Shown: in pieces, positions 1 to 64,000 of the stretch
Layout: each line of letters starts with the position of its first letter
Numbering within the stretch: position 1 is the stretch's first letter
Assembly: GCA_051294905.1 (NCBI GenBank)
Contig: CM119371.1
Coordinates: forward strand, 41,046,001 to 41,110,000
DNA from: Botryllus schlosseri
Lineage: Eukaryota
Direction of reading: 5' to 3'
Length of the DNA: 64,000 nucleotides
The notes under the pieces: generated by a model
The model's database searches: none
What the model saw: the letters and a program-made list of their open reading frames with translations, nothing else
Told to the model about the DNA's origin: nothing
Made by a program: the position numbers and the translations under genes

Positions 1-1724
1 ATTGATATGACCTGTCTCCGAAATGGTCGGCACCGAATACTCCCGTCTTTGCAATCGGAGCTCTGCAATGTTGCCCCAAGAGGAAAATAATGAACCCCGC
101 GATTTCAAATCGCGTGCGTCAAAAATGTTTCATAGAACTGCATTGTGCACATCTGGCTGTCTGCGCATTCTCTGTTTGATACACGCGTCGTAAACACGTG
201 GCATATACTGACATATATAGTCGATGCGTGAAGCTTGGGTCGCGAGATGAAAAATATCCCAGATTTGGGTCACGGTCTAAAAAGTTTAAGAACTTCTGTG
301 ATAGATGGTAGAATAAGTGTAGTTGTGAGCAGAAAATTGTCAGCTTTTTAAATTAGATTCGAATTACAATTAACTGAATTCGCCAACACTCTAATTATAT
401 TGCGAATCAGAAATAAACACAGTTCCGTTCATACCAAATCAGAATTGAATCTCATGCTAATGGCAAACGCTGTATAGGCTAATGACTCGCAACCCCGAAT
501 CTGACTCTAGTCGCGATTTTCTTTGTGACTCGACTCGACCCAATCTGTGTATTGTCTCGACTTGTACTCGAGTCATTGCACATGACTCGGACCAAGTCGT
601 ATGACTGGAGACGAGGGTGGTGAAGACCGACATTTCATTGTAATTTTTAATAAAATAGTTACCGCACTGTTGGTATTTTGTCTATATTTGGCTGGTGCTT
701 GAAAATGCGACCAGAAACTGTTAAAAGTGAGGGCAGTTAGTATATTATGAATCTGTTATGAATGCGAAGCACCAAGTACAGTTGTGAAAAGAGTATATGG
801 TTTAACAAGACTTTAATTCCAGACCGAACAGTCAACACGATGATTCTTAATAAACTGAACTGACTTGGACTCGCACTCGAGTCTCAACACTATGCCTCGA
901 CCCTCTGCTCGCCGACTTGGATTCGGTGGTGAATTGAAAATGACTCGAGTCAAAACTATAAAGTGAGATTGACTCGTAACCTTGTGACTTGGTTGCAACC
1001 CTGTAAATGCCGGTACAACAAGCTTGGTTTGTTTCGCACTGTACCGACGCGGTAGCATTTTCAGAAGAACCAGAAATTGTATTAAAATTAGAACATTTAA
1101 ACTTGTTTTTAGCAGTAAACCTACAATACTTCAATATTGCAACAAAGATTAGGTTGATTATTGCCAAATTTAATCCACTCGATGTTTTCCTATATTGATT
1201 ATGATTATCATCCGGAGGGAACGTCAGTAAATATACGCGTAACAAAATTTAATATAGACTACCTTTTCAGTTACTTTTCGATGGACAAATATGAGCTTTC
1301 TGGTAACTTTATCAGTTTACCTGCTGTAGAAATTTGTTTTTTGGACCCGTCATCATTCATTGCAAAGGCCATGTGTAAATCTAACGCGGTGGAGAAGATG
1401 ATGACGTGATGTGGTGCATTGAATTGGTGTGACAACATGGATATAAATATTTTGCCTTTTGGTAATTTAATGTAGATTTCACGGACTTCTTACGAATGGC
1501 GACGATAGCGAAAACTGGAAATTCATCATTGCCGCCGGACAATGATGAGGATGTGTAATCTGTTTTCAATAAATTGAAAGTGTCCTCCGACATGAGATAA
1601 GATAATCGTCAGATTATATTTTTATCTGAACAAGACACACACAATGCGATAAGACACAATACGATGTATTCAGACTTGTACAAACTGCCCATTTAGTTAG
1701 TTGATGGTCAACTAACTAACGGTT

Positions 1725-1890
1725 TTTGAGTAGTTCTAGTTCTAGTTGCGGATTTTGAAAATTGAGTAGGCCTTTAGTTCTAGTCTTAGTCGCGGATATC
1801 GAAAAGTGAATATAGTTTACAGTTTTATAGTTGCAGATTTCGAAAATTTAGTAGTTCTAGTTGCACATTTGAAAAATAATAATAGTTGCC
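1725..1890. repeat. TAGTTCTAGTTGC-type degenerate tandem repeat family
   Basis: Also at ~28460-28600 and ~33340-33395. Confidence 0.65.
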
Positions 1891-3265
1891 GAACAACTAG
1901 AAAACACGTGTTGTCGTTTTGCGTGAATTGCTGAGATGCCGGTGTTCTGTTGAATGATGTTTGTGCAACAATTGCTCGCTCAGAGCCATCATTGCTAACA
2001 CTGGCGCAGCCAGGGAGTGGGTTTGTGAGGTCGGAAACACTCCGATTTCAAACGCGAAACCCCGTTCTTTTGAAATGTCGATTTAATGTCTGATATTTCC
2101 TATAAAATAAAAATTAATGTGTTGCCTAGGAGTATGAAATGCAGTTCTGTACGGTTATAGCCGTTAATGACTCGGGAACTCTTTTAATCACGCCAACCCC
2201 AGACACGTCCTTCTATATTAAGACACCAAATTGTATGTGATGTTACAGCTTGTCACTATCCCGAGCGGTGTTTTTCTTGGAAAAATCGTCTTGTTGTTTT
2301 GGGAGTTTCGCTGGTAGGTTTTCCGAATTCGTCTTCTCGCATGCACCCTCAGCCGAGTGACTGCGTGCTTATGTCACATAATACCGACCAAAATTAAGCC
2401 ATGTTATATCGACTTTATGTTTCTTGTTTGCCATTGTTTTGAATAATTACGTGGGATAAATATCATATTTGTGATTTGACTTTAAACCCTTAATTGCCTT
2501 CCGCTTATAGTTACAAATCCACCCAGAAGCTAGTGTTAACCACGTAATTCATTGCTTTCAATTTATCAATTATTAGAAAGTAATACGCCGCCGAATATAG
2601 TGCAAACTTTTGACTTAGCTCGCCAACGCATTCCCTTCCTGTTGCCTGCACAGTGCACATGTATGTTTTTGAGGTTTCCACATTAGCCTACAGCCAAGAA
2701 ATCAGGTTCCGGTGAATCGCACCCAGCACGGAAAACTTTTTAAAGATAAATAATATATGCTTCAAAATACTATTTTATGTCGATCTGTGAAATAATATTG
2801 GGTCACCTACGAGCTTTGTACAGTTCAGTTCAAAAAACTTCTGTTTCGCTTTTTGCAAACACATGGTTACAATATGTCGCGTACGTGAAGTCATTTGGCG
2901 TGCCACAAATCATATCGCGTGCCACGCTGCGACCCCTGGCCTAGAACGACAGTAGGTCACGCCACAAGCAGTAGCGGTGGGCAAAGTCGACTACCCGAGC
3001 GATTATCTTCTAAATATACTATTGGAAATTATCTAGCTAGGCTTAATACACGTCCTCCGAGGACGCCCAAATCTTCTTTTTTGGAAATTCATCCTCCTTT
3101 ACGGCTTCGACATACATGCGATTGTACACTGTACAGGTCAACCACAACCTAAAAGTTAGAGCAGGTCATCCCCGAGTCAAGTTGGAGAAATGACCTTTTT
3201 ACAACAGCATTCCCCTTAAACATTTCAAATAAACCCATATTATGAGTTTTGTGATTTGTATAAAG

Positions 3266-3586
3266 TAGGGTTACCATATTTTGGATATCTGAAGAGGACA
3301 CTTTTCAAAATTTTCAGACTTGCAAAATCGGAGGCAAATCTGGAAAAATAGTAAATGTTGCCCACTTCGTGGTCGGTTGACTAAGAAAAGAGGTCAACTT
3401 TCCGACTCAGCTCCCGAAATACCCGCAGAAGCGTTGCTTCGGTGCAGATTTACTGTGTCCGAGTCGAATTTTGCCATATATTTAACTAATTTTCCCATAA
3501 AAGAGAACATGGGCGTCCTCAGAGGACACTTTCAAAATAATCAAAAAAGAGGTCAAATCGTCCTAAGAGGATGCATGGTAACCCTG
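3266..3586. mobile_element. hAT-type MITE (TIR TAGGGTTACCA, GAGGACA subrepeats)
   Basis: TSD GTATAAAG/GTATGAAT. Relatives at 57546-57925, ~58370-58471, ~6670-6735. Confidence 0.7.
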
Positions 3587-4145
3587 GTATGAATTGTCCT
3601 CATTTCCACATCTCAAAATATGGTAACCCTACCCCAATCAATAAAACTAATGCACGATTCAGATTTGAGTGATTGTGACTAGCCCCGGGCGCAGGTAAAG
3701 TCAGTATATCAGAAATCATAAGGAACATTGGCCTGGTGTACACAAATGACCACGAAAACTAAAATCAACAACTATATCATCGCGATGCTAGACACAGTGC
3801 ATATAATTGTCTCTCCACGCAGGTTCGCTATTAAATTTTCACGTAAAACAACGCGAACATCATCGCACACTCCAAGTATCTGCGTTTTCCGCAAAAGGAT
3901 GCTCATCAAGCCGAAACGGGGGGGCTGTTCAGTGCTTTTTCTTTCGTGTCTGCTTCTCCAAACTGACGGGCATTCCTTGGGTACCACCGTCCCTGGAAAT
4001 CAATAACGGTACAGTTTGCGAGGATATGATTTTGGCTCCAGGTATACCAGACATATATAAACAAAGGGGCACGGAGAAAGCATATCCAGCTGCAGCAGAA
4101 TCCACTTATTCGCACAACTGTTATATTTTAAGTACTTGAAAAAAT

Positions 4146-4600
4146 CAGGGTTGTAATGACTCTGATGACTCGAGTCATTTTCTTAAAATACGGAAATGAC
4201 CCGACTCGAGTCAATCTGTGCCAAGTCATATGACTTGAGACTCAGACGGCCAAGACCGACATTTCATTGTCATTTCGAGAAATAGTAAAGTAACCACCCG
4301 ATTGTGATTTCGTCTATTGGTACTGGTACTTGAAAATGCGTCCTGAAACAGTTACAAGTGAGGAAAATTAGTATATTATAAATGCGAGCCATTCGATATC
4401 ACCAAACGGAGTTTCAAAAGTGGGTTTAACAAGACTTCAATTGGAAACTGAGCAGCCAACACAATGACTTGGACTCGGACCTCTGCTGGATGACTTGGAC
4501 TCCGACTTGACTCGGTGGTGAATTGAAAATGACTCGAGTCAAAACTATAGAAGTGAGATTGACTTGTGACTCGGAGCCTTGTGACTTGGTTACAACCATG
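4146..4600 (+). mobile_element. hAT-type MITE, GACTCGAGTC-rich family (TIR CAGGGTTGTAA)
   Basis: Perfect 8-bp TSD GAAAAAAT. Other copies: ~475-1003, 4622-5089 (TSD CTCGCTAC/CTCACTAC), 5987-6321, 10816-11273, 11766-~11945, 11946-12295, 41791-42202, 56708-57315. Confidence 0.85.
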
Positions 4601-5377
4601 GAAAAAATCATGTCTCGCTACCAGGGTTGCAATGAAACGAGTCACGACTCGATTCGCGATTTTATGATGACTCGAGTCATTTTCTCAAAATACGGAAATG
4701 ACTCGAATCGAGTCAATCTGTGTATTGACTCGACTCATTGCGCATGACTCGGACCAAGTCATGTGACTCGAGTCTCAGAGGGCCATACGACCGACATTTC
4801 ATTTAAATTTCAAAGAATAGTAAAGTAACCACACTGTTGGTATTTCGGCCTGTTAGTATTGGTACTTGAAAATGCGACCTGAAACTGCTGAAGTGAGGAA
4901 AATCAGTATATTTTAAATGCGAACCATTCAATATCACCTAACAGAGTTATTAAAAACTCAAAACTGAGCAGTCGACGCAATGACTTGGACTCGGTGGTGA
5001 ATTAAAAATGACTCGACTTGACTCGAGTCAATACTATAAAAGTGAGATTGACTTGTGACTCGGCGCCTTGTGACTCTGTTACAAGCCTGCTCACTACTCA
5101 ATTTAAATCTTTACAATTGATATTCGATTTGGATTCAAGTAATCGAATCATAGGCCACGTCCAGCCTAGTCAAATCAAATTATTTGAGGGTGCCGACCCA
5201 AATTAAATCATTAAGATACGTGACTTAATTAGTGCCCTATCGATTATTTGTTTGCTGAAAATATCAAGTCAACACTAAACTTTGAAAGAATCATCGGTAA
5301 TTCGACATCGTCCATCAGAGACACAATAAAAATGCCCCTTAAGCTAGATGCCGTATCTCACGAATATCATTTGAGTC

Positions 5378-5560
5378 TCACCAATACGCTCTTTCGATAC
5401 CGGACATTTTTCCGTGGTCTGCTATCTTTCTGAAAACGATTCGACTCATCCTCCACCTTGGTCGTTTACCCCTGGCTCTGCCGGTGACAACGCACATCTT
5501 TCTTACTTCTGTCCGACAGCTGGCCCGGGGCAGTCTAGTCACCTCCTCGGCGGCAATCAA
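5378..5560 (-). CDS. MRPS14: Mitochondrial ribosomal protein S14, last coding exon
   Basis: TTTCAG acceptor at 5561; LIAAEEVTRLPRASCRTEVRKMCVVTGRARGKRPRWRMSRIVFRKIADHGKMSGIERAYW* is the canonical uS14 C-terminus. Spliced product is 173 aa. Confidence 0.93.
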   Translation of the reverse strand: MIAAEEVTRLPRASCRTEVRKMCVVTGRARGKRPRWRMSRIVFRKIADHGKMSGIERAYW

Positions 5561-7021
5561 CTGAAATAGCAAGAGTGGGGACATCAGCAGATCAGTTTTG
5601 TCTTGGCATTCGATATTTCTAGTTGTTAAATTAGACTAATTACAGTGATATGTTGGCAATCTAATTCTAATGTTATTTGTAGTTCACCTGAAAATGCTAC
5701 AGGAGAACCGTATAGCGCGAAACAAGCCAAGTTTGGTGTACAGACATTTGCCATTCTCTTAATGAGTGCAATCGGCATACAAGCTGGGCAAAGTAGATGC
5801 CGTAACTGAATTTATTTTTGAAAATTGCACCTATTTCAATTGTCGTCACTCATTCTGGGTTAGTTGAGATTATGCACCTTGCAATTTCAATAGCAGTAGT
5901 CAACGCTGGTTAAAGTTTACAGAGATAGAATGTTGAAAATGTCTGCAACGGTAAAGTACACTAACTTCTTCGCAGTCCTCAATCAGCAGGGTCGTAATGA
6001 CTCGACTCGAGTCACGACTTTCTGATGACTCGAGTCATTTACTCAAACACGGAAATGGAATGTCTCGACTCGAGTCAATCTGTGTATTGACTCAACTTGG
6101 ACTCGAGTCATTGCGTATGACTCGAACCAAGTCATATGACTCGAGACTCAGAGCAACACAACAGAGCAACACAATGACTTGGACTCGATCTTGAGTCAAA
6201 ATATCATGACTCAGACTCGACCCTCTGCTTGCTGACTTGGACTTGACTCGGTGGTGAATTGAAAATGACTCCATTTAAAAGTATAAAAGTGAGATTGACT
6301 TGTGACTTGGTTACAACCCTGCTCATTAGTCAGGCTGTAATTATAATACAGTCATGACTACACTCGGACTGAAGTTCTGAAAATCTAGAGCCCCTTAAGA
6401 TATACCATGCCTACAGGATCTGCGTCAGCCGAGAGAAAAGTAGGGAAAACAAAAAACTGTGGATTCCAAAATTTGTCCTGTTCCTCTTGTTGTGTTGACT
6501 AAAAAACAAGTGATCCTTGCGTCTCGACTCCCGAATTACCCACTTTTTAACGATACTGCTGTGTTGTTGACTAGAAGAAAACGAACGTCCGCAATACAGA
6601 TTTCGAGTCATTTGGAGCGTTCTATATTTCAGCCTGTCCAGTGTCTATTAGCCTGGCTGTCAAAGCTATAAAGGAGGACATTTTCGAATTCCTCAAAAAG
6701 GAAGACGAATGGAAAAAGGACATATGGTTACCCTGGGAGAGGAGGGATATTTTGAAAACAGACAATGTTCTAAATTCTAATAGATTAAGGTTAAATCTAT
6801 GACCAATGCCAATGCAACAAGGATCAGATCATCTTGTTAAGATCCCTATAAACAGAAACTTATGCCAGTTACGTTATATTAAAATATGGGTTAGGATAGA
6901 TTTTATTCAATTCAATTCAGTTCCGTTCAATTCAAAAATTTCATCCCGGTAACATCATATTTTGGGATACGATTGTTGATATACAATGTTCTTTTCAATT
7001 CTCTACAAGTTGCTGACAATT

Positions 7022-7055
7022 ACCCCTGACGAGTGTCAGCCGAAAATATTCGGGC
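7022..7055 (+). ncRNA. Minimal hammerhead motif, family 1, in MRPS14 intron 2 (antisense to the gene)
   Basis: acccCTGACGAgtgtcagccGAAAatatTCgggc inside a repeat copy at about 6925-7078. Confidence 0.7.
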
Positions 7056-7428
7056 TCATTTCAATATGAATATACTACCCCGAAGAAGCTTTTCAATTTG
7101 GTACCAATATGTGAATGATGACTTGCTCACAAAACGGGGGAACGGAATCACAAACAAATTTCGGTGTGTCATTGATGACTGAATGTGTGGGCATAATCTA
7201 ATCTAGTATGACGAATGGCTATTTATACAGATTTACGTCGTTTAGACGTGTGCAACAATGGCATAAAGAAACAATATGAACTCGAATGCATTCAGAACAT
7301 GGGATTAGCAGGGGAACAATTATGGATTTTAAAAGGGGTGGAGTCCTGCTTGGAAAGGTAGTAGATGGTTCTCCGAACGTACCACCTTGTCTACACCACT
7401 GGTTACTAAAATTTACAAAATACGTTAC

Positions 7429-7626
7429 CCTGAGCTCATCAGGAAGATAGGTGTTCATCTTGAGACACTGCAATCGAGATCGCAGAGGTGCATAATAAGC
7501 GCATGTCTCTCTTCTGCGTGCGTCGTTTTGCATTGTCATCTTCGGGTAGCGTAGCACGCGGCTTCCCGGTTTCGACGTTTGGTGATAATGCCATGCTTGT
7601 GCGTCGAGATGCTTTGGAAGTGGCCA
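7429..7626 (-). CDS. MRPS14: Mitochondrial ribosomal protein S14, coding exon 2
   Basis: CTACAG acceptor at 7627, GTAAC donor at 7428; 198 nt, phase 0/0. Encodes WPLPKHL...DARRRETCAYYAPLRSRLQCLKMNTYLPDELR, matching the uS14m N-half pattern (D.RRR...YA..R.R...L..N..LP). Confidence 0.9.
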
Positions 7627-8393
7627 CTGTAGATTAGGATTTGGAAATTAAGTATTTGTAGGACGAAGAACAGTTCATATTTTGGATCAGCGAGTGCGAC
7701 TGGCAATCTCTATAGCCCAGAGTGGAGTTGGTGGCATTGCCCCCATTTTTTGTTGCTTGCTTTTCTATAATATCTTCTTTCAATTTTCATTCAGTGTGCC
7801 TCCTTTTTACATCGCCTAGGCCAAGGTGGGTGTCCGATTCCAAGGACTCCAAGTCGTTTCGACACCTTCCTATCTTTTCATTGTATCACAATTTTTGTGG
7901 TGTATTCAACTGATAAACATTGCTAATAAACCGACCCTGAATTTCATTGCCACAAACAACGACTGTTTCCAGCCTGTCTTATAGGCCTAGCTATCATCAG
8001 AGCAGAGCTGGACAACTAGAAAATTGTCAGTTTGTCCAAATTAGATAAGAATTATAAATACAGAATTCGCAAAAACTTAGAATTGAATTCCAGATAAGAA
8101 AAAATGCAATACAATCAAGGTCTGTTCATTCTAGTATGAAAAGCATGAGAATTCTGTACATCAAGCTTGGCACTATACAGTTCTGTAGCATTTTCAGGAA
8201 GATTAATAATTGGATTATAGCATAGAAACATTATACAGATTATATTAGAATCACTGAATAACATGACCAGAATTTTGCTCTATAATTAGACAACCTAAAT
8301 TACCTAGTACAGGTACTACACTAGTTGCCCAAGTTTGTCAGAAGATAGTAAAATCACTACGAATTTGAATAGCCACAAAGTAAGTATACTTAC

Positions 8394-8534
8394 GTATGCA
8401 ACTGTCGGCTTCTCAGGCGGAAAGGGGCCACCTTTCGGGTAAGACAAGGCAAACTTTTTTCGATTGCTCAACGCAGTCGTAGAGTGATAGAATCTTCTGG
8501 CAGCGAAATTGAACAATTTCTGAAATCCCTCCAT
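8394..8534 (-). CDS. MRPS14: Mitochondrial ribosomal protein S14, coding exon 1 (targeting peptide / N-terminal extension)
   Basis: ATG at 8534; MEGFQKLFNFAARRFYHSTTALSNRKKF looks like a mitochondrial presequence. GTAAGT donor at 8393, phase 0 (141 nt), joins exon 2 in frame. Confidence 0.8.
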
Positions 8535-11493
8535 GGCGATGTTCCAAATTATAACGAGGAAAGTCAGACACTTCGGTTTATTATACCACGTTAAATAAGC
8601 ATATCGAAGACAGTTGTAATCGTCCTTGCTTCTAGCTTGACCAAATAAATGTACATTTGATGTACTTTTGTCATGCTTGATTAATTACATATGCCGGTTT
8701 CATTACTAACGAGATAAAATGTTAGTAATCTCAGCAAATATGCTGATTTTCACGTCAGAAATATGAAGTATAATTATAATGGGCAATGTGGAGTTCAATC
8801 AGTCAGTTTCATAGATCATTGATGGGCGTGCTGGAGGCGGGTCCGCACAGTGACCAACTTGCGGCACTTTAAAAACACCCCTGTGATGCTATTTGATTTG
8901 GCCATAAAATGCACAGCTCTACCTTGGATAATGTAACATACAACCTGATATTGTCTTTTGACATTTGGATGTATTATTTATCGCATTTTACTTGTCGAGT
9001 GAATATACGAATAAAGGTTCTCTCTCTCTCTCTTTGTCGACTGATTGCCCACATTTGGCGCTAGTGAGCTCATGAGGCCTTGGCAACGGGACGCCGAATT
9101 ACTTTACCACATATTTACTACGGGTAATTTCGCTCTTTAATTGGTATAGTGTCGGCGAAATCCCTCCAGTACTCAATATTTACATCGCCTAAGCCCAGAT
9201 GAGTGTCTGATTTCAAAGACCACTCCCAAGTCGTTTCGGCATCTGCCTATCTTTCTTTCTATCGCAGTCCTGTGATCTTTTGAAATGATGAAATTTTATG
9301 AACTCTGGAAACGATTCTCCCTTCATTTCGGTATAGTGGAAATCAGAGCTGGCCAGGTGTAATTTGGGAGGTTCCATGCATCCGAAAACTTTCTGGGTGA
9401 GCGTGCGTGGTATTCGGTGACACCAATCTGGGATTTACCATGGCAACGCAACGATTTCTGGCCTTTCCCAATGATTTCTCCTGGTATGATGGAAATTGTG
9501 CTTGGTAAATGGTGGCTGCGAAATGATTCAGACCAGAAATAAACACTGTGCCCCGTAGTTGTCTTGCAATCGGTGAATATCAGGAATAATTTTGGGATAC
9601 TATGGCTTACAGTCCTTACACATGATTGTGAAATGTAGTTGGGTCAAAACATTCGATCCTGCGATATGTTCGACCAATGCGATTCTTACGGTATGCTCTA
9701 GTTGCGACTTCCTGATCGCTTTGCGTTCAGGTGTATGTAAACAATAGGTTATAGACTTATAGTTACAGGAATTAAAACCAGCGATCCCTAACTTCATAGA
9801 CGTCGTGTTCCTACTGGTGTTCCAGACGAAGTGCTGTTTTGACCTCGGATAGGGGGTACGAGAAACATTTCATGACAGCTCAAGGGGTACGAGCGCTAAA
9901 AAGAAAAAGAAACACTGCGTTAAGAAGTTTTACTACCAACGACTGAGCACTGAGATCACTATTTTATCACAACGTTAGACAGATTTGCGTGTATTTGTCT
10001 CTCCAAGCAGTCCGTAAAACTTTTGCGAATGCAACGTGAAAAACGAATGCAAATGATGTCAACAAATCTACATATGGCGGCTGTTCAGTGCTATTTCCAT
10101 CCATATCTTTTCTCGAAACCGCAGAGCATTTCTTGGGTGCCGCCATCCCTGGAAAAAAATACAGGTACAACTGTCACGGATTTGAATCTGGCTCCAGGAG
10201 TTTGAAAGATAAACCCAAACAAGACAGTGCAAAGATAGGGTCAGTTTCCACTCAAGTAGAAGCAAAGCCCAAAACTATAGATATTTATTATATTATTTAA
10301 ATAAAAGTAGCAGTTTCTAAGATATGTCTAAACTATTTCAAGTGGAATTAAAAAATGAAAGGTTTAAAAGTCCTCGAGAAATTAGATCATGGCCGAGGTC
10401 GCATAATTTTAGTAGGTAGTTAATTGGAAGTGGCTACTTCCGAAATTGCGAAATTTAAGGTGATGCAAACCCTTCCCTAACCTACTTTATACCATTTGAA
10501 AACTAGTTTGCAAGAAGCAAGCGGTTTAGCCTAGAGTATTGTTCCAGTGAAATTATTCTACAAACACAGCTACTTCAGAACAGGGTTGCAACCAAGTCGG
10601 ACGATTTCGAGTCACAAGTCAATCTCACTTTTATAGTTTTTCAATGTCTGTCTTGGCCGCTTCAATTTGCAATTCAATATAATTTAAGTATTAGCGAATT
10701 CAGTTACTTTTGTAATTAAAATCTAATTTGAAAATGCTGAAAATTTTCCAATTGTGCAAGTGTGCTCGCAACTACACTTATTGTGCCACGTATCATGTAT
10801 GTAATGGGATTTATCCAGGGTTGTAACCAAGTCACAAGTCAATCTCACTTTTGTAGTTTTGACTTGAGTCAAATCGATTCATTTTCAATTCACCACCGAG
10901 TCAAGTCCGAGTCCAAGTCGGCGAGCATAGGGTCGACTCCGAGTCATAATGTTATAAGTCAAGTCCGAGTCATTGTGTTGATTGCCCAGTTTCGAGCTAA
11001 ATCTTGTTAAACCCAGTATTTACAACTCTGCACTCATTTTCCTCGCTTTTACCAGTTTCTGGTCGCATTTTCAAGTACCAGTATTAATAAACGAAATACC
11101 AAAAGTGTGGTAACTTTACTATTCTTAGAAATTACAATGGGATGTCGTTCTTGACCATCAGAGTCTCGAGTCACGGGCAATGACTCAAGTCGAGTCATTT
11201 TTTGTATTTTGAGAAAATGACCCGGGTCAAGTCGAGTCAGCAAAAAATCACGATTCAAGTCATTACAACCTTGTTTCAAGTTGACCAAAATAACTTTGAA
11301 AATCGCATCTACTTACGGCATCATAAGTAATTCTGTGGTAGCCACAGAAGCGCAACTTACAATTTAACGAAGGCCTACAATACCTCATCCCGATATACTT
11401 CTTGAACTGACTTACACAGCGGGCATTTTCAGGGCACTCAAGTTATGAATATAAATTTGGGCATGCTTTAAAAAGATATACCACAAACACGTC

Positions 11494-11690
11494 TCACCAA
11501 TATGCTCTTTGTAGACCGGAAATTATCTCGTGGTCTGCAATTCTTCTGAAAACTCGCATATCTTTTCGACATTCCGGCAGCTGGCCTTGGGCAGTCTTGT
11601 CACTTCCTCTGCTGCAATCAACTGAAATAGAGTGAATAGGAATAGAAGCGAGCATGGGGACATCGGCAGACCAGTGTCATTTTAGCATAC
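11494..11690 (-). pseudogene. Decayed duplicate of the MRPS14 last exon plus upstream intron end
   Basis: Aligns to 5378-5620 including acceptor and intron. The exon part is 128 nt vs 183 nt (net 55-nt loss, frameshift). No duplicates of exons 1-2 recognised. Confidence 0.85.
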
Positions 11691-14600
11691 TTTCTCTGAC
11701 TAAATTGATTCATCGTGCAGAACATGGGATTAACACGTAATAGAATATTCATTGCAATGTGTTTCCAGGGTTGTAACCGAGTCACAAGCCAATCTCACTT
11801 TTATAGTTTTCATTCGAGTCATTTTCTATTCAACACCGACTCAAAGTCATGGTGCATAGGGTCGAGTTCATTTCATAGTGTTGAGACTCGAGTTCGAGTC
11901 ATAGTCTTCAGTCTGTTCGGTCTCGAGTTCAAGTTTTGTTGCACTCAGGGTTGTAATGACTTTTGAGTCCCTAGTCATTTTCGTTAAAATGGAAAATGAC
12001 TCAGCTCGAGTCAACTTGCGTATTGACTTGAGTAATTTCGCATGACTCGACGAATCTGTATGACATATTCAAGTCTCGTATATCAGGACCGATAATTGAA
12101 AGATCGACCCAGTAACTGTCAAAAAACATGTAACTTAAGAGTACAGAAGTGAATGAACCCAATACTGAACAGTGAACTCTATGACTTGGACTCGGCCCGC
12201 TGCTACCTGACATGGCGGTGAATTGAAAATGGCTTGACTTGACTCGTGTCAAAACTATAAAAGTCAAATTGACTTGTGACTTGGTTACAACCCTGGCTGT
12301 ACTCACTTAACTCTTGTGTGACATCGTATGTCTCATTTTTCTAGATTTTAAAATGTTAATTTACACTGGTAAAACAAGAAAGGCTATCAAATTGTAGCAT
12401 TCGAAAAATGACTGCAGTAGAGTCATTACAAACCTGTAGGTTATATTTTGAAATATATTCATTTTGAATATAATATTTGTATGTTGAAATTCTGTAGGTA
12501 CCTCCAAGACTATCTTCATACATTTCTTTACATTCTTCCATGCTTTCTGATCGACTCTCGTCAGGAATCGTCAATACAAGCACAAACAAATTATTGCAAC
12601 TCCATAGTAAGGTATCAGCTGCAAAAATAACAACCCAGATTGGCATGACAACAATGAAACAAGTGAAGCATGGCGATTTATTGGTCAGCCAAATGCCGTT
12701 CATAATTTTCAAGCTTTTAAGAAATTTTTTGTGCCGACATATATTTGATTTAAGGCTTTTGATAAAATTGGCTTCCAACACAATTAGGCCTAGATGGAAT
12801 GTCGAGTGACATTTTAATGAAACGGAATATTGGTTATTGCCATAGTTTGCAAATCAAATTTTGTGACACATGATGTCCTCCGTGTTGGGAACAAGTCGAG
12901 TCACATATCAAGTCATTGCACATTTTGACTAAGTCAAAGAAGGTCACATTTTCGAAATACGAGCCACGATTCAATTCATTGGATTTGGCAAAATGATTGA
13001 GTGACAGATGGAGTCACTATTTAATCCGAAGGGCGTATTATCACTCACACATACCAAGTTCTAACTGCTAATCTACTTAAGTAATCTGCATCGGGTCAGA
13101 CTATAGTTCAGCCAAAATGGCGGATGGAATAAGAAACATAAAACGTTGGAACAAATTGACATGATGCAATGCAAATCCCACCCGCACATCCATTCCATCA
13201 AGTAAAAATCCAGCCTACACTAATTGTTACCGAGTAACATAAACCTCTAAACTATAAAATATCCATTCGATTGAAATCATACAAGGAATTCGTTAAGGAG
13301 CACTGAACAGTAGGGTTGCCCAACAAGAACTTTTTATTACGGGGGATTCACTAATTCAATTGTTTGGTTGCATAAAAATGAACGCCACACACAAAATTTG
13401 GCTCTACTCAAACTGTGAACGCAGAGGACTGAGAGGAGTATAAAATTTTGAATTTACTATAAAAAAAACGACAAAAAATTATAATTTTACTATCAACCCA
13501 AAGAAATTGTTGAGTTGTCTACAAAACCGATGGAAAACAAATTAGACGCAATTCCAACCCGTAGAAGCGATGTTATTTGAGTTTCTCATTCATAATTCTG
13601 GGAGTACCCACCGTCCAGGCTATTTTTGCGATTCAACCGAAATTGTGAAGTGCAATAACGTCGCTTTTACCAGTTGCAAGCCAGCAAAAATTGTTAAACA
13701 TCATTCTTTTAGACAACTTAATTCAATAACTTGAAATAGAGTCAAATTTGGTGTGCAGCATTTTTTTTTAATCAGTGAATCTCAGGAATCTGAAAAAGTA
13801 GGGCGTTAGCTATGGCACAAAATGTGAATGACAGCAAATATAACAATTACTAACACAGTCAGTTTTGTGTTATCAGTCCTTTACAACTCCTATACTTGGG
13901 ACAATATTCAAAAATACAGTAGCACAGGGTCTGTTGAACTTGAAACATATAGTAACCACTAAAACACACAATTCCTGACAATTCAATAGGAAAATAAGGC
14001 ACATCAAAATTTAATGGCGGACCCCCTCCAGTAGTTTCTCTGCAAAGCTTCAAGCACAATATAAAAAATCTTGGCAACCAATTGCAATACTTAACTACAG
14101 TGCAAATATAATCAACCGTCGCGTTAATGTTAGAGCTGGGAAAAATCGAATATCTGAGTGATTCGATTCTGAATAGAGTATTAGGCTTCGAGTCGAGTGT
14201 CACTCGGTATTACTTCACAACAGTATGAATGATGTGGTAAGTTCAAATATGTACCTTTTATGTAACCAGAAAGAATATAATACCAGTTCTACAGCACATT
14301 AAAATAATTTTCAAAGATAATGAATGAATTTAGTCAAAGTTAATGTTAGCTGCATATATTGTAGGCCGCCACTGTGTACCACTGGGCTCATTAGGCCAGG
14401 ACATGATTAATCAGCGCTTGTACATTAGGGCTCTTCAAAAATGACTTTTCTTCTCAAATCGTACTGGCTACTTGATAAAATTGTTAGGTTACCTAATTTA
14501 AGTCTACACACAAAATTTGGTCCAATTCCAGCCAGTAACCGCTTTGCTACAGGAGAAGTAAGTTTCAATTTATTATATAAAAATAAATAATAAAAAATTT

Positions 14601-15060
14601 GAAAATTTTCTGTGTACCCCATGAAAGTGTTAGGCTGTCTATCGAAACGATGCTCACCAAATTTGGTTGAATTCCAACCAGTGGAAGCGGAGTTATTGCC
14701 AACGAAAAATTTGGATTTGAATGAAATAGTATTTACGGTGACCGATTCTTGGTTTATTTATTATAGTTGTGCTCACAGTAAATACTATTCTATTCAAATC
14801 CAAATTTTTCGACGGCACAGGTAATTTATTGTTTTGATATTATAATTAATTTAGAGAATTACTAAGAGGCTAACAGCATTCCACAGTGAAATATAGTATT
14901 GAACCATCAATTTTCATTGATAAATTACCGTAACTCTTCAGGAGCATATAATTTCAGTACCCAAAAAAATCATCACCTCACCACTCGACCCGAATCATTG
15001 CAATTAACACTCGATTCAGATTCGAGCACTCAGATCATTTTACCCAGCTCTAGGCGAGAT

Positions 15061-16197
15061 TCAACTCAAATGCAGATATCCAGCTGTGAACGCAGTAAAT
15101 ATCTTCATCAGTCTGTGTACGGTGTAAAAGTCGATATTTTCACCGTTATCTGTGATCAAGTGCCAGTTTTGCGGAAACGGATAAGTGATCATATGAAGAA
15201 TGGGAACTCTCCTATGAAGAAAAGGGATGTGATCGTCTTGTATGTTGCCTCTCAACGGTGTAACTTGAAAATATTGTATGTTATCATTTAAAGCCTTTTC
15301 AATTCTGCTGATCTCTTTGTAATGCCTAGGAACATCGGTACCACTTTTTAGAATGAAACTAGGATTCTTTTCGCCGAGAAGGTCCAAAAGAACTAACAAA
15401 TCGATCGAATGCAGAGTGTTTTTATCGGAATTCACGCCCGTCGGCCATGATTCCGATTCCCATTTTTTCGCGAGTTCACGAGCCCCGTACAGTGAATCCT
15501 TCGCAGTCCAATCAACGATCGCTTCTTCTCCGTCGAAAAATATCAGCTGCAAGGTTAAATCTGAATGGGAACTCGACAGCATCTGATTGAGGGAATTAGC
15601 AATCTCCACTAACATAGCGCATGGTACGGCTGAATCGGTAGCGCCGAGAAAACCTTCGGGAGTCACTTTTGAATCATAATGACACGCTAGAACTAGACGC
15701 CTGCGTGCAACTGGATTTTTAGTGGCGATCACGTTTGTGAATGTGATCGGATATTTCGAATAACTCGCAGGCGGCATATCTTCGAACGAATGCTCCTCCA
15801 CACTCCATCCAAGCTCTTTCATCGTACGGGAAATGTAATTCTTCACCTTCGTGATATTCTCGGTGCCTGGCTTCCGTATTATCATGAAATTTGGTAGGAT
15901 ATCATTAGTCAGTCGATCCATATTTATGAGATTAAACAGTGATTTCATCTTTTTTCTGGATAAAGTCTGAGCATTCCATGTATGTTTTGCTTCGTGCCAA
16001 AGTACACCCTCAGTGGCCTGCGTTTCCGTTTCCTTCTGAGACAATGAGAAATAAAGGACAATAGCGATACATAGGAGTATCCCGAAAACAGCAAAGAATA
16101 TTCGGTGCTTGGGTCTTCTGGGAATCATCGATCCCATATTTTGAAATTCGGTGCTGCTATTTTTAGAAACTTGCGTTTTACCGCGATGCCTGGCCAT
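15061..16197 (-). CDS. QPCT: Glutaminyl-peptide cyclotransferase (M28 family), type II membrane-anchored isoQC/QPCTL-like, single coding exon
   Basis: 378-aa ORF with LACHYDSK, GATDSAVPCAM, LIFFDGEEA, DSLYGAR, LLDLLG, IQDDHIPF and PFPQNWH motifs. Basic N-tail followed by hydrophobic IFFAVFGILLCIAIVLYFSL. Confidence 0.93.
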   Translation of the reverse strand: MARHRGKTQVSKNSSTEFQNMGSMIPRRPKHRIFFAVFGILLCIAIVLYFSLSQKETETQATEGVLWHEAKHTWNAQTLSRKKMKSLFNLINMDRLTNDILPNFMIIRKPGTENITKVKNYISRTMKELGWSVEEHSFEDMPPASYSKYPITFTNVIATKNPVARRRLVLACHYDSKVTPEGFLGATDSAVPCAMLVEIANSLNQMLSSSHSDLTLQLIFFDGEEAIVDWTAKDSLYGARELAKKWESESWPTGVNSDKNTLHSIDLLVLLDLLGEKNPSFILKSGTDVPRHYKEISRIEKALNDNIQYFQVTPLRGNIQDDHIPFLHRRVPILHMITYPFPQNWHLITDNGENIDFYTVHRLMKIFTAFTAGYLHLS

Positions 16198-17014
16198 AGG
16201 TTTGTTGGTAATTTCTAATTAGTTCACTGAAAACAACGTACAAGTTTCGTTGATATTGTATCACTGCAGCATCACAATAATTAATTTACTTCCAAGTAAT
16301 TTGTGTCGAATTGCACTCTAATCATAGGCGATTGGCATACGATACAATAAATACACACAGTTGATTGAGCTCTCTAGTACGGCTTGGCAAAATCAGAATT
16401 AGAGAGAGAGAGAGAATTTATTCGGATCCATGAACATTGATAATACATAGATAGATAAATACAAAGCAACAATTCAGAACCAGCGAAGGGATCGGGAGAT
16501 CATCGAGTCAGCCACTGCCAGGCTATGATAATGCTGTAATGCAGTGATTCCCAAAAGTCTGTGTGCCGCCACAGGTGTGGCACGAACATTGTCAGATTTT
16601 AGGATAAGAACTATAGGCTAATATTAATATCTATTTTGAAAAAGGCCTGGAGACTATAGAACATGCAACTTAAAGGCGCTTTACCTTATTCAACAGCTAA
16701 TAAATAAGCACATGTGACAATGAAACCAATTATGGCATCGTAATAAATCAAGAATAACAGCTATATAAATTGTAATTGGAATTACCCACTAAAAAATTTC
16801 TGCAAAATAAACTAGGCGACAGCTTATTCTTTCTAAAGAAACTGTTGCCTATTTTCCTGGTAGCACTTGCTACACATCTGCAATGAGCTGAAACAAGTCG
16901 TCATTAGACCAACGTACATGTGGATATTTTTGACATCCGAATGTGCCATTAACGATTTCCGATTCACATTATATTTTTGATATACAATTAAATAGTATAT
17001 TCATATTGAAATGA

Positions 17015-17048
17015 ACCCGAATATTTTCGGCTGACACTCGTCAGGGGT
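17015..17048 (-). ncRNA. Minimal hammerhead motif, family 1 (inverted twin)
   Basis: Exact reverse complement of 17132-17165. Confidence 0.75.
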
Positions 17049-17131
17049 AATCGTCAGCAACTAGTAGAGAATTGGAAAGAACATTGTATATCTTTCCAAT
17101 CTTTCCAATTCTCTACTAGTTGCTGACGATT

Positions 17132-17165
17132 ACCCCTGACGAGTGTCAGCCGAAAATATTCGGGT
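17132..17165 (+). ncRNA. Minimal type I hammerhead ribozyme motif (Penelope-like pLTR), family 1
   Basis: ACCC-CTGACGA-G(tgtcagc)C-GAA-AATATT-C-GGGT: intact CUGANGA/GAAA/UH core, 4-bp stem I, 1-bp stem II, palindromic stem III. Confidence 0.75.
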
Positions 17166-18721
17166 TCATTTCAATATGAATATACTATTTAATTGTATAT
17201 TGAAGTTCTGTACCTCCACGAAGCTCTTCAATTATATTTTTGCAAGAGTCATATGGAGTGTTGACAACTCGGCGCAGATACACCTCCGCCACGCCTATCG
17301 ACGATCAATGAAGCCGAACCCTATGCCGCGTAATTCAATTTAATTTATCGCTAAAAATTTGATCATTTCAATACACCACAACCACAAGATTGCGATACGA
17401 TGAAAGATAGGACGGTGTAGAAACGACTTGGAATAGTCCTCGAAATCAAACACCCACCTGGCCTAGGCGATGTAAAAATGCTATTAAAATACTGTGGTAT
17501 AATGTGGTTAGTTGGTTACAATACTCAACCCATTTATTACTTGGTAACAATTTTCTTGGTGCCCAGTTTCTATTGGTTAATTAGTTGCAGTTACTGTGAA
17601 TGCCGGCTTCCTAGTTTCTTGATATTGTTTTATATTTCATCATTCGGCTAGTGTTGTGTTGTTTCGTTCTGTTCAGGCGCAGAAAGCGCGGACTTATATG
17701 TTGCAACAATTATCCATGGTAGAGCTGACTTGCTGATCTCCTCTTCGCTACAGGAGGGTTCCACATCAGCATAAAGTTTACTCCATTTTCTATTCATGCA
17801 TGTTTCTGTCGAACAGAATAACCGATTCTCTCTATCTTTCTCTAATGCAACCGAAATTAGTAATTAATTAAGCATGCATGAGAGAACAACAGATCACATT
17901 TGGGTTATTTGGTCTGGCTGCAGTGCTAGGGGACTGCAGAAAGCGCGGAAATAGATAGCGCCGAGGAGGCCAGGTAGTGTTTAATGGTCAGTGATCGAAT
18001 TTTCACCTCTAACGTACTTCATAACTTCATTCCTGGACTTTTTACGACTATTCCGTGCTGATTTTAGGCAAGGTAGTGTGTATCAGGGTTGGGTAGCATG
18101 GGAAGGGGGATATTCGGGCTGGGTAGCATGGGAAGGGTTCAAGGGGGACATTAGGGTTGAAGGTGGGTTAGGGTATCCCAAGATTAGGGTTGGGGGTGAT
18201 GGATATTAGGGTTGGTAGGGGGATATTAGGATGGGGGAAGGGAGGGCCCAGTGTGCATATATTTTCTAGTACCCTGCTTATGATAATGAACTCTGATTTG
18301 ACAGGAGCTGATGCAGACTTTGATCTTAGTTGTATTTCTTCCTAATCCGAATTTAATTCAATTTCAAAGTTTCCGCGAGTTTATTAATTCTAATTCTAAT
18401 TAAAAGTTTCTTGGGGTACAGAATTTCAATATACATTTAAATAGTATATTCATATTGACCGGGTTGCAATCCCGGTACGTTTAGCGTAATATCTTTGGTG
18501 TGCCAAGACGGTTCTCAGCGTCACACCTGGTGTGTAGTCAGTAGAATCTTTGGTGTGCACGAGACACCGATTCCATATTGGCATATTGAAATGAACCTGA
18601 ATTTTTTTACCGACACTTGTCAGGGCTAATCGTTAGCAAGTATGATAGAGAATTGGAAAGAACATTGTATATCAACAATCGTATCACAAAATATGACGTC
18701 AGCGGGATTAAATTTTGAATA

Positions 18722-21129
18722 CCGTAATTTTCCATGTGTAATACGCCCTCATGTAGGCTATAATAGGACCCAATGGCTTGTAGATTCTGGGGCAAAGTCT
18801 GTATACTCGTATACTTGCAGTACATGCGTAATTGTCGATTATACAAGTTTCTTGTGTTGACGAACTTGTTCGTGTGATGAGTTACGACGGTTATGTTTTA
18901 GTATTATTGGAAATCGATTAAACGATTGTAGACAGAAGCCATCGAGGACCGAGAGGCGATAGTTCGGCCCGTCAGCGATATCATGCTCACCAGACCTATT
19001 GTAGAAGAAATTGTTCAGGCCAGTGTAACCAGGCCTGTTGCAGATGCGGCTGTTTAGGCCAGTGATGATATCCTGCACACCTGGCCTGTTGTTGACGAGA
19101 TGGTTGCCAGTGAACTCGGCCCTTGACGAACTCGGCCTATTGAACTCGGCCCATGAGCCATGACGAAATCGGCCTATGACGAACTCGGCCCGTGGGGAAT
19201 TTCTTAGTATTAATGATTATAAACGTCGTAAATTGTATTATTTGTCATAGAAAATGGTTAATTTGGGAGCGATGGACATGTCGTACGAATGCTGGGGGGA
19301 GGGCAGTATTGCAGTTCTCGGAATTGGAAATTTTACTTGCCGCTGTCGAGATTGCCAGTGAACTCGGCCCATGATGAACTCGGCCCATGACGAACTCGGC
19401 CTGATGACGAACGTCACCGACGAGATAAATCGAACTAGCAAGGATTGTGCGCTCGTGCGGCAATCAATGGCCTAATGTCGCTCGCGTACAAATGGCAAAG
19501 TAACTCAGCGGGAGCTTGCGAGCTGTCCGGCAGAGCAGACGAATCGCGATAAATGGCATAGCCCAACACTGATAATACAAATCACTAGGCCGAATGATGG
19601 ACTGTGATGCGTGATTGACAAAAACATGAACACTACAAAAAATAATTAGACAAGTTTGGTCTGAAATCGATTTTTTAGCAGAAAAAGTCTTAAAGACAAA
19701 TTAGTCTTACCAAGTAATTTCTGTCTCAAATCGATTTTTTAGCAAAAAAAGTCTTAAAGACAAATTAGTCTTACCAAGTACTTTCTGTCTTAAAAGTAAG
19801 ACCGGAATTGATCGAAAACAGTAGGGGTGCTTTGGGGGCATCCTTTTCAATGCTAGGGTCTGAGCGAAGGGGAAGCATGAGAGAGACCAGAATTTGCAGT
19901 GTTGGGATGATACTGTACTAAGGAGTTCACACGATATTCACTAGATATAGTTATCAAGGTACATGCCACTTACTACTCACATGTACTATTCAGATCAATA
20001 TATATATGGTTGTCTGAGTCGAAAATAGCATTTATGGTGAGTGGGTAAAATGAGACCAAAAATACTGCACAATTCGTCTTGAAAACAAGACCAAAAAAAC
20101 TGAAGCATTAAAAATTATCTCGATAAACTAGCTGTGTCTGTGAAGTCCTTAGATAAGTATTGTCCCATGGTCTCTCTCACTCCCCCCCTTCACTCACAAC
20201 CTAACATTGAAAAGGATGCCTCCAAAGCAGTGCTTCTATTATCGATCAAGTTGGGTCTTACTTTTGAGATGGAAAGTACTTGGTAACACTAATTGGTCTT
20301 CAAGACTTTTTTTTCTAAAAACCGATTTGAGACAGAATGTAGGCCTACTTGGTAAGACTAATTGGTTTTGAGACTTATTTTTCTAAAAAATCGATTTGAG
20401 ACCAAATTTGTCTAATTTTATGCTCTTGGTCCATGTCAACTTTCCGGTCTCATTTTCAAGACCACAAACCATGTTGTTTCTTGATTAGCGAAATCCGACT
20501 TAAAAACAAGACCAAAAATACTGACACATCAAAAACTGTCTCAAATAGCCAGTTATGTCTTATGCTCTTGGCCCATGTCAACTTTCCGGTCTCATTTTTA
20601 AGATCACAAATCATGTCATTTCTTGATTAGTGAAATTTGTCTTAGAAAAAAGACAAAAAATACTGACACATCAAAAACTGTTTCAATAAGCTTGTTATGT
20701 CTTAGAGCTCCTGACCCATGTCAACTTTCCGGTCTCATTTTTAAGACCACAAATCATGTTGTTACTTGATTAGCGAAATTTGTCTTAAAAACAAGACCAA
20801 AAATACTAACACATCAAAAACTGTCTTAATAAGCACAATATGTCTTATGAGATGCTTTTTATTGGTCTCATTTTTAAGACCAAATAATTGTGACAATTAT
20901 ATATGGTCTTAAACAGCTGAATCAGTCTCAATTTTAAGACCTCAATTCATCAGTGAGACTGAAATTGCTGAAAATGAGACCAAATCATCCTCATTTCTTA
21001 AATTTGAGACCAAATTTGTCTAATTTTTTTTGTAGTGAAGAACGGTGCGTTGTGATTTCTAGTTCTTTTTCAAGGGAGATTTTTTTCAAGAATTCTTTTC
21101 CCATGTGCATTATGCATTGATAATTACGG
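18722..21129. mobile_element. Tc1/mariner-pogo type non-autonomous element (TA-CCGTAATTTTCC ends) carrying nested insertions
   Basis: Ends CCGTAATT...AATTACGG. Same family at 45172-45988, ~27470-27798, ~32680-33335. Confidence 0.65.
19631..21037. mobile_element. CACTA/EnSpm non-autonomous element
   Basis: TIR CACTACAAAAAA...TTTTTTGTAGTG; 2-bp AA duplication relative to the empty site seen at 27661. Subterminal AGAC/GTCT repeats, three ~142-bp tandem units (20418-20850), internal inverted repeat. Confidence 0.85.
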
Positions 21130-22452
21130 TGGTCAGGACGAAGAGAGTGTGAAGATTCCTGTATAAAATTTCGAATAATCGGGAGCTTGAGCGCTCTCAC
21201 TGATAATTCGGAATTTCATGCTTGTGACGTCATATTTTGTGATACGATTGTTGGTATACAATGTTCTCTCCAATTCTTTACTAGTTGATGACGAGGGTCA
21301 GCCGAAAAAATTCAGGTTCATTGCAATATGAAAAAAACTGATTTTAGTAATTCTAATTCTGAAGTGGAAAATATTTCTAGTTGTTCAACTCTGATGGATT
21401 CATTTATTTTGTGACATCAGTGAAATTTCAGTACAGATTGAAGTGACTATAAGAGAAGCGGTGAGGACTCGTAGCTTAGACAGTAGAAACAGTACCCATT
21501 GTGCAGTGAAATCAATTGAATCTATGTTGGCCTACTATGATGTTTCAAACTGTTTGGAGAAGTTTGATAGTGCAACTTTTTCTATTTTTCATGCACATTT
21601 TTACTGCAAGTTTATTCAGGTAATGCGCAAAATGGAAAGGAATGATTTAAAAAAACATGCTATAAACTATTTTCATTGTGGTTCTATTCTCTTTGATCTG
21701 CATAACAAATAGCTATGCTACGGACCAGCTGCATCGCAATGTTACCTATGACGCAATGACTGGCACGAACAATATGTAAATAGATCGGCTCATTGATACT
21801 GTAGTTTGAATTTGAGGTAGTTAACTATTTCACGGCTGCCCAGGAGAGACCACCAAAATTACATTTTTAGCGGAAAACCTTTTCAGGCAATTGATTTTGT
21901 TGAACTCGCCAAAGCAAATTTTTATGCAATGCCTTGGGTCAAGTTTGCAAACCCAAGGTTTTTTCCGTGTGGAATTTGACTTGTTTTAAGGGAGAGGGGA
22001 TTGTTTTTAGGGAGAGGGGAAGAGGGTTATCGTTATGCTGTTTGAGAAAGATATCTCCGCAGGATAAACCTTAAGAACATAGAATATATATAGCGACTTT
22101 TCAATTAGAGTAAAATGAAAAGGGCAAAAGAAAACAGGAAACAAAAAAAACATCAAGATAATCAGTTTTAGGCTCGTATTAAGCGTCTCCAACGTAGATG
22201 AAAATAGGTCAACATAGAAGTGTATACATGATCGTGATCGATTGAATATAGTGAGGAAAGAAGCAGAACAAGTAGTCACCCTGCAATTCTTGAAGTGTTA
22301 GGTTATACATCGAAACCTTTCGACTATCTCACAGCTTAATAATTTAATAAGGATTTTAGATGCAACTTTTGTTGAAAGTCAAGTTGCCCTAGTCATAAGA
22401 TTTGTTTGGTATTTCGTTTCTCGGGAAATCTGTAACCCTGCTCTGTATAGAC

Positions 22453-23821
22453 CAGTGGTTCCCAACGTGGGCGATATCGCCCCCCAGGGGGCGATTTGGC
22501 GGTCTAGGGGGGCGAAAATAACGAAGGGGGCGAAAACGGACGAAGGGGGCGATAGGGGGCGAAAACAACAAAGGGGGCGATAGGGGGGCGATTGCGCGTT
22601 AAAACGGCTATATTGGAGTCAGGACCGTAACTGCCGCACCCAAAACCCTCAATTGGGGTCCGAACTCGAAGGGGGCCCAAAATTATTTCGTGAATTAACA
22701 TAAATTATGGAGTATTAATTAGAAATTCATGCAACTATTTAAAAAAAATTGTCATATCAAATATTGTCATTGATTTCGGGGTACCCTTCCCCCAACAAAA
22801 ATACGCATGATTTAAGGAAATGGAGACTTCGGCGTCGGCCATTGCTGCGCCGCGACGCACCAATGCATATGAAGTTATAGGCCATGTAACATGTAACATG
22901 CAACTCCGAGAAGTGTGCCATAACGATAAGCAGCGAGACGACCTTGGGCGAAAAGGAATGCCCTTGCGCTGACCGAAAACTTCGATATACATATATGTTG
23001 AATTGTCCTTAGGCGCCTCAGTGGCTGGCGTCGAATGTTCCTGTCGTGGCGGTCTGAACCCTACAAGACCAATGCCACCCCGCAGGGAAAAATTATATGC
23101 CACTAAAGAAACTCCCATTTGAAACAATATGCGTATTTTAGTTTGGTACGTTTTGGTGATACCCATATCTTTTGACATAGCAGATATAGGAGGTCACGAA
23201 CTAGCATCATGTAACGAAGTCAATATAACAAAGTGTCCACCCGAAGATGTTTAATTATTATTTAGGGTTACTACCTTTTCCAACAAACCACACTCAGCTC
23301 TACCGATAAATTTGATTACTTGAGCAGAGAGAGCATAAAAAATTGATGGAGATATATATGCAATTCACGACCATATTGACCGATTGAAGCATGAATTATA
23401 TAAATTTGTCGCGTTTCGAGCGTTCAGGCGAAGTACGGTGACTCACCAGACAGTACATGAAATAGGGTATAGCTTATATGTAGCGAAAAAAAGCCCACTG
23501 GTTGAGTGGGTCTAGGGTTTGGTTTATCACTCTATCAGGGCCCAAGACCAACGTTTTTTTGGGGGGGGGCTGACGAAGTGCTGTTACGGTCCTGATGGGA
23601 GTCAAGTCGAAGAAATGACCTTTTTTTTAGTAAATTCACGAACATTTAGCTGTAGAAGTGTGATTTCGAGGTAGAGCCGAAAAGTTGACCTTTTTCAATT
23701 AGTCAACTCGCCGGTGATCCCAGATTGTATATCCATTTTTTGGTTCCCAATATTTGGGGGGCGATGATCGGCGTGGAGCTTCAAAAGGGGGCGATGAGAC
23801 GAAAAAGGTTGGGAACCACTG
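22453..23821. mobile_element. hAT (Buster/Charlie-like) MITE with nested hAT at 22620-23594
   Basis: TIR CAGTGGTTCCCAAC, perfect TSD GTATAGAC. Inner TIR CAGGACCGTAAC, TSD ATTGGAGT/ATGGGAGT. Confidence 0.9.
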
Positions 23822-23896
23822 GTATAGACAAACATCGCAGAGAGAGAGAGAGTTGGTGTCAGACTTCTGGAATCACCCCCTCGCACAATGATTAGA

Positions 23897-24243
23897 CAGT
23901 GGTTCCCAACCTTTTTCGACCCATCGCCCCCTTTTCAAGGTCAACACCGATCATCGCCCCCCAAATTTTGTGTACCGAAAATTGGGCATACAAACTGTAA
24001 TCACCGGTGGGTTGACTAAAAAAAAAAGGTCAAATTTTCGGCTCGACGTCTAATTAGACATACTTTTGTAACTAAATTTCCGTGGGTTGACTAAAAATAA
24101 AGGTCAGCCGTTTTGACACGCCATCGTCCCCTTTGCTATTTTCGCCACCCGTCGCCCCCTTTGTCCATTTTCGCCCCCCTGTCGCCCCCCTAGACCGCCA
24201 AATCGCCCCCTGGGGGCGATATCGCCCACGTTGGGAACCACTG
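23897..24243. mobile_element. Inverted second copy of the CAGTGGTTCCCAAC MITE
   Basis: Same TIRs and internal sequence in opposite orientation; flanked by GATTAGA repeats. Confidence 0.9.
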
Positions 24244-24580
24244 GATTAGAGTATTGTACTGCTATGATTCGAGTAATTGGGGATGGGGACAATTTTTTAC
24301 GTACTGAAATGAGTGAAATCGTATGCCGCTTTCTCTACTAGTTGCTGACGATTACCTATGACGAGTGTCAGCCGAAAATATTCAGGTTCATTTCAATATG
24401 AATATACTATACAATTATGGCTTCGTATGGAAGCATGTATAGCATTGGCGACTGAGGTTATTGCAAAGTTATACCTTGAATACACTGCAATGAAAATAGG
24501 TCAAATGTTATGGCATAGTTACACCGACATTTATTGCCTCTCTAAGCCGAACAGCGCAATAGTGAGACTATCGTCTAGTA

Positions 24581-25724
24581 CAGGGGTGGGCAAGCTCTTG
24601 AGCTTGCGGGCCGCATTCAACATATGAATCCATTCGCGGGCCGCACTATATAGAATTGGGATTATAAACCAAAATGAAATATTGGTATTTCATTATAGTG
24701 AGAACATGGAGATAACATATATGTTTATTTAAAACAAACCAAACATTGCTTTGATGATATTGTACACGCATCAGAAACAGTGGCGAGATTTCATAGGCTG
24801 GTCAATTTGTCAAAACTATAGAGATGAAAGTCGGTTGTCCCGATTCTTAGAAGAGGATTGAAGTTTAAATGTGTGAGCAGCGATCTGTTCATAGATTTAC
24901 TAATTCCACTTTGGGCTCAGTTCCAGGACACACAATGCTGACAGCATCATAACCAACCATGTTAGCTTCAAACACGTTTCTACTATTTGTAGATAAAATA
25001 TAAATGATATACAGAGAGCGAATCTACATAAGACACACGCGAATCGTTTTTATAAGCACACCACTAAAATAATTGAAAATGGAGTGGCTAATCTGAAATC
25101 ACATTCGTGATCCGAATTATGTCAATCTCGTTTAGGAGTTCTGTGATCTTTAGCAGTTGAATCCTTTCAACTGATATACGTGGGCCTTGATGTGGTCGTG
25201 CCAGAAATCAAACATAAAAACAATATAGGAAGTATTTACCTTAGAACAGTGGCTCTCAAACTTTTCAAGACATGAAACCTTTATGATAGTGAAAGATTTC
25301 GCGCGCCCTTATCGTCACATCACAAAACGGTACCAGGATGCTAGGAAACCTAACGGATAGTTTGAGGGCATGGTAGGTTACGATGGTGGACAAGGGACAT
25401 TTAGAAATGAAATTGAGACTAAATACTGAGCAATAACTAGAAACTGGGTGTAAATCGCGCGGAGCGCAAAAATTTTTTCAGTTGAACTCATCTTTGCGCC
25501 CGCCTCCAGATGCTTTCACGCTCCCAAGGGGCACGCCCCCTTGTTTGAGAACCACTGCCTTGGAATTATCATAATGAAATATACTAGGAAAAAGATTAAT
25601 CAAGTCCCTGCATTTGTTCGATATTTAGTAGTCATTTTATCAATATTTTAATCAGTTTCTTTATGCTCTCACGGGCCGCACAGAACGGTGTTGCGGCCCG
25701 CGGGCCGTAGTTTGCCCACCCCTG
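24581..25724. mobile_element. hAT element with nested hAT MITE at 25247-25557
   Basis: TIR CAGGGGTGGGCAA, TSD GTCTAGTA/GTCTAGCA. Inner TSD CCTTAGAA/CCTTGGAA. Confidence 0.88.
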
Positions 25725-26861
25725 GTCTAGCATATATCAGGTAGGCTTTGCATATCGGCATATGTAGCAATGACATGTCGAGTCGCATGACACAATATAT
25801 GAAATAATGCATCACGCGTGTAATACAACGGCAAATCAAAATAATAACAAGCCAGCACATCTAGCACCAACGTAAGAAACCATTATAGCATTGGCAACTG
25901 AAGTTATTGCAAATATATTCCTAGCCCACACTGCAATGAAAATAGGTCAACTGTTTTGACAGAGTTACGCCGAATTTTCTTGCCTCTCTCTCGAATCATG
26001 GACGAATAAAATACTTTGAATCAAGAAAGTGCATTGATTAGATGGAACCGGGGTTTGATGCCTGGCTTTGCTGGTCGTCAAATTTTCATAAATGACCTGC
26101 GCGTTGTGGACGGAAATCTCGAGCAGACATGAAAATACCTTTCAATACCAGAATCGCGACCGAAGCTTTGATGCGCCGGTGCATTTCGTTTTATTCGTTA
26201 CTACGGGAAATACGTGAACCATTTTCACCAGAAGTGCAGCCATTTTCGGACATAAATTTGCTGTCATATCAATAGCGGAGATCTTGTAGCTCGCTGAACA
26301 ACATCATGGCAGTATTGGTGTATTAGTATGAAACGCAAAAATAATCAATATGCGTAATCTTCAACAGCAACAGAAAATACATTGCTAAAACCCGCGCATG
26401 TTATTTCGTAAAATATTTTTACTTTCAGTTCCAAGAATCTTCTGTGCGACTAATTTTTGATTATAAGTATTCCAATAGATGGGCAATGGGCATAACCGAC
26501 ACATGTTAGGAGAAAAGATCTGCAAATGAATTTGATGTCTCGGAGATGCGCTGATTTAGGCCACGAGCGCTGACTTATCTCACGCGCGAACATCCACGCG
26601 AACGTCGTGGCAAATTGTATTTTGCGCAAAACGTTTTTATGTATTCAATCTGAATTTTGAACAGGTTATTCCATAGTATAATAGGCTGTTATTTATGGCT
26701 CGACGTATGCGTATTGATAATAGCTATCGATCTGGAATAGTTGTAACTTGTAATCGTCTATGACCAGAACAACCCAGGAAATCTGGGATTAAGCAAAGCG
26801 TGTTCGTAAAAATACACTCGGGGCTCATTATTGAGTCTGCCGGATATAATGGCTCCAGGGC

Positions 26862-26980
26862 ATGGTATGGTATGGTATGGAAGTATGGTATGGTATGGAT
26901 TGATATTTTGGTATGGAATGTGGAAAAATGCAAGTATGGTATGGAATGGAAGATTTTAATCTAGGCTATGGTATGGAACG
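26862..26980. repeat. (GGTAT)n-rich simple repeat
   Basis: Repeated TATGG units. Confidence 0.8.
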
Positions 26981-28780
26981 ACATTTCCGTACTTCCATAC
27001 TTGGGTGTTTTATACATTTTATCGTGATCTGTGCAAGCTTCATGAAGCGTAGGTTGTTCGCTGATCACGGAATATCATCGCTTTTGCTATGTGTGAACGT
27101 GAACTATTGAACGCTGTGTAGGATCAAATACAATCTTGTGCAAGGGTTTTACGAGCACTTGGAATGACATGATTTTGTGATGCAATAATTACAACAGTAA
27201 TATTGATCCGATATTCTATTGAGTCTAGACAGGACGTCTCCGAGCATAGTCTATCATGTGACGCAATAATTGGTAATGTTGGCTACGCCAACTAACTCGT
27301 TCCTTGAGTGACAGAGCTTACAAGCAATCATGATGCAACATACTTAATGCTCATTGTGATTGATAATTACATTTGTTCTGAAACATTATCTGCACATTTA
27401 TACCATTTACATTCCGAGATATCTTATTGGTCATATTTCAAACGCTCTATCATTGGGATTATAGATCAGGGAGCGGGGTAGATGAATTGGCGAGAATTGC
27501 CGCGTGCGAGTGTCTATTACTGACTCAGCAGGAGATCGCGTGATTGTGCACACGGTTCTCGTTAATTAGCAACGCGCTTCCCTTAATTGGAAGCGAGTCA
27601 CACTCTATAATACGAATTATTACCCGAGATGGCTGAAAGTGATGCGCGATTGGAAGCAAACATGAAGAAAGGTGTGATTTCAAGTTTATTATCGAGGGAG
27701 ATTTTTTTCAAGCGTGTTGTTCCCATGTATAATACGCACCCCCCGATTTTAGGGCTAAAATCTTGTAAATTTTGCGCATTATACATGGAAAATTACGGTA
27801 GTTAGATTTTTATAGGTAAAACTGGTCTACAAATTTCGAAAAAAAATTTGCGCCAAAATGATTGACGAAGGCTAATTAAAGGTTGCTGGATCCGATTATG
27901 TGCTCATAATTTCTCTATAACGTCGGACTTTTTCCGTATGAATTTGTCTCATTTTCATAAATTACAGTGATCAAATTCTGGCTTCCGTTAGTGACATCAC
28001 GGTAAGCATACAACAACAACAGATCAAATATTGTTATTGAAATCATCCATCATGAAACCTGAGTGGTTGTAGTACAGAATGAGGGAGTTTTCGGTGAACT
28101 TGAACCAAGTGATTATCCATCTTAGTTCAATCAAAAGCTCTTTTTGACTGGTATACAAATTTCCCAAAAAATTTTACCCAAAAAATTTTAATGATTGATT
28201 CAGGCTAATTGTAGGTTGCGGAATTCCGATTCTGTCCTCGGGATTTCTCTATCACGTCAGATTATTTCGGTATGTATTTTTCTCATATTCATAAATAAAT
28301 CAAATTTGGGCTTTCATTAGTGACATTACGGTCAGCGTACAACAGTATCAGATCAAACATTGTTATTGAAAACATCTACAATGATGAAACTTGGATTGTT
28401 GCAGAACAGAATAACTGAGTTTTTGGTTAACTTGAATTGAAAAAGGTTGGGAACCATTGGCTAAGTTATAGTTGCAAGTTTTGAAAAATGAGTAGTCCGA
28501 GTTCTAGTTGCGAGTTTTGAAAATTTAATAGTCCTAATTCGAGTTCTTTTTGCGAATATGGAAGATGAATAGTTTTACTTCTAGTTCTATTTGCAAGCAG
28601 TGTTTGGATGATTCGACCTTTCTGAAATACGGACTGACTCGTGACTCGAAGAAAAATTTACGAGTCAATTTCAAGTAATCGTTTGTTTGGTATTTGTTCC
28701 TCAATTCTGGATAAATAGGGACTCAATGTGTATTTAAAACTGCTAACAAAATGCAAGAACTTTGAATCTTGAGTCTTGAG

Positions 28781-31700
28781 TAGGGTTACCATATTTCAGC
28801 AACCCTAATTCCGGACACTCTTTAGCGCCCACTAGTGTATTTAAAAATGACGTTACACTAGCAAATCTTTGCTCATAGACCAGAGGTGGTCACGTTCCGG
28901 TTCAGGAGTACGTGGCTGTGTGGTTGTGTAACCGGGACCGAAAGCACATGTTTTCAGCCCCCTCCTGCCCAAAGAAATGATTTTGAGCCCACACTATAGG
29001 GTAATCTATGCAACTTCTGGGGGAGGGGGGTGCTTGCTATATGAATCTGGTTTCTATATGTATCTGGTCGGTAAATTATTTGAATGGATTCTGTCAATAA
29101 TATTGGTCGTTCCATATATTACTATATACATAGGCGCCGACTTACGCGGTTACGAGGTGGCTGCGCCACCTCGTGACCATATTCACTAGGTGGCGGCCAC
29201 CTCGTCCAAATTCTCAAACGCCTAAGTGATTTGTGACCAGTAATTAGTAATCAGGCGAATGGATGCGACCTGGTTAGAGACGTCTTCAATCTCGATACTC
29301 GTGTGTGCCAGGCTCATAGCCACGGGGGTTTCGGGGGGTCGAAATTCCCTATTTGAAACGCGAAACCCCGTCATTTTGAAATGATAATTAGAACTCGAAT
29401 ACTCAGTTGCAATTCAATAATTGAGTTATCGGTGTTTCGCGCGGTTGATTTGCGAGAAACGTGTTTTCAATTAGGGAGAAAAGTCTGTGATTATCTCCCG
29501 CTGAGATGGTCGCTAAATTAGGCCATTCCTTCTCGTGCGCGTGGCAATCGTCGCTAGCCTGATTTATCGCGTAACGAGCTAGCCTGCCTCCGCAGGCTTG
29601 AACAATCGCATCTGCAATAGGCCCAGTTCACAATATATCATCGCTTTCCTGCGCAATCGCATCTGCATTGGCGGCTTCGCCCTATGGTGTGCACAATATC
29701 ATCGCTGGCCTACACGATAGCATCTTCATAGGCCTGCCCCGAAAGCTATCATTGCTGGCCTAACTATTGCGTATCGGGCATAACATGCCTTGACTTTTAT
29801 CTCTCACTGGTTTTGAGACAATGCGGTCGAGTTTACGCTAATTAGTGATTGTTTTATGTCATATTCGTTACGTAGCGATCAGAAGATGTGTATGGCTCGA
29901 GTTCTGAACGACGACTAAGGTTTGAAAGCGGTGCCATCAAGTTCAGAATTCCGAAAACTGTCGCCGAGACTGCGTAATACGCGCGCGTATTTAATTGTTC
30001 ACCAGATATCAGGGACTCGCTATTTGACAGCACTCCCGGACTCTTTGGCAAACTTATCATACGCCTATAATCGTCAATACGAAGAGATTATATGATCGCC
30101 ATTTACACATGTACCTGACTCGAATTGAATTGATGTCATATTGGTAAATTTGAAAATAAATTCAAGTCCCCCTAATTTTTCGACTGGCTACGCGCCTAGC
30201 GTGAACTGAGAAGCACCACCCTAGATCTCCTATCCCGACCAGGCACCCAAGCAGACGTTCTGCTTTTCTGAAATCTAAATTATGTGCGCCCATATTCATT
30301 TACAAAACCATTCATGAGCTAGCTAGCTTCGTAATAGTCTTGGTAATCGGAGTGCGAAATTGGAAGGTGTGTGCCTGCAAATTGGAATTCATGATTCTGA
30401 TTAGAATGCACGCTTTCTCATTTGTCATCATCCGTTCATCCATATTACTTGTTATCGACTGGATACATTTGTAGTTCCGAAATTGTCGCATAAAGTCATT
30501 TTTCAGTGTTCCTTTCATTATTAGCGTGAAGTAGGCCATGCCATGCCATTGTCAAATATTGATGCATCACAAAATTCTGGGTGGCACAAATTCTTATTTT
30601 ATTCGATTCGTTTGAACGACGATCAACTTGATTGCTGGATGTACCGGTACTGTTATCGAGAACAACAATATCGAATATTAAACTATTAGGCATTAGGCAG
30701 CTAGCGGATTTCTATTGATAAGATCGCGGCATGCGCCAGGAAGTGGAATTAATTCTAGCCCAGGGGTGACCAACCTGCGGCCGTAGAAGTAAATTTGTGC
30801 GGCTATGAACACGTAATTTAATTAATATGTGTTGGCGGCCTTCGACATACAAATTGAATTTGCGAATTGACCAATGTACTCCCGAAATGCTTCCCAAGCG
30901 TATATCGGGAAATGCACCAATGCCGCCCAAATCGCTGTTTTAATCAGCAAACAATTGCCGCGATGCGAGTTGGTCGACGCGAAGCAAGAAACCGCAATAG
31001 ACAATTACTGATTGGCTGCGCGATTTCGCGTTTGTAATCATCATTATTGTCTGCTTGAAATATTCGAGAGTTGTCGTGTGTTACTTGCGAGGCGAGTGCG
31101 TATTGTATTTGGTCGCTGAACACGGCGAATTGCGCGTGGATAACATTGATGCAACTGCAGATTATCAGTGACGTGAATTCGACTTTTGTTCGATGCATTC
31201 CGTCGGTAGCGCAGGCCGCAGTTACACGTTCGAATGATCGTACCGTTTCAAGATTCCGTTTCATAATCGACTGCATGGTTTGATATTAATGAGTGCATGG
31301 CCGATATTACGGGCGGAGATAATAAAGTTAACTGATCCGGGAGAATGCTAATCGTGTGATCAAATACTGCTAATGCAGACGCATGAAGTTCGAGAAGGTT
31401 ACGCGCGGTGTTAGTCCCGGTGACCTGAGTTTTCAATTTGTTGCATCATAATGCGAATATGTGTTATACATATAGGTTACTAGTTGTTAAATGAAACTAG
31501 AGATCCCACAATCTCCATAATGAAACAGCAGCCTGTTAATGCCGACACCGCCACTATAATAGGTAGAATTATCATCATCGCGAAATGAAAGTCGTGTCAA
31601 ATTCGTAGGGTACAGCTAATAAAATGCGATTAACACTAACTTTATGCGCCGCGATCAACCAGCTTACTTAATCCTGGATTGATAAATCCTGACGAACGCG

Positions 31701-32632
31701 CTAATCGACTACACTGCTAATCCTACTTTATTATCTTCACCCTAACGTCACGCGAATGGTTCAATTACGCGGCATGTAGCAAAGCGCGTTTTCGTGCAAC
31801 GATGACGTCATCGATATGTAACAATTATGACGTCACAAGACTTCGCCACCTCGTAAAAAATAAATGTCGGCGCCTATGACTGTATCTCTCCACCCACTCT
31901 ATGACTCTCCACCCACATGACAAGAGTTAACGGTAGAGCTGGTGGAGGATGATGAGTTCAAAAATACCGTGATTGTACATCGTTAAGTCATGTTCATGTC
32001 CTACTGATAACATTGTTTATCAGCATTATGCCGGTGCGCACCACGGAGCTTTATAAGCACCCCACATCCTGTGGTTTCAACCTTTTATGGTCGTGACTCC
32101 ATCTCCAATTTGATAATGTTCCTTGTCCCAGATCAAAATTTGACGAGCTGATTACTGAAAGAAGTCAGCACCTTTGCCCAGACTTAACGGCTATTTGGAA
32201 GCTGATTACGTTCAACATATTTGCAAATCCCAGAATAAAGGCAAGCGACCCCCCGTTTGGAACCACTATCATTTAATAAAGCATTTAAACGGCCTCAACG
32301 ATCTCTAGAAATATACGGTTGTCCTATAATTGCAATTGCAATTAGGCTTATTCCAGTAAATGAAGGTTGTTTATTTATATTTTATTGCAGTTTCTGCTAG
32401 GGTGGTAGTCTCCATATTAAAATCGATAAATTTGATAGGAAATCGTACGCTGCGCGAAGAAAAATATCATGCATTATCATGAATATTCCCTAAAAATATT
32501 GTTTTTATGCTGAATTACGAAAAAATTATGAGCCTACGTCAAGCCTTCAAAATTCCAGACATTTGGCATATTTTAGAAATTCTCCCCGGACGCTAGTTTG
32601 AACAGTGAAATTCCGGACGTATGGCAACCCTA
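28781..32632. mobile_element. hAT element hosting nested elements (29129-31878, 29309-30198)
   Basis: TIR TAGGGTT(A/G)CCATA, perfect TSD GTCTTGAG. Inner TIR CATAGGCGCCGAC, TSD ACTATATA/ACTGTATC. Confidence 0.85.
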
Positions 32633-33773
32633 GTCTTGAGTCACCTACAAGAATCAAGTGACTTGACTTGACTCGAGTCACCTCGATTTGATGTCTTTTG
32701 TTTGCGATGTCACTGTTGGACCATCATGACATAACGTAACAGGTAACGGGAACGTCCTTGTCTCTAAACGATTTTAGATAGGAGCCAAAGCCTACGAGGC
32801 CCGAGATGCGATAGCTCAGGCCAGTAACGATATCACTCGCACCCATCGCCATTGCAGATGCAATCGGTCAGGCCAACGATTATATCGTCCGAACCAGACT
32901 TATTTGATGGGAATATTCAGGCCATCTGGACCAGGCCTGTTGCAGATGCAAATGTTGAGGCCAGCAATGATATCATGAGCACCACCTGTCCTGCTGTAAA
33001 TGCGATAGTTCTGGTCTGTTGTCGACGCGATGAATCAGGCCAGCAAAGATTGCCGAGGATTTAGCAATGAATGACCTAATTTCGCTTGCGTACAAATGGC
33101 AAACCAACTCCGTAGGAGATCGCGTGCTGTGCATACGAATCTCTTTAATTAGCAACGCGATTTCCGCTGATTGACATTACTCAAGACTAATGATACAAAT
33201 TAATGGGCAGGATGGCTAATTGTGATGCGCAATTGACGACAAACAAGATGAAAGGTGTGATTTCAAGGGAGATATTTTCAAGAATTGTACTCATGCATAG
33301 TGCACCCCTCCCCGGGGTGAAATTTTGTGCGGTAATTCTATTTCTAGTTTCGAATTTTGAAAAATGAGTACATTGGTTCTAGTTGTGAATTTCGGTAAAT
33401 GTCCAATTTATACAAGTCTGGGTGTAGAACTGACGTTATCTTATTTGTTGTTTCATGAAAGGTGTAATTTGAAATTTACGCCTCATCCTTAAAATCATGA
33501 CACCATACTTGGTGATATTCGACTCAAATCATAGGCCTAATACTAGATTCTGAATAGAATCACTCGGATACTCGATTTTGTCCATTCCTACCCATAAGTG
33601 TGGAACAGCATATTTTAGCCACCAGACCACACCAATTATGGAGTTCTGTGTGATACATGTGCAGTAGACTGACTTTTGTTTTGAGTAGACACCTGCTCTA
33701 ATATGTGATTGTTTCTTGTTCAGACCCATATAGAAGTATAAGTTCTGTGGTTTTGGTAAATATTTGTCTGCAA

Positions 33774-35225
33774 ATGAATCCGAACTTTGGCGTCGGGTCT
33801 AACAGTCGGTCCACGGAATATGAATGTGAGGTTTGCTGCATACTGTTTCCCTCGAAGTCGGCATTGAAAAGTCATTTGGATATTCACACAGGTACGAAAA
33901 ACTATGAATGCATTGTTAGCGGCAAAAATTTTTGTCTGAAGGCAGACTGCAAGACCCATGAAAACATGCATACCAAAGACTACACAGACATTTGCGAGAT
34001 TTGCGGCAAAGTGTTTCACACAAAGAATAATTGGAGAATTCATATGCTGATTCACACTGGTACCAAAAACTTTGAATGTGATATTTGTGGCAAAAAATTT
34101 CTTTACAGCGGACATCGTTTGGCCCACATCAAAATGCACACAGAAGAGTACACCTGCAGTTGCGAGATCTGCGGCAAAGTGTTTTACGCGAAGCAGAACT
34201 GGAGAAGTCATATGCGTATTCACACTGGTTCCAAAAATTATCAATGCGATATTTGTGGTAAAGTGTTTAACACGAAGAGTACCTTGAGGGTTCATATGGA
34301 TATTCACACCGGTACCAAAAAGTATCAATGCGATATTTGTGGCCAAAAATTTCTTTCCAATGCACACCGTTTGATCCATATCAAAACACACATGAAAGCG
34401 TACACAGAAAATTGTGAGATTTGCGGCAAAATGTTTTACACAAAGCTGAACTTGAGAAAGCATATGGAAATTCACACCGGTATAAAAAACTATCAATGTG
34501 ATATTTGCGGCAAAAAATTTCGATACAACGGCAACTGCAACGCCCATGTCAAACTCCATGCAAGTGTGTACGTAAGCAGCTGCGAAATTTGCGGCAAGGA
34601 ATTTTATTCCAAGAAAGGTGTCAAGGTTCATATGAAGGTGCACCTTCCAAAGAAAAACCTCCCATGTGAGGTCTGTGGAAAGCTGTTTCCCTCGTTATCG
34701 CTTCTAAAAACACACATGGCAGCACATGAAGTTAGGATCAATGGCTCTGAAGATGTCCAGATTCAAACTTTGGACGAACAATTTAGAAACGACGAAGACT
34801 TCAAAAAGTATGAGTGCAAAGTGTGTGGAAAGTCATTTCCCCGAAGGATCAGTCTCATTAGACATCTCAAACATCATGCCAGGACCCGAGACCATCCCTG
34901 TGAGGTCTGCGGGAAAGCGTATTTGACAAACGTTCATTTACAGAGACATATGATTACTCACTTGGACGCTGTAAAAAATTTTGTATGTTCAATATGCGGA
35001 AAAGGTTACGTTACTTTCGATTATATGAGACATCACATGAAGACGCACATCGCGAAGAACTATCCATGTGAGATTTGTGGTACGATATTACACAGCATGC
35101 AAGGATTCACGCAGCATATGGAAAGCCATGCCGGGTCATGCGTACATCAATGCGATATATGTGGAAAGTCATATGCCAACAAGTCTAACTTGAGTTATCA
35201 TGAGAAAAATTCACATCGTTTCTGA
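33774..35225 (+). CDS. C2H2 zinc-finger protein, 16 fingers (11 + spacer + 5; finger 2 has Cys>Ser) ('ZF-A')
   Basis: Repeated CxxC-x12-HxxxH. First ATG at 33774. Acceptor TTTCTTGTTCAG at 33723 and the frame is open through it, so an upstream coding exon cannot be excluded. Confidence 0.9.
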   Translation: MNPNFGVGSNSRSTEYECEVCCILFPSKSALKSHLDIHTGTKNYECIVSGKNFCLKADCKTHENMHTKDYTDICEICGKVFHTKNNWRIHMLIHTGTKNFECDICGKKFLYSGHRLAHIKMHTEEYTCSCEICGKVFYAKQNWRSHMRIHTGSKNYQCDICGKVFNTKSTLRVHMDIHTGTKKYQCDICGQKFLSNAHRLIHIKTHMKAYTENCEICGKMFYTKLNLRKHMEIHTGIKNYQCDICGKKFRYNGNCNAHVKLHASVYVSSCEICGKEFYSKKGVKVHMKVHLPKKNLPCEVCGKLFPSLSLLKTHMAAHEVRINGSEDVQIQTLDEQFRNDEDFKKYECKVCGKSFPRRISLIRHLKHHARTRDHPCEVCGKAYLTNVHLQRHMITHLDAVKNFVCSICGKGYVTFDYMRHHMKTHIAKNYPCEICGTILHSMQGFTQHMESHAGSCVHQCDICGKSYANKSNLSYHEKNSHRF

Positions 35226-36753
35226 CAATGCTTTGGCTGAAGTGTGATTGTTTGAAATCATTTGCTGTCACAGTAAAGTGATATTGTGAATTCGGTTCCC
35301 ATATATTTGCGTCGTATGCTATGGCGTTGAAAGATAAGAAAAAGGACTGATTTTGGTCGCATTAGTAGTGTGTCCTTGTATTCGGTAATGTCTACAAAAT
35401 TCGCTATCTCTCGAACATCAGAGATTATTAAATTGTTTACTTGTAATTACTATATCGCTGAAAAATTATTTGTAACAGAATGCGTACGCAACTGTCCATT
35501 GTCTCCCTGTAAAATCAACACACCCCGAACTTCATGCCATCGATGTGCAGGCGAATGAAGTGAAGTCAATTTTTGTCACTCTGCGTCTCATGCTACTCAT
35601 AATGGCACCCGATTGAAATTAGTGATCTTCCTATTTATGATGTCGATACTTATTTTTAAGATCTTACTCATGAAACCAGAACTTTGTGAAGGAATGGTTC
35701 CTTATTTCAACAGACCATCCTTTCATGAATATGTGTTTTCTTGAACTCGAAATATATGACTTTCATTTCTCCCTTTTTATTTTTATTCAACCATTCTTTC
35801 TTGAGTGTCCTGCTGCATCTTACCGGTAGGTGAATGATGTTATTGGACTGTTTCCGTTATTTCTGTAAAGGGGTCCTTTTTCTGTATATGTCTCCCCATG
35901 GATGATGATTATTCATATTCCGATTATTGCTCAAATTTCATGTATTTCATTGATGCTAGTTTCTGGCAGGTAATTGAATGCTTCAAGTTTGTACGGAATA
36001 GCAATACTATGACTAGCATCTCGCATTACTATCATCAATAAAACTTTAGATCCTCTGATCATAATTACTTGCATGCAGAGGTGGTTAATGCAGTCATTAC
36101 TGTACTTGAATAGAAGTAGGTGTTACACAGTAAATGTCCACTCAATTACACATTGAAGTAGTGATATTTAAAATGTAATTCAAGTAGATATAGACAATGT
36201 GGGTATAAATGTACTAAAGTAATTTCAAAACAATAGATTTGGTTAAGACGTGGCATACGATAAGTCGGGAGTGTCAAACTCGAATTGCGCCACAAGCCGG
36301 ATTCATGTCTTCCAATCACTCGCGGGCCAGACAAGCCGACAGATTTCAAAATGTTACCTCGCGCTTTTGCTATTCACTCATATACTTTAACGAGCATATA
36401 TACATAATTCACTGATCATAGGGGTTCTATTCTAGCATGTCGCAACACCTGTAACCGTGGACAATGGAATTAGCGAAATGAAATGATTATCAGCTGACCT
36501 ATTGGGTAGAAAGTGACCTGGCTGTGGGGCCATAGATATTTCAATTATATTTTTGTGTAACTTATACTTATCCATCTAAACCAGGGGTTCTCAACCTGGG
36601 GGGCGCTGGAGGCTCTCAGGGTAGGCGCGAGAAATTTTTGTTAATTTTGTCAATGTCTGTATAAATTGTGACCAAACATGTGTTTCTCAGCCATTCTGGG
36701 TTGCTTTCACACCTTATTTAACGTCCACTTGCAAAGTAATAATTATATTTATT

Positions 36754-36790
36754 ACACAAGCTTTCGGAGCGCAGCTCCTTCATCAGGTGT
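36754..36790 (-). ncRNA. Minimal hammerhead ribozyme motif, family 2 (Penelope-like pLTR)
   Basis: Reverse complement ACAC-CTGATGA-A-GGAGC(tgc)GCTCC-GAA-AGCT-T-GTGT followed by AATAAA. Confidence 0.8.
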
Positions 36791-37592
36791 TCTGAAGAGA
36801 CGATTATTGAAGATTAAACTTAATTCGTTTTCTAGAAAGCTTGCCAAACTCAAACTCGAGCAGTCGCGCTCAGCTGAGTATAGGCTGACTTCAACTTCAT
36901 ATGAGCAAATTTTTGATATATGAAGATTTGGAGAAATTCCAACATGCCAGTCATTCATTACTTTATAGCTTTGGCAGTAGCCTGTGCGCTACGTAGCTGT
37001 TATTGATAGCTGGCGAACTGCACAGCCTAAGACAGACTTAGATGCAATATAGGTTGCCCGGTTTCGCCCTCTATTTGGCTATAAATCAACACAATTTAAT
37101 TCATTTCCAAAACTGATCAAATTTAGCATGGCACTACAGAACGACGCCATGCTCTCTGTAGTCACGACCAGCATCAGGATTAGTGTCAGTGCAACCTACC
37201 TTGAAATTAATTGGTGTCCTTTTCAATGTTTTTTTGTTATTTTCAAACAAGTTTGGGGAAGTTTATCAGCAATGTAAAAGACTAAACAACTGGAATGCGG
37301 ATTCAAAATTGGCGTAAGATATACCTTATGTATACTATCAGATCAGGGGTGGGCAGCCTGTACGGGCACATGCGGCCGTAGAAGGGAATTTGTGCGGTCG
37401 TCGACGCCTAATTCAATTAGTGTGTGTTGGTAGCCGTAGACATGCAAATTGCAATTACGAATTCACTGCCGAATTTTCGAGAGATTTTATTCAATCTTGA
37501 AATTTTCTTCGCGCTCGGCGCAATTCAACAAGACTTCATTTTTCGATTTTAATGCAGTAGCGCCCTTCTTAATTGGAGCAGGAATGGGAATA

Positions 37593-38874
37593 CCGTAAAC
37601 CGGGGTAACATTGGACAATTCTCAACAATTCCGCTTTGTATCTTGGAAATGCTAGGGTGTATGGGAGGCAAGTTTTGTGTTTTTTTGGAGTCATGGAGCA
37701 AAGATTAGAATTAACTAATCCAAAATCTTCATGGTCATAAATAAGTACCTTATTTTTGTAAATTATCCGTGTCCAAACTTTGGACAATGTAGTTTTTTGT
37801 ATGCCTTTACCCTCTATTGTTTATGAAACCTCGTAAATGAGGCTTATTTGGTAAGAGTTGATGAGAGCAGTGACTAAAACTGAAACAAAATAGTATATGT
37901 CTGGCCTATTGCATGATTTTTACCTACCCCCCCCCCCCCCCGCCCCCCCAAAAAAAATCAGGTAGTTTATGAAGGCTAATGCCCCCTTATTCCTCCCTTT
38001 ACTCAATTTTCCCTCATGCCTTCACCAGTTAGGACTTATATAATAACGTATGGTGACAATGGGGTATCCCACTGGCAGTGTCAGCAATCGTCAGCAAACA
38101 TTAAGTATGTTAGCGTGATTTATTGCCGATTTCGAATATATTACTGTTCTAGAAAAGATATATTTTCCCTTTCCTATGTCCTCTGATGGATATATTTGTC
38201 GTAATTTACGATATCCCATATTCAGCAGGCGCATCTTTAGGAGTATGTGATCAGTTTTTCAAGTAGCTTACACCCGTTTATAATCTCTCAGCTCATTGCC
38301 TACCCATTTTTTCATATTTTGGCAAACTCTTAATTTATTAACCTTCTCATTCCATTTTAAGAAGCCATCAGACCGGTTATAAGGAATATAGTTGACGATA
38401 CCCTTTGACACAGATGAAGTAGCCTATTTCCAGAGCTCTAAATATCACATTTTTCACTGTCCAAAGTTGCCCCTTTCTGATAAAATTTGACGGGGTAACT
38501 TTGGACATCACATTTTCTTGTATTGATCTAAGAGTGAGCCCACTGAGATTTTGGCCATGGATTAAGACTACTTAGAGGTATCTGCTGCCAAGCTTTGAAT
38601 CTATGAATCACATGCTATCTATGTTTGGCTGTAAGAAGTTTATTGGCCATCAATTTTGACGAAATTGACCCCCTCCATTAATTTATCGATGTTGGGTCAA
38701 GTTTATCTGGTAGTGAAATGAATCCACCTTTTATATAGACTACTTGTAGTACTGTTGCCTCATGACAAAGAATTGGACATCCAGCGGCAACCCTTTTTCA
38801 TCAATAACCATTTAAATCTTTTACTGCTTAGTGTCCAAAGTTACCCTTAAGTCCAAAGTTACCCCGGTTTACGG
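37593..38874 (-). mobile_element. pogo-like (Tc1/mariner) deletion derivative
   Basis: TIR CCGTAAACCGGGGTAAC(A/T)TTGGAC flanked by TA. Decayed psq-HTH-like peptide (A.AEYGIS..T....RG) on - at about 38165-38240. Confidence 0.8.
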
Positions 38875-40105
38875 TACTCAAAAAATAACAATTCATTCCC
38901 AGCTCTGAAAATTTTTCAATATGCACTCCCAGCAACTATTCATAACATTGCGACTCGCGATTTCGGTGCGTACAATAGGCTGTTGTGAAAAGTAGAATGG
39001 TTCGGAGTTCACCGGGAATGGATATGGACAGTTTAGCATAGGTATTTTGCGTCCAAATCATTCATTGCGGCTATGCCCTGGAATGTGGCCTTAGGCTACA
39101 TAAGTAATCGAAATGCGGCCATGATTAGCAGGTTGATGTGCTCTTTTTCACATGACGATAAATCTAAGGGGATTCAGATGAGGAGCAATTTTTTTGACCA
39201 TCGCCAAGGAGGGCGCGTGTAAAAAAAGGTTGAGAACCGCTGATCTAAACTGAATGTAACGGTTCCACACTGGCTTTTTTGCCTCTGTGGCCAGCTAATT
39301 TTTGGTCCATTTTTCCATAAAACTCTGAACTCAGTGTTCACTTTTTGCTTTCTCAAAATTGGGTGTCAATGTCACCGTCTCATAGTCGGGGGGGTTATAA
39401 TGTGGACTACGACAATGCTCGACATTTACTGACTTTAGGAATATTTAATGGAAGTGTATTCCCTGCAAAATATCTCATCATTTTTGACAAATGTGTTGGA
39501 TAACATTCAGAATTGCTTCGTGGGCCGGATTAAATCGTCTTGTTGACCGGATGCGGCCCAGGCCGAATGTGTGACACCCCCGTTATACTTGGTGAAATTA
39601 CTGACCTGCATCCGGCTGCATTTTTGTAACTAACCGGAAATAACTAATGACACCGCAATTAGATACATTTTCCGAAAATACGTTCCGATATGGTGATGAA
39701 TGGGCTATTTCACCCAGTAATTAGTACAATTTTACACGGTGGGCACATACCGAAACTACGTTCCACTTTGTAATATCCAGAATCTGAAAAGTAGGTATTT
39801 TAGCTTAATACACAGTCAAGTAGAGGTAATCGATAACACAACTCCTTGAGTAAACAGCGTGAGGAGATGAAACCTGGTTGAGTACTGTGAAAAATAGGAG
39901 TACTTCGTGTGTGACCAATGGCCATCTCCGCTTGCATGCTTTTTCAGTCAGTTTCTTACTGTATATATGTGTGTGATTAATTCAGTTGCTGTAATAACAA
40001 TATTACTGTCTTGACAGGTGCTATAATCGAACCTATGCAACCTAATAGCTCTGTTGCAGAAGATTTGGTAGACACTGAATTTCAAGGCTACAACTCAATT
40101 TTACG

Positions 40106-40555
40106 ATGAGTTACATTCGTCGGGCGTTTGCGGATATCGAATGTCCAGTTTGCGGCAAGAACTACAAAGGAAATTACATAGACACACATGTACGCAACCA
40201 CTACGACATCAAGCCTCACGCTTGCTACATTTGCGGCAAAGGCTTGACCACCAAGGCAAGTCTGGAGCATCACGTCCTCACTCACACGAAGCGTTCTAAA
40301 AGAAAGACGTACAGTTGTGAGCATTGCAACAAATCGCTATACACGAAGAAGGGTCTCGAAAGCCATTTGAAATCTCATTTCAGTGGGAGACAATACAAGT
40401 GCGATATTTGTGGCAAGGAATTTGTTACAAAATCGTATCTGGTTAAACATATCGACATTCACAATCCTGTTCCTAGTTTTCAATGTGAGATCTGTGGAAA
40501 GAGCTACAATACAAACTCAATCTTGCAGAGCCATATTAAAAATCATTTTAAATAG
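40106..40555 (+). CDS. Small C2H2 zinc-finger protein, 5 fingers ('ZF-B')
   Basis: 149-aa ORF MSYIRRAFADIECPVCGK...; acceptor TCTTGACAG at 40017. Confidence 0.85.
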   Translation: MSYIRRAFADIECPVCGKNYKGNYIDTHVRNHYDIKPHACYICGKGLTTKASLEHHVLTHTKRSKRKTYSCEHCNKSLYTKKGLESHLKSHFSGRQYKCDICGKEFVTKSYLVKHIDIHNPVPSFQCEICGKSYNTNSILQSHIKNHFK

Positions 40556-43130
40556 TCAGAAACGTCGGCTGTATGGGCCAGTGTGGAGTAAGTGTCCGTG
40601 GCTGTCTTTTTCATTGATTTTTTCGACTATTGCACCTGGCGAAGTAGCTTGCACTGACTTTCAGACCAGTAGTTTGACCTGGCGGATCGGTCAAACTTCA
40701 AAACAAATGCTGTGGATCAGCGAACCTACAAATCCAATATTCACCCTAAATTTAATTACGACAAATGTATGATATTGGAACCTTCATTTGAAGCTGCTTT
40801 TTTATAGTAGATAATTATACGTAGTCTTTCAAGTTTCTGAAAGACAGAGCTCGTGAAGTACCATTAAAGACCACCAACGTGATTGTGGGTGTTTGATATC
40901 CTTTGAAAGAAATGTGACTTAGAGATCTATTGTACTGCCAATTTTCGCTTAATTGGCGCTGTCAGAATTTAACGAAGTTTGTTTACGTTTTTTTCGTAGC
41001 TTTCACATATAACTTGTCTCAAATTCGTACAACGCTTCTCCTTACAACACTTGCACATCGTGACGCACGCTTGAAGTACCATAGACCTTGCACGCTCTAC
41101 TACGATAACATGGAAAAATTATGTTCCTTAATTCTAAACTAGTGGTTCTCAGACTGGAAGGCGTAAAAGCATCTGAAAGGAGAGTAGTGATCAATGGAAA
41201 ATCTGTTCTTTTTACCTGTATAGTCCGAATTTCCTATTTGAGAATTGTCTCATCAACAGTTGAAACCTTCCATGCCATCATACTATTTGTTGGGATTGCT
41301 GGCATTCTGGTTGCATTTTGTGATGTGACGATAAGGGGGCGCAAAATTTTTTGCTGTCATCAAGGTGGACATGTCCAAACAAGTATGAGAACCAGTGTTA
41401 AACCAATATAAAATTGATGTTCTATTTTTTAAATTATTGGACAATAGTCCAATATATAGCCAATAGATATATAAAAGCATCCTTGATCCGGGGACTATCA
41501 ACGAAAAACTCAAATAGTTCCCCTTCTACTAGCCGGAATTGACTCAAATTTGTTTCGCATCGTCTTTGAAGACAGCCCAACAATTTCATGGGGTTGACAG
41601 AAAAATTTGAGAACTCTTGATTTTAATTTTTATTGATAAATTAAAAATTTCAATTTAAGATTACACGGCCTTTACTGGTTGGAATTGAGTCAAATTTGGT
41701 GTGCATCGTTTTCTTGGACAACCTGACGATTTAGTCGCTAAACGAGTGAGATTTGTAAAAAAAAAGTTGTTTTTGAACAACCCTACTGAGCAGTGTTGTA
41801 ATGACCCGAGTCATGACTCTACTCGAGTCACCATTTTTTTGAGACTCGAGCTATTTTTTCAAATGTGCCCGACTCGAGACTAAACGACGGCGAAAACAGA
41901 TGTTTCATTGTAACTTTGAAGAATAGTAAAGTTATTATTGGTATTTTGTCTATCAGTCCTGATACTTGGAAAATAGGGTCAGAAACTGTTGAGACTGAAG
42001 AAAATTTTCATTATATCAGTCGATAAGAGTTGGAAAAGTGGATTGAACCGAAAACTAAACAGTGAACATAATGAATTGGACTCGGACTCGAGTCAAACCG
42101 CTATGACTCATACTTGACTAAGTGGTAAATTGAAAATGACTCGACTTGACTCTGTTTAAAATTATAAAAGTCAGATTGCCTTGTGACTTGGTTACAACCC
42201 TGGACCTGAGCGCCCGTAGGATGATCAGCTCAATACCATTTAGAGGCGAAAGACCTCTGATTCCTCTTTTTCGACGTCCACCACCCAGTCCGCCATGAAT
42301 CTCTATACGATTCACAAAAATATGACATCCTTATATAACGAACTAAGTCAGGTAATATGCGATTCATGAACGCACCGAAGCACCTGCGAACACCTTCTAT
42401 GGACTTTCTACGCATTTATATGCTAGTCGTAACCACCCGGGAAGCGCAAAGAATACTTGAAGCCAATGAATGATATGAACAATAATATTGGGACTTCTGT
42501 GCATGAATATCATTTTTTAACTTCACTTAGCCGTTGTGACCATAGATCCGATTATTTCAATAATCTAGCACCCGTAGGCTACATTCTGAGGATTTTTCAA
42601 GCCACTAGCAATACTATTATGATGGAATGCCGATGCATTATAATCATGTACCAGTAGGTTGCACAATGCACACCCCAATACATAGGCAATTGTGCATGTA
42701 GTTGAAATCATGTTGGTATTGTTTTATCAAGTGTGCAGTATCCATATTAACATTAAAACGAATAGTGCCATTGAATCGTGCGCAGTGTGAAGAAAATTTT
42801 GAGTTGAATAAGTTTGCCCCAAAATTCAAGTTTATGTCGATTTACGAAACAATTTTCGCGCCTACCTTCTCGCAACACCCCTGCGTAGTCCAATCGGAAA
42901 CCCAATGGGCCGCAGCACATGGTTGGGAACCACTGATATAGTCAGTACTTTATTTTGATATATTTATTGTCGAAACTACAATCTTGTACCCATGTTGGAT
43001 TCATTAAAATGTTCACTTTGTTTGCAGGTTACTTAACAAAGTAACGTATTGTTGGTGTAATTGAGAGTGTGATTTAGTTGCTGCTACTCGTAGGCGTCAT
43101 CTACGTCAAATATTTCCAAAAGCACACAGC

Positions 43131-43514
43131 ATGAGTCACCTTCATCGTAGCCTGCAGCCCGCCGGTTGTCCGATATGTGGGAAGAATATATTTCCTAAAT
43201 ATAACTTGAGAAATCATGTGCTCTCACACTATGGAGTGAAAAAGTACATTTGTTCCATTTGTGGTCACAAGTTTACCTCGCAACACGGTTTGGAACATCA
43301 CATGAACGGTCACAGAGAAGTCTCGGACAGAACTGGGTACGATTGTGAGGTGTGCGGAAAATGTCTTAGCACGAAAGGCGGCATGAGAGAACACATGAAG
43401 GCTCACTTGGATATGAGAGACTACAAATGTGACGTGTGTGGTAAGCAGTTCGCTAGAAGGAATAATTTGCACGGACACATGGAGACACACAGAGCTGATA
43501 GGAGTCCTGAATGA
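43131..43514 (+). CDS. Small C2H2 zinc-finger protein, 4 fingers ('ZF-C')
   Basis: 127-aa ORF MSHLHRSLQPAGCPICGK...; acceptor TTTGTTTGCAG at 43027 with an in-frame stop between acceptor and ATG. Confidence 0.85.
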   Translation: MSHLHRSLQPAGCPICGKNIFPKYNLRNHVLSHYGVKKYICSICGHKFTSQHGLEHHMNGHREVSDRTGYDCEVCGKCLSTKGGMREHMKAHLDMRDYKCDVCGKQFARRNNLHGHMETHRADRSPE

Positions 43515-43579
43515 TCAAGATCTGCCACCACACCCTGGGTTGCAGATCTGAGTGTGGTTCTTTTGGTATTCATGGAGTG

Positions 43580-44323
43580 CAGGGGTGGCCAACCTTTTTG
43601 CTATTCACGGCTGCATTTTGATTACTTGTGTAGCCTACGACTGCATTCCAGAGTATAGCCGAAACAAACTAATTGGATGCCTAATATTCATGTTGAACTG
43701 ACTGTCCGTTTTCATATCGGCTTACTACACGCACCGAAACCGTGAGTGGTCATGTTATGAACAGTAAAAAAAAATTTCAGATTCAGGAATAAATTTCCTC
43801 TTCAATCTTGGTAGTTTCACATATTGTTATAAATACCATTCTCAGTCCATGTGACCAGATTAACCGGTAGAGTTGATTGAGAGAGTGTTTTCGAAAATTT
43901 GGGCACATTATAAATGATGATGCATCTTCGGGTGGTCCAATTGTTATTATATATTCATGTCATTAGTTGTATACTGTTATCTCTTGGACCTCCCATCAGG
44001 GTTGGCGGTATAGTGGAAAGATATTGAAATCGCCCACACGTAGGCTACCAGAAACAAATCTCATTTGTCAGGATCTCGCGATTTCAAGTTGGTATGGCAA
44101 TGTGGGGCGCATCATATTTTTCTGCTCTGCGTGCCTGTACTGTTGAGCTCAGATTTTAAAGAGCGCTACCATAGCAAAACCGGCGAATGGAGTGGCAACG
44201 TACGAAGGAAATTTCAAGATGAATAAAATCTCGATAAAATTCAAGAGCCAATTTATAAATTAAATTTGCATCTCGATGGCCGCGAACACATACTTTTCTA
44301 CGACCGCAGGTTGGATACCCCTG
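43580..44323. mobile_element. hAT non-autonomous element
   Basis: TIR CAGGGGT..CCAACC; TSD ATGGAGTG/ATGAACTG. Confidence 0.7.
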
Positions 44324-46379
44324 ATGAACTGTCTCTACTACAATGATCATTTTACACCGACGCAATATCTTTTATTGTGATTCCGTACCTGCTGACTAGT
44401 GGCAGGGCTCAACTCAGGCTTTTTTAAAACCTATTTATTTGTCCGTCTAATCTTGGATTGCACGATGCATTGAATAATCAGAGTGTAAAGCTGATATGTT
44501 AGCAACGGTGTGCCTATCGAATGCAAACATGGAATGGCAACGACTGATTTTTCAGCTCCGTTCCGGTTCGCTGAAGGCTTATTCAGTCTTACTTTGCGGC
44601 TGCTACTGTGGGATTTCTTGCAATCCACAAGTTATCTTCCAGAGCGCGGAATTCATTGAATCTGGTCTTGATCGAAAGCTACTGTCGCACTGAATCCGAA
44701 AATATAAAGTAAGATATGATCAGGCGCTGAACCACGCAGAATTCGCCCTCTAAGTCTGAATTACTGGCATTGTCCGAACTATCAAAGAGCTGCAAGAGGT
44801 CATTGTTTTGCCTTCATCCCATTGTTCTTAACAATGCAGATTTTAGATGTTGAGGGAGATTTTTCATCTAGGTGCGGATCTTGACCTTATTTTCAATTAT
44901 ATTTTCGGAACAGAGCGACAGTAGCTTTCGATCAAGACCAGATTCAATTCTGCGCTCTGGAAGATAACTTTTATATTGCGAGAAATCCTACAGTCGCAGG
45001 CGCAAAATAGGACTGAATAAAGCTTCAGCAAACCGGAACGAAGCTGAAAAATACTCTTTACCTCGTAGAACATTATAAATGGGTTACTATGTTGTCAGTA
45101 TGTTATGATTTCGATTATAAGCTTCTAATAATCTCAAAGCGTTTTTTTGTACTTCTTTGGTGAAATGGGTACCGTAATTTTCCATGTATGATGCGCAACT
45201 TTTTACCGATTTTTAGCCCAAAAATAGGGGGTGCGTCTTATACATGGGTACAGCGAGCCTTGAAAAATAAATTTCTCGATCAAAAACTTGAAAGCACACC
45301 TTTCTTCATGTTTGTTTAAATCACGCATCACCTCTAGCCATTGGGCCCCGAAATTCGTATTATAGAGTGTAACACGCTGCCAAATAGAGATGCGTGTTGC
45401 CAATTACCGAAAAGCGTGTTTCTAATTAACGAGAGTCGTGTGCAAAGCACGCGATCTCTTGCTGAGTTGGTTTGCAGTTTGTACGCGAGCGAAATCAGGG
45501 CGTTGATTGCAACAAGCGTGCGCAGCAGTCCTCGTTGATTCACCGCGTCAACGACAGGCCTAATCAATCACATATACAAGAGGCCATGTGCGCAAGATAT
45601 AATCGCTTGCGTAATCAGTCGCATCTCCAACAGGACTGGTGCGCCCGACATAACCGTTGGCCTGAGCAATCGCATCTGTAATTGTAATAGGTCACGTGCG
45701 CAAGATGTCGTGTGTCGCTAGCCTGAACTATCGTGTCGCCGACCTCACAGGCTTTGGCTACTATCTACTTTCGTTTAGAGAGAATGTCGTTAATTGTTTT
45801 ATGATTAGCGATCATTATGTCATGATTGCTCGACAGTGACATCGCAAAACAGAACAACATCGAATACTAAACCGCAACTTCATGTACTCATGTACTGCGA
45901 ATGCAGGGTGCGTACTATACATGGGTACAGGCTTTTTTCCAGAATATACACATCATTTTGGGGGCGCACTTTATTCGGAAAATTATTGTAATCATAATTT
46001 TGAAGCATTTTTTTCTTTTAGTGACTGTATTGGTAAAAAATTCATTTCATATATATCACAATACCTCTGGATACCAGGCAATTGTGAAGATCCAGTCACA
46101 TGAATAAGCCTTGCTTCTTGTTCCACATGTACTGATCTGCTATGTTTCTACATTGCTAGTTGATAGAATCTTCCCACTGTAAATCAGATCAGATGTTGTA
46201 CATACATTGAACTATTTTTTTTTATAATTACTAGAGTTGGAAATATTTGCCTACATAGTTTGTGGAAAATATTACTTGAACTTTGAACTGGAATACTTGA
46301 GAGCTCGTATGTTATCGCCACTGTCACTGATATAAGCGTGCGTTGTGTTGACCTGCGATGATCGGTATCACGAAAAAAG

Positions 46380-47263
46380 AGACATGGAGTCAAATACAGT
46401 AGCTAACAATCAGATATTAAAGATCTTCGGTGCGATGTTTCCAAGAAAGAGTTTTCACAAGGCGTGGACCCGAAGCATCATTCATACGACCATGTGCATG
46501 CTGGCATAGGAAATCATAATTACGATTGTGGGAAAATATTTACTGGGACGGATTGCCTCGAGCGTCACATGAATACAGATACTGGCATCGAAAAGCATAT
46601 ATGTGAAAAAGCATTTCTTACAAAATTATTGCCTCAAGCTTCATTTGGATATGCATAATGGCATCAAAAATCATACATGTGTCATATGTGGTAAAGCTTT
46701 TACCCAGAAGGATGGCCTCAAACACCATGCATATGCATGCTGGCATAAAAATCATGAATGCAATGTATATGGAAAAGCTTTTACTCAGAAGAGTCACCTC
46801 AAGGTTCATATCGATACACATGCTGGTATAAGAAATAATGAATTTGATATATGTGGGAAAACATTTACTCGAAATGCTGACCTCAACCATCATGAATATT
46901 CATTTTGATATCAAAGATCATATATGTGGGCGAGCATTCACTAAGAAGAATCCACTCAAGCCTCATATGAACATGCATATTGGTGTCGAAAACCACATAT
47001 GTGATGTATGTGGAAAATCATTTACTCTGAAGAGTGGGAGCAGAAGGCATATGTATAATCATGCTAGCATTAGAAATTACGAATGTGAGCTCAGTGGTAA
47101 AATATTACAAAGCGTGCTGGGATTCAAGATTCATATGAAAATCCATGTTGGGTTGAGCGATCATCAATGCGAGATTTGTGGGATGTCATTTGTTAACAGG
47201 AGTATATTGAAAAGACATCGACCGATTCACATTGTTGCTCACAATGTTGCGGTTAAGGTGTGA
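46380..47263 (+). pseudogene. C2H2 zinc-finger pseudogene (HxGIKNH linker type)
   Basis: Finger fragments split over three frames (ORFs 46464, 46603, 46838); many Cys/His losses. Confidence 0.85.
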
Positions 47264-47714
47264 TTGCTTGAAATCATTTACAATGTAAAAAGTCGTAGAA
47301 ACTTCACAGTGAATTGATATGGGGAATGCGGCTTCTCATTGTGTTCGTGAGATCCTATTGCTTTTAAAGGTGAGGAGAAGGTGACTATGATGTCTTATTT
47401 AGACTCTCAATATGATTCTTGTTCGCATTGTCACAGTTACCACTCCTAAATTCCGATTGTGACCTCATTAAAGGATGATGTTTGTGAAAGTGTTTTAGTA
47501 CTCGGTAATATCTGTCTACAAAAATTACGATTTCTCGTATTCCAATTATGAACAAACTGTATTTGCAATTGTTATAGTGCAGCAATATGATCATATGTAA
47601 CATAATGTGTTGGTGACCGTGCATTATCTCGTTGTAATTTCAATGTGATCAGATGTGATACTGACAATGTATTATTGTATTGACAGGAGTTATAATTAAG
47701 TCTGGTAAACTTGT

Positions 47715-48582
47715 ATGCAACACCGCAGCAGGTCTAATATAACTTATAGACGCTCAAATTCCACGCAAAAACTCGAGTCCCAGATGAGCTATATTCGCCG
47801 GGCCTTTGCAGACTTCGAATGTCCAATATGTGGCAAGAGCTACAAAGGAAATTACATAAAGACCCATGTGTACAAACACTATGGAGTAAAAAAGTACAGT
47901 TGTTTCATTTTCGGTTGCAAGTTTACGGTAAAACATAATTTGGAATATCACATGAATGTTCAAAGGTCATAGAGAACTTTCGGATAGAGAGACGTATGAA
48001 TGTGAGGTATGTGGGAAATGTCTACATTCCAAAACTGGCCTGGGTAGACATATGAAGTCGCACGTGGGTATAAATGTCACAGAGTGGAATAGTGACAGAG
48101 AACTAGCAGATAGAAATAGGTACGTTTGTGAGGTATGCGGAAAATGTCTACATACGAACTCCGGCATGCACAAACACGTGAAGTCGCACTACAGAGTAGA
48201 AAAGTACAGTTGTTTCATTTGTGGTAGCAAGTTTACCACAAAAAAGGATTTTGATCATCACATGGGTGGTCATAGAGAGCTTTCGGAGAGAGAGACGTAT
48301 GAATTTGAGATATGTGGATAATGTCTACGTTCGAAAACCGGTCTGGGCAGGCATGTGAAGTCGCACGTGGGCATAAAAGTCACGGAGTGGAATGGTCACT
48401 GAGGACTTTCAGATGGAAATATGTACGCTTGTGAGCTGTGCGGAAAATGTCTAGGCACAGAGAGCGGCATGAGATTGCACATCAAGTCTCATTCGGGTAT
48501 AAAAGACTACGAATGTGATATCTGTGGCAAGAAGTTCGTGGTCAGGTCTCGATTATATAGACACATGGAGACACACAGCTAA
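47715..48582 (+). pseudogene. Chimeric ZF-B/ZF-C zinc-finger pseudogene with internal duplication
   Basis: 5' part matches ZF-B (MSYIRRAFADFECPICGKSYKGNYI), the rest matches ZF-C. 7-nt insertion frameshift near 47958; premature TAA at 48319 and TGA at 48400. Confidence 0.85.
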
Positions 48583-49018
48583 TAACAGTAATGAATGATC
48601 ATAATCTGGGACTTGAATACAATCGATTCGCGTGTAACAGGAGGTGTTGAAATTAGTCTACAGTGAAACATGCAACTCAGATTGTGAAATGGTGCTGCAT
48701 CTGTTTATGGGCTTCTATCTGACAATGAACACAAGTATTGTCTTGTGAGCCATAGTTCTTTCGTTTTACTAAAAAATACGCTACAGTGTCACGCCTTCCG
48801 AATTGTGCCTTAAAATCAAAGAAACACCGACAATTTGTGTGCTATATTTTTGCTTTTAACCGGATTTTCAATGGTGCTCCCATGCAAGCGGCAATGTATG
48901 ATGAATATAATCCATTTAAGACAGCCTATTCTTGATCTGGGTATCTTTGTGGTGCCAACTACAATCTGTACACTGTGTCTGGTATTCTTGAGTAATCCGC
49001 CTGCTGTTCACCCTTCAT

Positions 49019-49093
49019 TGTGATATGTGTGGTAAAAAATTTACTTGGAAGAATCTCCTTAGCTTCATATTGATACGTATGCTGGTATCAAAA
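49019..49093 (+). pseudogene. Single-finger remnant of HxGIKNH-type zinc-finger gene
   Basis: CDMCGKKFTWKNLL...HIDTYAGIKIYE with frameshift. Confidence 0.6.
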
Positions 49094-49561
49094 TATATGA
49101 AGTGACAAATGTAAGAATATAATGGTTGATTGTTGAGTCAACTTGAACATAGGAATGTTCATTATTCATACTCGTGTGCATTGTGCAACCATGAATTTAA
49201 ATTTGGTGACAAAAATGAGGAATAAAACTCGATTTCGGTAACCTTAGTTCATCAACTCATTGCTATTGAACGCTCTTCAAGAATATATCAAAAATAATAT
49301 ACTAGGCGGGATCCGATTTTTCTACACAATCGAGACTGGTCGTCATATTTGAAATAATATGACTAGCAGCGCTCACATCTACAATCCTTTCAGCTGGTTT
49401 TGTACGGAATAACTGTTGTTTCTATATTTCCGACATGGTGGATATATACCATTTCAAGTACAATAACCCTGCTGGTTAATCCTTTGGAAATCTCTATAGA
49501 GTTTTGGTGCTAAAAATGTTTCGCTTGCATGCTTCGCCTTTTAAATGGTGTTGATGTAGTG

Positions 49562-52079
49562 CAGGGGCGGGCAACATACAGGCCAGATCCGGCCCGCAGA
49601 GAGTTTATAATCTGAAAGTATTACAAATTTTATCTGTCACAGAATGAATCCAAGTTTGCCAACCTGATAAAGATGGTCATAGACTACTTGTTTGGGTCTA
49701 CATACATTTGCGAGAAAATACTTTTAAACATGAACATTAACAAGACAAGGCTGAGTTCCAATATAACTGATGTTCACGTGCAGTCTTTACTAAGGGTTTC
49801 TATGTCCGACATGCAGCCAGACTTCAAAGAACCTGCTGACTTGATCAAACAGATGTCTGATTGACTTCAACAGCTATTGATGTAAATTACAGCAATATAT
49901 TCAATATGGTCTCTATGCTTTAAACCTGAGGTCTCAAACACGAGGTCCGCGGTGCGCATGCGGCTCGAGACCATTTTGTGCGGCGGGCGGCGGTATTTTG
50001 GATTTCGAAGTATTTGTCAATATTTATCTCTCAAATATCTTTTATATTATATGACAACTGGAACTACTCATTAAACTTCACTATTACATCAATTTCAAAA
50101 GTTACCACGCAGTGAAAGATCAACTATTGCGTCACATTACTTGTTTATTATAGGAAACCTGACCCGATGATGATTCGTGACTGAACATTTTTGATTTGGA
50201 CTGGGGCGCAACCTTTTGTACAAATACTTGAACTAAGACTCATTGTCTGATAAAATAAAAATGACTTGACTTGAGTCGCGTCAAATGTTACAATCAGAGA
50301 AGGACTTATTGTGACTCGGAAAGCCGTGACTTGGTGTAACCAGGCACGCAACAAACTATGAAACTGCATGGTATGGGGAATGATAATATATCAAAAGATC
50401 TTGGCTTGTCTTTCGTAGCTTATTTGGATACCAGCTCGGTCTGGTTACCATTGGCATTATGTTGTCCTCTTGATGTATAGTTAGTTACGTCCTTTGTCAT
50501 CTTGGGTATCTTTATTCTTGTTGTCATCGCCAATTAAATGAGGCGAGTACTATAAAGTGTTCGTAGCGTACGCTTCACAGCTGTAACACCAATGGATTTT
50601 TCTTGACATTTCTATCGCTATATGGCAGAGTAATCATTTTTATTCAAGTTGTAGATCTGTTCCAATATTCGCAGGTAAATCTAACGCTGATTTAATTTGA
50701 CTTTGGTAATAACTAAGGCGATTTTTTTTGACATGTCAAAAAAAGTCAAAATTAGGTCAAAATTGTGGCGTTAGGTCAAAATTGTTTACAAAATTAAAAC
50801 TTTTTTGCAACCTGCATTTCGTTTGTATAGTATATTTTGCACTGTCGGTGCACTTATCATTTGGCATTTTATAGCTTGCACATTGTGAATCATAAACATT
50901 CAAATGAAACAAATGGTGTTATGCCCAACGTTCCGTAATATCCCAACCGAAGGAAGACTGCGATGAAAAATTGTTATGTAGACAACATTGTAAGAATGAG
51001 GGCATCATGGTGTGTCACCAGCAGTGTACGCACAACTTTAGTGTTGTCAGCCACCAACTGCTGCTGTTGAACGTTCTTTCTGCATTCTTGGAGTAAGGAC
51101 AGACACTTTCTACCCGAGAATGTATATACAAGTCTGTTTCGTTGTACTACAATTTTATTTAACTATTTCCACCATAATGCATAATGTAACTACTGGAATT
51201 CTTCATAGGGCCAGATTTCGTTAAAATGTTAGTTTTTTCATGTAAAAATTTGTCAATTTTTGATCCCAAAAACGTTTTTTCAGACCAACTTACTTCGTAA
51301 GGACAGACAGTTCCAACCAGAAATGAATATTAGTAGTAGAATTTTAACATTATGTGCGAAAACACCTAATTTGCATACGCGAGGTCAAAATTTGGTCAAA
51401 ATTCAGTTTTTTCAGGTAAAAAAAAGTCAAAATTTAGATTTTTTAGGTCAAAATCTTACGTTTTTTAGGTAAAAAAAAATCGCCCTAGTAATAACATGAT
51501 CTGGTAATAACATGATCAGTATTTTAGTTATCAGGAGTATGCATGCCCCAAACCAGGATTAGGCTGTGCTGCTCCAATGCCCTGATATAAGTTTTAAAAT
51601 ATTCTACCTATAATTGTGACACAACAAATGTCCGCCAACTACAACATTTTAACGCGACAGCTTTTAATATATCCTGACGCATTTGCACTGCTCATTGGTG
51701 TCTACAACTAAATATACAGAAACTATGCCAAGTACAGCAACAATTCTATTCGAATATAATAAAATGTGATTTTTCTCGTGCCAGGCGTGAATTCACAATA
51801 GTAAATCACTTTTTCACGGTGCTTGAGGAATGTCAGTATGCAAGGTCCCGTCAAATAAGACCTGCTTGGAATTACATTGGATTCACGTACTATTAGTGCT
51901 GTGGCCGCGACGCCATCAAAAAGTCAGAAATTGGCCCGCAAGTACATTTGAGTTTGAGACCTCTGCTTTAAACTAAGGTGTATAAATACGCGAATAATAT
52001 ATTGATTCTGTAATCCGGCCCGCCAAGTACATCATTTTCCCATATCCGACCTGCTGACCGAAAAAGTTGCCCGCCTCTG
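49562..52079 (+). mobile_element. Triple-nested hAT: outer Charlie/Buster-type derivative > 49926-51965 > 50714-51487
   Basis: TSDs ATGTAGTG/ATGTAGTC, CTTTAAAC (perfect), GTAATAAC (perfect). hAT C-terminal dimerization remnants LFGSTYICE..MNINKTRL..ITD.H (~49690-49860) and PTAAVERSF (~51050-51080). Confidence 0.9.
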
Positions 52080-52279
52080 ATGTAGTCTCTTTACGTTAAT
52101 GTAATACTCATTGTCGAAACTATGATACTGTAGGCTTCATGTGTCGGGTTCATTCAAATGTTCACTTTGTTGTCAGGTTACGTAATCAACTACCGTAATG
52201 TTGACGTAATCGAGGGTGTGATTTATGAACTGCTGAGAATCGGCTTCATCTACAACAATCATTTTCATAAGCGTGAAGC

Positions 52280-52642
52280 ATGAGTCTCCTTCATTGTAGC
52301 CTGCAGCTTTCGGATTGCCCGATATGCGGAAAGACAGTATCTACAAAACATACTTGAAACTGCATGTTCTCGGAAACTTTGGAGTAAATAATTACGATCG
52401 CCCATTTGTAGTCGCAAATTCACCACCAAAACAGGTTTGGCATATCACATAAATGGTCACAAAAACTTTCGGATAGAAACAGGTACGTTTGTGAGGTGTG
52501 CATAAGATGTCTAGGCACGAAGAGCGGCATGAGATTACCCACGAAGTTTCACTTTGATATAGAAGACTACGAATGTGATGTATGTGGCAAAGAGTTTGTC
52601 TTCAGCACTGATTTGCATAAACACATGGAGACACACAGCTGA
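52280..52642 (+). pseudogene. ZF-C paralog pseudogene
   Basis: Colinear with 43131-43500, including about 200 nt upstream and the acceptor at 52176; frameshifts from about 52351 onward. Confidence 0.85.
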
Positions 52643-53930
52643 TAACACTCATGAATGATCAGAGTATGGAACTGGTTTAGAGTCGACTCGGGTATAATGG
52701 AATCTGCTGAAATTAATCTGCAGCGGAATTCGCAACTCAGATTGTGAAATGGTGTTGTGTGTGCTTGTGGGATTATTTCTGATATTGACTACAAGCTTTG
52801 TCTTTTTAGCATTAGTGTTTTTTTGTTTTATGGAAAAAAACAAAACGAATGTTGCGCCGGTCGAATCAGGCCCTGAAAGCAAAGCTACCTAGACGATTTG
52901 TGTGCTCATCTTTGATTGTATCTTGATTTTCAGTGCTGATCCAAAGCAGGTGGCGATGTATGATGAATATAAGCCATTTTAATCTGCCTGTTTTTGTACT
53001 TTGTATCGTTTTTGTGTAACTGACTACGGAAGTTTCCGAACACTGTTTCTGGTGTTTTTGCTCTTCAGGTGAAACCAATAACAAAAATCTCCTTCTGTAA
53101 AAGGTAGACTGCCTTTAAACAATAGCATACTGGCCCTTTTATCTCCCACAGAGTTGGTTTTTTCAATGCGGCATAACGGCGATTCTTGCATCCTCTGAGC
53201 TTCAAATTTTCTGCAGGTTGCAACCTAAATGAATTTTCGCTTGATTATGTTCCCTGTATTTCTTCGTACACGCATCATATCGAGAAGTGTACCCTATCAA
53301 CCTCTGTCACAACATTCAGCATTGCCGTGGATACTTGATCGGTCGCATTGCTGCGGTTTACGAGCTACCAATGGAAGGGGTTGTCTTTTCTGTGCAAAAT
53401 GTAGGATTGACATCTTCTGCTGTGTTGTAATATGATACGGTGGCATGAACTATTCGGTCTGCCACAGATACCAATACTGTATGTTTTGCATGCTTTTACT
53501 CCTGTCTCTCAATAGTTTTGACACAATACCATTGGATTTGCCTTGATTAGTGATTGTGTTGTACTGGTTAGAAACTGTACGTGCCGGTTCGTCCCCCGAA
53601 AATACCTATGTGTCAATTGCACTGTGTACAATCTCAGGACGTTCCATTTTTAAGAATATTTGCCATCTTTTATAGATATGAGATGGTACCACTGCCATAC
53701 TGTCATTGAGCCCAATTTCATGTGGTGAATAGTAATATTTGACTGAAAATCCATTGAAATTTAGCATTATTATTCCAGAAGTTCGGTTAATATTTATGCT
53801 CGAAACATCAACATAAAGATTTGAACTCCCCTCCATCAACCATTTTGTCGACCTGAGACGACCATATTCACGACTTGGAATATTGTAGTACAATTTTCTG
53901 GAAACATGTTGCCGTGACATCAAGCTTCAT

Positions 53931-54890
53931 ATGGATATCCATACTGGAATCAAGAATCATGAATGTGTTATATGTGGTAAAGTATTTACTAGGACGCACG
54001 GCCTCAAGAACCACATGGATATACATACTGGAATCAAAAATCATGAATGTGATATATGTGGTAAAGTATTTACAAGGAAGCACGTCCTCACGTACCACAT
54101 GGATATGCATGTTGGAATCAAAAATCATGAATGTGATGTATGTGGTAAAGCATTTACTAGGAAGTACAGCCTCAAGTACCACATGGATATGCATACCGGC
54201 GTCAAAAGGTATAAATGTGATAAATGCGGGAAAAAAAGTACCAGTCCGACGCAACACGAGCATCATATGAATATGCATGCTGGAATCAAAATCCATGAAT
54301 GTGATATTTGTGGGAAGAAGTTACGTTATAAGCAAACACTCGCGTTTCACATGAACACGCATTTTGGCATCAAAGCCCATAAATGTAAGATTTGTGGGAA
54401 AGAATTTAATCGAGAAATTATACTTAAGCATCATATGAATATGCATGCTGATGTCAAAAATCATGAATGTTTCATATGTGGTAAATCATTTACATCGAAC
54501 GAGCACCTCAATCGACATATTCATACGCATACTGGCGTCAAAATCCATGAATGTGATATTTGTGGGAAGAAGTTCAGTTATAAGCAAACATTCACGCTTC
54601 ATATGAACGTGCATTTAGGCATCAAAAACCATAAATGTGATATTTGTGGGAAAGGATTTTGTCAAGGAAGTCAACTTAAACGTCATATGAATACACACAC
54701 TGGTATCAAAAATCAGAAATGTGATATATGTGGGAAAGCATTCACTAGTAGGAGATACCTCGCAGCTCATGTTGAAACACATGCTCTTGTCAAAAACCAT
54801 AAATGTGATATTTGTTGGAAAGCATTTACTCAGAAGACTCACCTCGAGCGTCACATGGTTGCATGCTGGCGTCAACAATTGAAAATGTGA
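53931..54890 (+). CDS. C2H2 zinc-finger ORF, 10 complete fingers + 1 truncated; probably truncated at both ends
   Basis: 319-aa open array with HxGIKNH linkers. Starts mid-finger (KLH|MDIH; in-frame TAG at 53886) and the last finger is frameshifted. Confidence 0.7.
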   Translation: MDIHTGIKNHECVICGKVFTRTHGLKNHMDIHTGIKNHECDICGKVFTRKHVLTYHMDMHVGIKNHECDVCGKAFTRKYSLKYHMDMHTGVKRYKCDKCGKKSTSPTQHEHHMNMHAGIKIHECDICGKKLRYKQTLAFHMNTHFGIKAHKCKICGKEFNREIILKHHMNMHADVKNHECFICGKSFTSNEHLNRHIHTHTGVKIHECDICGKKFSYKQTFTLHMNVHLGIKNHKCDICGKGFCQGSQLKRHMNTHTGIKNQKCDICGKAFTSRRYLAAHVETHALVKNHKCDICWKAFTQKTHLERHMVACWRQQLKM

Positions 54891-56018
54891 TGCACATTGG
54901 ACTGGGGGTTTTCATCAAATTACTGCTAATTCTTTTCATATTTCGAGTTTCGAATCGTGTACGAAAACCCATCATATATTAAACACCTTCGCTGTGCCTT
55001 ACGTTATAAATTGTCATCTCTTTTCTCAGTCTGGAACGCCATGTTAGTTTCTCTGAAACATAATCCGAGTCGGTGATGGGCATCACGAGATCGTCATTAT
55101 TGCAAGGCAAATTGTGTGATCTACGGTCATGGTGCAAACTGCTTAATACTTTCTGTATAGCAAGAAAGTGCCAAATGTGCTCGCCATGGCGCTCTGCTCA
55201 TGAGTTTAGTGACTGCATTCTTGAAGCCAAATTTGGTTCAATTCTAACAAGTATAGGGCTCCGCAGATCCAATTGAATTTTTTAATTTTAACTAGAAAAT
55301 TGAAAAAAAATTAAATTTTTCTGTCAAGCCCATGAAATTGTTGAGCTGTCCGCAGATACCATATGCAAAACAAATTTGACTCAATCCTTGATTGGTGGAT
55401 AATCCGAGGATTATCAACGAAAATCTCCAATTACTCAGCTTCTACTAGTTGGAATTGAGTCAAATTTGTTTTGCATGGTCTCTGAAGACAGCTCAACAAT
55501 TTCATGGGCTTGACAGAAAAATTTGAATTTTTTTTTTCAATTTTCCAGTTTAAATTAAAATATTCAATTGGATCTGCGGAGCCCTATACTTGTTAGAATT
55601 GAAACAAATTTTGTGTGCAGCGTTTTTTAGGGCAGCCTGACGATTTAAGAGGTGACCGGCTTCAATCGAAAAAAAAGTTTTTTAGGGAACAGCCCTACTG
55701 TACAGTACATAGATTAAAAAGAATTCTGCATCTAAATTTTCGTACTACGTAGAATCACAAGTAGGCGACATACTGAATCATTCATAGTACTGCACTCTAT
55801 TATCAAGTTTTCTGATACATGCATTATTCTGAAAACTGCGATCATGGGCCAGGATTGGTGTTGTGTAATATACAATTTCTTGTCGGGTCTTGAAGCCATG
55901 TAAATAAACTTACTTTGGTCCAGATTGATTTTCATACCAGCGACCAACGTATGCATACAAATTTACAGCTATCTTTTCGGTGGAAATACATTTGTATAAT
56001 ATATTCATATTGAAATGA

Positions 56019-56052
56019 ACCCGAATATTTTCGAGTGACACTCGTCAGGGGT
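56019..56052 (-). ncRNA. Minimal hammerhead motif, family 1
   Basis: Reverse complement reads acccCTGACGAgtgtcactcGAAAatatTCgggt. Confidence 0.7.
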
Positions 56053-59000
56053 AATTGTCAGCATCCACCGACCCTCGACCTCGGTTACCTTCTTCTCAGG
56101 CTGCCGTTCGTTCATTGCCCTACATGTGATCTGAAGGCACTAAGATGAACTCATACAAACACGCCTTAGTTGTTCAAGGAGGAGATTTAACTGTTATCTA
56201 AATAACATAAATGACCAGACCACTGAGGACTTTGAATAGACCAGAAGGGGGAAAACTATTTTGTCCTGTCCACGAAAGCAGAAACGTTATAAAAATATTG
56301 ATGGACTGCCTCTGAAATCTTGACTTGACTGACATGATATTGAGGGCGCTTTTCAGCTTTGACGTTCAAGACGACGCACTGTGAGAGATTAGGGTTGCTA
56401 AACATTCCAGAAAGTCAAAGCAACAACTTTTTCAAAAAAATTGCCCGCTAGGCGCGATTTCAAGTTGCCAGATATCTTGATTTGAGGGTACTCTTTCTCC
56501 AAGAAAAAATACGCATTATTTATAGAAAAGGTCATACCGGCGTTGGCCATTATCACGCCACGATGCACCAAGAAATATAAAGTTTTAGGCCACGTAACAT
56601 GCGACTCCGATAAGTGTGCCAGAACGATTGGCAGTGAGAGAACCTTTGCCGAAAAGGACTGCGCTTATGCTGACCGAAAACTTGTTATATATAAGCCTAC
56701 AAAATACCAGGGTTGTAATTGTAACCAAGTCACATGCAATGTTCCCTTTAATTTTTTACGATTCTGCGCGCACTAACCAACCCACTGCGCTGTACCTTGG
56801 ACTTAGAAAAAGGTCATCAGTCTGGATGTTTTGTGTGCAACTTGGAATTTCTTTGCCCAGAGACCGTGTAAGCTCTACGAAATTGCGCACGTGCGCAGCT
56901 TAGACTTGAAGGAACATTGGTCACAAGTCAATCGCACTTTCATAGTTTTGACCCGAGTCAAGTCGAGTCATTCACCACCGAGTGAAGTCCAAGTACAAGT
57001 CATCGAGAAGAAGGACGAGTCCAAGACATTGTATTGACTGCTCAGTTTCCAGTTAAAGTCTTGTTTAAACCCACTTTTTATAGGTCTAAAACATTGTTGA
57101 GTGATATCGAATAGTTCGCATTTATATTATACTAATTTCCATCACTTTCATCAGTTTCTGGTCGAATTTGGAAGTACCATTATTAATACATGAAATCCAA
57201 AAAATGTGGTTACTGAACCATTCTTTGAAATTATAATGAAAACTGGGTCCTGACCTGGCGGAGTCAAGTCGAGTCATTACATAATCGCGACTCGAGGTGA
57301 GTCATTACAACCCTGCTAAATAGGCCTACTTACAGGTTAAATCGTCCATAGGCGCCTAAATGACTGACGCCGAAAGTTACATTCTTGGAAATCTTAACCT
57401 CACAAGACAAATACCATCCCGCAGGAAAAATATGTGTCAGTGAAGAAATACCAATTTGAAATCGTTTGTGTCTTTTAAATCAGCCTGATTTAAACCAGAA
57501 CCCTATGCACAGATCGTTATTTCCACGTATATCATGTCGTGTATATAGGCTTGCCATATTTTGGAAATGTAAAAAGAGGACACTTTTTCAGAAATTTCAG
57601 ACATACAAAACTGGGTTGACTAAAAAAAAAAGGTCTTCTTCTCGCTCAGAGCTCAAAATAACGTTTTTCTCTCCACATTGCCAGATGGATGACCAAAAAA
57701 AAAGGGTCTTCTTTTCGCTCAGAGCTCAAAATAACGTTTTTCTCTCCACATTGCCAGGTGGATGACTAGAAAAAAAAGAAAAAAAGGGCGCATATCACTC
57801 GCATTTTCCTCTAAATTTGACCTAAATTTTCAAAAAAGAGGACAAAAGGGCGTCGTCCAAGGACACTTTCAAAAAAGTCGAAAAAGAGGACAAATCCTCT
57901 TAAAAGAGGACGTATGGTAAGCCTAGTGTGTATGCCGCAGTAAACATCAAGGACAAAAATATACAACGTCCTGACCTAACTACTTTGTCATTGACTCTCT
58001 CTGCCTCAGTGGCGAAATCGCGACATAGCACTCTGGAAAAGTAGTAGGATTGTGCCGCTTGTAATATATCGTCTCCGGTCCTGGCTAAACAAAACACGAT
58101 CGGGACTGTGTGAAGATTGAACACTGAACATGAACAGAACAATTTCATCAGACTTTGCACGTAAAACGACCCAACTGTTTCAGAGAATATCGAATAATAT
58201 GTTTGCAATCACAATCAAGAAGGTAGGACATGGTAGGGTAATTTGTTCGAAAACGTCAGTTCAGCATGTTTAATGACTGCAGTCTTTTTTTAAAAATTTT
58301 ATGCAACGACTCGCCTTAGTCGCCTGAAAGTGTTTTTGAAAGTATAAACAACTAAATCGAACTGCTGAAACAGAGGACATTTTGGCATTTTTAGCGCCCT
58401 CGGGGCACCATTCACTTTTATTTGAGAAAAAGAGGACAAATCATCCTAAAAGAGGACATATGGTAAGCCTACCGGCATTAATCCAAGCCTAACCAAAATC
58501 CGAGATAAGTTGTGTGAACATCCGAGATAAGTTGTGTGAATTTACTGGTTACACTTTTAATCGACGAAGTATAATGCAATGAAATAAATTCTCTTTTTCT
58601 CTCTCTCTCTCTCTCTGCTCGTCGAATCGCTGGGCGTATCGGAGGCGTTGCCCCGTGCTTCTGTGAAAGCGGAGGATAGGCCCTGCATCATTGTATCAGT
58701 GCTATTGACTCGTGGGATGGTGGCAATTGCCGGCTAAGGCCTGTCAGATATTACGGCGCTCGTTGCTAATCTTATTATCATGCATTCTAGTTCTAAGAAA
58801 CACGTAGAAGATAGAGGTCGAATATTCGGGTGTCCAGTAACTGCTTTTTCTCTCTTTCTGTGGACAAGTTATGGTCATGCTGACTTAGAAAGTGTTGTAA
58901 CACGAGAAAGAAGCGTGAGGAGCTGTATTTTTAATCCAATAATGTTTTCCAAGGCTATTAAAAGCGCTTCACTTGTTTGTTGCTCAGTAAACATATGTCT

Positions 59001-59931
59001 GGCAAACAATAATGGAGGACGTCACCTCAGCACCTGATTGGAATCGCTGGCCTTTTTGCCTGATATATCTGGTGAGCAGCGATGATTTTCCAAGTTGAAG
59101 TAATTTAATAAAAAATAATTAAAAAATTAAACATATTGGGAGCACAGGACACCGATTCCAAAGGTGCTTCAGCACAGCTTTGGGCATGGTGTAGATTTCC
59201 CATATTAATTTTTGGTGTTCCAGTGCCAAGACCGTGATAATTGTTGCAGTTTCGAAATTCTATGCAAACCACTTTGGAATGAACACTCCGCAGGAACATC
59301 TAGGTATCCCTGGCTCTTTGAGACTGGCCTTTCTGTGTTCCCCATGATCATATCTCCACAATGTTCACCATGTGTGTATTCTCGTCAATCTTTGACGTGA
59401 ATTTCGCAGGTTGAGTTGTCTTCGGCGTCGAGTTATGGACATGAAACTTGCAATTTAGCACCCATTCGAACCAGTGGTTATCCGATTGGGGACGAAGTCG
59501 CCTGAGAGAAATGAAGTTTATTGAATTCTGAAAGAGTAGGCTATTATTTTTGCTGACGATTACCAGTGAACCCAGACCTCGGTGAACTCGGCCCTCGGGA
59601 ATTTTTGTAATTAATGGTACTAACAAGTATTATTATGAATTATTAAACTAATAATGTTATTATCAACTGATTTGTCGATTTTGTAAGGAGGTCAGGGCAT
59701 GCGTAGATCACGCAGTCCGTGCGACTTTCGAAAATATGGATCAGTGTGTTATATATAAAAAAGCTGTGTTAGAAGATCAAACTGCATTGAAATGCGATGC
59801 GTGCAGCATGTGGTGCCACATTGATTGTGGGATTACCAGTGAACTCGGACCTCGGTGAACTTAGCCTTACAAACTCGGCCCTCGGTGAACCGGCCCTCGA
59901 TGAATTCCGCCCATGGGAAATTTTGTATTCA

Positions 59932-60252
59932 CCGGCAACCCTAATATCCCCCTCCCTCAACAACCCTAATATCCCACCCCCGGCTACCCTAATATCCCAC
60001 CTCCGGCAACCCCAATATCCCACCTCCGGCAACCCTAATATCCCACTTCCGGCAACCCTAATATCCCACCTCCGGCAACCCTAATATCCCCCCTCCCCGA
60101 ACCCTAATGTCCCACCTCCACCAACCCTAATATCCCACCTCCACCAACCCTAATATCCCCCCTCCCCCAACCCTAATATCCCACCTCCACCAACCCTAAT
60201 ATCCCACCTCCACCAACCCTAATATCCTACTTCCGCCAACCCTAATATCCCA
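59932..60252. repeat. 23-nt minisatellite (CCCTAATATCCCACCTCCGGCAA)~14 inside an inverted-repeat element (~59830-60460)
   Basis: Direct reading of units; flanks are inverted GAACTCGGCC-rich arms. Degenerate opposite-strand copy at ~18085-18245. Confidence 0.9.
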
Positions 60253-60705
60253 GCTCCCAGCTTTAATTCAAAATTGTTCGGGGGCGGAATTCACCGAGGT
60301 CCATAGTATTCGAGAAACACCATGAATACCACAAAACAAACAAGTGGAGTATGTGAGCGTCGCGTTATCTCCCCCACTTACTCAATCCGTGAATACAAAA
60401 TTTCCCGAGGTCCGAGTTCACCGAGAGCCGAGTTTGTAAGGCTGGGTTCACAGGCAACCTTGCTGACAATTACAGGTTTTCACAGGCCTAATCCTAATTA
60501 CGGTATGTTATAATTTTTGATGCCGTAGCTGCGTCGTTCCGGCCACACGACGATGCTAGATGGTGACTGATAGCGAACATTGCGCTGATCTCCAGATGTT
60601 TCTGAATTAAGAGTAACTATGCGGAACACGTGTCGATTAAGTGTCATGCCATCAAACTATGAGTTGAGATTGTAAAAAATCTCGTTGCTCATGTTGAAAG
60701 TATAA

Positions 60706-62119
60706 CACTGGTTAACACATATTTTTAGGCAGAGAAAATAAGAGTGGTTTTGGGCGTTCTGAAGGTCACTGATTCCGAATATGACCTTGGTTCTTCAAAT
60801 TGGCTCTTGTTGTGGAGATAATCCATATGGCTATTTTGACCAAAATCTCCCATTTTAGCAGTAATGACTTGATATAAATTCGGCTCAGTAATAGGCCTAC
60901 TATAAAGTTTAGAAATTTCATCTACCTGTTATTTTTACACACAGAAGACTCTTTTAAATCAAAATACAGCAACAGGACTATATTTAAGGGATAGATTTAT
61001 CATAGTTACAGACTTTCACTTATATCATGTAGGCCTATATATCATGTTAATGAACTCCAGTGATGTATGTAAATATTTACCTTGATACTTGAATAACGAG
61101 GCATAAATTCAATCAGTTTTACGTCAACCGCCTATTGTAAATTTGAAATAATCAATTGGAATATAATATTATTCATTTATTTTGTAGCACAATTGTTTTT
61201 TTGTGCGATTTTCGCCTGTAAGCTATTAAGTGCAGTCTCTCAAAAGGTTCCAGCAATGGTCTGCCATAATATGTTCAATTCTTCATCTCATCTGCCCTGA
61301 TATATTTCATTTGTTGTTCTGATGTCTTGATAGAACCTCTCCCCTTGTTAATCAACAAGATTATCAGGAAAGATATCAATATGACTGAACAGTATGTGAA
61401 CTTTTATGCTCATGCTTGTGCTGAAGTTTTCGATATGCAGATACGAATTTTCGGACCAACTGTTTGTAGTTGGGTGCTTTTGTGATCACCTAAAAAGTTT
61501 CATTTACTACGTGTTAGGAGAAATTACATGCAGTGAACTCCTTCCTAATCTGAAAATTGAAATCGTTCATCACTATTCGAATATACCAGATACCAGATTT
61601 AAGCTTCTCGTTTGATAGGGTTACTAGGTATACCCACTTTGTTGACTCAGCAGAAAATTATCATTTACCAGTCAAAAGAAATAGGCGCATATGAGCATTG
61701 TAGTTAAGCTTTTCCTGGACGAATTTTATACTCATCTTGAATCTTGGTAGAACAACCAATTGATACAGGACAATATTTATTTCCATTGAGCAAAAGTACA
61801 TTCTTTAGGCTACACAAACTGCTTTTCTGACAAACAAATATTTCACACCATGTCATATAAATATTGATAGAATGACTGAGAACAACATGAGGGTTCTTCA
61901 TAGTAAATTATCTATTTATGTGCTGTATAAAATTGAGAAAAACTACGATTTTCTTCTTACCAAGTTAAATATTTAGGGGTGAATATAGTAAATTTGGGCG
62001 TTTTTAGGGTATAAATATCTTCTGACAAAGAGCCAATCTGACCAAACTAATGTGATATTCGTAATCAGCAACCTCCAACACCCCAGAAACGGCTCTTATT
62101 TTCATTTTGTTGACCAGTG
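60706..62119 (-). mobile_element. Chapaev3 (CMC) transposon deletion derivative with decayed transposase
   Basis: TIR CACTGGT(T/C)AACA, TAA TSD. Remnants SS..SLKNVLLLNGNKY, EKLNYNAH, QQSGYT, EKLKSGI, MSIKVHILFSHIDIFPDNL, QGERFYQDI, MADHCW on - at about 61245-61850. Confidence 0.88.
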
Positions 62120-64000
62120 TAATTATTACGGGGGCATGAAATTTTTCACTACCATCAAGGGTCTGAAAAGTTTGAGAACCACCAATTTTAAATGGTTGGT
62201 TGGCTTAGCAAGTGTGTGGTGTCTTGACTATGGAAGATATGCTAAATTCAATGTATGATTCAGGAATGTTCCCCAACTGCATCGAACACATCTGTCGAAA
62301 TGACTTTAGAATTAGTTTGGGAAATATACATCTGCCTATTTGAAAGTTACCTTTGTTTATATTGGATACTTGAAGTATTATCGCATGGTATTCCTTGTTT
62401 TAGACCTCTCTAGCTCCCCTAACTTACATAACATTCTTTAATTGAAATAATCAAATCTGACTTACTCCAGGCCTAATTCTGCGTCTATGGATCTTGACGC
62501 AACCCACTTAACGTTTGGGCTGTACCTAGCCCTTGGTCACCATAAAGTGGCATGGTGTAAAATACACAATTTGTTGACAGTCATTTCTGTTCATGCGTTT
62601 GTTTCCATGAATAAAGCTGCCGCATAATCTTGAATAAACATTGAATTTGGCAGATATTTGTATTGACGCTCATTTCCTAAATACAGAAATACATGTAGAA
62701 AGTTACTTTTTGTGTAGCCTAGGTCTATATATGCTGTATGGACGACACTTTTGAATATGCATATATTGCATATGTGCTTTTATTTATTTAATTTTTAAAG
62801 TTCTTTAATGATGTGTTTAATGTCTCAAATGAAGGTGTGAAACGCTTTTCACTTTGTAATAAATTCCGACAGCCTCATATACTTCAAGTAGCTCATGTCC
62901 ATTTTATCGAAGTTTGAGATTCCTTTTTCAAATGGATAGAAAAATAGGATTTTGGTTACATTTTCGTGCCTTTTCTGCCATATCAATGTTTTTCAAACTA
63001 TTTCAACGGCAACCATGACGAAGATATGGCTGAAAGAAAATGAAATCTTGACATAAAGTTAATTTTCTCAAAATAAATAAAATTGACGTATGGTAGGCTA
63101 CTGTGATTCAACAGCGACAATTTGTTCTGGCGATTTAATTTGATATACTGTTTGAATCAGTGGTTCCCAAACTGTGTAGTAGGTACCACCAGTGGCACGC
63201 AGGAGCATCTCAAGTGGTAGGTGAATAAGTTCAGCTAACCAACAAATTTCTAAATTGAAAAATATGTAGGGCGAGATTTCTAATTTGTATTTTATCCAAG
63301 TACTGTTAGGCCTACCAAAACTGCATTTGTATGACTGAGGCAGGGAAGCTTCATGCCCGTGGTTACTTAAAATTGTCATTGTATGGTATTTACGGTGGCC
63401 AATTATTTAGATATTTATTGTTGGTGTGACCACCGTAAATACTATTTTATTCAAAACCAAATTTTTCGACGGCAATAACTCCGCTTCCACTGGTTGGAAT
63501 TGAGCCAAATTTGGTGAACATCGTTTCAATGGTAGAAAACCTAACAACTTCATGGGTGAACAGAAAATTATGAATATTTTGATTATTTTTCTATTGTGAA
63601 TAAAAAACTTTATTCTCCTGTAGCAATGCGGCTACTGGTTGGAATTGGACCAAATTTGGTGTGTAGCCTTTAATTATGTAACCTAACAAATTTATCATGT
63701 AGCCAGTACAATTTAAGAAGAAAAGTCATTTTTGAACACCCGTAATGTAGCCCACGCCCGTGGTTGAAACTATAATCAGGCGTGCAGCGATGAATGCCAT
63801 TGTGAAATCCCTGGGCAAGTCAGGAGAGAATCATACTCCCCCAAAAGCTGCAAAGCTTCTTTTAAAACAGGCTCTGTAATAACTTCTCTGAACAAATATA
63901 TCTATTCCCTGAAAAATGACTTGCGGTTTGCACGATATGCTGTGTTACGGACTGTTAAAGCAATCTTTGCCGCAATTGCAAAATATTCCATACCAGAAGA

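Follow-up and report, generated by a model that had tools for sequence, protein, structure and literature searches.

What are the seven short repeats with a hammerhead-like motif that lie dispersed over a 64,000-nucleotide stretch of Botryllus schlosseri contig CM119371.1 (the window, numbered from its first nucleotide), and how is a hammerhead with so short a stem II built? The evidence set out below makes it very probable that the repeats are 5'-truncated tails of a young, coding Penelope-like retrotransposon, and that each carries a predicted type I hammerhead whose second stem is reduced to 1 bp and likely replaced by a pseudoknot of 6 to 7 bp.

Repeat copies in the window

All seven copies listed in the earlier note were located, with 81–100% identity to a natural full-length copy of the element (L063), and the 11 core nucleotides were found to be complete in four of them (copies 1, 2, 3, and 7), the number given there. 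The repeat unit of approximately 150 bp described there was not recovered. The copies are 78–147 nt long with no fixed 150-bp unit, their lengths varying because of 5' truncation, and their 5' ends, counted from C3, lie anywhere between –109 and –15. The core motif does not reflect chance: in the genome of 495.5 Mb, exact matches to the 26-nt core number 4,294, and its reversed control has none. An Rfam scan at E ≤ 1 matched no hammerhead family and returned seven hits, none of them related.

Copy 1 (6936–7077, plus strand) is a 5'-truncated Penelope-like 3' end (pLTR) with an intact core and 94% identity to L063; its C3 is at 7026, its pseudoknot 5' strand at 7012–7018, and its loop II at 7034–7040, with a predicted cut after 7051. 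Copy 2 (16980–17092, minus strand; core complete, with C3 at 17044 and cleavage predicted after 17019) is 100% identical to the full-length unit and is the short-tail inverted partner of copy 3 (17100–17235, plus strand; core intact). The latter, the long-tail member of this head-to-head pair, terminates approximately 60 nt inside the start of the element's ORF (ATG at 17176), and the two copies form an inverted repeat of 101 nt that is 100% complementary. Copy 7 (55986–56063, minus strand) has an intact core with C3 at 56048, and two loop changes reduce its pseudoknot to 5 bp. Copy 4 (18402–18720, minus strand) is decayed, with its core broken by alterations in G8 and the GAAA strand, and is split by an insert of approximately 116 bp of unrelated sequence (18459–18574) with a 7-bp duplication. 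Copy 5 (21187–21332, plus strand) is also decayed, a 13-nt deletion having removed C3 together with the 5' strands of the pseudoknot and stem I. In copy 6 (24331–24416, plus strand), C3 is replaced by A and the end of stem I is altered on both sides.

This ACCT/AGGT change in copy 6 had been read as compensatory. The change and the C3 mutation are both present, but the compensation does not stand: the G-to-A half is at a CpG site and is seen in copies 4 and 5 without its counterpart, and stem I changes among 77 genomic copies comprise C to T in four and G to A in one, never together. The double change is therefore not evidence of selection and is likely the product of CpG decay plus chance.

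The window also contains an older, related Penelope remnant (12520–12847, minus strand), which comprises the COOH-terminal end of a GIY-YIG domain and a degenerate hammerhead. The decayed GIY-YIG portion is at 12698–12847(–) (34% identity, E = 7e-4), so that the previous statement that no RT or GIY-YIG ORF is visible in the window requires this qualification. The hammerhead portion is at 12558–12564(–), with C3 at 12564, and its pseudoknot is in the same register as that of the young family. A 385-aa ORF beside copy 2 (15061–16218, minus strand) is not an RT; it matches Peptidase_M28 and is, by its motifs, presumably glutaminyl-cyclase-like.

Parent element

Longer genomic copies extend upstream without a break into GIY-YIG and then RT coding sequence, which bears out the proposed link to Penelope-like elements (PLEs). 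Intact tandem elements with a unit of approximately 2.69 kb are present elsewhere in the genome. They include L062, in which an 845-aa ORF is flanked by hammerheads 2,683 bp apart, L063, with an ORF of 848 aa, and one tandem of four units spaced at 2,692 bp; copies adjoining RT/GIY-YIG ORFs, which the earlier note had suggested looking for, were thus found. The hammerhead is located 105 nt past the stop codon, and the predicted cut lies 14 nt upstream of the ATG of the next unit.

The 845-aa ORF encodes, in a single frame, an RT followed by a COOH-terminal GIY-YIG endonuclease (EN). Pfam RVT_1 was matched at E = 7.7e-9; GIY-YIG was not called in the local Pfam scan, PF01541 is carried by 2 of the 120 homologues listed, and a PDB sequence search gave one weak RT hit. 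In an alignment of 50 homologues, every one retains the EN residues C731, C733, Y737, G739, R748, H752, and H788, and 49 retain E820. Comparison of alignment blocks with published motif descriptions (PMC8557442) revealed CCHH in the EN, a DKG motif, and an RT–EN linker devoid of a CX2-5CxxC zinc finger, features that separate the Penelope/Poseidon type from Neptune, Nematis, Hydra, and Naiad (PMC8557442). On the basis of these motifs, rather than of a tree with named references, the element would be an EN+ PLE of the Penelope/Poseidon type, members of which likewise possess one ORF for an RT and COOH-terminal GIY-YIG with CCHH, DKG, and GxxF (PMC8557442, PMC11167929).

All 150 scored EN hits are 97–100% identical, with five of them in open frames of 857–860 aa. 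The parent element is autonomous, very abundant, young, and protein-coding, and the non-autonomous family proposed previously is contradicted by intact tandem units and copies that grade into the ORF. The first 100 copies listed include 16 pairs of neighbours no more than 3.5 kb apart, 13 of which are head-to-head. The 3' ends of 116 distinct copies fall at ORF positions +17 to +35 (57 copies) or +48 to +62 (54 copies), with five elsewhere, and these two classes, approximately 35–40 nt apart, match the "tail" of 30–40 bp and the pair of sites at which RT starts in known elements (PMC8557442, PMC11167929). Partial tandems that form pLTRs, 5' truncation, an inverted partner, and a 30–40 bp tail are all present in copies of the element, as they are (the tail being optional) in Penelope/Poseidon elements, in which the hammerhead likewise resides in a pLTR adjoining the ORF start (PMC8557442, PMC11167929). 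The head-to-head pairs, two 3' end classes, and truncated copies are ordinary known Penelope biology. In the anole element, the cut is 26 nt downstream of the ATG (PMC11167929), whereas it is predicted upstream here.

Predicted hammerhead architecture

The positions C3–A9, G12–A14, A15.1–U16.1, and H17 are present together with stems I to III in four of the seven window copies, in agreement with the type I assignment made earlier, and 54 of 77 anchored genomic copies retain all 11 core bases. Sequence and cross-family covariation predict a pseudoknotted type I hammerhead at 17122–17165 (plus strand) in copy 3. Stem I is formed by 17132–17135 with 17162–17165, the core by 17136–17142 and 17152–17155, stem II by the lone pair G17143–C17151 with no bulge, and the palindromic stem III by 17155–17160; cleavage is predicted after C17161, the placement after UUC being the same as that suggested previously. 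The 7-nt loop II is predicted to pair with the strand just 5' of stem I (17144–17150 with 17122–17128), and this pseudoknot would explain the short stem II. The spacer between the pseudoknot strand and stem I is only 2–4 nt, with no conserved enclosing stem, and a helix IV, as in the pistol-like form, was looked for and not found. The stem III palindrome noted earlier is AAUAUU here, whereas of the ten further representatives in the same register, nine have AAGCUU.

The minimal hammerheads of metazoan PLE pLTRs have in common with this motif the type I core, G10.1–C11.1, a short stem I, a palindromic and unstable stem III that implies a dimer, and a prevalence of solo copies from truncated PLEs (PMC4209133). 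The very short stem II had been regarded as typical of Penelope hammerheads, but Cervera and de la Peña described their helix II as longer than usual, and it is at least 3 bp in 56 of 56 rows of their Fig. S3 (PMC4209133). The published consensus has a helix II of 3–8 bp, usually with a bulged base after A9 (PMC4209133), and no recognised tertiary contact (PMC4209133, PMC7761336), in contrast to the 1-bp, unbulged stem II and covarying 6–7 bp pseudoknot found here. Pseudoknot hammerheads (Perreault 2011, PMC3088659; 8YDC, PMC11300833) share the 1-bp stem II, the loop that forms a helix of approximately 6 bp with the strand flanking stem I, and tolerance of a purine-purine pair at the helix end; unlike the present motif, they function in monomeric form, with a stem III that is stable. 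In addition, the form whose crystal structure was solved (Zhan 2024, 8YDC, PMC11300833) has an extra helix IV carrying the pseudoknot strand and an A-minor triplex, both absent here. The pseudoknot tallies of Perreault 2011 excluded repetitive type I cases (PMC3088659). Pseudoknotted hammerheads are known, and none described for Penelope elements was found in a full-text literature search, the scope of which did not extend to Lunse 2017 and Weinberg 2015.

Covariation and conservation

Among 11 same-register representatives of related families, 94.9% of cells were paired and 9 of 16 pairs had changed on both sides (4 of 7 in the pseudoknot and 4 of 5 in stem I), these counts not being independent events given that the representatives are related; the families from the same genome were chosen via a short-loop pattern. 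Controls with slid alignments yielded 24–41% pairing. The 14-row alignment from which this set was obtained showed 85.6% pairing, with three rows out of register as a result of a longer linker. Stem III covaries between AAUAUU and AAGCUU, and stem I, G10.1–C11.1, and the palindrome covary or stay invariant alongside the pseudoknot pairing. A fourth pattern-matching family (loop ACCAG..., L113/L244–L248/L255–L257) was rejected: it has no stem I, no PLE protein is present within 7 kb in eight of eight loci, and the repeat belongs to the interior of another kind of mobile element.

Within the family, variability was 3.5% in the core versus 6.3% in base-matched flanks (57 distinct rows; resampling P = 0.003), whereas pseudoknot positions varied by 4.3% versus 5.4% for flanks and are not clearly more conserved. 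In a 16-row RT tree, elements of the pseudoknot type fell on one side of a 100/100 branch and six elements with a long helix II on the other; this tree left out 6 of 17 motif-bearing metagenome loci in which the motif is not beside the ORF end (L142, L143, L144, L154, L182, and L211).

Folding and RNA reads

The predicted minimum-energy fold of the monomer is inactive, with loop II paired to the core itself, and the pseudoknot pairs can alternatively form a plain 7-bp hairpin (–7.8 kcal/mol) that encloses the core. The pairing might thus be inhibitory, as a hairpin or a site for protein binding, and hold the ribozyme off until the element protein refolds the core, a reading also in keeping with the anole Poseidon hammerhead, which cleaves only with protein and whose cleavage is dispensable for insertion in vitro (PMC11167929). 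We consider it unlikely, given that this pairing is accompanied by covariation or invariance of stem I, G10.1–C11.1, and the palindrome, and that fast hammerheads in which a 6-bp pseudoknot accompanies a stem II of 1 bp have been tested (PMC3088659, PMC11300833).

RNA reads from four runs of the same species label (3–6% of each), which derive from fragmented cDNA libraries not built to show cleavage ends, revealed no accumulation of ends at the predicted cut, where the earlier note had proposed mapping them; one analysis detected pile-ups at three positions, neither 17019 nor 17161 being among them. In a search of sequencing runs, no holder among those listed was on record as RNA, a result that points in neither direction. 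The missing ends at the cut site, as well as the success of Naiad elements without hammerheads (PMC8557442), would suit a non-catalytic relic retained as a DNA or RNA recognition sequence for the element protein. This explanation is harder still to sustain, in that families with 38–70% protein identity all have the same bases at every catalytic position, apart from C3/U3 and C17/U17 variation of a known kind.

Read depth was nearly nil over the 5' half of the ORF, with pLTR sequence far more abundant than the ORF, and 68–98% of reads, which map to both strands, continue into unrelated sequence, as passive read-through would. A separate SINE-like or retrozyme-like hammerhead mini-element that uses Penelope proteins, to which this excess of pLTR RNA and the short, non-coding nature of every window copy might point, is largely refuted by the read-through, the scattered 5' ends, the continuous gradation of longer copies into the ORF, the complete identity of copy 2 to a full-length unit, and the absence of tandem arrays of short units from the window and the genomic loci listed. 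Animal non-LTR retrozymes are also non-coding, hammerhead-bearing, and pLTR-derived, but they are tandem arrays of short units (bioRxiv 10.64898/2026.07.22.740005) rather than truncated copies that are scattered singly and derive from an element with coding capacity.

Discussion

For the truncated tails of a coding PLE, known Penelope biology suggests a route in which the element protein would nick AT-rich DNA and reverse transcription would start at either of two sites within the first approximately 60 nt of the ORF, giving rise to the two 3' end classes. Synthesis would often halt early and an inverted copy be added, yielding short solo and head-to-head fragments. In a tandem transcript, two hammerheads may pair via the self-complementary stem III, with the pseudoknot docking stems I and II for cleavage after UUC. 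The copies in the window are most likely inert passengers, because solo copies have no partner, the head-to-head pair would form a long hairpin, and the core is disrupted in three copies.

Cleavage by the Penelope hammerheads published so far is poor or requires protein (PMC4209133, PMC11167929). We tentatively propose, as a possibility clearly less likely than not, that a whole Penelope lineage has a hammerhead type not described before, in which a pseudoknot substitutes for helix II and stem III can form only in a dimer. Such a ribozyme would be fast, protein-independent, and active solely in tandem transcripts, and the cleaved RNA would be uncapped, with 14 nt of leader ahead of the start codon of the RT.

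The only unusual feature is the predicted ribozyme with a pseudoknot in place of stem II, the element and its truncated copies being ordinary. Reviews portray Penelope hammerheads as minimal, slow, and without tertiary contacts. The covarying pseudoknot, very young family, intact tandems, and host RNA data of the present lineage make it a good candidate for testing cutting by Penelope ribozymes, and it is suited to asking whether such cutting controls translation or insertion. If true, a fast pseudoknot ribozyme that acts only in tandem would provide a clean system for the role of Penelope hammerheads in cells.

The repeats as copies of a Penelope element

The window DNA is animal-like, with a GC content of 39.6%, zinc-finger clusters and many short repeats. 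Sequence comparison recovered all seven hammerhead-bearing repeats close to where the earlier note had placed them: 6936-7077(+), 16980-17092(-), 17100-17235(+), 18402-18720(-), 21187-21332(+), 24331-24416(+) and 55986-56063(-), referred to here as copies 1-7. They are 78-147 nt long and 81-100% identical to L063, a natural full-length copy from the same genome used as reference, and their 5' ends are scattered between -109 and -15 relative to C3. The four cores previously regarded as intact indeed retain all 11 core bases (copies 1, 2, 3 and 7), and those of copies 4, 5 and 6 are incomplete; the compensatory stem change noted in copy 6 is likely a coincidence. Copy 4 contains an insert of ~116 bp (18459-18574) with a 7-bp target duplication and, on the + strand, a terminal GC hairpin like a tRNA T-arm/B-box; this insert is possibly a SINE fragment. 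A genome-wide search (source assembly, 495.5 Mb) gave 4,294 exact matches to the 26-nt core and 0 to a reversed control. An Rfam scan returned no hammerhead match at E<=1.

With copy 1 as query, 30 loci were retrieved (40 scored out of 3,315 candidates), several of which share 500-1,000 nt of upstream sequence that encodes the end of a GIY-YIG endonuclease, and complete units were seen among 20 larger loci. In the full-length copy L062, an 845-aa ORF is flanked by hammerheads 2,683 bp apart; the ORF of L063 has 848 aa. The search for copies adjoining Penelope reverse transcriptase (RT) and GIY-YIG ORFs was positive, with longer copies extending into the endonuclease and full units at these two loci. 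The element protein contains an RVT_1 domain as well as GLxF and DKG motifs. In its endonuclease, the CxC, Y-x-G, R, H, H and E residues show no or almost no variation among 50 aligned homologues, and the alignment revealed no zinc finger in the linker. By the motif descriptions given in the accessible text of PMC8557442, the element appears to be of the Penelope/Poseidon type. All 150 scored endonuclease matches (8,551 candidates) are 97-100% identical, five of them in open frames of 857-860 aa, which points to a very young family. A four-unit head-to-tail array (G000:C16:20952024-20960592) carries 860-aa open frames in two units. In the element, 105 nt separate the stop codon from the start of the hammerhead, and the predicted cut lies 14 nt upstream of the next unit's ATG.

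Head-to-head orientation was found in 13 of 16 close neighbour pairs among the first 100 cores listed, and 116 distinct copies revealed two 3' end classes (57 at ORF +17..+35, 54 at +48..+62). The first of these features corresponds to the inverted partner, and the second to the 30-40 bp tail, given for Penelope-like elements (PLEs) in the accessible text of PMC8557442; that of PMC11167929 accounts for the tail by a pair of internal RT start sites. Window copies 2 and 3 form such a pair of inverted partners, in which one copy has the short tail and the other the long one. Given the complete RT plus GIY-YIG units, the head-to-head pairs and the two 3' end classes, the repeats are not the non-autonomous family proposed in the earlier note; each is a truncated copy of an autonomous element.

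Other features of the window

The head-to-head Penelope pair lies ~780 bp upstream of an uninterrupted 385-aa Peptidase_M28 frame (15061-16218, - strand, first Met at 16197), which we take to resemble a membrane-anchored glutaminyl cyclase and which showed almost no RNA depth in two runs. A C2H2 zinc-finger exon/gene cluster with 84-bp periodicity occupies 33702-35225, 42993-43514, 46526-48704 and 52142-54890 (+ strand; Pfam zf-C2H2 for two ORFs). Two MITE-like families are present, one abundant, GACTCGAGTC-rich and in direct and inverted copies (909-1250, 4160-6330, 10814-12300, 42105-42204, 56970-57255), the other an inverted-repeat family with a ~145-bp internal duplication (13442-14824, 41487-41732, 55229-55646, 63431-63749). 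A 23-bp and a 142-bp tandem array lie at 59904-60304 and 20418-20849, respectively.

Predicted hammerhead architecture and pseudoknot

The hammerhead has a 4-bp stem I, a stem II consisting of the lone G10.1-C11.1 pair and the palindrome AAUAUU as stem III, with cleavage predicted after UUC. Its 7-nt loop II is complementary to the 7 nt directly before stem I. Two genome pattern searches, the first excluding the family's own core, yielded 901 and 745 matches, each versus 4 for the control. The matches belong to other Penelope families, which retain the pairing in the same register, base changes in one strand being matched in the other. At least three further families in this genome, with 57-67% protein identity, are represented by loci L238 (G000:C2:20025500-20035400), L241 and L249. 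Each carries the same pseudoknotted hammerhead, and one occurs as a full-length tandem with 2,722-bp spacing; U3 core variants are present in some. A high-copy element (L244-L248, L255-L257) was rejected as unrelated, one of its three internal repeats mimicking the hammerhead core by chance. The window also holds an older Penelope remnant (12458-12847) comprising an endonuclease end, a degenerate hammerhead and an inverted tail fragment; in its relative L346 the pseudoknot is retained with one more compensatory pair, and stem I measures 7 bp. Metagenomes supplied 79 loci with related RTs, and a hammerhead motif was found at 17 of them: stem II is 1 bp in 8, helix II is long in another 8, and the remaining motif is likely a chance match. 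In six of the 8 with a 1-bp stem II, a 5-7 bp pairing occupies the expected place, and in the other two this pairing contains a mismatch.

In 11 same-register representatives, 94.9% of cells were paired and 9 of 16 pairs showed two-sided change (pseudoknot 4/7, stem I 4/5, stem III 1/3); slid controls reached 24-41%, and none of 500 shuffles was as high, a count that is no probability because the representatives are related. Adding three out-of-register rows gave 85.6% (14 rows). A tree of RT sequences from 16 elements, sampled by similarity to this Penelope protein, places the 10 pseudoknot-type elements on one side of a 100/100 branch and the 6 with a long helix II on the opposite side. Within the family, 83 copies anchored outside the motif were found and 77 kept (identity >=70%). 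The core proved less variable than the flanks, a comparison the earlier note had proposed, at 2.6% for non-CpG core positions versus 5.4%; base-matched comparison of 57 distinct rows gave 3.5% versus 6.3% (P 0.003). Pseudoknot positions (4.3% variable) did not differ clearly from the flanks among these copies.

Comparison with known hammerheads

The accessible text of PMC4209133 describes minimal hammerheads left as solo copies, in their thousands, by truncated PLEs, together with pairs on opposite strands, a palindromic helix III and weak dimer cleavage. Helix II is at least 3 bp in all 56 rows seen there, whereas stem II of the Botryllus motif is 1 bp. According to the portion of PMC7761336 consulted, PLE hammerheads are without tertiary loop contacts; by that of PMC3088659, about 40% of hammerheads have pseudoknots, among them a fast hammerhead whose stem II is 1 bp. 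The structure in the available part of PMC11300833 is a related pseudoknot form, differing in its own added helix IV. A pseudoknotted PLE hammerhead is not described in the accessible parts of PMC6765202, PMC10085705, PMC6466107, PMC8490949 and bioRxiv 10.64898/2026.07.22.740005, the PMC8557442 supplement contains no match to 'pseudoknot', and full-text literature searches found none. Novelty is uncertain, as Lunse et al. 2017, the likeliest source of such a description, lay outside the scope of the comparison.

Proposed mechanism

Alongside the anatomy, copy structure and covariation demonstrated here, we envisage that two hammerheads of a tandem transcript would dimerise via the palindrome, that the pseudoknot would dock stems I and II, and that the RNA would be cut after UUC; transposition would proceed by target-primed reverse transcription and often yield truncated copies. 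The predicted monomer fold is inactive, with loop II pairing with the core, and counts against this mechanism. Alternatively, the pairing could be an inhibitory hairpin relieved by a protein, or the motif a non-catalytic relic. In RNA reads from four runs, the hammerhead-bearing repeated end (pLTR) was covered on both strands, 68-98% of reads continued into unrelated sequence, and the 5' half of the ORF had almost no reads, a pattern that fits passive read-through of dead copies. No pile-up of ends was seen at the predicted cut site in these runs, a further point against the proposed mechanism, though the reads say little about cleavage.

The repeats are real and well explained: they are the truncated ends of a Penelope element that looks active and is of a known kind. 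As a structural variant, the pseudoknotted hammerhead of the dimer type is well supported, and pending a test of its predicted cleavage its interest is modest.

Follow-up and report, generated by a model that had tools for sequence, protein, structure and literature searches.

A polymorphic head-to-head insertion of a short repeat with a hammerhead motif, very probably of the Penelope-like class, in Botryllus schlosseri

The 64,000-nucleotide stretch of Botryllus schlosseri DNA analysed here (the window) contains a real, polymorphic, minimal insertion of the Penelope-like element (PLE) type, whose architecture is known and which is new only as a member of its family. The full insert was 251 bp in length (16980–17230) and was located between two copies of a 12-bp target-site duplication (TSD), ATTATATTTTTG, which the initial annotation had missed; the extent given there, 16980..17200, was too narrow, since a 30-nt tail present in the right copy only carries the insert to 17230, where the TSD flanks it. 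This TSD and the one-sided tail are the best evidence at the locus. The TSD match at both boundaries was exact, with a chance probability of about 2e-5 over 49 registers, and the 12-mer was found once more in the window, at 36544. The insert consisted of an antisense copy (16980–17092), 7 extra bases of a duplication and a sense copy (17100–17230), in which both repeat copies were 5'-truncated and no ORF was present. The features of the locus were as follows.

16968–16979, plus strand: left copy of the TSD ATTATATTTTTG, identical to 17231–17242 and single in the empty allele
16980–17092, minus strand: inverted copy of 113 bp, 5'-truncated and tail-less, 96% identical over 100 bp to 6978–7077
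17015–17058, minus strand: hammerhead motif of the left copy (descriptor match, mirror of 17122–17165), with C3 at 17044 and a predicted cut after 17019
17081–17099, no strand: spacer of 19 nt read from the sequence, made of 12 nt of the left copy and a 9-nt duplication with a 2-nt TC microhomology overlap
17100–17230, plus strand: direct copy of 131 bp, 5'-truncated, reaching the family's long 3' end (alignment of window copies, and loose ends of contigs and reads from other loci at 17229–17231)
17122–17165, plus strand: minimal type-I hammerhead motif of the right copy (descriptor match and fold)
17176–17229, plus strand: open frame of 18 codons by translation, from an ATG just past the ribozyme to the tail end
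17201–17230, plus strand: one-sided 3' tail of 30 nt, in the right copy only, found also in the 18-kb copy and, with a deletion, in the 7-kb copy
17231–17242, plus strand: right copy of the TSD, whose first three bases, ATT, also match the family 3' end (microhomology)

The arms at 16980–17080 and 17100–17200 were exact reverse complements separated by the 19-nt spacer, and the zero mismatches noted earlier were confirmed, with 101 of 101 bases paired. The second-longest perfect inverted repeat in the window (spacer ≤100 nt) was 23 bp, and the longest arising by chance was 10–15 bp in 30 order-3 Markov simulations of the window. The spacer had been described as the continuation of one copy plus a 9-nt duplication, which was borne out: its 12 nt at 17081–17092 extend the left copy and have counterparts in the family copies at 7, 18 and 21 kb, and the duplication TCTTTCCAA at 17091–17099 repeats 17100–17108, having TC in common with the end of the left copy. 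Each arm was accompanied by family sequence absent from the other (12 nt at the centre and 30 nt of tail), matching independent copies. In addition, the two ends of the left copy coincided with the 9-bp internal inverted repeat of the family, ATATACAAT/ATTGTATAT, which forms the terminal stem in the predicted fold.

The comparison among individuals proposed in the initial annotation was made with four of 24 listed sequencing runs, which were compared with a 4.5-kb stretch around the insert, and an empty allele was found in another sample. In X5, obtained from a different sample, contig record 10 (962 nt, depth 73) joined 16967 directly to 17231; bases 329–774 of this contig corresponded to window 16517–16967, and bases 775–962 to 17231–17418. 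The contig lacked 263 bp, equal to the 251-bp insert and one 12-bp TSD copy, and its boundaries matched the assembly to the base. Because it crosses without exactly the insert and one TSD copy, the site is a presence/absence polymorphism, and a traceless loss of the insert is unlikely because one TSD copy is also missing in the empty allele. The flanks of the X5 contig showed 10 differences and 5 gap letters in 639 bp when compared to the window, and the insert thus probably postdates a haplotype split of about 2%. The earlier view that the insertion is recent was thus upheld by the empty allele, and the zero arm mismatches alone bound the arm divergence only below about 2.9%. In X1, 16979 was the precise end of one contig, and the empty allele's base at 17279 was present in a minor contig (depth 4.1 of 14.7); these observations suggest that the sample is heterozygous for the insert, and X1 may be the source of the assembly itself. 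X8, which is labelled as another organism, agreed with X5 in the base at 17279 and in how far this base lies from the end of the piece, which hints weakly at an empty site in X8 as well. Neither the centre junction nor the right junction of the filled allele occurred among the rows listed, so these two are without direct read support. Over the neighbouring QPCT region (14902–16286), the X5 haplotype showed 76 differences and a 19-base gap (about 5.5%), a divergence that indicates very high polymorphism or deep clades.

The insert arms are copies of an abundant repeat of about 190 bp, for which five further loci were found in the window, 75–95% identical to the arm.

6930–7099, plus strand: solo copy with an intact hammerhead core and an internal deletion in the tail region (similarity and alignment)
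18398–18723, minus strand: older, decayed copy with tail, split by a 123-bp insert (alignment)
21204–21335, plus strand: decayed copy with a 13-nt deletion between two TGACGA repeats (alignment)
24331–24416, plus strand: short tail-less copy, C3 changed to A (alignment)
55983–56063, minus strand: short tail-less copy with an intact core (alignment)

A faint additional piece of the family was present at 12458–12518, and nhmmer with a profile of the window copies gave no copy beyond those in the profile except one match at E 0.34. Three copies had a common 5' limit about 45–50 nt upstream of the left copy's end, giving an apparent unit near 190 bp. The 3' ends fell into two classes, tailed (the right copy at 17 kb, the 18-kb copy and the 7-kb copy, which bears a deletion) and tail-less (the left copy at 17 kb and the copies at 24 and 56 kb), and the 21-kb copy ended earlier than either class. 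Loose ends at 17229–17231 and 17189–17199 agreed with these two classes, with one more at 17218 (24 of 1690 rows). The contigs matching the 4.5-kb stretch numbered 27,589 in X1 and 29,366 in X5, and the summed depth over the arms, which is not a copy number, was 744,153 as compared to about 11 in the unique flanks; the arm depth together with six loci in 64 kb points to a family of about 10^4 copies. Among the 15 joints listed (569 others), 7 linked antisense to sense family sequence at other points, with depths of 72–320 in X1 or X5. Since these 7 joints, by their short sides (20–28 nt), fit no copy of a single orientation, head-to-head joins recur elsewhere in the family; joints with short sides often arise from repeats, and undetermined letters may lie between the two sides. 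Regarding TSDs at the five other window copies, matches of only 6–7 bp were seen at four and none at one, which is not convincing. Motif scans for relatives with flanks returned 0 in metagenome contigs and 0 in genome contigs. The 123-bp insert inside the 18-kb copy (18459–18581) had an 8-bp flanking duplication, CATATTGA, and was unique in the window and repetitive in the sequencing runs. We also observed TGACGTCA, which we take to be a CRE/ATF-like site, at 18694–18701 and about 21225–21232 in the 5' part of the repeat unit, where it is a candidate internal promoter element.

The arms carry a hammerhead motif with a predicted cleavage site. The sense reading of each arm was ACCC-CUGACGA-G-UGUCAGC-C-GAAA-AUAU-UC-GGGU, giving a full core with a 4-bp helix I. 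In the right motif, helix I was formed by ACCC (17132–35) and GGGT (17162–65), followed by CUGACGA (17136–42), G10.1 (17143) and C11.1 (17151), GAAA (17152–55), the palindromic helix III AATATT (17155–60) and C17 (17161). The type-I core, i.e. C3, U4, G5, A6, G8, A9, G12, A13, A14, A15.1-U16.1 and H17 with helices I–III, was therefore present at 17132–17165 (numbering as in PMC4209133). Local helix II was a single pair, and a 6-bp pseudoknot between GCTGAC (17122–27) and GTCAGC (17145–50) is possible. With helix I of at least 4 bp, the descriptor matched 3 of the 7 family copies, a fourth having 3 bp; across the whole window it matched at 4 places (3 in the family and 1 at 36786 in another family), and the background was 2 matches in 200 simulated 64-kb sequences. 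The motif of the other family is a second minimal hammerhead (36758–36800, minus strand) with CUGAUGA, an unpaired A, a 5-bp helix II (GGAGC/GCTCC), a palindromic helix III (AGCT) and a 4-bp helix I, and was single in the window.

Rfam gave 0 matches in the window at the gathering score, and at E up to 10 for 17085–17260 it gave no hammerhead and only chance matches to mir-301 and sR55. In the 6 close copies available for covariation, 91% of 56 cells were paired and 1 of 11 pairs was changed on both sides, which was not significant among such close copies (203 of 500 shuffles reached the score). The lowest-energy predicted fold of the monomer was a non-hammerhead one, and in a self-cofold of the 43-nt monomer the dimeric hammerhead was not the lowest-energy form. 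No sharp RNA end was seen among the matches listed. Minimal PLE hammerheads are thought to act as dimers and to be slow in vitro (PMC4209133; PMC6765202), and an active hammerhead with a one-pair stem II and a 6-bp pseudoknot has been published (PMC3088659; PMC10085705).

Judging from these features, the insert behaves as a member of a non-autonomous PLE family would, and very probably is one. PLEs have been described with an inverted pLTR, a TSD of 8–10 bp, an optional 31-bp tail on one pLTR and head-to-head palindromes (PMC3846280), the one-sided tail being 30–40 bp in a further account (PMC8557442), and in Schistosoma opposite-strand hammerhead pairs lie 100–700 bp apart (PMC4209133). At the present locus we observed an inverted 5'-truncated copy placed head to head, a tail at one end only (17201–17230; 30 nt vs the 30–40 bp expected), a TSD of the variable-length kind in an AT-rich site, here 12 bp and single in the X5 empty allele, and the hammerhead motif in the pLTR-like unit of both arms, in agreement with the initial annotation, which had called the palindrome two head-to-head ribozyme-bearing Penelope-type repeats. 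The direct, partial-tandem arrangement of pLTRs was absent from the locus; such absence is expected for a twice-truncated insert, and this copy is therefore unlikely to be a source element. No RT or GIY-YIG domain was found by Pfam in 93 window frames (of 115 frames of at least 75 aa), the other 22 being frames that share sequence with the zinc-finger or QPCT coding regions. A protein search with the frame behind the ribozyme, a weak query of 55 aa with only 18 derived from the element, gave no homologue. As the search yielded no RT/GIY-YIG ORF linked to the family, its assignment to the PLEs is a structural one; pLTRs alone suffice for mobilisation of PLEs in trans (PMC3846280). The 18-codon frame is possibly the start of a parent ORF, as described for other pLTRs.

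We consider it likely that a single round of retrotransposition produced the insert from a short Penelope-type repeat lacking an ORF, which was mobilised in trans by the RT/GIY-YIG protein of a PLE, with both target ends priming. Either a solo unit resembling a pLTR (about 190 bp) or the pLTR end of some longer parent would have served as template. The endonuclease would make a 12-nt staggered cut in an AT-rich site beginning with ATT; then, the bottom-strand end, through its 3-nt homology to the family 3' end, would prime reverse transcription at the outer start point with the tail included, and the top-strand end would prime from another start point, 30 nt inside the first, with neither tail nor Watson-Crick homology. 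The two cDNAs would stop within about 10 nt of each other, one of them slipping and recopying 9 nt, and would anneal at TC/GA before fill-in, so that the palindrome would be a by-product of insertion and not a selected structure. The junction sequences and microhomologies were observed directly, and the cut geometry and priming are what we infer. Because the inverted and direct parts overlap by 101 nt, two templates or the re-use of one would be needed. In vitro, the Anolis PLE protein, which prefers ATT, cleaves and extends both strands; its reverse transcription begins without homology, at two sites between which the tail lies (PMC11167929).

The same PLE-type insertion might instead have been made from a single cDNA by template switching or self-priming, a route that we regard as rather unlikely. 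Here, the top-strand end would anneal just upstream of the 9-bp internal inverted repeat, copy it and jump to its other half, after which the ribozyme domain would be copied backwards, and a 9-nt stutter would accompany the return to the cDNA at TC; a replicative version of this route after insertion is also possible. Both ends of the left copy fall precisely on the halves of the family's internal stem. The flank end agrees with the family sense sequence at 6 of 7 bases, so that the left junction fits this route equally well, and antisense priming finds no Watson-Crick match; the identical arms suggest one template, one joint from another locus (17039 to 17145, 5 shared letters) lies on an internal hairpin, and self-priming was favoured for the junction palindromes described in PMC3846280. 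On the other hand, two switches are needed as compared to one join, and the solo copies at 24 and 56 kb, which lack the tail and stop at almost the same position, show that the left end does not call for a special event. Template switching, as put forward in the initial annotation, is one of two workable mechanisms, but two-ended priming fits too, and this locus alone cannot separate them. The 5' truncation mentioned there for inverted pLTRs applies at this locus to the direct copy too.

It is very improbable that the assembly misrepresents the centre of a real insert (collapsed or folded-back reads) or contains a spurious second arm. Assembly often goes wrong at perfect palindromes, and the centre junction was not among the rows listed; nevertheless, in a fold-back the flank would be mirrored, but the right arm runs into 30 nt of genuine family tail and then the TSD, and the empty allele agrees with the assembled boundaries to the base. 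Assembly problems have been pointed out (PMC8557442). A simple fold-back artefact was rejected by the tail, which is absent from the left copy, and by the empty allele. A non-LTR retrozyme was likewise rejected, as 0 of the 6 family loci in the window were head-to-tail tandems; one tandem-type joint from another locus was among the joints listed, and 98% of the RNA matches in X23 ran into unlike sequence, indicating copies embedded in other transcripts, while small circles could be lost in the library. A foldback or Mutator-like MITE is hardly credible and was also rejected. In such a DNA transposon the 101-bp inverted repeats would be terminal and the TSD 12 bp long; the length of the arms and a TSD size near the Mutator range speak for it. 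Against it, the right inverted repeat is not terminal and is followed by a 30-nt asymmetric tail before the TSD, the window contains 5 further solo copies of the arm sequence, truncated to varying extents and in one orientation, and the other head-to-head joins have different centres.

The neighbouring gene was as follows.

15061–16227, minus strand: uninterrupted QPCT-like (glutaminyl-peptide cyclotransferase) frame matching Peptidase_M28, with ATG at 16191 and a candidate acceptor at 16227

Its best named match was from Styela clava (51% identity over 100%), which points to a stolidobranch ascidian as the probable host. The distance of about 750 bp upstream of the QPCT acceptor in the initial annotation was reproduced as 753 bp to the candidate TTTTCAG on the minus strand at 16227. 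Trans-splicing affects roughly half of all genes in Ciona, where a median of about 455 bp precedes the first acceptor (PMC11155486); with 753 bp here, the empty site may thus be situated in an outron or intron, in the promoter region or beyond the transcription start. An RNA across both arms was predicted to form a single long hairpin (−187.7 kcal/mol) which, provided that both arms are in one RNA, would bury the ribozyme fold, as had been anticipated; if the QPCT primary transcript spans the site, the filled allele would add 101 bp of perfect dsRNA. In X23, the one RNA run, about 2 reads fell on the QPCT coding region, no splice joint was among the 15 joints listed, and almost all of the 2282 matching reads were family copies from other loci, so X23 is uninformative on QPCT structure and editing. 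Transcription of the site, an influence on QPCT and the cruciform proposed in the initial annotation would, in vivo, be conjectural at present. Separately, 51 X23 reads with loose ends at 17186 had one flank in common (agreement 0.81), pointing to one expressed family copy elsewhere. Other features of the window were C2H2 zinc-finger coding frames clustered at 33700–54900 in tandem 84-bp units, an uninterrupted ribosomal protein S14p/S29e frame (5381–5635, minus strand; 52 of 54 profile positions; a gene or a processed copy), and imperfect MITE-like inverted-repeat pairs unrelated to the present family (14697–14817, 19736–20321, 23665–24053, 44547–45052 and 55229–55611; arms of 45–157 bp, 84–95%).

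The locus is one of many repeat insertions and is probably neutral. More tentatively, and with some doubt, it could represent a currently active, ORF-less, Penelope-derived SINE-like family in an ascidian, of about 10^4 copies, with a fixed 5' end, a pseudoknotted hammerhead and head-to-head inserts that record two-ended priming at two RT start sites; if so, thousands of junctions and empty alleles could decide between two-ended priming and self-priming from genome data alone. The transposition cycle of PLEs is still called undefined (PMC8557442), and the value of this 251-bp insert as a specimen is that it combines all the PLE junction marks with an empty allele exact to the base and comes from a family with enough copies for statistical work. 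PLE-type hammerhead repeats are hereby shown in an ascidian; a literature search, to which most subscription journals were outside, gave no paper on such repeats in ascidians, and none on twin priming in Penelope head-to-head structures.

Several known systems resemble this insert in part. In LINE-1 twin priming, both target ends prime, leaving inverted and direct parts within one TSD and microhomology at the join. The present insert is alike in its proposed two-end priming, single TSD and microhomology join, whereas LINE-1 inversions copy different parts of one RNA and here the parts overlap. Non-LTR retrozymes (PMC7229834; bioRxiv 10.64898/2026.07.22.740005) are alike in being non-coding, short and AT-rich, with a type-I hammerhead, a proposed PLE origin and dispersed monomers, but they are defined by head-to-tail tandems giving circular RNA, and none of the 6 family loci in the window is such a tandem. 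Minimal PLE hammerheads (Cervera and De la Pena 2014, PMC4209133) share type I, the 4-bp helix I, G10.1-C11.1 and the palindromic helix III, and occur mostly as dispersed single motifs with some opposite-strand pairs; unlike them, the motif here has no unpaired base after A9 and no local 6–8-bp helix II, in place of which stand 1 bp and a possible 6-bp pseudoknot with the leader, a type known from other hammerheads (PMC3088659). PAc/Poseidon of Anolis carolinensis (PMC11167929) also has a hammerhead beside the ORF start, an AT-rich ATT target, two 3' end classes bounding the tail and, in vitro, extension of both strands, but is autonomous with its ATG at stem II, whereas the family here has no known protein and its ATG follows the cut site. 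The endonuclease-bearing PLEs Pen2a, Pen2 and Pen3a of Adineta vaga (PMC3846280) have a pLTR of about 200 bp, an inverted truncated partner placed head to head, a junction palindrome, an empty allelic site, an ORF start inside pLTR and tail, and pLTR-only mobilisation in trans. Their TSDs are 8–10 bp and their tail 31 bp, vs 12 bp and 30 nt here, and the present insert has no ORF, no second direct pLTR and far more copies. In contrast to their palindromes of 15–38 bp, both copies here are truncated with a 101-bp overlap, and nearly all of the insert is palindromic.

Follow-up and report, generated by a model that had tools for sequence, protein, structure and literature searches.

The minus strand of the 64,000-nucleotide stretch of DNA analyzed here (the window) carries a minimal type-I hammerhead motif within a 91-bp insertion, likely a later one, in a hAT element. 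The insertion is probably (at a probability of roughly 0.78) a truncated 3' end from a Penelope-like element (PLE) of the Neptune/Nematis type, whose hammerhead would cut only as a dimer. Judged by its letters and predicted pairing, the motif is an already described hammerhead type of PLEs and not something new.

Anatomy and class of the hammerhead motif

The letters of the motif, verified by re-reading the sequence, are present on the minus strand at 36790-36754 just as the first-pass annotation had quoted them, including the AGCT palindrome. The 5' strand of helix I (ACAC, 36787-36790) leads into the catalytic box CUGAUGA (CTGATGA in DNA; 36780-36786, with C3 at 36786 and A9 at 36780) and then into an unpaired extra A (36779) between A9 and G10.1, a hallmark of PLE minimal hammerheads (PMC4209133). 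Stem II (GGAGC-tgc-GCTCC, 36766-36778), with 5 bp and a 3-nt loop, is closed by G10.1-C11.1 and is supported both by the predicted fold and by covariation among relatives. It is followed by the GAAA box (36762-36765, recognized by its letters), by the loopless palindromic stem III AGCU (AGCT in DNA; 36759-36762, with U16.1 at 36759), by N17, just 5' of the predicted cut (36758; U here and C in most family copies), and by the 3' strand of helix I (GUGU, 36754-36757, from letters and fold). AATAAA (36748-36753) comes directly after this strand, and farther downstream is a TGGAC...AGGTGT box (36709-36727, with TGGAC at 36727-36723 and AGGTGT at 36714-36709) that is common to the related loci L011/L022 and L026. 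All three stems had been said to pair. Stem III, made of A-U and G-C without a loop, cannot close within one molecule, and its pairing is predicted only between two copies. Because A36790, the first A of helix I, belongs to the duplicated target, only 3 helix I pairs are surely borne by the element.

In the sections of Cervera and De la Pena (2014) used here (PMC4209133), the marks of the minimal hammerheads of metazoan PLEs are a base between positions 9 and 10.1, a G10.1-C11.1 pair, a palindromic 15.2-16.2, a short helix I (3 to 5 bp), an AU-rich 3' flank, and a loop 3 that is absent or tiny. The window motif has every one of these marks. It also has the core CUGANGA...GAAA...UH, with U as N17, and its 5-bp stem II closed by G10.1-C11.1 lies within the 3- to 8-bp range of the class. 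By our own count in the PDF text of the supplement to that paper, the AGCU palindrome occurs in 5 of the 56 published rows (1 of them vertebrate) and U17 in 24 of the 56; the exact family of the window is absent from these 56 rows. The resemblance to hammerheads of Penelope pLTRs that the first-pass annotation had proposed is therefore supported by the published consensus, and also by relatives beside GIY-YIG and reverse transcriptase (RT) ORFs. The qualifier "of vertebrates" had to be given up, the palindrome not being specific to them. The host is an animal with C2H2 zinc-finger arrays, and the CpG observed/expected ratio of the window (0.93) would suggest an invertebrate. The AATAAA that had been named a polyA signal is a candidate one: of the 13 relatives with a sound structure, 3 have AATAAA after the motif, the published flank is described simply as AU-rich, and RNA ends did not pile up in the about 6% and 3% of two RNA runs that were read. 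Two readings of the change from C to U at N17 were dropped: decay of a methylated CpG, in view of the same CpG ratio, and a disabling change, in view of how common U17 is among published motifs.

A descriptor that was chosen after the motif had been seen (at least 4 pairs in stem II, at least 4 in helix I, and at least 2 in stem III) matches the window at this one site, whereas 100 first-order shuffles give no match, and the 41-nt motif folds with a z score of -2.97. Rfam returns 7 matches in the window at E<=1, with no hammerhead among them, the position of the motif included. A spurious Rfam match to a microRNA comes from the long palindromic repeat at 55229-55611, which is MITE-like, as are those at 23616-24106 and 44547-45052.

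The window also holds a second hammerhead-like family, with CTGACGA, a 1-bp stem II with a 7-nt loop, an AATATT palindrome, and no extra base. It occurs at 16980-17200, 7026+, 24358+, and 56048- (5 cores in the window, one of them degenerate), and its 17136+ and 17044- cores form a 221-bp palindrome, like inverted PLE ends. The present motif had been called unrelated to this family, and the local alignment agrees: its score of 13 is equalled by 396 of 500 shuffles. Arrays of C2H2 zinc fingers with 84-bp repeats lie on the plus strand at 33702-35225, 40079-40555, 43065-43514, 46832-48321, and 53889-54890, and the hammerhead is antisense to them. On the minus strand at 15061-16218 there is an uninterrupted ORF of 379 to 385 aa, intron-free within the ORF, which is glutaminyl-peptide cyclotransferase-like (M28 family).

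The insertion and its host hAT element

As first noted, the motif lies inside a hAT element with a perfect target-site duplication. The element spans 36582-39242, the 8-bp sequence ATCTAAAC stands on both sides of it (36574-36581 and 39243-39250), and its terminal inverted repeats have 16-nt ends that match at 15 of 16 positions. ATCTAAAC fits nnnTAnnn, the target rule given for Buster elements (PMC3517528). No ORF of at least 120 aa was found within 36582-39242, and further elements are nested there, from which we take this hAT, with its Buster-type target site, to be a non-autonomous composite. One nested element, at 37593-38874, has 24-bp inverted ends with TA on both sides and is Tc1/mariner- or pogo-like by its ends. 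A second hAT-type element lies inside the first, with its left end (CAGGGGTGGGCA...) running from 37344 onward; its other copies are preceded by nTCTAGAn-type sites (loose ends at 37371, among the 24 listed of 572). Depth over 36994-37333 is far above that of the hAT arms, suggesting one more repeat.

The inserted piece occupies 36699-36789 on the minus strand and appears to be a PLE 3' (pLTR) end whose 5' side is cut 3 nt above the hammerhead core. It is flanked by two copies of TTCTG, at 36694-36698 and 36790-36794; 4 of the 5 letters of the copy at 36694-36698 also fit the family's own continuation, as microhomology. These boundaries follow from the letters and from a joint, 36693->36790, in other copies of the host. 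A 5'-truncated insertion with a target duplication of variable length and a hammerhead near its 3' end is a PLE-type feature, seen here with 91 bp inserted and 5 bp duplicated.

Public runs were aligned to 36450-37450 at 80% likeness. Two of these, X1 and X12, consist of contigs and were read whole, X12 carrying another species label; the other two, X23 and X21, are raw RNA, of which about 6% and 3%, respectively, were read. The joint 36693->36790 leaves out 96 bases, 5 letters being ambiguous. It is present in 5 contigs of X1 and in 3 reads of X21, and 2 and 1 further X1 contigs have offset forms of this piece-skipping joint, of which there are two (among the 15 listed of 35 joints). In an additional 21 X1 contigs, the loose end at 36790 resembles the left arm at 36664-36693, with 26 of 30 letters equal when compared by eye (among the 24 listed of 572 loose ends). 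In X1, depth, which is summed and is not a copy number, reaches 44,043 and 43,139 in the bins flanking the piece, as opposed to 8,891 to 13,914 on the piece, and is 19.5 on the outer hAT flank. In X12, depth is flat across the piece (304 to 429) and the empty joint is absent among the joints listed; in the roughly 6% of X23, no joint lacking the piece was found among those listed.

The family of the piece is itself multicopy, with 66 X1 contigs and 14 X12 contigs sharing one variant at 36758. This is the C at N17, present in 5484 of 5798 units of depth in X1 and in 392 of 409 in X12, where the window copy has U. Copies also lie outside this host: 46 X1 contigs and 9 X23 reads leave the alignment at 36695 into mixed flanks (among the 24 listed of 572 loose ends), with an agreement beyond that point of 0.57 in X1 and 0.74 in X23 and a minus-strand start of TCTTATT. 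Among the same listed ends, those of RNA reads at 36768 and 36787 have upstream sequences unlike each other.

The empty hAT joints, together with the occurrence of the piece in other flanks, indicate the later insertion of a dispersed repeat and not cargo of the hAT element. The hammerhead piece is thus likely a later insertion into the hAT, although a few further hAT copies may have the piece. Both possibilities had been raised in the first-pass annotation, and it is the later insertion that gains support, from the piece's own 5-bp duplication and from the empty form in other copies. In the comparison with other hAT copies that it had proposed, X1 and X21 contain the empty form; X12, with flat depth and no listed joint, is uninformative.

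That a hAT subfamily carries and spreads the hammerhead as its cargo is very unlikely. Although the motif sits inside intact hAT ends, and the flat depth of X12 with no empty joint among those listed would suit such a subfamily, the piece has a duplication of its own and is also found in other flanks, the empty form occurs among X1 DNA contigs as well as X21 reads, and X1 depth drops three- to five-fold on the piece. A chance look-alike, which the short stems and the missing Rfam match might bring to mind, is almost certainly the wrong explanation: none of the 100 shuffles gives such a motif, the motif makes up the first 36 nt, counted from the 5' side, of a discrete insertion, and relatives with a covarying stem II exist. 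The discrete insertion and the relatives refute it.

Relatives and proposed origin of the piece

Searching metagenome contigs for the core returned 39 hits, 13 of which combine at least 4 pairs in stem II, at least 3 in helix I, and an N17 other than G, as opposed to none of the 46 hits in viruses and prokaryotes. A stem II of at least 4 pairs, which was set by neither search pattern, occurs in 16 of the 39 metagenome hits and in 1 of the 46 controls, whose pattern was similar to that for the metagenomes but lacked the fixed GTG. One viral scan gave 0 hits and another gave 1, which is coding sequence, and 0 of 91 stretches were confirmed; the 45 hits in prokaryote genomes, used as a control, included none with the structure. 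In an alignment of 7 motifs chosen from the 13, 92.7% of cells pair, although the search pattern had set some of the helix I columns in advance; in stem II, there are two pairs in which both members change.

The nearest outside relatives, L011/L022, are identical to the motif at 32 of 35 positions and share with it both AATAAA and TGGAC...GGTG. Outside the ribozyme, likeness to the relatives is weak, with a score that is reached by 25 of 1000 shuffles for L022 and by 192 of 1000 for L026. Tandem or inverted pLTRs are typical of PLEs of this type, although short copies need not have them; the window copy is solo, and there is an inverted segment between L011 and L022.

A Pfam scan of 18 chosen ORFs from the metagenome loci gave GIY-YIG matches above the cut-off in L015 and L026, RVT_1 matches just below the cut-off in L003, L019, and L030, two matches to a GDSL family, and no match for the remaining 11. 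The L022 ORF, which ends 754 bp upstream of the hammerhead on the same strand, has no Pfam match itself and shares 42% identity with the L026 GIY-YIG ORF (E 6e-43); L035 resembles L026 weakly (E 3e-04). The L022 ORF has a CX3CxxC linker and CCHH residues, and the endonuclease ORFs of L022 and L026, relatives from other organisms, both carry a CX2-5CxxC linker and a CCHH motif, features that Craig et al. 2021 (PMC8557442) ascribe to Neptune and Nematis. The nearest relatives lie 255 to 754 bp downstream of GIY-YIG-type ORFs. By analogy with a relative in another organism, the piece is likely of the Neptune/Nematis type, an assignment that leaves the two undivided. The 3' ends of the Neptune/Nematis-type PLEs (L022/L011, L026, and L015) have the same ribozyme layout as the window motif; those loci have an ORF upstream, whereas the window copy is 91 bp long, ORF-less, and nested in a hAT. 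A tblastn search of the window with 5 PLE ORFs found no remnant of a PLE protein (best E 0.75), and nothing among the 105 ORFs of at least 25 aa in 36000-40000 looks PLE-like by eye.

The metagenome hits include two other arrangements. In L003, L019, and L030 (also L025 and L028), a hammerhead of the same layout lies about 1.2 kb 3' of an RT ORF that contains PADKG, and 43 bp farther on comes a first ORF resembling GDSL esterases weakly; in L019 the arrangement is tandem. The RT ORF has no GIY-YIG match, and the whole looks like a two-ORF PLE. A further family (L001, L007, L008, L010, L033, and L037) has the core, a stem II of 2 to 5 bp, and the AGCU palindrome; 5 of its 6 members have only 1 helix I pair adjoining the core and may use a shifted helix I.

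For the window copy, we infer that a PLE endonuclease nicked the left arm of the hAT and that the free target end in TCTG primed on the CAGA of the RNA, about 10 nt before the (ATT)n at which the family usually ends. Target-primed reverse transcription would then have stopped after 91 nt, 3 nt past the ribozyme core, and a second nick would have produced the 5-bp duplication.

The piece could instead derive from a short non-autonomous family, either SINE-like or a non-LTR retrozyme monomer, that borrows PLE enzymes, and not from a truncated coding PLE. The 5' end of the piece does fall exactly at helix I, no ORF of its family was seen in the tblastn search of the window, the RNA reads with loose ends at 36768 and at 36787 have dissimilar upstream sequences (among the 24 listed of 572), and pLTR-derived retrozyme monomers have been described (bioRxiv 10.64898/2026.07.22.740005). 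Such retrozymes are like the piece in their type-I hammerhead, in being non-coding, and in their PLE derivation, but in the portion of that report used here their definition calls for at least two units in tandem, every one carrying a hammerhead, and the piece is solo. With no tandem array at the site, with the nearest relatives 255 to 754 bp 3' of GIY-YIG-type ORFs, and with 5' truncation being the norm for PLEs (PMC8557442), this origin is unlikely.

Quite unlikely, too, is that break repair pasted in the piece via microhomology, templated from PLE RNA, cDNA, or DNA, in place of target-primed reverse transcription. The clean 5-bp duplication with target bases intact argues against such repair, as does the polarity, which fits priming at the 3' end, even though the 3' junction has 4 nt of microhomology, the piece ends before the family's usual end, and the target contains G and C, unlike the AT-rich ATT site that an anole PLE favored in vitro (PMC11167929). 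The truncated 3' end of a PLE, inserted by target priming, remains the preferred reading.

Predicted folding, cleavage, and significance

When the whole insert is folded, a downstream hairpin covers the cut site, AGGUGU pairs with ACACCU, and the pair probability of helix I is 0.0. We also considered that a monomer might fold with a long stem III, and rejected this, the downstream hairpin leaving no U16.1-H17 that is followed by a helix I partner. The energy model puts the active-type dimer at -18.7 kcal/mol and the inactive duplex at -28.5 kcal/mol, a comparison that is weak because the model ignores the tertiary contacts of the core. A second copy of the motif, which could serve as the dimer partner, was not found in the window. 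Since the copy is without a partner in the window and has downstream sequence predicted to lie over its cut site, it probably does not cleave and is likely an inert passenger.

In the sections of PMC4209133 used here, a single motif did not cleave and dimers cleaved weakly, and most motifs are single, probably originating from truncated elements. Where elements are intact and in tandem, the hammerhead would act on their precursor RNA either as a dimer or helped by the element's protein. The hammerhead of whole elements has been proposed to cut a tandem precursor RNA as a dimer (PMC6765202), and the ribozyme of an anole PLE needs its protein and is dispensable for insertion in vitro (PMC11167929).

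Reads that are at least 99% alike over the whole 1-kb stretch amount to 2 of 186 and 3 of 425 aligned reads in the two raw RNA runs. RNA ends piled up nowhere on 36450-37450, the cut site included, in about 6% of X23 and 3% of X21, fractions at which an absent pile-up is uninformative on cleavage. Another PLE hammerhead, that of PAc (Poseidon) from Anolis, is similar in that RNA-seq reads ending at the cut site are likewise absent from the results of PMC11167929 used here. PAc differs in that its ORF begins inside the ribozyme and its insertions favor ATT sites, whereas the window copy has a TTCTG target and an ORF-less 3' side.

The pairing partner of helix I belongs to the downstream TGGAC...GGUG box, and one could suppose that this box is a conserved off-switch in Neptune-type pLTRs, in which GGUG would pair with the 5' strand of helix I and block the active fold until protein binding or an early RNA end. 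We consider this doubtful. Complementarity of 5 to 6 bp between the box and helix I occurs in three independent sequences, namely, the window copy, L011/L022 (UCACC/GGUGA), and L026 (ACACC/GGUGU), and in the window copy the pairing also takes C3 and U4; the lowest-energy folds of both relatives (L011/L022 and L026) retain helix I. An off-switch of this kind, if true, would bear on the poor cleavage of PLE hammerheads on their own and on their need for the element's protein (PMC11167929).

As it stands, the finding has little significance, because solo motifs of this type are abundant in animal genomes, numbering from hundreds to thousands (PMC4209133), and nested repeats are routine. The insertion is a clean example of its kind, in which both junctions are known, a 4-nt microhomology would have served for priming, and the 5' boundary lies exactly at helix I.
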